From Campylobacterota bacterium (lineage in GTDB: Bacteria; Campylobacterota; Campylobacteria; Campylobacterales; Sulfurimonadaceae): 28,359 nucleotides of DNA. Every line of letters begins with the position of its first letter. Positions within the stretch are counted from its first letter, which is position 1. The DNA is taken from positions 1 to 28,359 of the forward strand of contig JAYEKO010000091.1 of NCBI GenBank assembly GCA_034661055.1. The letters run 5' to 3'. Of this stretch, positions 1 through 28,359 are shown one piece after another. Position numbers and translations under genes: made by a program. The notes under the pieces are model-generated. The model saw only the letters and a list, made by a program, of their open reading frames with translations. It was not told the DNA's origin and ran no database searches.

Positions 1-58
1 ATTTATAAGGTTTCATATAATATTGTATCTTATTTGTATATTAAATGTCAATATATCA

Positions 59-80
59 GAACTATACCCGAACTATACCC
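59..80. repeat. 11-bp perfect tandem duplication (GAACTATACCC x2)
   Basis: 59-69 and 70-80 are identical; ends 2 bp before the REP-containing repeat array. Confidence 0.9.
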
Positions 81-82
81 CT

Positions 83-222
83 CTTTCTCATTCCATCTCT
101 CTTGAGATGGAATGCATAGAGTAACACAGCAACATACAAAGTACATTACACCTTTCTCGTTCCATCTCTCTTGAGATGGAATGCATAGAGTAACACAGCA
201 ACATACAAAGTACATTACACCT
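83..222. repeat. 69-bp tandem duplication containing REP-like hairpin A plus spacer
   Basis: 83-151 and 152-220 are identical except A90/G159 (match runs to 222); each unit has hairpin C(A/G)TTCCATCTC-TCTT-GAGATGGAATG (89-114, 158-183). Confidence 0.95.
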
Positions 223-243
223 CAGGAGAGGTGTAACGAGAGA
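153..243. repeat. REPIN-like element: two related REP hairpins in inverted orientation with a 25-bp spacer
   Basis: 153-185 (TTTCTCGTTCCATCTCTCTTGAGATGGAATGCA) aligns ungapped with the reverse complement of 211-243 (TCTCTCGTTACACCTCTCCTGAGGTGTAATGTA) at 26/33 positions; lies directly upstream of a RAYT gene. Confidence 0.85.
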
Positions 244-345
244 GAACAAGATAGAGATAGAAAGAATAAAAATATAGCATACTGCAATATAATTAAATAA
301 AGCAAAAAACTTCCATTACAATATATAAAAAAAAGGCTACCGAAA

Positions 346-879
346 ATGGGACGAAGTAGATATAAAATTTATGAACCAACACACCCACATTTTGTAACAT
401 GCACTATTCTACATTGGATTCCAATATTTACACGCAAAGAAAGTGTACAAATAATTTTAGATTGTTTATCATTTCTAAAAGAAAAAGAAAATCTAAAATT
501 ATTTGCATATGTTATCCTTGAAAATCATCTACATTTAGTTGTACAAAGTGATGACTTACCTAAAAGTATGGAATCATTTAAAAAATTTACAGCAAAAAAA
601 ATACTAGAATTACTAAGAAGAGAAAATGTAAAAAACATATTGGAACAATTGGCATTTTATAAAAAAGCACATCATAAAGGTAAAAATTTTCAAGTTTGGG
701 AAGAGGGTTATCAGCCTAAATTGCTTCAATCTGATGAGATGATGATAAATAAAATAAAGTATATTCATGAAAACCCTGTAAAGCGAGGGTATATTGATGA
801 TGCTACTCATTGGAGATATAGTAGTGCTAGAGATTATTCTGATATAGATGGACTGATAGAGGTAGATAGATTTTGGTAA
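346..879 (+). CDS. REP-associated tyrosine transposase (RAYT, IS200/IS605-superfamily Y1 HUH)
   Basis: N-terminal HFVT, HUH motif AYVILENHLHL, FKKFTA, VWEEGY, catalytic Tyr in YIHENPVKRG and WRYSS, all typical of RAYTs; AAAGG RBS at 332-336; intact 177 aa. Confidence 0.92.
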   Translation: MGRSRYKIYEPTHPHFVTCTILHWIPIFTRKESVQIILDCLSFLKEKENLKLFAYVILENHLHLVVQSDDLPKSMESFKKFTAKKILELLRRENVKNILEQLAFYKKAHHKGKNFQVWEEGYQPKLLQSDEMMINKIKYIHENPVKRGYIDDATHWRYSSARDYSDIDGLIEVDRFW

Positions 880-963
880 TACTTATACATTAACTACATT
901 ACACCTCAGGAGAGATAGATTTTGGTAATACTTATACATTAACTACATTACACCTCAGGAGAG
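864..963. repeat. 49-bp tandem duplication spanning the RAYT 3' end and a truncated REP hairpin B
   Basis: 864-912 is identical to 913-961 (match extends 2 more nt); includes the last RAYT codons and stop. Confidence 0.95.
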
Positions 964-978
964 GTGTAACGAGAGAGA
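944..978 (-). repeat. REP-like hairpin B, identical to 211-245
   Basis: TACATTACACCTCAGGAGAGGTGTAACGAGAGAGA; stem TTACACCTC/GAGGTGTAA with 4-nt loop; lies between the convergent RAYT and mnmA stops. Confidence 0.9.
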
Positions 979-999
979 GAAATCTAGGGTGCCCATATG

Positions 1000-2019
1000 C
1001 TAAATAATCCAACCGCCGCCAAGCAGTTTGTCGCCATCATAAAAGACCGCAGCCTGACCTGCTGCGACACCATATGCTGGCTCTTTTAAATCAATGCGTG
1101 CATTATTGTCCTGTATCTCTACATGACAGGGTATCGCTTTACTTCTGTAGCGAAGTTTTACGCTCGTATCAAAACTTTTTCTATTGTCAAACATATTAAG
1201 ATGTTCAATCTCAAGACTTCTGGTATTAAGCTCTTCACGCTTTCCTACAACAATCTGATTTGTCTTTGGTAAAATCTCTAAAACAAAATGTGGGTCATGA
1301 GCACCGTGAACCGTAAAGCCTTTACGCTTGCCTATGGTGTAGTGCATATAACCTTTATGTGTTCCTACTACCTCACCATTACAGTTAAGTACTTCACCCT
1401 CAGCATCGACATTAACATAATCTTTTAGTACATCTGTATAGGTGGTCTCAACAAAACAGATCTCACTTGATTCAGCTTGCTCGGCAAAGCTTTCTAAGCC
1501 ATCAATAGAAGCAGCCAAAGCCTTAATATCTGTTTTTTTTCTCGTTCCAAGTGGAAAAATAAGACGGGGAATAATGGCTCTATTAATATAAAAAAGAAAG
1601 TAACTCTGATCTTTAGTATCATCTTCGGCTTGAATAAGGTACTTACCATCATGACGCAGATAGTGTCCTGTTGCTAAGAAGTCTGCTCCAATTTCATCAG
1701 CATACTCAATCATAGCTCCAAACTTTAAATTACGATTGCACAGAGCACAGGGGTTAGGTGTTCGTCCCTCTTTATAGGTCTGTACAAATGGATTAAATAC
1801 ATTTTCATCAAAACGCTCTTGCAGATCAAGTACATGTAATTTTACATGTAAATTATCGGCTGCTTTTTGAGCGCGAGCTAAATGAATCTCATGGTAGCCA
1901 GGGCTATTATGAAGTTTCATGTAGAGCCCCTCCACTTCATACCCTTCATCTATTAAAAGCTTTGCAGATACAGTAGAGTCAACCCCACCACTCATACCTA
2001 CTAAAACCTTCTTACTCAT
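1000..2019 (-). CDS. mnmA: tRNA 2-thiouridine(34) synthase MnmA
   Basis: SGGVDS PP-loop, TPNPCALCN, ATGHY, KDQSYFL, ESSEICF, YTIGKRKG, GQAAVFY; start ATG at 2019 (MSKKVL) preferred, alternative 2025. Confidence 0.96.
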   Translation of the reverse strand: MSKKVLVGMSGGVDSTVSAKLLIDEGYEVEGLYMKLHNSPGYHEIHLARAQKAADNLHVKLHVLDLQERFDENVFNPFVQTYKEGRTPNPCALCNRNLKFGAMIEYADEIGADFLATGHYLRHDGKYLIQAEDDTKDQSYFLFYINRAIIPRLIFPLGTRKKTDIKALAASIDGLESFAEQAESSEICFVETTYTDVLKDYVNVDAEGEVLNCNGEVVGTHKGYMHYTIGKRKGFTVHGAHDPHFVLEILPKTNQIVVGKREELNTRSLEIEHLNMFDNRKSFDTSVKLRYRSKAIPCHVEIQDNNARIDLKEPAYGVAAGQAAVFYDGDKLLGGGWII

Positions 2020-2788
2020 CCCCATACTCTTTTGAGTTGTAAAAATCTTTTAGTGTTTTGAAATAGGATGTTGACTCCAACCCCTCTTCTTTTAGATTGT
2101 CTATCTGACATGCAAGAGATTTTTCAATCTCATCGGCAACAAAATCGAGATCATCTATTAGTGTAATAATCTCCATATCATGCTCTTCAATCATGTCATG
2201 CTCTAAAAGTGAGGTTTTCATAAAGTCAATTAATGGTGTATAGTAATCCACACCAATAACAAAAAGTCTGACCCCTTTTATTTTTTTTGTCTGAATCAGT
2301 GTTAAGGCCTCAAACAGCTCATCTAATGTTCCATAACCACCGGGGAAAACTACATATGACATGGAGTATTTAACCAGCATCACCTTGCGTGAAAAGAAGT
2401 AATCAAAGGTACACTCTTTAGTTGTAAAAGGGTTCGGTGACTGTTCGTGCGGTAGATCAATATTTAAACCAATTGATTCAACACAGTGTTTATTAAAGGC
2501 ACCTCTATTGGCAGCTTCCATAATACCCGGCCCGCCACCTGTAAGAATGTTAAAACCTTTAGCGGCCAATTTATCGGCAAGCTTCATAGCATTATTGTAA
2601 TGTACAGAATCTTTGTGTGCCCGTGCTCCGCCGAGTATAGTCACTGATGGTCCTAGGTCTCCTAACTCTTCAAAGCCTTGAACAAAATCTGCAATTACTT
2701 TAAAAACACCCCAGATATCTGAAGATTTAATATCTTTAACATAACGTTTAGCTAACTCTTTTTGTAAGTTTTTTCTACGTTCCATCAC
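2012..2788 (-). CDS. LOG-family nucleotide phosphoribohydrolase (TIGR00730 Rossmann-fold, 'lysine decarboxylase-like')
   Basis: TGGGPGIMEAAN, GLNIDLPHEQ, YFFSRK, PGGYGTLDE signature; start GTG 2788 or ATG 2785. Confidence 0.9.
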   Translation of the reverse strand: MMERRKNLQKELAKRYVKDIKSSDIWGVFKVIADFVQGFEELGDLGPSVTILGGARAHKDSVHYNNAMKLADKLAAKGFNILTGGGPGIMEAANRGAFNKHCVESIGLNIDLPHEQSPNPFTTKECTFDYFFSRKVMLVKYSMSYVVFPGGYGTLDELFEALTLIQTKKIKGVRLFVIGVDYYTPLIDFMKTSLLEHDMIEEHDMEIITLIDDLDFVADEIEKSLACQIDNLKEEGLESTSYFKTLKDFYNSKEYGDE

Positions 2789-2797
2789 TGCTATCTT

Positions 2798-3670
2798 TTA
2801 CGGTTTTAACTGGTTCAAACGATCTCTCTTGGTGCCAATTGTTGTAATTTGTATGCCAAAGTTTCCATCAACAATGACTACTTCGCCTTGGGCAATAACT
2901 CGATCGTCAACCAATATGTCAAGAGGGTCATTTGCAAGTTGATTAAGTTCAATAACAGAACCAATATCCATACTAAGTACATCTTTTAAAAGCATCTTTT
3001 TCTGTCCAATTCTAACACGAACCGGCAGTTTTACATCCATGATGAGTGATATGTTTTTCATCTCGCTCTCATCAAGATTATGTTGTTCTTGTTGAGTTGA
3101 CTCTATGGGTGCATTAGCTGATGGGCTTGACTCTTGCACAGGAGCACTCGAAGAGGAATCCTCAAAAGCACTTATAAAGGCATCATCTGCAACCAACATC
3201 ATTAATGAGTTGATACTTCCAAGTTCAAAGTTAAAAACATACATCTTACTAAAGCCGTCAACATCGACCTCTGAAGATTCATCAATATATTCAATATCTT
3301 CTACATTAAAGCCAACAACAGGAAGCTCTTTTTGCGCTGAAAGAGATGTTGAGATTGCTCCCACTATGTTGGAGGCAATCTCTTTAGTTGCATCAAGATC
3401 TTCCTCATCCATCGCCTCTTTAGCATCACCTTCACCACCAAGCATCAGATCACCTAGTGCGGTAGCGAGGCTTGGCGGCATCACCACCACAAGCTTTGCA
3501 TCAACTGCTCCCGTTACTGTAATTTTAGTAAGAGATGTAGGAGGAATAATATTTGATACTATCGTAATATCTTCTTCATTTTTATAGGTAAAAGTAGGTG
3601 CTTGACCTGTTAACCCTTCAATAGTTGCTACTGTTTCACTTTGAAAAAGCTTTATGAAATCATCAATCAT
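2798..3670 (-). CDS. fliY: Flagellar motor switch protein FliY (CheC-like plus FliN/SpoA domain)
   Basis: C-terminal FliN-like domain (DVKLPVRVRIG, GEVVIVDGNFGIQI); follows fliM as in Campylobacter/Helicobacter. Confidence 0.93.
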   Translation of the reverse strand: MIDDFIKLFQSETVATIEGLTGQAPTFTYKNEEDITIVSNIIPPTSLTKITVTGAVDAKLVVVMPPSLATALGDLMLGGEGDAKEAMDEEDLDATKEIASNIVGAISTSLSAQKELPVVGFNVEDIEYIDESSEVDVDGFSKMYVFNFELGSINSLMMLVADDAFISAFEDSSSSAPVQESSPSANAPIESTQQEQHNLDESEMKNISLIMDVKLPVRVRIGQKKMLLKDVLSMDIGSVIELNQLANDPLDILVDDRVIAQGEVVIVDGNFGIQITTIGTKRDRLNQLKP

Positions 3671-4760
3671 CTATATCTTCCTCTTCGCTTATATCTTCTT
3701 CTATTATATTTTTTACACCTGAAATTGTCTCAAAACGTTCATCTTCAAAGCGTTTTAGTGCTCGTTTTACTGCATCTTTTTCTGTATCAATCACTTCTGT
3801 GATTTGAATTGATTTTCTAAAACGTCGAAGTCCAATTTCACCTCTGAAGCGATTTTTTCCATCAACTTTCATGGTTATAATGTCATCCCCTGCATTATTT
3901 AGCCGAACGACATCCCCTTGTGAAAGCTCTAAAATGTCACCCAAGGAGAGTTCAGCAGTTCCAAGGTCAGCTTCAATGGTCACTTCCGCACCACCAAGTA
4001 AGACTTTCAACTCCTGATTTCTACTCTTTTTAGAACTTGTCTCATTAAGCATAAGATCACGACTTGCCAACTTTGGAAGAACAGGCTCAAGTGCAATTAC
4101 AGGATAACATATATTCATCATTCCAGAGCTGTGCCCAATAATAATTTCCATAACAACCATAACGACAATCTCATTTTGTGCCACAATCTGAACAACATTT
4201 GGGCTAGACTCTTTTGATTCAACAGCAGGATAAATCTCGCTAGCAGGTTGCCAGGCTGCCCGCAGTGTATTCATCATGACACGCAAGATTGTCTCAAATA
4301 GACTTAACTCAATATCTGAAAACTCTCGTGTCGATTCAAAAGGTTCTCCTTTTCCACCAAGAAGACGATCTAGCATTGGAAAAGCGATGGATGGATTAAT
4401 CTCTAAAACACCGTTGCCCTCCAGAGGCTTCATTGAAAAGACATTAAAACTTGTTGGATTTGGAAGCGACATCAAAAATTCACCATAAGTCATCTGATCA
4501 ACAGAATGAAGTTGAATCTCAACAATTGATCGCATAATGGCAGATATCTGTGATGCAAGTGAACGTGCCATTTTATCGTGAATACCACGAAAGGCGCGTA
4601 GCTGCTCTTTTGAGACACGATTTGGTCGCTTAAAATCATAGAGCGTAATTTGTCGTTGTGGATAAAGCTGCTCTTCGTCTACTGCAAGGTTATCATCACC
4701 ATCATCATCAACAACGTCGAGTAGAGCATCAATCTCTTCTTGTGAAAGAATATCAGCCAT
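3663..4760 (-). CDS. fliM: Flagellar motor switch protein FliM
   Basis: MADILSQEEIDALL CheY-binding peptide, YDFKRP, LLGG motif. Confidence 0.97.
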   Translation of the reverse strand: MADILSQEEIDALLDVVDDDGDDNLAVDEEQLYPQRQITLYDFKRPNRVSKEQLRAFRGIHDKMARSLASQISAIMRSIVEIQLHSVDQMTYGEFLMSLPNPTSFNVFSMKPLEGNGVLEINPSIAFPMLDRLLGGKGEPFESTREFSDIELSLFETILRVMMNTLRAAWQPASEIYPAVESKESSPNVVQIVAQNEIVVMVVMEIIIGHSSGMMNICYPVIALEPVLPKLASRDLMLNETSSKKSRNQELKVLLGGAEVTIEADLGTAELSLGDILELSQGDVVRLNNAGDDIITMKVDGKNRFRGEIGLRRFRKSIQITEVIDTEKDAVKRALKRFEDERFETISGVKNIIEEDISEEEDIDD

Positions 4761-5451
4761 CGTCTCCTCCCACTGCAGTTTTTATTTTTCTAATCACAGA
4801 TTTATGAATCTGTGAAATACGTGATTCTGTGATTTGTAGAACTTCACTAATCTCTTTAAGTGTCAACTCCTCAAAATAGTAGAGTTGAATAATAAGTTGC
4901 TCTCGTTCACTGTAATTACTTAAAACAGATTTTATCACATCTACAAGCTCTTCACGCTCCACTTTCTCTAGTGCTGCACCGCCATCACCATTTTGAAGCT
5001 GATCATCTAAGGGCATCACCGTATAAATATCAGAAGCGATACGTGCGTCATGAATCTTCTCTACACTCTCTCCTATCATCTCTGAAAGCTGTTCATTGGT
5101 AGGTTCAATCTCATGTGTGATTAGGTACTCTTCAATCCTGTAATTAATAGCTTTAATGAGCTTCCTGTTAGCACGACTGACAATATCAAGAGAACGGAGG
5201 TAATCTAACATTGAACCATATACTCTAGTTTTTGCATAACCCCAAAATGAATCATTTTGAGTCTCATCATAACGACGTGAAAGTTTTACTAACTCTTCTG
5301 TTCCAATAGCTGAGAGGTCCATATAATCTACAGAACTTGGCAGTCGCTCTTTTAGGCGAAATGCCATTGCTCGTACCGCAGGAAGATAATCAATTGCTAA
5401 CTGATCTTCTTTGTGTTTAAGCTCTTGATTATAGGGATTTCTTTGTATCAT
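4753..5451 (-). CDS. fliA: RNA polymerase sigma-28 factor FliA
   Basis: Sigma region 2 (YAKTRVYGSMLDYLR) and region 4 (YYFEELTLKEISEVLQITESRISQIH). Confidence 0.96.
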   Translation of the reverse strand: MIQRNPYNQELKHKEDQLAIDYLPAVRAMAFRLKERLPSSVDYMDLSAIGTEELVKLSRRYDETQNDSFWGYAKTRVYGSMLDYLRSLDIVSRANRKLIKAINYRIEEYLITHEIEPTNEQLSEMIGESVEKIHDARIASDIYTVMPLDDQLQNGDGGAALEKVEREELVDVIKSVLSNYSEREQLIIQLYYFEELTLKEISEVLQITESRISQIHKSVIRKIKTAVGGDDG

Positions 5452-5795
5452 GCAGCTTCCTCAACATTAGCCTGAGTGTTGGCAGAAGCACTAATAAAAT
5501 TAACAGAACTACTCATATCATAAGGCTCATCAATGCTTAACTCACGCTTCTCAATCTCACGAATATAATAGTCTAAGTCTTTCTCATGACGCTCTTTTGA
5601 AAACATACCTTTTTTACCCAAAAACGTTCGATAATACAGAGCAACAAACAGGTGCGAAAAGAGGTAAAAAAAGATACTAATCAAAAAGGTATATGTCAAT
5701 ATATCTACAGCGCTTTGTGCTTGTAAAACTGCAATTACAAGTCCTAAAAAAAAGCCTTGAACCGTAAGAAAAGCGACGAAATTGTTACCTCTCAT
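5448..5795 (-). CDS. Conserved small membrane protein between flhG and fliA (positional equivalent of Cj0062c/HP1033)
   Basis: Two hydrophobic helices; occupies the syntenic slot in the Campylobacterota flhF-flhG-X-fliA operon; AAGG RBS. Confidence 0.8.
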   Translation of the reverse strand: MRGNNFVAFLTVQGFFLGLVIAVLQAQSAVDILTYTFLISIFFYLFSHLFVALYYRTFLGKKGMFSKERHEKDLDYYIREIEKRELSIDEPYDMSSSVNFISASANTQANVEEAA

Positions 5796-5811
5796 ATAAT
5801 AAACCTTACTA

Positions 5812-6687
5812 TTAAAAATGTTCCATAAGTCGCTTAAACAAGCCGCTTAATCCACTATCTTGCGACTCTACAAGCATATTACGTTCCATTTTTTGCACCA
5901 CTCTCTTTGCAATCATCTCAAGATCACGTGAAGGAGTAGCGTGAGGATGCTCTTTTACAAAAAGCGTTCTCTGCTTAACACTGTGGGACACTTTGGCATC
6001 TTGCGTTATTTTTCCTAGTAGTGTCAAGTTTAACTGCGCACCAATATTTACAAGTGCCACTTTTTTGATTTTAGCAAAAACTCCTTGAGCCTCTTTATCG
6101 TTACAGACCTGATTCATGACAACTTGAATATCATCACGTAGCTTTGCTGTTACTTTGATGGTTGCATAAGCATCTGTAATGGCTGCAGGGTCTGGAACCG
6201 TAACAACTACGACATCATCTGAAGCTTGCAAAAAGAGCTGTATATGCTCTCCTATACCTGCTCCAGTATCAATAATCAAAATATCTAAGTCATCCAGACT
6301 TGATGCATCTTGCATAAAACGTTCAAACATCTTAGCATCTGCATAATTTAAAATCTCTTGTCCACTCTCACCTGGAATAAGCACCAAGTTATCATTAATT
6401 GGAATTAAAATTTCTGAAACTGTAGCTTCACCTTTAAGTACATGCAAAATATTCTTTTTAATTTTTACGTTAAACATAACATCTAAATTTGCTAGCCCAA
6501 TATCTGCATCAAAAATACCAACTTTAAGTCCATTTTGAGAGAGAAGATAGGCAAGATTAGAGCTAATTGTACTTTTACCCACTCCACCTTTGCCACTAGT
6601 AACTGCTAAAAAACGTGTCTTTTTTGCCGTTTTTTGACTCTGCGATGAAACAAGCTCTTCTAGTTTTGATGCTTGATGGTTCATCAT
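5812..6687 (-). CDS. flhG: MinD-like flagellar number regulator FlhG
   Basis: N-terminal HQA motif, TSGKGGVGKS Walker A, DADIGLAN, DTGAG; directly after flhF. Confidence 0.95.
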   Translation of the reverse strand: MMNHQASKLEELVSSQSQKTAKKTRFLAVTSGKGGVGKSTISSNLAYLLSQNGLKVGIFDADIGLANLDVMFNVKIKKNILHVLKGEATVSEILIPINDNLVLIPGESGQEILNYADAKMFERFMQDASSLDDLDILIIDTGAGIGEHIQLFLQASDDVVVVTVPDPAAITDAYATIKVTAKLRDDIQVVMNQVCNDKEAQGVFAKIKKVALVNIGAQLNLTLLGKITQDAKVSHSVKQRTLFVKEHPHATPSRDLEMIAKRVVQKMERNMLVESQDSGLSGLFKRLMEHF

Positions 6688-7934
6688 GACATCCTACTTC
6701 TGTCAAAACCGTGCAAGAGACAATCAATTAACATCTCACTCTTGGCTGCTACTAAATCCTCAGGAACCTCTTGTCCAATAGAGAAGTAGCTAATTGGCTT
6801 TTTTGTCTCATAGACTAAAGAGAAGATATTTCCAAAGCCACGTGTCTCATCTAACTTGGTAAACATGACCGTATCAACACCTAGTGTTGAAAAATTATCA
6901 TAAGTAGCCTGCATATCTTCATATTTGATAGAACTCGGCATTACCAAAACAACATCAACATTAAACTCAGTATCATTAGAGTGCAGACACTCATAAATCT
7001 TCTCAATTTTATCTTTATCGTATGGTGATGATCCCATAGTGTCAATTAAAATATAGTCACAATAACGCAGTGACTCTAAAGCGTTGGCAAACTCCGGAGG
7101 GTCAACAACCGTCTCAATACCAAGCTTCATCATTCTAGCGTACTGCATTAACTGCTCAACTGCACCAATTCTGTAAGTGTCAAGCACTACAAGACCAACC
7201 TTATGGTTTTTATCCATAAGATATGAGTAACGAGCAGCCAACTTTGCAATTGATGTTGTCTTACCAACGCCAGTGGGCCCTACAAGCATAATGACTTTTT
7301 TACTCCGGCTATTAGGCTCTTTTTCTAAACGTACTGGGACCATCTTACGAAGTAGTGTCTGAAAATAACGTTTGACACTAACTGAACTCTCTCTCATTTT
7401 AGAGGGCATATGTTCTAATGAGAGCTTCATGATCTCATCAAGATGCTCTTTACTCATACCACTTTGAAGTGACAACTTGTATATCTCAGCAAACTCAGAT
7501 GGTATTGTCACTTCCAGATCAGGTGATTTCTCATCCCAAAACATATTTTGAATTAGCTTTACTTTGTCGGTAAGTTTACTAATTTCACCTTTAATCAGTT
7601 TTAAGTCTTCATTAGAGCTACCCGGTGTTTTACTAGGAGCCTCTTGAGTCACATCAGCAATCTGTGAAATCTGCTTTGCTGCTTCTGAAATATTAAAAAG
7701 AACTTCACTACTTTTTTCAGCGATTGGTTTTACTGGTGTGGTTTTTTTCTTTATTGGCATTGTATGAAGTTTATCTTCGTCAATACCCACAACAATCTCA
7801 TACAGTGCACTTTTACCCAGTGCTTTTTTTTGAAGTTCACGAGTCTCAATTAACATCGCCTCTTCACCCACCTCTCCTTGAGCACGTTTAAGTGCTTCAG
7901 CTGGTGTTGCACCGCTAAAAGTTAAAATTTTCAT
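6684..7934 (-). CDS. flhF: Flagellar biosynthesis SRP-type GTPase FlhF
   Basis: GPTGVGKTT, DTYRIGA, DTMG, TKLDE, GQEVPEDL; start 7934 (TAATG overlap with folK stop, AGGAAG 6 nt upstream). Confidence 0.96.
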   Translation of the reverse strand: MKILTFSGATPAEALKRAQGEVGEEAMLIETRELQKKALGKSALYEIVVGIDEDKLHTMPIKKKTTPVKPIAEKSSEVLFNISEAAKQISQIADVTQEAPSKTPGSSNEDLKLIKGEISKLTDKVKLIQNMFWDEKSPDLEVTIPSEFAEIYKLSLQSGMSKEHLDEIMKLSLEHMPSKMRESSVSVKRYFQTLLRKMVPVRLEKEPNSRSKKVIMLVGPTGVGKTTSIAKLAARYSYLMDKNHKVGLVVLDTYRIGAVEQLMQYARMMKLGIETVVDPPEFANALESLRYCDYILIDTMGSSPYDKDKIEKIYECLHSNDTEFNVDVVLVMPSSIKYEDMQATYDNFSTLGVDTVMFTKLDETRGFGNIFSLVYETKKPISYFSIGQEVPEDLVAAKSEMLIDCLLHGFDRSRMS

Positions 7935-8425
7935 TAACATCTTCCTAAAAAACTAAGTGGGATAATAACACTCTCTCTACTCTGCCAAGAGGGATGAGGA
8001 AGTGTTAATTCTTTACTCTGTATGACTCGTGAATCAAAGAAAATCATGTCAATATCAAGTGTACGCGGAGCATCAGCAAAACTGCGCTTACGCCCAAACT
8101 TTTTTTCTACATGTAAAATATAACGTAAAAATTCTTTTGCCTGCATTGACGTTGAAACCTCTAAAACCGAATTTAAAAAATCTTCCTGTTCTATAAATCC
8201 AAAAGGAGGATTTTTTAAAATCGGTGCCGTCTCTATTAGCGTTACTCGATTGTCTCTTTTTAAAAAATGAATAAGACGAATAAAGCGTCGTCTCACATCA
8301 CCAATGTTTCCACCAATTCCCAAAACAGCGCGATATCGATGCCGATTTATGACAGCAAATCGCGCAGGAAAACATCGATCACTAAAAAGAGTTAACTCTG
8401 AATTGATTCGATGCTTTATTGGCAT
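7934..8425 (-). CDS. folK: 2-amino-4-hydroxy-6-hydroxymethyldihydropteridine diphosphokinase
   Basis: GIGGNIG, FLNSV, PRTLDIDMI, LPHP motifs. Confidence 0.95.
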   Translation of the reverse strand: MPIKHRINSELTLFSDRCFPARFAVINRHRYRAVLGIGGNIGDVRRRFIRLIHFLKRDNRVTLIETAPILKNPPFGFIEQEDFLNSVLEVSTSMQAKEFLRYILHVEKKFGRKRSFADAPRTLDIDMIFFDSRVIQSKELTLPHPSWQSRESVIIPLSFLGRC

Positions 8426-8427
8426 AT

Positions 8428-8916
8428 TTACGCTTGAGGTGCCGCAGCTTGTTGCTGTGCTTGCATCTCTTTAGCTGCTTTAACCTCATTTAAAATCTGA
8501 GTCATACCAATCATTGCCAGGTGGTATCCAAAAGGACCAAACCCTACAATTGAAGAGGCACATACCGGTGCAATCATGTTCTCTTTTCTAAACTCTTCAC
8601 GACGGTGAATGTTACTGATATGAACTTCAATAGTCGGGATATTTACCGCTGCAATTGCATCACGAATAGCAATTGATGTGTGTGTGTATGCCGCAGGATT
8701 AATTACGATTCCATCTATTTCGCCATAACACTCTTGAATACGATCAACAATCTCACCCTCTAAGTTACTCTGAAAAAATTCAACTTCTAAACCATTTTGA
8801 GTTCCGAAATCTTTCATCTGTGCATGAATTTGCTCTAACTTCATTGGACCATAAATCTGTTGTTCTCGAATACCAAGCATATTTAAATTTGGACCTTGAA
8901 TCACTGCTATTTTCAT
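8428..8916 (-). CDS. aroQ: Type II 3-dehydroquinate dehydratase
   Basis: [32 protein letters not shown]. Confidence 0.97.
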
Positions 8917-8949
8917 TTGTTACCTTTAGCTTATTTTTTTAAAGTCTTT

Positions 8950-8955
8950 ATTATA
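8950..8955 (-). promoter_or_regulatory. Candidate sigma70 -10 box (TATAAT) for the aroQ-folK-flhF...mnmA operon
   Basis: Perfect TATAAT on the minus strand 33 nt upstream of the aroQ ATG in the 88-bp divergent intergenic region; AAAGG RBS downstream. Confidence 0.55.
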
Positions 8956-9004
8956 CAATGTAAAGCATAATCTATTTTAAATTTATAGAAAAATAGGCAT
9001 ATAT

Positions 9005-10219
9005 TTGAAAATAATCTCCCCATCATACATATTAACACCAACTGAACTTATGGAGGGTCTAAGTATTGCTTTTGACAAAGAGATCCACTATATAGACACA
9101 CAAGATAAGCTCTTAAAAAAATATCCTGATGCTGAGATAATAGCATCTGCAGAAAATTCACTTTTAATGCCTGGACTTATTAATTCCCATGTGCATTTAG
9201 AGTTTAGTGCCAATAAAACCACACTACAATATGGTGACTTTTTGCCATGGCTTCACAGTGTTATTGAGAACCGTGAAGACCTTATTGGTGAATGTAGTAC
9301 TAAATGTATGCAAGAGGCCACCAATGCAATGCTAAAATCTGGAATTACTGCATATGGAGCTATTAGCTCTCATGGATTAGACCTCGATGCTGCTGAAAAA
9401 TCAGCACAAAAAGTGGTCTTTTTCAATGAGGTAATTGGCTCACAAGCTACAATGGCAGATGCACTTTTTACAGACTTTCTCTCTCGGCTAGATGCTTCAA
9501 AGTCAGTGACACGCAGTGGTTTTTTTCCCGCAATTGCTATTCATTCACCCTACTCTGTCCACCCAGTTTTAGTCAAAAAAGCGTTACAAATTGCTAAAAA
9601 CGAGCAACTTCCACTCAGTGCACACTTTATGGAAAGCAGCAGTGAAAGAGCATGGTTAGACTCCAATGAAGGTCCCTTTAAAGAGTTCTTTGAGAGCTTT
9701 TTAAAGCAGTCAACTGCAGTCTGTGACTCTAGTGAGTTTCTATCTCAATTTGATAATGCAAAAACATTAATGACTCATGTTGTTCACGCATCTGAGTGTG
9801 AACTTCAACAGATTTCAAAGAACCAGCATACGGTCGTTCACTGCCCAATCTCAAACCGACTCTTAGGCGGTGGTGCTATTAACCTAGATGATTTACAAGC
9901 ACAAAATATTAACTGGCTAACAGCAACTGACGGCTTAAGTTCAAACTACACACTTAACCTCTTTGAGGAGATGAAAGCGGCTATCTTTATGCATAGCGAC
10001 ACACCGCTGCTACCCTTAGCAACGCGTCTGATTGAGAGTGTTACTACAAAAGCAGCTGATGCTTTGGGATTAAACTGCGGAGCTATAGAAGTAGGAAAAG
10101 ATGCCGATATGATACTATTGCAGTTAGACTCAAAACCGACAGAACAACTTGCCTTGCATTTAATTTTACACCAATACCCCATCACTACAGTCTTTATTGA
10201 CGGAAAAAAGGTTATTTAA
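9005..10219 (+). CDS. Metal-dependent amidohydrolase, aminofutalosine deaminase (MqnF-like, Cj0067-type)
   Basis: HVH metal motif (NSHVHLE), AIHSPYS, AHFME, HCPISN, ATDG; divergent from aroQ and upstream of sppA as in C. jejuni; TTG start. Confidence 0.8.
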   Translation: MKIISPSYILTPTELMEGLSIAFDKEIHYIDTQDKLLKKYPDAEIIASAENSLLMPGLINSHVHLEFSANKTTLQYGDFLPWLHSVIENREDLIGECSTKCMQEATNAMLKSGITAYGAISSHGLDLDAAEKSAQKVVFFNEVIGSQATMADALFTDFLSRLDASKSVTRSGFFPAIAIHSPYSVHPVLVKKALQIAKNEQLPLSAHFMESSSERAWLDSNEGPFKEFFESFLKQSTAVCDSSEFLSQFDNAKTLMTHVVHASECELQQISKNQHTVVHCPISNRLLGGGAINLDDLQAQNINWLTATDGLSSNYTLNLFEEMKAAIFMHSDTPLLPLATRLIESVTTKAADALGLNCGAIEVGKDADMILLQLDSKPTEQLALHLILHQYPITTVFIDGKKVI

Positions 10220-11088
10220 TGGAAACACTTAGAAAAATATTTTTACCAATTACAGTCCCGATGAAATTTATTCAAGATCACTTTAAAGCGATGATTTTCT
10301 TGCTTATTTTATTTCTTCTTTTTGCTCCAACTGATGAACAGTCACTCACCCCAAATAATTTACAAGAGATTCACTTAGTTGGTCCAATAATGGAAGTGAC
10401 TAAAGTTGTTGAGGAGATAGAGACCGCACGAAATGATGCAGCCATAAAGGGAGTGCTTTTTGTAGTAGATTCTCCTGGTGGTGCAGTAGCTCCTTCGGTT
10501 GAGGTTGCTTATGCAATTAAAAGATTAAGTGCTGTCAAACCTGTTGTCGCATATGCACAGGGGTCTCTAGCAAGTGGCGGCTACTACGCTTCTGTTTATG
10601 CTGATGAGATCATTGCAAATCCAGGCTCCATGGTCGGCTCTATTGGTGTGATTATGCAAGGTGCCAATGTCGGTGAATTAATGCAAAAAATTGGTATTAA
10701 AAGCCAATACGTTAAAGCTGGTAAATATAAACAGGTCGGAACACCAGATAGAGAGTGGACTTCTTATGAGAAGAATGAGTTAAATAAGGTCATTCAAGGG
10801 ACTTATGAGATGTTTGTCGCTGACGTAGCTGCAGGACGGGATCTAAATATAAGCGATAAAGACTTTTTTGCTAATGCACATATTTTTACTGCTATGCAAG
10901 CTAAAAAAGTAGGTTTAGTGGATGAGATTGGTGTTAAATTTGATGCTAAGTCAAGAGTAAAAGAGTTGAGTCAGGTTGAAGAAGCTCGCTGGAATAAAGA
11001 AGATAAGTTTGATAAATTCATGAAACAGTTCGCTGCTGAGGGAGCATCACTAATTCATATCTACTTTCCAGAGCTTACGCTAAAATAA
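10219..11088 (+). CDS. sppA: Signal peptide peptidase SppA (36K type, S49)
   Basis: N-terminal TM helix, DSPGG, ASGGYY, GSIGV, AGKYK. Confidence 0.94.
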   Translation: METLRKIFLPITVPMKFIQDHFKAMIFLLILFLLFAPTDEQSLTPNNLQEIHLVGPIMEVTKVVEEIETARNDAAIKGVLFVVDSPGGAVAPSVEVAYAIKRLSAVKPVVAYAQGSLASGGYYASVYADEIIANPGSMVGSIGVIMQGANVGELMQKIGIKSQYVKAGKYKQVGTPDREWTSYEKNELNKVIQGTYEMFVADVAAGRDLNISDKDFFANAHIFTAMQAKKVGLVDEIGVKFDAKSRVKELSQVEEARWNKEDKFDKFMKQFAAEGASLIHIYFPELTLK

Positions 11089-11100
11089 GGTATAAAACCA

Positions 11101-12081
11101 TTACCACTTCTTAACAATATGCAGATATTCTACAGTAGTGCGCGCGCTCTTCTTTTGACCAAAATATTTGTGTGCCATGGATTTACATCTGTAGGTTCCA
11201 TATTGTTTCATCAGGTTGGCAATAGTCTCACTACTTAAAATCCCATCACTGCTGTAACTCATAAAAACATATCTGAACTTTGCATTTTTAATGAGCTCTT
11301 CTAATGCATTTTTTATACCGTTTTTTTTACAGAAGTTTGAGCGATTGTACTCACGTCGTCCTGTTTTACCTTGGGGAGTAAACTCATCATAGAGCGCAAT
11401 GGTATTAAGAAGATGATAGTCTGCTCCATATTGCCGTACATTATAGGGAGGATCAACATAGAGAATGTCTCCATGTAGCATTACTATTAACTCTGAAGCA
11501 TCAGTATTATAGACTCTATTGCTCTGATTAGTGAGCTCATATTCAGAAGGTTCTAAAATAAGCTTTTTTTGTGCTAATGGTTTTAGATATTTTAAGTAAG
11601 AGCCGTAAACCGAAGCGGTATTGGCTACCTTATCAGCACTTGCAATAAGGGATGAGAGTAGATAAAAATAGCTGTCTTCATCAATTCTCTTGCAGCTATA
11701 ATAATGCTCTATACGCTCTCGCATAGCATCAATTTTTTTTGCATTTTGGGCACTAAAATATTCTCTCTCATTCTTAGTGTTTTTAGCGTAATGTCTAAAA
11801 ATAAACCCCTCTACACCATCAAGCGCATTGAGTTCATCAAAAAGATCTTGACACTCAATTTTTTTACAGTTCGCTATACAATGACGATTTAAGACATAAG
11901 AGAAATACTCTAAATCATTACTTATAACTGCTTTGACCTCTTTTTTAAACGCTCGTCCAACTGCTCCACTTCCAGCAAAAAGATCACAAAACACCTGCTC
12001 TTTTAAATTGTACCCTACCTCTTCATATACCGTCTCTTTTATAAAAGCAATGAGCTTTTTTTTAGAGCCGATGTAGTTCAT
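11101..12081 (-). CDS. Orphan N6-adenine DNA methyltransferase, D12 class, M.NlaIII/M.HpyI-like (CATG family)
   Basis: MNYIGSK start, DLFAGSG SAM motif, ADKVANTASVYG, GDILYVDPPYN catalytic motif, YHLLNTIALYD, GKTG, FMSYS; no endonuclease ORF adjacent; family assignment from recalled sequence similarity. Confidence 0.9.
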   Translation of the reverse strand: MNYIGSKKKLIAFIKETVYEEVGYNLKEQVFCDLFAGSGAVGRAFKKEVKAVISNDLEYFSYVLNRHCIANCKKIECQDLFDELNALDGVEGFIFRHYAKNTKNEREYFSAQNAKKIDAMRERIEHYYSCKRIDEDSYFYLLSSLIASADKVANTASVYGSYLKYLKPLAQKKLILEPSEYELTNQSNRVYNTDASELIVMLHGDILYVDPPYNVRQYGADYHLLNTIALYDEFTPQGKTGRREYNRSNFCKKNGIKNALEELIKNAKFRYVFMSYSSDGILSSETIANLMKQYGTYRCKSMAHKYFGQKKSARTTVEYLHIVKKW

Positions 12082-12085
12082 CTGT

Positions 12086-13273
12086 TTAAAGTTCTGTTAC
12101 AGAGATAACGGAGGCAGTAATGTCGTATGTATCATCCATTAGATGAACTGTATCATCTACATGTAAATTTGAAAGGGCAGTGACCTTTCCATCTCGTGAG
12201 AGCTGGGCAAATCCCTCTTTGCTCTTTAGCTTTGGATTATTAACTCTAAAAAGCTCCTCCAGGTGTCTGATATCACGCTCTTTTTTCTGAAAAACTATTT
12301 CAATGTTTTGTGAAAATCGCATTTGCAACTCTTTTATTTCCTGCTTTTTTTGTTTTATTTTATTCTCTATTGATAAATTTGTAAAAGAGCGTTTTAATGT
12401 GCTAATTTTCTCTTGTTGCACAGAAAGCTTCTGTTTAATAGCCTGACTCATGTGAGAAGCAGTAGCATCAAGAGTTTGTCTGGCTTCATTAATATCTGGC
12501 AGTATCATCTCCATAGCAGCAGATGGTGTCGGTGCACGCAAATCAGACACATAGTCACTAATTACCCAGTCAATCTCATGTCCTACTGCTGAGACAACAG
12601 GAGTTTTAGCCTCAAAAATAGCATTGGCAACGACCTCTTCATTAAAAGCCCATAAGTCTTCAATACTTCCTCCACCACGCCCAATAACTATGATATCATA
12701 ATGTTTAGCATCGGCATACCCTAGCGCATGAGCAATATTGCCAGCAGCACTTTTTCCTTGGACAAGTACATCAAAAACGGTAATTTTTACTAAAGGCCAC
12801 CTATTTGATGCTACTCTTTGCATGTCTTGCAGGGCAGCACCCGTTGCAGAAGTTATGAGGGCAATATGCTCTGGATACTCTGGCATCGGTTTTTTACATG
12901 TAGAATCAAAATATCCCTGAGTGTGAAGTTTTTGTTTTAACTGCTCATAGGCAAGTGCCAAAGCACCTTGACCTGAGGGTTCAATCATAAAACAGTTAAT
13001 CTGGTATTCTCCACGTGGCTTATACAGAGTAAGAGCACCATCAACCAGCACTTTTAATCCCTCTTCTAAACGAAAACGTAGCTTTGCAGCATTACCTTTA
13101 AACATAACTGCGCGAATAGTTGAACCGGAATCTTTAAGTGTAAAGTAGATGTGCCCACTATTATGGTACGTAATACGAGAGAGTTCGGCTTCGACGTAAA
13201 CACGCATAAAGGTACTTTCAAGCAAGGTTTTAACCTGCTCATTGAGTGCAGAGACACTTAGTGGTGTAGTCAT
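12086..13273 (-). CDS. xseA: Exodeoxyribonuclease VII large subunit
   Basis: SVSALN, SGHIYFTLKD, RGGGSIEDLWAFNEE, SAVGHEID, RAPTPSAA. Confidence 0.97.
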   Translation of the reverse strand: MTTPLSVSALNEQVKTLLESTFMRVYVEAELSRITYHNSGHIYFTLKDSGSTIRAVMFKGNAAKLRFRLEEGLKVLVDGALTLYKPRGEYQINCFMIEPSGQGALALAYEQLKQKLHTQGYFDSTCKKPMPEYPEHIALITSATGAALQDMQRVASNRWPLVKITVFDVLVQGKSAAGNIAHALGYADAKHYDIIVIGRGGGSIEDLWAFNEEVVANAIFEAKTPVVSAVGHEIDWVISDYVSDLRAPTPSAAMEMILPDINEARQTLDATASHMSQAIKQKLSVQQEKISTLKRSFTNLSIENKIKQKKQEIKELQMRFSQNIEIVFQKKERDIRHLEELFRVNNPKLKSKEGFAQLSRDGKVTALSNLHVDDTVHLMDDTYDITASVISVTEL

Positions 13274-13282
13274 AAAATTTCT

Positions 13283-13996
13283 TTAGAGTTTTTTTGCAAT
13301 AATCAGTGTTGAGATATCCATAGAAAAACTCTCGTCATAAAGCACTTTAAAGCCTGCCTCTTTGAGCTCTTTTTTCATCTTATCAACCGTTAAAAAATCT
13401 TCTATTGAGTTAGGAAGGTATTCATAAGCTTCAAGGTTTTTAGAGATAAATCCTCCCACTTTAGGCAATATTTTATGCATGTAGTAGTCTCTTATTTTTC
13501 CTAAAAATGATGGATTCTCATTTTTCATAAACTCTAAAATAACCACCATACCGTCTTTTTTAAGAACTCGGTTAAACTCTTTAAGTGCTGCTTCACGCTC
13601 AACAACATTTCGAATACCGTAAGTGATGCTTAAAAAGTCGCTCGTTGAATCTTCTAAAGGTATCTCTGTCGCCTTTGATATATGATACGAAAACTCAGGA
13701 AATTTTTCACGAGCAACAGCTACCATTCCCTCAGAGGGATCAACACCGACTATATCGCTAATCTCTACACTGTTATCTTCAGCCTGTTTTCTCCAGTGCC
13801 CCATCATGTCACCTGTACCACAAGCAACATCAACAATTCTATCTATCTGCTTTTTATTGTAGTAATGAAATGCTTTATTACACGCTTTACGTCGCCACTT
13901 TTTATCGACACCCATACTCATCACACGGTTTGCTACATCATATGTTGAAGCGATGTCATCAAACATTGATACAATTTTTTCCTGTTTTTCACTCAT
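13283..13996 (-). CDS. ubiE: Demethylmenaquinone methyltransferase UbiE/MenG
   Basis: MFDDIASTYDVAN, DVACGTGD, YGIRNV, AYEYLPNSI. Confidence 0.95.
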   Translation of the reverse strand: MSEKQEKIVSMFDDIASTYDVANRVMSMGVDKKWRRKACNKAFHYYNKKQIDRIVDVACGTGDMMGHWRKQAEDNSVEISDIVGVDPSEGMVAVAREKFPEFSYHISKATEIPLEDSTSDFLSITYGIRNVVEREAALKEFNRVLKKDGMVVILEFMKNENPSFLGKIRDYYMHKILPKVGGFISKNLEAYEYLPNSIEDFLTVDKMKKELKEAGFKVLYDESFSMDISTLIIAKKL

Positions 13997-14990
13997 TAAG
14001 CTGTTTTTCCTCTAACCATATTTTTAAATCATTTCCACTTGGTTCTACATGTAAATATTTAAACTCAATTTTCTCATTTGTAAACGGTATTGTACCACCA
14101 CTTGATGGTGCTATGAAACTTAAATAGTAATTTACTAAACCTTTAGTAGCACTAAACATTGATGGGCCACCCTCTATCATAATATTTTTGTACTCTTTAA
14201 GCATAGAAAAGTCACTTTCAATATGGACCTTTCGCTTAGGTACATTAAATAGAGGAATAGTTTTGTCAAATTCACTGCTGTTAGAGTAAATTAAAATATC
14301 TGGTGCCTTGCCATTAACAAGCCTGCTATCTAAGGTTGGTCGATCTTCTCTTACTGTATTGCCACCAACAACAAGGAGATCACATCGATCTCTTAAGGCA
14401 TGAACATCTGTTCTTGACTGTAGTGAGCTAACAGTTCCACCATCAACAGTGCCATCTAGTCGTTGTGCCCACTTAAAAAATATAAAATTGTTGTTCTGCC
14501 ATGCATTAAAGGGAGCTAAAAGTGCATCACACGCTTCTTGACAGACACCACTCTCTACATTTTTAAAGAAACTTTTACCACCACTAGCTATCTTATGAGT
14601 ATCTAATGAGCCGATAACAACACGTTTAAATGAAAGTTTTTGTAAAAGAGTTGCACAAGAGGGAGTTTTGCCAATATGGGTACACGGCTCTAATGTAGTG
14701 TAAATAGTACACTCAGAAAAACAGTTATTATGATTTACATGTAAATAGTCATGAATATCGTGAGAGGATTTAAAAGAGGTAATTTTCACATCACCTGTTA
14801 GTTTAGTGTATGCATCTCTAAGTGCTAAGACTTCAGCATGAGGCTCTCCGGCTTTTTGATGTGCAGCAATAGAGAGAATTTCACCATGAGAGCCTACAAC
14901 AACCGCACCTACAGCAGGATTAGGGTAAGTTAGACCCTGATATTTCCACGCTTCATCAATAGCAAGCTTCATGAAGAGTGTATCATTCAT
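13989..14990 (-). CDS. ribD: Bifunctional riboflavin deaminase/reductase RibD
   Basis: PNPAVG, HAE, TLEPC..C Zn motif, LDG, IEGG. Confidence 0.95.
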   Translation of the reverse strand: MNDTLFMKLAIDEAWKYQGLTYPNPAVGAVVVGSHGEILSIAAHQKAGEPHAEVLALRDAYTKLTGDVKITSFKSSHDIHDYLHVNHNNCFSECTIYTTLEPCTHIGKTPSCATLLQKLSFKRVVIGSLDTHKIASGGKSFFKNVESGVCQEACDALLAPFNAWQNNNFIFFKWAQRLDGTVDGGTVSSLQSRTDVHALRDRCDLLVVGGNTVREDRPTLDSRLVNGKAPDILIYSNSSEFDKTIPLFNVPKRKVHIESDFSMLKEYKNIMIEGGPSMFSATKGLVNYYLSFIAPSSGGTIPFTNEKIEFKYLHVEPSGNDLKIWLEEKQLNE

Positions 14991-14993
14991 GGT

Positions 14994-15428
14994 TTACCAC
15001 TCAAAAAAGGTGTTGGCTTTACTTATCTCATTGAACTCAATGCTAGCATCTAACATTGAGATTGTATCTTCCACTATAATAGTGTTGCCCTCAACACTCA
15101 AAATTAGGCCACGAATCTTTAGTTGGTCAACTGTAGTGATTTTTACTTTTTCACCAATAGAGTGCTTAAAATGATTTAAAGTCTTAAGTTTACGCTCTAT
15201 TCCTGGGCTACTTACCTCTAAACGGTATTCACCTGAAACTGGTGGAGTGACATCTAAAAGAGGTGAAAGTAATTTTGTAGCTTCAACACACATATCCATG
15301 CTAACGCCATCTTGAGACATCACATTAACACGGTAGATTGTCTCATCGTTTTCACTAACAATAGAAGTATCATAGAGGGACAAGCCGATAGATTCAACCA
15401 TGCTTTTAACATCTTTTTCAAGACTCAT
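14994..15428 (-). CDS. rimP: Ribosome maturation factor RimP
   Basis: YRLEVSSPGIERKL; start moved to ATG 15428 (AAGGAG at 15435-15440). Confidence 0.95.
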   Translation of the reverse strand: MSLEKDVKSMVESIGLSLYDTSIVSENDETIYRVNVMSQDGVSMDMCVEATKLLSPLLDVTPPVSGEYRLEVSSPGIERKLKTLNHFKHSIGEKVKITTVDQLKIRGLILSVEGNTIIVEDTISMLDASIEFNEISKANTFFEW

Positions 15429-15798
15429 TATCATCTCCTTCATCTCCACGCTCTTTAGAGATCTGCTTAAATAAATCATCAATATGCTTTGCTTTTTGGA
15501 AGTGATCATCAAATACAAATTCCAAGGTTGGAGAACGGAACCAGCCTTGATCTTTCATACAGTAATCTTCAATAATAGGACGTGCTTTTCTGATTTGACG
15601 TAGAAATGTGTTTCGCTCTTCTTCCGTGTAATCATGCGGATCTAAATAGACCTTAGCATCACTTTTACCACGAGAACAGCGTACTTCAATAATATCTAAT
15701 TCGCGTAAGCGCGCATCATTAAGTCCCGAAAGTGCTTCTGGAATTAACTCTGCTAAAATAGCATCCGTACGCTTGATTTTAATCTGAGCAGGGGTCAC
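15418..15798 (-). CDS. rbfA: 30S ribosome-binding factor RbfA
   Basis: [13 protein letters not shown]; directly after infB; GTG start overlapping the infB stop. Confidence 0.93.
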
Positions 15799-18431
15799 AG
15801 GCTGACTTTTTGCTCTACTTTAACGAAAGTCTCAATTACATCACCTGGGTTAACATCTTCATAACCATTAATGACGACACCACACTCATAGCCGTTACCA
15901 ACCTCTTTAACATCATCTTTGAAACGTTTAAGTGAATTAAGCTCACCCTCATGAATAACAACACCTTCGCGAATAACACGCACAAGACCGCCACGTGTCA
16001 ACTTACCATCAACAACGACACAACCAGCAACAACACCTTTAGGTATTTTAAAGACTTCGCGTACATCTGCTTGACCAGAGTGTTCTTCGGTATATTTCGT
16101 ACTCATCATACCTGTTAACATATTAGTAATATTGTCAATAAGCTGATAAATAATAGTATAGGTCTGAATCTCTACACCAGCTTGTTTTGCAGCAGCTTTT
16201 ACACTACCTGTCGGTCTAACATTAAAACCAATCAGAGCACAGTTCTCTGAGTTATTTACAAGAGCAACATCATTTTCAGTAATTCCACCAACACCTGAAG
16301 AGATTACTTCAACTTTTACCTCTTCATTACGTAGCTCAGTAAGTGCACGTGTAATAGCTTCAAGAGAACCATGAACATCGGTTTTAAGAACCACTTTAAG
16401 TGTTTTAAGTTTACCCTCGGCAATCATGTTAGTAAGATCATCAAATGTTGATTTTGTACTAATAGAGAGCTCTTTATGACGGTCATACTCATAACGCTTA
16501 TGAGCAAACTCTTTAGCATCCTTATCACTCTCCATTGCCATCATAATCTCACCAGAAGCAGGAACTTCACTAAGTCCCACAACTACTGCAGTCTCACTTG
16601 GTCCAATTTTCTTAATCTGTTTTTTATGATTATCTACTAGAGCACGAACACGTCCAAATGCTGCACCACAAACAATATTGTCACCAACATTAAGGGTACC
16701 ATTTTGAACAATAACCGTAGCAACTGGACCACGACCTTTTTCTAATGAACTCTCTACAACTACTGACTTAGCAAGAACGTCAGGGTTAGCTTGTAGCTCT
16801 AATAGTTCTGCTTGAACTAAAATATTTTCTAATAGATCATCAATCCCATCGCCTGTCTTAGCTGAAAGTGGAATGAACTCAGTCTCTCCACCCCAATCAA
16901 CTGGAGTCATGCCGTGCTCTGCCATCTGACCTTTAACTACATCAGGGTTAGCGCCTTCTTTGTCCATCTTGTTAAGAGCAATAATTACTGGTGCACCTGA
17001 GTCTTTAGCAAGTTTAATAACTTCAAGTGTCTGAGGTTTTACACCGTCATCTGCTGCGACAACAATAATAATAATGTCTGTTACTTGTGCCCCACGTTCA
17101 CGCATATGACTAAATGCCGCGTGACCCGGAGTATCAATAAAGGTAATTTTCTTTCCATGCTGATCAATTGTATAAGCACCAATATGTTGTGTAATTCCGC
17201 CAGCTTCACCATCAGCAATTCTAGCATCTCTAATTGCATCAAGAAGTGATGTTTTACCATGATCAACATGACCCATAATAGTAATTACCGGAGGACGCTC
17301 TTGCATTCCCTCATCATTTTCAACTTCATCCTGAGTTTCTTCATAATTGAACTCATCTTTAGGATCAACTACCGTTACTTCAACTTCAAACTCTTCTGAA
17401 AGAATCTCAATCTCATCTTTACCTAAGAAGTCATTTTTCGTTGCCATCATTCCAAGATTAAAAAGAACCTTGATAATGTCAGTCATTGGACGTTTAAGCT
17501 TCTCTGCAAACTCATAAACACGAATGTCTTCAGGAATTTCTACGTGAGTTACCACTTCATCTTCAACAGCAGTTTTAACATATTTCTTACGTTTATCACG
17601 AGATACCTGACGAGGTTTTCGGTTACCGCCACTCTTTTTACCTGCATTTCTACCTGCTGGTTTTTTAGGACGTGGCTTTCGCTGTTCTTCTGGAGGAAGT
17701 GGTTTATTATCTAACTGTGTTAAGTCAAGCAGTACCACTTCATTATCATCATAATCCATAGAGACGTCAGCCATACCGCCTGCAAAAATATTCATAGACT
17801 TTCCGCTCTCTTTTCTCTGAGCTGGAACATTACCGCGTCTTTTACTCTTTTTAGAGGCTAACTCTTTTAAAGCTTCTTCACTCATTTTTCCATAACTAGA
17901 TACCGCTGCAGCATTGTCGGTTTTATAGACGCTATAGTCTTCTTGAACCTTTGGTTTCTTCTTCTTAACAATTCTTAAGCCAGATTTCTTCTTAGGAGCT
18001 ACCTCTTTAATAGCAGCAAGATTTTTATTGACTTTCTCTTCTTTAGGAGCCTCTTTTTCTACAGTAGCTTTCTTCTCTTCATCTTCTTGAGAAGGTTTTG
18101 GCTCTTCTTTACTTGCAGCAGGGCTATCTTGCGGAGTCTCTACAGTAGCATCAGTTTTTATTTCCGCCACCTCTTTTTGCACTACAGGCTGCTCTTCATT
18201 AGGAGCAGTTTCTGCTTTTGGCGCAGCTTTTTTCACTGTCACCTTCTTAGGCTTTGGCTCTGCTGCCTCTGGATTCATAATATAGTTCATGATTTTTTCA
18301 GCCTCTTCCATAGACACTGAACTTGATGCCGTCTTTAACGACATCCCCATTGCATTGGCTTTTTCTACAACTTCTTTAGAAACAATTCCAAGTTCTTTGG
18401 CAATCTCATGTACTCTTACTTTATCATTCAT
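15795..18431 (-). CDS. infB: Translation initiation factor IF-2
   Basis: [39 protein letters not shown]; start ATG 18431 (or TTG 18434), AAGGAG upstream. Confidence 0.98.
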
Positions 18432-18678
18432 CAACAATGATCTCCTTTAACCTATTAAAAAGTATTTCTGTAGCATTACTTCGACACATTCTTGCTAACG
18501 AACGTACCATTTTTTTTCTATCTGTCACACATTCATGGCAGAAATAAAAACTGCGACCTTCGCCCTTAAAAGAGCTAAGTTCGCCATTGATACACTGTAA
18601 ACGTATTAAGGTCTTTTGTGATGCTTTTAGCCTGCATGCTATGCACATTCTCTCAGGCTGATTTAATATGTCGCACAT
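18424..18678 (-). CDS. YlxR/DUF448 family RNA-binding protein (RnpM-like)
   Basis: [23 protein letters not shown]; upstream of infB; start codon uncertain. Confidence 0.88.
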
Positions 18679-18709
18679 TATACCTAAATGTTCCTTGATT
18701 AACTCTGTG

Positions 18710-19591
18710 TTACTTTTCTATTGTTAGACCAAAGTTATCAAAATCTAATGTTTTGACTGTAAAGTCAGGAAATTTCTGCTTAAAACGATTTGCAAGTGCA
18801 GAAGCATCCGTATCATATACCATAGAAAAAAATGTTGAACCACTCCCAGAAAGCGTACTCATTAACGCACCACTGTCATAGGCAGTTTTTTGCACGCTAA
18901 AGAGTTCAGGTAGCATCTTCATACGAATTTTCTGGTGAAATCTATCTTGGGATGCAAAACGAAGTAGTTCCCAATCTTCATTAAAAAATGAGGCAACCGT
19001 CATAGCCGTATGAGAGAGGTTAAAAACTGCATTATCTTTAGAATATGAGCGTGGTAGTGAGGTACGAGAGCGTGCCGTAGAGATTGGCTTATTTGGAATT
19101 ACTACAACAGCTTTTAAGTACTCAGGAAGATGCTTCTTTTGAGAGAAAACTTTCTGTTTCTCTACCATAGATGCGGTAAATCCCCCCATCACTGCTGGCG
19201 TAATGTTGTCTGGATGTGGCTCATACACTAAAGCGTGGTTTAAAATTCTACGCTTTGAAACTCGTACACCAGCAGCTTCATGTGCCGATGCAATAGCACT
19301 GACAATAACTGCAGATGAACTTCCAAGACCACGGGACATAGGTATTTGATTGTAAAATGTAAATTTATAATTCTGCTGATGCTGAGTAAGCTTTTTATAG
19401 TGTTCGTTAAAAATGCTAATAAAAAGGTTATTCCCTTTAAGGCGTGGATTATTTTCACCCTCGCCTTTAATAGCAACACTAAAAAAACGTGATGGCTTAA
19501 ACTCAACCCTGTTATGTAAGCTTAATGCTAGACCCAAGGTGTCAAAACCAGGGCCCAAATTGGCACTTGTTGCCGGTACGCTTATATTCAA
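18710..19591 (-). CDS. thrB: Homoserine kinase
   Basis: [26 protein letters not shown] motif, HPDN, LSGSGST. Confidence 0.97.
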
Positions 19592-19600
19592 TTACGCTCC

Positions 19601-20056
19601 TTAAGAGACCGCCGCAATTCCATAATATGGAAGTGAGTCGTCACTAAAATCTTCTAAAATAAGTTCTTGAGGAAGTTCAAATCGACTGTTTGGTACTTCC
19701 TCAAAAACTTGAGTCTCAATTTTGTCAGCCATTTTAACAAAGAAGAGCTTTCCCACTGCTTTTATGGGGGTGTTATTATTAAAATAAAATGCGTCAGTAG
19801 CTAAAAGTTCAATACCCTTGACAATGCTGAGTGTTTTTAAGAAGAGGTAACTCACTTTAATCGCCATAAAACTTCCAGGACCTTTAGCGTAAATGAGTCG
19901 CGAGACCTCAAATTCATCTAAGAGTGAACTAAAGAAACGAGGAAGAGATTCTGAAGTATGCTCATTAAGCTCATAACTTTTAACAAGTCTGTTCTCTTTA
20001 TTGTAAAGACCAATTTTCAGAGGCAAGCTAAGTGCAACAACAACAACACTATGCAT
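19601..20056 (-). CDS. TsaB-like (glycoprotease family) t6A biosynthesis protein, short Campylobacterota form
   Basis: YAKGPGSFMAIKV motif; between lpxC and thrB as in Campylobacter; start moved to ATG 20056 overlapping the lpxC end. Confidence 0.8.
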   Translation of the reverse strand: MHSVVVVALSLPLKIGLYNKENRLVKSYELNEHTSESLPRFFSSLLDEFEVSRLIYAKGPGSFMAIKVSYLFLKTLSIVKGIELLATDAFYFNNNTPIKAVGKLFFVKMADKIETQVFEEVPNSRFELPQELILEDFSDDSLPYYGIAAVS

Positions 20057-20933
20057 AAGCTTTCGCCATCTCCTTAGCTTCACTTCCAACAAGTTCTACT
20101 ATTTCATAACTCTCTTTATCTTCTAAAAGAGCTAATGTTAACTTGTGGTTTAAGTCATGGCTTCCGGCAAGAGCTTCATAGTTTCCAATAAAGTTTAGAC
20201 CTAAGAGTGCCATATCTCCAATCGCATCAAGTACTTTATGACGTACAAACTCGTCACGATAGCGTAAGCCTTCAGGATTAAGGACCTTCTTGTCATCTAA
20301 GACAACTGCATTTTCTAAACTTCCTCCAAGAGCAAGACCTTTGGAGCGAAGGTATTGCACTTCATGTAAAAAACCAAAAGTACGGGCACGGGAGATTTCT
20401 TTCTTATAGTTCTCTTTACTTAAATGCATGACAAACTGCTGCTCATCAATGACTGGGTGCTGAAATTTAATAGTAAAATCATATTGCAAAGAATCTGATG
20501 GTGATAGCTTAACATACTTGTCACCTTCAGAAACGGTAATCTCTTTTTTAATACGCATAATTCGTTTACCGACACCTAGCTGTACAATCCTCGCTTCATC
20601 AAGCAACATACAAAAACTTGCACTCGAGCCATCCATAACCGGAATCTCATCTGCATCGACAATAACCCGTAAATTATCGATTCCATAGGCATATACCGCA
20701 GAAAGCAGATGCTCTATTGTTGAGATAAAATGACCTTCACGACCAATAACCGTCGCCATTTTTGTGTCAATAACGTTATCAGGTTTTAACTCAATGGCGA
20801 CATTAACATCACTACGATGAAAAATAATGCCACTATCTGCTTCAAGGGGTTCTAAGCGTAAACGGACAGGATTACCCTTGTGAAGACCTATTCCGACAAG
20901 TTCTACAGGTTTTCCAATTGTTGTTTGATACAT
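20049..20933 (-). CDS. lpxC: UDP-3-O-acyl-N-acetylglucosamine deacetylase
   Basis: GIGLHKG, TIEHLLS, MDGSS, ARTFGF, RHKVLDAIGD. Confidence 0.98.
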   Translation of the reverse strand: MYQTTIGKPVELVGIGLHKGNPVRLRLEPLEADSGIIFHRSDVNVAIELKPDNVIDTKMATVIGREGHFISTIEHLLSAVYAYGIDNLRVIVDADEIPVMDGSSASFCMLLDEARIVQLGVGKRIMRIKKEITVSEGDKYVKLSPSDSLQYDFTIKFQHPVIDEQQFVMHLSKENYKKEISRARTFGFLHEVQYLRSKGLALGGSLENAVVLDDKKVLNPEGLRYRDEFVRHKVLDAIGDMALLGLNFIGNYEALAGSHDLNHKLTLALLEDKESYEIVELVGSEAKEMAKAYA

Positions 20934-20954
20934 TTACTACCCCTTTTTGATACC

Positions 20955-20976
20955 TCAAAAGTATTGTAACTTTTGA
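20955..20976. promoter_or_regulatory. 8-bp inverted repeat whose 6-bp spacer is a minus-strand -10-like hexamer (TACAAT), upstream of lpxC
   Basis: TCAAAAGT-attgta-ACTTTTGA; spacer reads TACAAT on the minus strand, 29 nt upstream of the lpxC ATG. Confidence 0.5.
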
Positions 20977-21002
20977 AAATACATGTAATTAGATGATTAT
21001 AT

Positions 21003-22373
21003 CTAACCTCTGTTTATAATTTTCTCTGCACTTTTAAATACATCTGCAATATTAAGTTTGAGCCACTGTTTATCCATCCACTCTTCAGGACGAACTTCAA
21101 CACCTTGAACTAATACCCCAAAATGTAAGTGATCACCCATAGCGTAACCACTCATGCCTGTATTGGCAACTTTCATTCCCGCACTTACTTCATCTTCTGC
21201 AGCAACATCACTACTAGAACAGTGTCCGTAAAGGGTATAAAGTCCCATACCCAAATGCATTATTGGCATATTTCCATAAATTCCATTATCACCAGAAAAA
21301 ACTACTTTACCATCATTCTTCGTTTTGATTTCACCCATCTGTACTGAAGCTAAATCCAGGCCCAAGTGGTAGGACTCACTGACACGTTTTTTATCATAAT
21401 AGTAGAGTCTATGATCTCCAAAACTTGCAACTTTTTTACCATTTTTAAGAGGATAAAATGGAGTAATCCTTAAGTTATCAATAATATCATCAGGAACTTT
21501 AGAGGTAATATCATGAATAAGCAGTTCATTTTTTGCACGGACATCTTCATTAATGATTTTAAAACGCTCAATTTTGTCTTCCACTCCCTGAGTCTCAACA
21601 TACTCTTCAGCCAATTCAGCTATTTTCCCATTTAAGAAGCGGTCAGAAAGTTTAATTTTAGAGATACGGTACTGTTTATTCTTAAGATAAAATGGAACAT
21701 ATTTTTTACTTATATTGCCGGCAAGATCTTTTGCAATCACATGCATACGAAAGCTTTTTGCTTGTACTGGCCATGCAACTAGTGACGCATAATAACCCTC
21801 TTGTATGTAGGTCTGCGGGTAAAATTTCTTTCCTGTCGATGATTCAAGATAAAGGTCTTTTAGGTTGTCATCCTCCGCTTTAAAAATTACGAGTGCTGAC
21901 CCTCCCTGTGTAATACTTCGACTGTTAGCTAAGACGCTTACTTGCGGACGCTTCTTATCAATAAACATCTTTTTAGTAAGCGTAGTACTATTACCTTTTA
22001 AAAAGTTCCATTGACTTGCATCTTGAGCTTGGACATAAAGTGTAACATCACTCTGCTTAATTCCAAAAAGACGCTTAGGCGGTTTTATATTTAGCTTTAA
22101 CTCTTTGTTAGGTTCAATTAACATCTCGTGGGCCAACTCAAAATTCTCTTTGGTTGTTTTTAAAATAACCGTATATGCTTTAATGCCACTATGATCATTA
22201 ATCTGTATAGAGAGTGGCTCTTTTAGGTTCCAATACTCACTGTTATGAATAGTAACTACTGGCTTTTCTCTCTCAAAGGAGTCTGAAACTCCCACATAAA
22301 CACCTAGTCCTAGCGCTATAATCATAAGCAATTTTGCTATCACTGCTGCAGCATTACTCTTTTTTCGTCTCAA
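21003..22373 (-). CDS. M23 family metallopeptidase (membrane-anchored)
   Basis: N-terminal TM helix, HLGLD and HLHF Zn motifs, YGN, LYGH; TTG start with AAGGAA RBS. Confidence 0.92.
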   Translation of the reverse strand: MRRKKSNAAAVIAKLLMIIALGLGVYVGVSDSFEREKPVVTIHNSEYWNLKEPLSIQINDHSGIKAYTVILKTTKENFELAHEMLIEPNKELKLNIKPPKRLFGIKQSDVTLYVQAQDASQWNFLKGNSTTLTKKMFIDKKRPQVSVLANSRSITQGGSALVIFKAEDDNLKDLYLESSTGKKFYPQTYIQEGYYASLVAWPVQAKSFRMHVIAKDLAGNISKKYVPFYLKNKQYRISKIKLSDRFLNGKIAELAEEYVETQGVEDKIERFKIINEDVRAKNELLIHDITSKVPDDIIDNLRITPFYPLKNGKKVASFGDHRLYYYDKKRVSESYHLGLDLASVQMGEIKTKNDGKVVFSGDNGIYGNMPIMHLGMGLYTLYGHCSSSDVAAEDEVSAGMKVANTGMSGYAMGDHLHFGVLVQGVEVRPEEWMDKQWLKLNIADVFKSAEKIINRG

Positions 22374-23311
22374 TTCAATTCCTTACACAATTTATTTATA
22401 ATTTTATTTTCTAAAGCACAAATAGTTCCATCTTCAACTACAAAACCAGATCTTTCCCTGTGTCCACCGCCATCAAAATCTTTTACAAACTCTACAAGAT
22501 TGACACTGCCATCACCTCGTAGTGAACCCTTAATACTACCATCACTTCTCTCACGCAAGAGCAAGGAGACTTTAACAGTAGCCAAACAGAGTGCTTCTTC
22601 TAAAGCAGTTTCTGAATCTTGAGCTGTTGCACCACTACTTTTTAACATCTCTAAATTTACATGTAAAACTGCCAATGCTCCACTACAGTGAAGTTCTAAA
22701 CGCTCAAACATCAAACCTTTTAAACGTAGTGATGCTAAAGAGTTTTTATTGTATAGCTCATCAGAAACATCTTGACTCTGTGCACCACAACGGAGCAAAT
22801 CTGCTGCCATTATAAAACTATTTGCATCTGTTTTAGAGTGTAAAAAGCAGTTAGAATCATCTAACAGTCCAGCATAAAGTGCTGTTGCCATTTTCGTGTT
22901 GATTTTAATATCACCCTCTTTAAACAGCTCATATATTATTTGTGTCGTACTAATAGCATCAGTATTGACAATATTAAGATTACCAAAGTTGCTATTACTT
23001 GAATGGTGGTCAATATTAATTAATTCGCACTCTACATGATGACCCAAACGACTGACGCTTCCACAATCAAAACAGAGTGCCAGATCTGCACTTTTTGGAA
23101 ACTGCTGACGTAAAGCACTAAACCAAGGTAACTGTGCTAACTTTTTATCAGGCTGTGATGTTGCACAAAACAGTGTCACCTTTTTTTGTAATCTTAAGAT
23201 ATAAGAGTAAAAAGCACTCGCGCTACCAAAAGAGTCCGCATCAGGATTTACATGTAAAATAAGAACAATATGTCGTGCAGTTTCAAGTTTTTTGGCTATT
23301 TGCTTTATCAT
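22370..23311 (-). CDS. DHH/DHHA1 phosphoesterase (NrnA-like oligoribonuclease/pAp phosphatase)
   Basis: HVNPDADS, FDCG, NIDHH, GLLDDS, SLR, GGGH. Confidence 0.92.
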   Translation of the reverse strand: MIKQIAKKLETARHIVLILHVNPDADSFGSASAFYSYILRLQKKVTLFCATSQPDKKLAQLPWFSALRQQFPKSADLALCFDCGSVSRLGHHVECELINIDHHSSNSNFGNLNIVNTDAISTTQIIYELFKEGDIKINTKMATALYAGLLDDSNCFLHSKTDANSFIMAADLLRCGAQSQDVSDELYNKNSLASLRLKGLMFERLELHCSGALAVLHVNLEMLKSSGATAQDSETALEEALCLATVKVSLLLRERSDGSIKGSLRGDGSVNLVEFVKDFDGGGHRERSGFVVEDGTICALENKIINKLCKELN

Positions 23312-23318
23312 TACGCGA

Positions 23319-23327
23319 ATTATAGCA
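23319..23327 (-). promoter_or_regulatory. Extended -10 promoter TGCTATAAT, probably leaderless
   Basis: Perfect TGnTATAAT, 7 nt before the DHH ATG (23311); no SD in between. Confidence 0.7.
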
Positions 23328-23354
23328 GAGCAATATTCACGTTAGATTAGTGAT

Positions 23355-24221
23355 TCAGTAATTTCGAGTTGTACGAGCCACATCACACTCTTCAAGTTTT
23401 TGACACGCTTCTAAGAGTAGGTCATCAACGCTTTCATTAACACTGTGTAGATAAGAAATAGCATAATCAATCTTGACAGGTCGCGTTCCCTCTACTTCCA
23501 TCTCTTGCGCTGATTTAACAATAAATCCGACTAGCTCCTTAACTAGTTCCATCTTTTTTTCCTGTACAACAACAGCAAAACCGTTACCTGTCAGTCGTCC
23601 TTCTATATTGTTGGTATCAAAGTACTTTTTAATAAGAGTAGCTAATTTATAAAGAACTTTATCTCCCGTAAAATTTCCGTAGAGTTCATTAATTGCAGAG
23701 AGTGTATTAAACTGAAGCAGAACAAGATGTAGTCGTTGACGCTTCTTAATAGAGAATGCTATTGCTTTTTCAGCTTCACGAAAAAACGTTCTTCTGTTGT
23801 AAAGCTTTGTCATTGGATCGTAGCTACTTAAACGTTGAATCTCTCTGCTATGTTGCAGATGTCTAATATGAATATGCACACGTGATGCGATTTCTAGTTG
23901 GTTAAATGGCTTAAGGACATAGTCACTTCCTCCACTTTGAAACATATCGGTTATACTGTTTTTATTGACAGTATTTAATATAAACAGTACTGGAATATCT
24001 TTTGTTACGATATTAGTTACAATAGCTTTACATAAATCAAAACCCTCCTCACCAAAGGACCCATCTATTAAGATTAGTGAGGGGAGCCGTTGTGCCACTG
24101 CTTCTTGAATATCACTTAGCTGAGAAAAGAAGTTCAAATCATAAGTTTGTAAAATATTTTTAAGTATTTTTCTGTCAAACTCATTACTACTTGCAATAAA
24201 TATATAGTGTTTTTGGGTCAA
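23355..24221 (-). CDS. Response regulator receiver plus degenerate GGDEF domain protein
   Basis: REC (LILID, IPVLF, DYVLKPF) linked via DPMTKLYNRR to a GGDEF-like domain with RLTGNGF in place of RxGGEEF; TTG start with AAGGAG. Confidence 0.85.
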   Translation of the reverse strand: MTQKHYIFIASSNEFDRKILKNILQTYDLNFFSQLSDIQEAVAQRLPSLILIDGSFGEEGFDLCKAIVTNIVTKDIPVLFILNTVNKNSITDMFQSGGSDYVLKPFNQLEIASRVHIHIRHLQHSREIQRLSSYDPMTKLYNRRTFFREAEKAIAFSIKKRQRLHLVLLQFNTLSAINELYGNFTGDKVLYKLATLIKKYFDTNNIEGRLTGNGFAVVVQEKKMELVKELVGFIVKSAQEMEVEGTRPVKIDYAISYLHSVNESVDDLLLEACQKLEECDVARTTRNY

Positions 24222-26662
24222 ATCGACTCTCCTTTTTGATAATTACTATGCAAATTTTCCTGTTTAGGAAGCGGCATCATCACTCCAGCATTTTTAAGTG
24301 CCTTGTAAACACCAATGGCAATATCACTCTGCGCAACAATTAAGTTCTCACTTAACCAAAAGTAGAGTTTAAATTCTAAATAGTAGTCACCAAAACCTTG
24401 AAATGCAGCTAGTGGTTCAGGGTCTTTTAGTACATTGGGGTGTGCTATTGCTATTGTTTTCATTATCTTAAGTACGTCATCAATATTGCTATCAAAGTCG
24501 ACTTTAAAAAGTAACACTTTTCGACGTCTATCATCTGAGAGTGTCCAGTTTGTTACTTTAGTAGCAATAAAATCTGCATTGGGAATAATCACTTCCGAAC
24601 CATCAAATGTCTTAATAGAACTTGAACGTGTTCCTATTCCAAGAACCGTTCCCATGGTGGAATCTATTTCAATAGTATCGCCTATTTGAATAGGTCGCTC
24701 AAATACCATAATAATACCAGAGACAAAGTTTGCAATAATATTTCTTAAACCAAAACCAATACCAACTCCCAAGGCTCCAAATACAAGGGTAAACTGCTCA
24801 GGTGTTATTCCAAGTGACGAGAGTGCAATAATAGCCCCCGTAATAACAATTACATAGTTTAATGTTGTCAAAATTGCAGTAGGAATTCCTCTAGGAAAGC
24901 TAAAGCGTGAAAAAACCTCTACCTCTAAAACCGTACGAACTGCTTTGGCTATAAACCACGTACCAACAACAATAACAATAAAATCTACAATAGACTGTAC
25001 CGATATTGTCGTTGTTGCTATCTCCCACGAAAAGGCTAAGACCTTCTCTTTAAATTCAACCATATGAGTATAGATGCCTAATACTTTTGTTACAATCAAA
25101 AACCACCAGAAAAACATTGTAAATTTCAATAAGAAACTGATGGTTCTTTCTACTTTATATGCGTATTGATCTAAAATATTGGAAGCAGTTGAAATGCGTC
25201 GTCGCAACATAATAATGACATAGCCTGTTAATATAATGGTAAGTACATAAAAAATTATTGAAGCGTGTATAGTTCGAAAAATCCCCTCAGTGATACGCTC
25301 AGCAAGCTGTACTCCACCATAAAAGTTTGCAGCAACAGAGATTAAAAGCAACATGGCAAACAGTGGTAGCAGGAATGAAACAAGTTTACGCATTACCTTT
25401 AATGGAATAAACTCCATCACTTTTGTACGAATCATCTGTACAATAAACAGAAAAAGACCAATACTTAACATTATGTTTAAAAGTCTATTGTCTAATGAAA
25501 AACCGATAGAATTTTTCTCTATCAAAGAGATAAAGTAGAGTAAAAAATAGATATAAAAATGTGTTATCACCTCTTTAGGAAGTACCGTTTGCAATACTCT
25601 TGCAATCGGTATTAATATTATAAGTACTTCTAATTCCCTTACCGCCTTAGGAGAGTCAGGATAGATAAAGACAACAGCAAGTTCAATTAAAATCATTGCT
25701 GTTGAGAATGGCCTTTTAATAAAATAATAGATCGGTTTACTGTAAGACTCTTCTCTAATAAAGAGTCTTCTTTTACGATACAAGAAGTTGACATAACCTA
25801 CAGAGGTACCAATAATAACTACTACTACGAGCAATAACCAGATATTTTCACTATGATTTTCATGATAAATTCGAAACTCTTGTAATTTTTCTAAAACAGT
25901 CTTAAGCACATCTTTTAAATACTTAACAGGAGCAAATGACTGGTGCAAAAGAAGATCAATGAAAGGCGGTCTGTTTTGATGAAAGACCTGGTTAGAGAGT
26001 TGTATCTCCATATTTTGAAGTTTCTCATTAGTCTGCTTAATCAGCAGCACTTTAGTCGTTAAAACGTTGGAATTTGTAAGGAGTAAATCATACCCTTTTT
26101 TAGCAGAAACACGTAGCTTTTCTATCTCAACAATAACCGAGGCTACATGATCTTGAATCACCTGAGGAGCCATTTCGCTATTAGCATTAATGTGAGTCTC
26201 ACCCCAAAGCACTGATGCCTTCTCTAGTACAGCACGATTACTATCATACACTTCAATACGAGATTTAAGAACCTTTTCCCACTCACGTAACTGTTTAAGA
26301 TAGATGCTCCATTCTGCCTGCATCTTCTGCAAATTTCGAATGCTCTCATATTGTAAATTATTGTAGAGAGGGTCTTCTAAAAGAGCCTCAATGGAGTCAA
26401 CATAGGCAGGAATAGACTCCCGCATCTCTAAAACATGCTTCTCTTCTGTAAGAAGCAAAGATATATCTTTTAATTCAAGCAGTGTCTTTACAGCCTCTTC
26501 AGGAACTGCACTTACAGCAATAAAAGGGTACTCTTTTTCTATCTGAACTTGCTCTTTTAACTCAGCTTGTTCACTCTGTTGAGCAAGCACAGTTTCACTA
26601 GCAGATAGATGCCCTAACAACAGATATAAAAATGACAGTGTGACTAAAAGATATTTCATCAT
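24218..26662 (-). CDS. Large MscS-family mechanosensitive channel (MscK/YbiO-like architecture)
   Basis: Signal peptide, helical periplasmic region, multiple TMs, MscS core (GALGVGIGFGL, NFVSG, ERPIQIGD, IIPN, NWT, DPEP). Confidence 0.92.
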   Translation of the reverse strand: MMKYLLVTLSFLYLLLGHLSASETVLAQQSEQAELKEQVQIEKEYPFIAVSAVPEEAVKTLLELKDISLLLTEEKHVLEMRESIPAYVDSIEALLEDPLYNNLQYESIRNLQKMQAEWSIYLKQLREWEKVLKSRIEVYDSNRAVLEKASVLWGETHINANSEMAPQVIQDHVASVIVEIEKLRVSAKKGYDLLLTNSNVLTTKVLLIKQTNEKLQNMEIQLSNQVFHQNRPPFIDLLLHQSFAPVKYLKDVLKTVLEKLQEFRIYHENHSENIWLLLVVVVIIGTSVGYVNFLYRKRRLFIREESYSKPIYYFIKRPFSTAMILIELAVVFIYPDSPKAVRELEVLIILIPIARVLQTVLPKEVITHFYIYFLLYFISLIEKNSIGFSLDNRLLNIMLSIGLFLFIVQMIRTKVMEFIPLKVMRKLVSFLLPLFAMLLLISVAANFYGGVQLAERITEGIFRTIHASIIFYVLTIILTGYVIIMLRRRISTASNILDQYAYKVERTISFLLKFTMFFWWFLIVTKVLGIYTHMVEFKEKVLAFSWEIATTTISVQSIVDFIVIVVGTWFIAKAVRTVLEVEVFSRFSFPRGIPTAILTTLNYVIVITGAIIALSSLGITPEQFTLVFGALGVGIGFGLRNIIANFVSGIIMVFERPIQIGDTIEIDSTMGTVLGIGTRSSSIKTFDGSEVIIPNADFIATKVTNWTLSDDRRRKVLLFKVDFDSNIDDVLKIMKTIAIAHPNVLKDPEPLAAFQGFGDYYLEFKLYFWLSENLIVAQSDIAIGVYKALKNAGVMMPLPKQENLHSNYQKGESI

Positions 26663-26668
26663 ACCTCT

Positions 26669-27778
26669 CTAAAGTGAATCTAACTCTTGGCTTAACTTCT
26701 GTGCCATAACTTCATAGTTACGCTCTAGCTCAAGCAACTTTTTCTGTCCAGTTTCTCCTACCTCAATTAATGAGGCCTCATCAGCTTCAATCAGCATCTT
26801 GAGTTTACTCTCTATCTCCTTAACATCAAAACTACTAAAATAGGCTTCTGTATCTTCCTCAAATATAGAGCGGTTCTTACTGTTGTCACTTAAAAGTGCT
26901 GGTACTGCACATGTGTAGTAGTCAACTACTTTAGCAGATAGAGCATTATTATACAGCTCTTTGTTTGGGAGTAAGGCTAAGCCTACATCACAGCGACAGA
27001 CCTGCTTTTTAATCTCTGTAAGTTCGTCAGCATAAAGTACTTCAACTTTATCTTTAATCCTTGGATAGACTTTAAGCAGTTCATTAATAGTCTCCGGATT
27101 ATACACTGAAAGAGTCAAGTGCCACGATTTGTCACTTAAATTATTAAACGCATCAAGAACTACCTCGAACTCACGTAAAATATCGAGCGTGCCCATGTAG
27201 ATAAAGCGACGAACGCCATCATTACGAACAGAGCGAACTGTGAGCTGTTTTGGATCAAGTGCTGTTAATAGTGGATATACTTTACATGTAATATTCGGGT
27301 AAAAAACACGTTGCATCTGTGTTGTAGTCGGTAGAAAAATATCTACCTTATTAATAAGTCTATCTTTTGTAAAATTACCAAACTTAACACGTAAGGTCTT
27401 AAAAAAACCGGCATTACTCAATTTAGCATGTTCATACGCTTCAGTTGATTTTGCAAATGAGGTGCGAAAACCAACTTTATAGCCATACTTATCTCGATTA
27501 TCTAGAACAGCCTTTAAGATATGTTGCGTATTTCTAACAAAGACAAAATGGTATTGACCAATCTCTATGCCCTTGCTTTGAAGATAGTTAATTATGTCTG
27601 TATTATAGTGTTCTGGTGCAATGAAGTCATCACCTTTAACTTGAAAACTGTGCTTATATTTTGTGAAATAGACAACGTTTACATGTAGATGCTCTTTAAG
27701 GTAGCCATGAAACAGTGCCCCAATGGTACCGTGTTCACTGTACTCTTCTTGGTCTGTAATATATAGTAATTTTTTCAT
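26669..27778 (-). CDS. Glycosyltransferase (GT-B fold, GT4-like)
   Basis: FIYMGTL..R, CDVGLALLP, SAKVVDY..CAVP C-terminal nucleotide-sugar domain pattern; AAGGAG RBS. Confidence 0.75.
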   Translation of the reverse strand: MKKLLYITDQEEYSEHGTIGALFHGYLKEHLHVNVVYFTKYKHSFQVKGDDFIAPEHYNTDIINYLQSKGIEIGQYHFVFVRNTQHILKAVLDNRDKYGYKVGFRTSFAKSTEAYEHAKLSNAGFFKTLRVKFGNFTKDRLINKVDIFLPTTTQMQRVFYPNITCKVYPLLTALDPKQLTVRSVRNDGVRRFIYMGTLDILREFEVVLDAFNNLSDKSWHLTLSVYNPETINELLKVYPRIKDKVEVLYADELTEIKKQVCRCDVGLALLPNKELYNNALSAKVVDYYTCAVPALLSDNSKNRSIFEEDTEAYFSSFDVKEIESKLKMLIEADEASLIEVGETGQKKLLELERNYEVMAQKLSQELDSL

Positions 27779-27781
27779 GTT

Positions 27782-28359
27782 CTACTCCTTATTGTCATCG
27801 GTTAAATCGTTAATGAGTGCATCTTTATCAAAATCTAAACCTAAATACTCAGTTAAAATTTCAACATCACGCAGAGCATTGCCTAAACAGCTTGTTGCCC
27901 CTGGTGATGGTGTCATGTTAAAGACAATCCCCTCACCGGTGTCAATTGAAGCTTCTCCCAACATAAGTTTCTCATTCTCTTTATCAAGAACCTGTGGTCT
28001 GACACCACCAAAACCTTTTGCATACTTAATATCTTCTTCTTGAAGTGAAGGTACAATTTTTCGTGCATCTTTAATAAAAAGTTTTTTATTAAAGTATGGA
28101 ATTTCAAAAAGAAAGTTACGAAAAATATATGTAAAAATATCTCTATCTTTAAGTAGGTCATAAAAGATTTTAAAAATATGCAAATCAAGACGCAGTGTCT
28201 TAAAAAAGTCGATAATCGTTGCATTGCCTTTAAAACGTTCTAGTTTTGGAAGAATCAGTGCTGTTGGCCCAAACGAGTGTAACCGTTTAAAAGAATGTCA
28301 GGATCACCATGAAGTGCTGCAAATGGAAGCTTTGGATTTTGCACCATGTAAACTTTACC
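27782..28359 (-). pseudogene. mqo: Malate:quinone oxidoreductase-like FAD oxidoreductase (Campylobacterota type), 3' part, with a 1-nt frameshift (real or sequencing error)
   Basis: From the window end [21 protein letters not shown]...YTR, then in another frame [12 protein letters not shown]...GFGGVRPQ...FNMTPSPGATSCL; 5' end lies outside the window. Confidence 0.75.

Follow-up and report, generated by a model that had tools for sequence, protein, structure and literature searches.

What makes one 8-bp palindrome, TACATGTA, recur again and again in the stretch of DNA shown here? The whole stretch that was analyzed, 28,359 nucleotides from a member of the Sulfurimonadaceae, is referred to below as the window. 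An earlier note made from its letters had proposed that the word belongs to a genome-wide system akin to HIP1 or to an uptake signal, and that it shapes protein sequences. The twelve exact copies counted in that note are all present where it placed them, against a mean of 0.56 (sd 0.73, maximum 3) in 100 dinucleotide-preserving shuffles of the window, none of which reached 12. The window has a GC content of 37.2%, and not the roughly 35% that had been assumed. There are 13 ACATGT hexamers, 12 of them within TACATGTA; the lone exception, reported near 26908, lies at 26909-26914 in the context CACATGTG. As it had also been described, ten of the twelve sites extend to YTACATGTAR, nine copies encode Leu-His-Val (xTA-CAT-GTA), two are read as Thr-Cys (xxT-ACA-TGT-A), and one, at 20980, is intergenic. 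Across the 30 ORFs of the window, nine of the ten LHV tripeptides use the word, the exception being FlhG, where the tripeptide is encoded by TTGCATGTA. When coordinates are set against ORFs, infB, the flagellar genes and the gene for the REP-associated tyrosine transposase (RAYT) are all free of the word, again as the note had it. For the ORF that it called a glycosyltransferase (26669-27778), neither Pfam nor NCBIfam gave a family match.

The twelve sites are given below, without strand, together with the state of the orthologous position at the loci compared. The comparison covered five motif-rich genomes, namely the genome of the window (G000), G004, G002, G001 and G009 (six genomes at some loci), plus motif-free relatives.

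1831..1838, mnmA, LHV at residue 63; orthologous motif in 5/5 motif-rich genomes (G000, G004, G002, G001, G009)
1843..1850, mnmA, LHV at residue 59, 12 bp from the 1831 site; in G000 only (1/5)
8108..8115, folK, LHV at residue 104; in 4/5 motif-rich genomes, G009 having TTCATACA (LHT)
12158..12165, xseA, LHV at residue 370; in 4/5 motif-rich genomes
12895..12902, xseA, Thr-Cys frame, residues 124-125; in 4/5 motif-rich genomes (STC)
14046..14053, ribD, LHV at residue 313; in 6/6 motif-rich genomes, including G009 of another genus
14736..14743, ribD, LHV at residue 83; in 3/6 motif-rich genomes, G001 being one base off (TACATGTG)
20980..20987, intergenic, spacer between the M23 peptidase gene and lpxC; one motif in the spacer in 5/5 species of the genus
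22658..22665, DHH-family gene, LHV at residue 216; in 3/6 motif-rich genomes, G001 being one base off (TGCATGTA)
23249..23256, DHH-family gene, LHV at residue 19; in 2/6 motif-rich genomes, the others having AHV or VHV with 1-2 bases different
27283..27290, ORF 26669-27778, Thr-Cys frame
27680..27687, ORF 26669-27778, LHV at residue 31 (CTACATGTA)

The abundance of the word is not peculiar to this stretch. In the 1.9-Mb genome of the window (92 contigs), TACATGTA is the most frequent 8-mer, with 899 copies where Markov models of orders 1-3 predict 48.1, 48.0 and 31.8; its density of 0.47 per kb amounts to about one copy every 2 kb. Longer forms are enriched as well, the 10-mer with 452 copies against 5.6 expected and the 14-mer with 74 against 0.05. 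The octamer is in fact the invariant core of a palindrome of 14-16 bp, with the consensus aATTTACATGTAAATt in the genus of G000. The symmetric flanks are equally present in 108 intergenic sites, and they are therefore part of the DNA word and not of the codons. Beyond four flanking bases on either side the base composition is that of the background, so TACATGTA is not part of a longer repeat. An exact 8-bp palindrome that is over-represented genome-wide after controls for composition and codons is HIP1-like.

Could such a word be an ordinary by-product of a favored peptide, of codon usage or base composition, or of a small mobile repeat of the REP or MITE kind? There are 741 of the 899 copies inside ORFs, and 505 of these share one tripeptide frame, as a favored peptide would suggest; the transposase gene in the window might point to a mobile repeat. 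However, all three frames are used, and the word is twice as dense outside ORFs (0.93 per kb) as inside (0.43 per kb). Thirty synonymous-codon shuffles gave 127.2 +/- 11.1 coding copies where 739 are observed, so that a fixed protein sequence predicts only 127 of the 739, and thirty codon-order shuffles gave 32.2 +/- 5.1 (31-32 across runs). The enrichment on which the earlier note had staked its case thus outlasts correction for codons, composition and Markov expectation (899 against 32-48 overall; 739 against 127 in coding sequence). The four most over-represented tripeptides of the proteome are LHV (412 against 80 expected), TCK (124 against 20), FTC (62 against 13) and HVN (193 against 41), and 391 of the 412 LHV tripeptides are encoded by exactly TACATGTA. 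A dispersed repeat is at odds with the conservation that stops at four bases on either side and with the 741 of 899 copies that lie within ORFs. Frames, shuffles, flank composition and the residues of motif-free orthologues, described next, have together refuted the by-product explanation, and we give it practically no weight.

Where the word is missing from an orthologue, other residues are found. Residue 370 of XseA reads LKP, LKE, LKT, LEV, VSE, LKK, VKV or LNK in motif-free relatives, and its residues 124-125 correspond to QSR, PER, PEI, SER, PET, TQY or KEI. RibD has VHT, LHT, MHS, LHS, RHL, LNV or LHN at residue 313 and LIA, LRA, LVN, LLS, LLQ or LLK at residue 83. In G009, for instance, LHV has taken the place of VRV, VEL and LSI at orthologous positions, and in the genus of G000 STC has replaced PER/QSR; these changes are lineage-specific. 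The claim that the word shapes proteins is borne out by these residues and by the shuffles: it affects which codons are used as well as which amino acids they encode. At residue 59 of MnmA the orthologues without the motif have LGV, LHI, LNV or VGV, and since the site there is found only in G000 (1/5), it is a recent gain. The word arises by point substitution at pre-existing near-matches, and the low number of its one-substitution neighbors (648 for 951 expected) fits a spread by conversion of these. Once present, it tends to stay. The coding sites of G000 are identical in G004 at 8/9, in G002 at 7/9 and in G001 at 4/9 (a fifth site in G001 was seen in the orthologue comparison), whereas background 8-mers are identical between species at 6-20%, all within one 28-kb syntenic region. 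Conservation at orthologous sites, a check the earlier note had suggested, therefore exceeds the background, and it crosses the genus boundary in ribD and mnmA. The roughly 69-bp spacer between the M23 peptidase gene and lpxC contains one motif in 5/5 species of the genus, at a position in G000 that differs from that in the other four.

A survey of relatives shows that the motif is lineage-restricted: at least 100 copies of the 10-mer were found in 33 of 301 Sulfurimonadaceae genomes. The genus of G000 forms a clade with G007 and G009 in an InfB tree (SH-aLRT 97). Several variants of the flanks, CTTACATGTAAG, CTACATGTAG and TTTACATGTAAA, make up sub-dialects of TACATGTA, and wholly different words are used elsewhere in the family. 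The asymmetric word CTCACGCAR was counted 411 times in forward and 425 times in reverse orientation in G006, where a control gave 7 and 10, and no more than 46 times in the 24 other family genomes. Within the genus of G006, 8 of 151 genomes have 500 copies or more, and in each of these the two orientations are about equally frequent. G020 has 1158 copies of the GC-rich palindrome AGCGCGCT (control 2). Both words have densities similar to that of TACATGTA, and none of the genomes covered by both surveys is rich in TACATGTA and CTCACGCAR at once. Within a single genus, close relatives may have wholly different words or none, and the majority of the sampled family genomes are without such a word. 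It is tempting to read these observations as rapidly switching hyperabundant octamer self-tags carried by the Sulfurimonadaceae, with at least three words (TACATGTA and its flank variants, CTCACGCAR and AGCGCGCT); we offer this general reading tentatively, as a possibility on which we would not yet rely.

The placement of the copies brings up a different explanation, in which the word is the binding site of an abundant nucleoid-structuring or chromosome-organizing protein, and selection keeps one site every few kb. The 16-bp consensus with its two-fold symmetry is of the kind that dimeric DNA-binding proteins usually occupy. By short-range statistics the spacing is random to slightly even, with a CV of 0.95 and a variance/mean of 0.89 in 143 bins of 10 kb, none of which is empty (1.3 expected). 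Sites are kept between species, and the M23-lpxC spacer has kept its one site despite the changed position. There is also a precedent, since Xu et al. argue for selection on HIP1 and a role in the nucleoid (PMC5861425). What speaks against it is the family survey: if close congeners have different words or none, an essential architecture would have been replaced or lost repeatedly, and most of the sampled genomes do without any such word. We consider this explanation rather improbable.

The window itself offers a candidate for an enzyme that acts on the word.

11101..12081, minus strand, orphan D12-class N6-adenine DNA methyltransferase, NlaIII-like (PF02086, 3.4e-48)

This protein is about 54% identical to proteins named 'Modification methylase NlaIII', and the annotation of its relatives suggests the CATG type. 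Its FxGxG and DPPY motifs are intact, and none of the neighboring ORFs is a nuclease gene. In the genus of G000 the gene lies directly downstream of xseA; in G007 and G009 it directly follows recO. Both neighbors are DNA repair or recombination genes. In trees the methyltransferases of motif-rich genomes have long branches, apart from the canonical IceA-linked ones, and the conserved basic loop RFKADKTENRNHKA is lost or altered in 7/7 of them. A close homologue is encoded in 12/20 rich, 6/9 intermediate and 2/21 poor genomes. There is no PF02086 match in the motif-rich G084, G201 and G242, which are complete single-contig genomes, nor in G262. Judged from its sequence relatives, the enzyme is a candidate modifier of the motif core, associated with the motif and not required for it. 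The other DNA methyltransferases of G000 are an MmeI-family enzyme and a C5 enzyme whose neighbor is a BglII-like nuclease; they look like parts of ordinary restriction-modification systems.

These findings bear on a model developed by Elhai for HIP1, in which a site-specific repair bias tied to a methyltransferase turns near-matches into perfect sites and shields the latter from mutation, and abundance is a by-product and no signal. The intact orphan enzyme next to xseA or recO, its higher frequency in rich than in poor genomes, and the divergent, long-branched form with the altered loop would all fit. So would the shortage of one-substitution neighbors of TACATGTA, which is greatest at the outer positions and for the transition neighbors TATATGTA and TACGTGTA. 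However, the four rich genomes named above have no D12-class enzyme at all, no Vsr-family endonuclease was found in 5/5 word-rich genomes searched, and the remaining methyltransferases of G000 resemble restriction-modification parts. The sister lineage has an asymmetric word at equal density, and the depletion of CATG is family-wide (observed/expected 0.36-0.95) and independent of the motif. The size of the effect is a further difficulty: known repair biases such as VSP in E. coli change word frequencies by a factor of about 2, while the excess here is 20-fold or more. This model appears unlikely to us, though it deserves to be kept in mind. HIP richness accompanies cognate methyltransferases according to Elhai (PMC4390886); a co-occurrence of this type does not seem to hold for TACATGTA, as 8/20 rich genomes are without a D12 homologue.

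The neighborhood of the methyltransferase, xseA and recO, could also be taken to favor a Chi-like signal read by AddAB or another recombination nuclease, or some other self-marker that spares the cell's own DNA, with a specificity that switches by lineage. Chi sites rank among the most over-represented octamers of their genomes, and like KOPS/AIMS they are read by DNA-processing machines. Known Chi and KOPS words are, however, asymmetric and co-oriented with replication. The palindromic TACATGTA cannot be skewed and CTCACGCAR is not, with 48 forward and 54 reverse copies on ten stretches, each of positive GC skew, and with nearly equal numbers genome-wide (411 and 425). An oriented octamer of the Chi/KOPS type was rejected on these grounds. 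A preprint on HIP1 does propose a Chi-like contribution (10.1101/2024.09.10.611283), but the Chi-like explanation as a whole is very improbable in our judgment.

The cyanobacterial HIP1 (GCGATCGC) and the alternate HIPs share much with TACATGTA: an 8-bp palindrome in which N and N' enclose a 6-bp type II-like site, hyperabundant with a copy roughly every 1-2 kb, found within and outside genes and in several frames, conserved at orthologous sites, replaced by other words in some lineages, and accompanied in the genome by an orphan methyltransferase for the inner tetramer. The differences are that TACATGTA occurs in Campylobacterota, is AT-rich and has the extra symmetric flanks (14-16 bp), that its candidate methyltransferase is missing from several rich genomes, and that a sister lineage of its carriers uses an asymmetric word. 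The depletion of one-off variants chiefly at outer positions is opposite to the bias described in PMC4390886. In other HIP1 work, the word increases transformation in a way that depends on methylation (10.1101/2024.09.10.611283) and is now proposed as an uptake sequence (PMC13756078). Closer in phylogeny, a paper on C. jejuni, of the same phylum, describes uptake restricted to DNA methylated at RAATTY, an N6-adenine-methylated short palindrome that marks self (PMC10046745). The orphan adenine methyltransferase of the window, like CtsM, could mark the core of TACATGTA. RAATTY is a degenerate 6-mer, whereas TACATGTA is an exact 8-mer with flanks at the top of the k-mer spectrum, and its abundance can dispense with the methyltransferase. 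We know of no hyperabundance of RAATTY.

The DUS of Neisseriaceae and the USS of Pasteurellaceae are exact words peculiar to a lineage, with a copy roughly every 1-2 kb, equally frequent on both strands and split into dialects; they leave a tripeptide imprint, occupy sites common to species, and accumulate by point substitution. All of these features are seen in the TACATGTA system as well. The imprint on the proteome is present in the over-represented tripeptides and the replaced residues, the dialects are present in the three words and the flank variants, and the density and strand equality hold too, the latter being trivial for a palindrome but true also for CTCACGCAR. We favor, at a little less than an even chance, the reading of TACATGTA as a tag for self-recognition, specific to the lineage, of the DUS/USS/HIP1 type and linked to natural transformation. 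A sequence-specific protein, probably a dimer because the word has two-fold symmetry, would recognize the word on incoming or recombining DNA, either during uptake via the type IV pilus and ComEC or in later processing and recombination. Fragments bearing the word would thereby be favored, and alleles in which a point mutation turned a near-match into a perfect match would spread by recombination, by molecular drive and possibly with the help of selection. The word might accumulate in this way until it stands about every 2 kb, even at the expense of codons and amino acids. Transformation as the underlying process is what we infer, and so is any part that CATG methylation by the orphan enzyme may have in it.

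The machinery for such a process is encoded throughout, with ComEC in 41/41 genomes, DprA in 5/5 and a pair of MSHA-like type IV pilus clusters in G000. Because ComEC, DprA, the secretins and pilus cluster A occur across the whole family, they do not discriminate between motif-rich and motif-free genomes. Strong orthologues of the 300-aa pilin of the second cluster were found in 17/33 rich genomes and also in the motif-free G008; this cluster is, as far as such matches tell, partly associated with the motif and not required. It is worth pointing out that several observations sit uneasily with a self-tag. The two correlates tested, the D12 methyltransferase and the second-cluster pilin, are dispensable. 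One-off variants are depleted here, whereas those of the USS are enriched in Haemophilus. Classical DUS and USS words are asymmetric while TACATGTA is palindromic, although its sister dialect CTCACGCAR is not. Nor is TACATGTA paired into terminators: the intergenic sites of G000, at 1.16 per kb where the flanking genes converge, 1.04 where they run in tandem and 0.82 where they diverge, reveal no link to these. Foreign DNA should contain few uptake tags, yet no motif-free islands were seen in G000, where the largest gap is 11.5 kb, in a draft binned assembly that may lack islands. Finally, the comEC reading frame of the CTCACGCAR-rich G006 has a TGA codon in frame at about residue 345 of 422. 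Among the literature matches listed, titles and abstract openings included none on natural transformation of Sulfurimonas.

The inference of the earlier note, a genome-wide system like HIP1 or an uptake signal, has stood up in its enrichment, protein shaping, conservation and lineage restriction, and full-text literature searches gave no prior description of what it had called possibly undescribed. To our knowledge, very few groups, namely Neisseriaceae, Pasteurellaceae and cyanobacteria, have exact short words that top the genome k-mer spectrum, and the function of HIP1 has been debated for thirty years. The Sulfurimonadaceae are a fourth, unrelated group, and they amount to a natural experiment on hyperabundant words: one family, and partly one genus, has an AT-rich palindrome, an asymmetric word, a GC-rich palindrome, or none, in genomes several of which are complete. 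This contrast lets comparative genomics seek the specificity factor, and lets experiments separate uptake, recombination and repair as drivers. The word skews k-mer-based binning as well as protein sequences (LHV, TC) in ecologically dominant sulfur oxidizers, and its addition to donor DNA might open the Sulfurimonadaceae to genetics. If the reading of switching self-tags is true, it would give Campylobacterota their first DUS/USS-like system and provide the first alternation of HIP-type palindromes and USS-type asymmetric words within one family, even within one genus; cyanobacterial HIPs and proteobacterial uptake sequences would then be two faces of one phenomenon, with a recognizer behind it.

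The twelve copies of TACATGTA that the earlier note had counted in the window are all there, each in its place, against 0.56 expected and a maximum of 3 in 100 dinucleotide-preserving shuffles. Its account of their setting stands as well: 12 of the 13 ACATGT hexamers in the window lie inside the octamer, nine sites encode Leu-His-Val (LHV), two fall in the Thr-Cys (TC) frame and one is intergenic, and the word is used by nine of the ten LHV tripeptides in window ORFs. The infB gene, the flagellar genes and the transposase gene are indeed free of sites. Two details had to be corrected, namely the GC content, assumed to be about 35% and computed as 37.2% for the window, and the ORF labelled as a glycosyltransferase, which has no family matches. 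The other window genes referred to here are as follows.

Genes of the window
346-879, forward strand: REP-associated tyrosine transposase gene (NF047646, 3.6e-27), with 0 TACATGTA sites
11101-12081, reverse strand: D12-class adenine methyltransferase, with about 54% identity to proteins that carry the annotation M.NlaIII (target CATG)
14994-15518 and 15418-15798, reverse strand: rimP and rbfA ORFs, which share about 100 bases as listed; the real rimP start probably lies more downstream than in the listed ORF

In the genome of the window (G000, a draft bin of 1,908,352 bases in 92 contigs, with 83% completeness and 36.2% GC), TACATGTA is the commonest of all 8-mers, with 899 copies against 48, 48 and 32 expected under Markov orders 1-3. 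The maximum-order Markov expectation was dropped in favor of these lower orders and of shuffles, because the 7-mers themselves consist of TACATGTA and make that null useless here. Longer forms are also in excess: the 10-mer TTACATGTAA has 452 copies (5.6 expected), TTTACATGTAAA has 246 (0.8 expected) and the 14-mer ATTTACATGTAAAT has 74 (0.05 expected). The T...A flanks are present on 899 of the 1103 ACATGT hexamers. Around the core there is a preference for A, T, T on the 5' side and A, A, T on the 3' side, a symmetric extension that is equal or stronger at the 108 purely intergenic sites, and more than four bases from the core the composition is that of the background. The unit is therefore a palindrome of 14-16 bp with an invariant 8-bp core, and a piece of a longer repeat is ruled out by the background flanks past four bases.

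The copies are spaced nearly at random, if slightly evenly (CV 0.95; variance/mean 0.89 over 143 10-kb bins). None of these bins is empty, versus 1.3 expected, and no motif-free island was found in the draft bin, where the widest gap is 11.5 kb. Intergenic density is 1.16 per kb in convergent, 1.04 in tandem and 0.82 in divergent spacers; a tie to terminators or promoters was dropped, as the intergenic sites spread over all spacer types. That this dispersed palindrome is the binding site of a nucleoid protein is the explanation we rank third, and we consider it rather improbable.

The enrichment claimed in the earlier note also survives when coding constraint is taken into account. With our own simple and crude ORF calls (1767 ORFs with a minimum length of 80 codons, covering 91% of the sequence), 741 copies fall within ORFs; the LHV frame accounts for 505 of these, the TC frame for 189 and the TAC-ATG-TA frame for 47. 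The 158 others lie outside, and the density is 0.43 per kb within ORFs versus 0.93 outside. When synonymous codons were shuffled inside genes, leaving the proteins fixed, 127 +/- 11 copies were obtained versus 739 observed; shuffling of the codon order gave 32 +/- 5 (31 in a repeat run) versus the same 739. The word thus affects codon choice by a factor of about six and amino-acid sequence by a factor of about four. No tripeptides of the G000 proteome are more over-represented than TCK, LHV, FTC and HVN, and xTACATGTA is the coding sequence of 391 of its 412 LHV tripeptides. An artefact is excluded as the explanation of the abundance of TACATGTA.

The word is by no means confined to one genome, which bears out the genome-wide motif system that the earlier note supposed for this lineage. 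Named relatives place the window in the Sulfurimonadaceae (Campylobacterota). Among 41 relatives the 10-mer has 213-468 copies in the genomes of the same genus, 951 in G007, 772 in G009 and 158 in G023, and at most 6 in all remaining genomes; a reversed control word has 0-5. On an InfB tree the genus forms a clade with G007 and G009 (SH-aLRT 97); since the tree does not settle the placement of G023, the richness in TACATGTA may have a single origin. A survey of 301 family genomes in 23 genera found 33 motif-rich ones, with at least 100 copies of the 10-mer, and nine intermediate ones with 40-99 copies (control at most 10), counts obtained with a single 10-mer that underrate lineages with different flanks. 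The rich genomes include 6/6 of the own genus, 4/4 of genus g3, 5/5 of g5, 1/1 of g19, 11/12 of g37 and 6/142 of g2. Flank variants do occur: CTTACATGTAAG is preferred in G007, G009 and G041, and CTACATGTAG in G167. Named Campylobacterota loci showed no elevated density of TACATGTA, the best matches being only 57-59% identical. When viral contigs were scanned for the 14-mer, at least 120 loci were returned, and 95 of those listed have a single copy. Among the matches listed, the sole locus that looks host-like is L236, an 11-kb stretch of a predicted viral contig with 32% GC, whose three ACATGT hexamers all belong to TACATGTA; its source may be a phage or prophage with a motif-rich host.

The gene order of the entire window is conserved in three sister species, and that of the xseA-to-DHH stretch across the Sulfurimonadaceae. 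A comparison of orthologous sites, suggested in the earlier note and made here for a single syntenic region of about 25 kb, gave a positive answer: of the nine coding sites that G000 has in the aligned genes, eight are identical in G004, seven in G002 and four in G001 (a fifth G001 site appears in a second alignment), and for background 8-mers of these genes identity between G000 and the sister species is found in 6-20% of cases. G009, which belongs to another genus, shares with G000 the sites at ribD residue 313 and at mnmA residue 63. Eight motif-free genomes have different codons, and often different residues, at the orthologous positions: STC in motif-rich genomes stands against PER, QSR, SER or PET, and LHV against LKP, LKE, LEV or VSE. 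Changes of LHT or LHS to LHV are also seen at orthologous positions, and gains private to G009 turned VRV, VEL, LSV/LRV and LSI into LHV. The 69-bp spacer between M23 and lpxC has exactly one site in all five species of the genus, at a different position in G000.

One-substitution variants of the word are depleted, with 648 observed versus 951 expected under the codon-order null; all 24 of them are at, near or below the Markov-2 expectation, and the depletion is greatest at the outer positions (0.17-0.42). This depletion fits a process that converts near-matches into perfect matches, and it explains much of the surplus of roughly 850 copies. A bias of methylation or repair as the source of the word is the second-ranked explanation and, in our judgment, an unlikely one. 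A candidate modifier of the motif core is the window methyltransferase, whose ORF lies directly downstream of xseA with no adjoining nuclease. Homologues in G007 and G009 are directly downstream of recO, and those in the motif-free G028 and G024 adjoin an IceA-type or NucS-like nuclease. On a tree, the seven methyltransferases of motif-rich genomes have long branches and are separate from the canonical enzymes. The basic loop RFKADKTENRNHKA, invariant in canonical NlaIII-like enzymes, is deleted or changed in all seven, with catalytic motifs intact, a change which may have altered the flank preference. A PDB sequence search with the window enzyme gave no matches.

In the first genome set every motif-rich genome with a completeness of 90% or more had the methyltransferase. 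A wider set showed a close homologue in 12/20 rich, 6/9 intermediate and 2/21 poor genomes, counts that come from related genomes and overstate the support for an association. No PF02086 match was found in the complete motif-rich genomes G084, G201 and G242, nor in G262. The methyltransferase thus shows an association with the word but is dispensable for it; as a requirement it was rejected, 8 of the 20 rich genomes being without a homologue. CATG methylation by a non-homologous enzyme may occur. As further DNA methyltransferases G000 has an enzyme of the MmeI family and, next to a BglII-like nuclease, a C5 enzyme. A Vsr-type repair nuclease was also rejected as a factor, none of five word-rich genomes having a Vsr homologue, and CATG avoidance was set aside because it is family-wide and therefore uninformative on the motif.

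Other words were sought de novo in samples of 50-200 kb from 14 motif-free relatives, a scheme that rarer, longer or gapped words may escape. In G006 the asymmetric CTCACGCA has 102 copies in 200 kb versus 4.7 expected, 48 forward and 54 reverse over ten stretches (L099-L108) that all have positive GC skew. CTCACGCAR has 411 + 425 = 836 copies in the whole genome, free of strand bias (control 7 + 10), and none of 24 other genomes exceeds 46. In the genus of G006, 8/151 genomes have at least 500 copies, forward and reverse being about equal in every one. We rank a Chi-like signal as the source of TACATGTA fourth and find it very improbable. The GC-rich palindrome AGCGCGCT has 1158 copies in G020 (35.5% GC; control 2) and at most 74 elsewhere; a C5 methyltransferase gene of G020 adjoins an unassigned 360-residue ORF (L367). 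A weaker dispersed word, GCGATAGA, is found in G019 (L159-L163; 40 versus 8.6 expected in 100 kb), separate from clustered REP-like repeats with TCGCAATGACG; G019 also strongly avoids CATG and GATC (observed/expected 0.36 and 0.14). The palindrome CGTCGACG reaches 82 counts over both strands together, versus 21.6 expected, in a 200-kb sample of G014 (L109-L118). For G008 and G017 the leading words proved to be local tandem repeats and were rejected, and no comparable word turned up in nine other samples. No genome covered by both surveys has high counts of TACATGTA and of CTCACGCAR together.

Genes for DNA uptake are widespread: ComEC was found in 41/41 genomes, DprA in 5/5 and secretins in 25/25. 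G000 encodes a type II secretion system along with two MSHA-like clusters for type IV pili, the second of which (contig C52; L359 1-14499) comprises, besides three pilin-like genes, the gene for an 884-residue Laminin_G protein. This Laminin_G gene is separated from the pilin genes by an inserted ParE-type toxin gene. This cluster is syntenic in the rich G007, G009, G084, G201 and G242 and also in the motif-free G008. Strong orthologues of its 300-residue pilin occur in 17/33 rich versus 1/47 other genomes, a contrast whose independence is overstated by kinship, and the pilin is absent from 10/11 rich g37 genomes. Present in G008 and missing from many rich genomes, the cluster was rejected as the required source of a receptor; it is a candidate source and no determinant. 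In the complete G006, the comEC homologue (G006:C1 about 253000-257500, L405) has a TGA in frame at about residue 345 of 422, which could reflect a pseudogene, read-through or a sequencing error. Single in-frame TAA codons inside the otherwise conserved infB (C179, L193) and secretin (C48) of G001 are likely assembly errors.

Among the papers listed by full-text searches outside subscription journals, as judged by title and abstract, there was no prior description of TACATGTA or of uptake sequences in Sulfurimonas, Campylobacterota or Epsilonproteobacteria. TACATGTA resembles the DNA uptake sequences (DUS) and the highly iterated palindromes (HIPs) of cyanobacteria in its exact word, equal strand use, sister-lineage dialects, proteome imprint and retention between species. 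[quoted passage not shown] In Campylobacter jejuni, of the same phylum, uptake is limited to RAATTY-methylated DNA, according to the part available of a third (PMC10046745). On the strength of these five common features and of the HIP1 and C. jejuni precedents, we therefore favor, tentatively and at somewhat less than even odds, the reading that TACATGTA may serve these bacteria as a self-tag linked to transformation.
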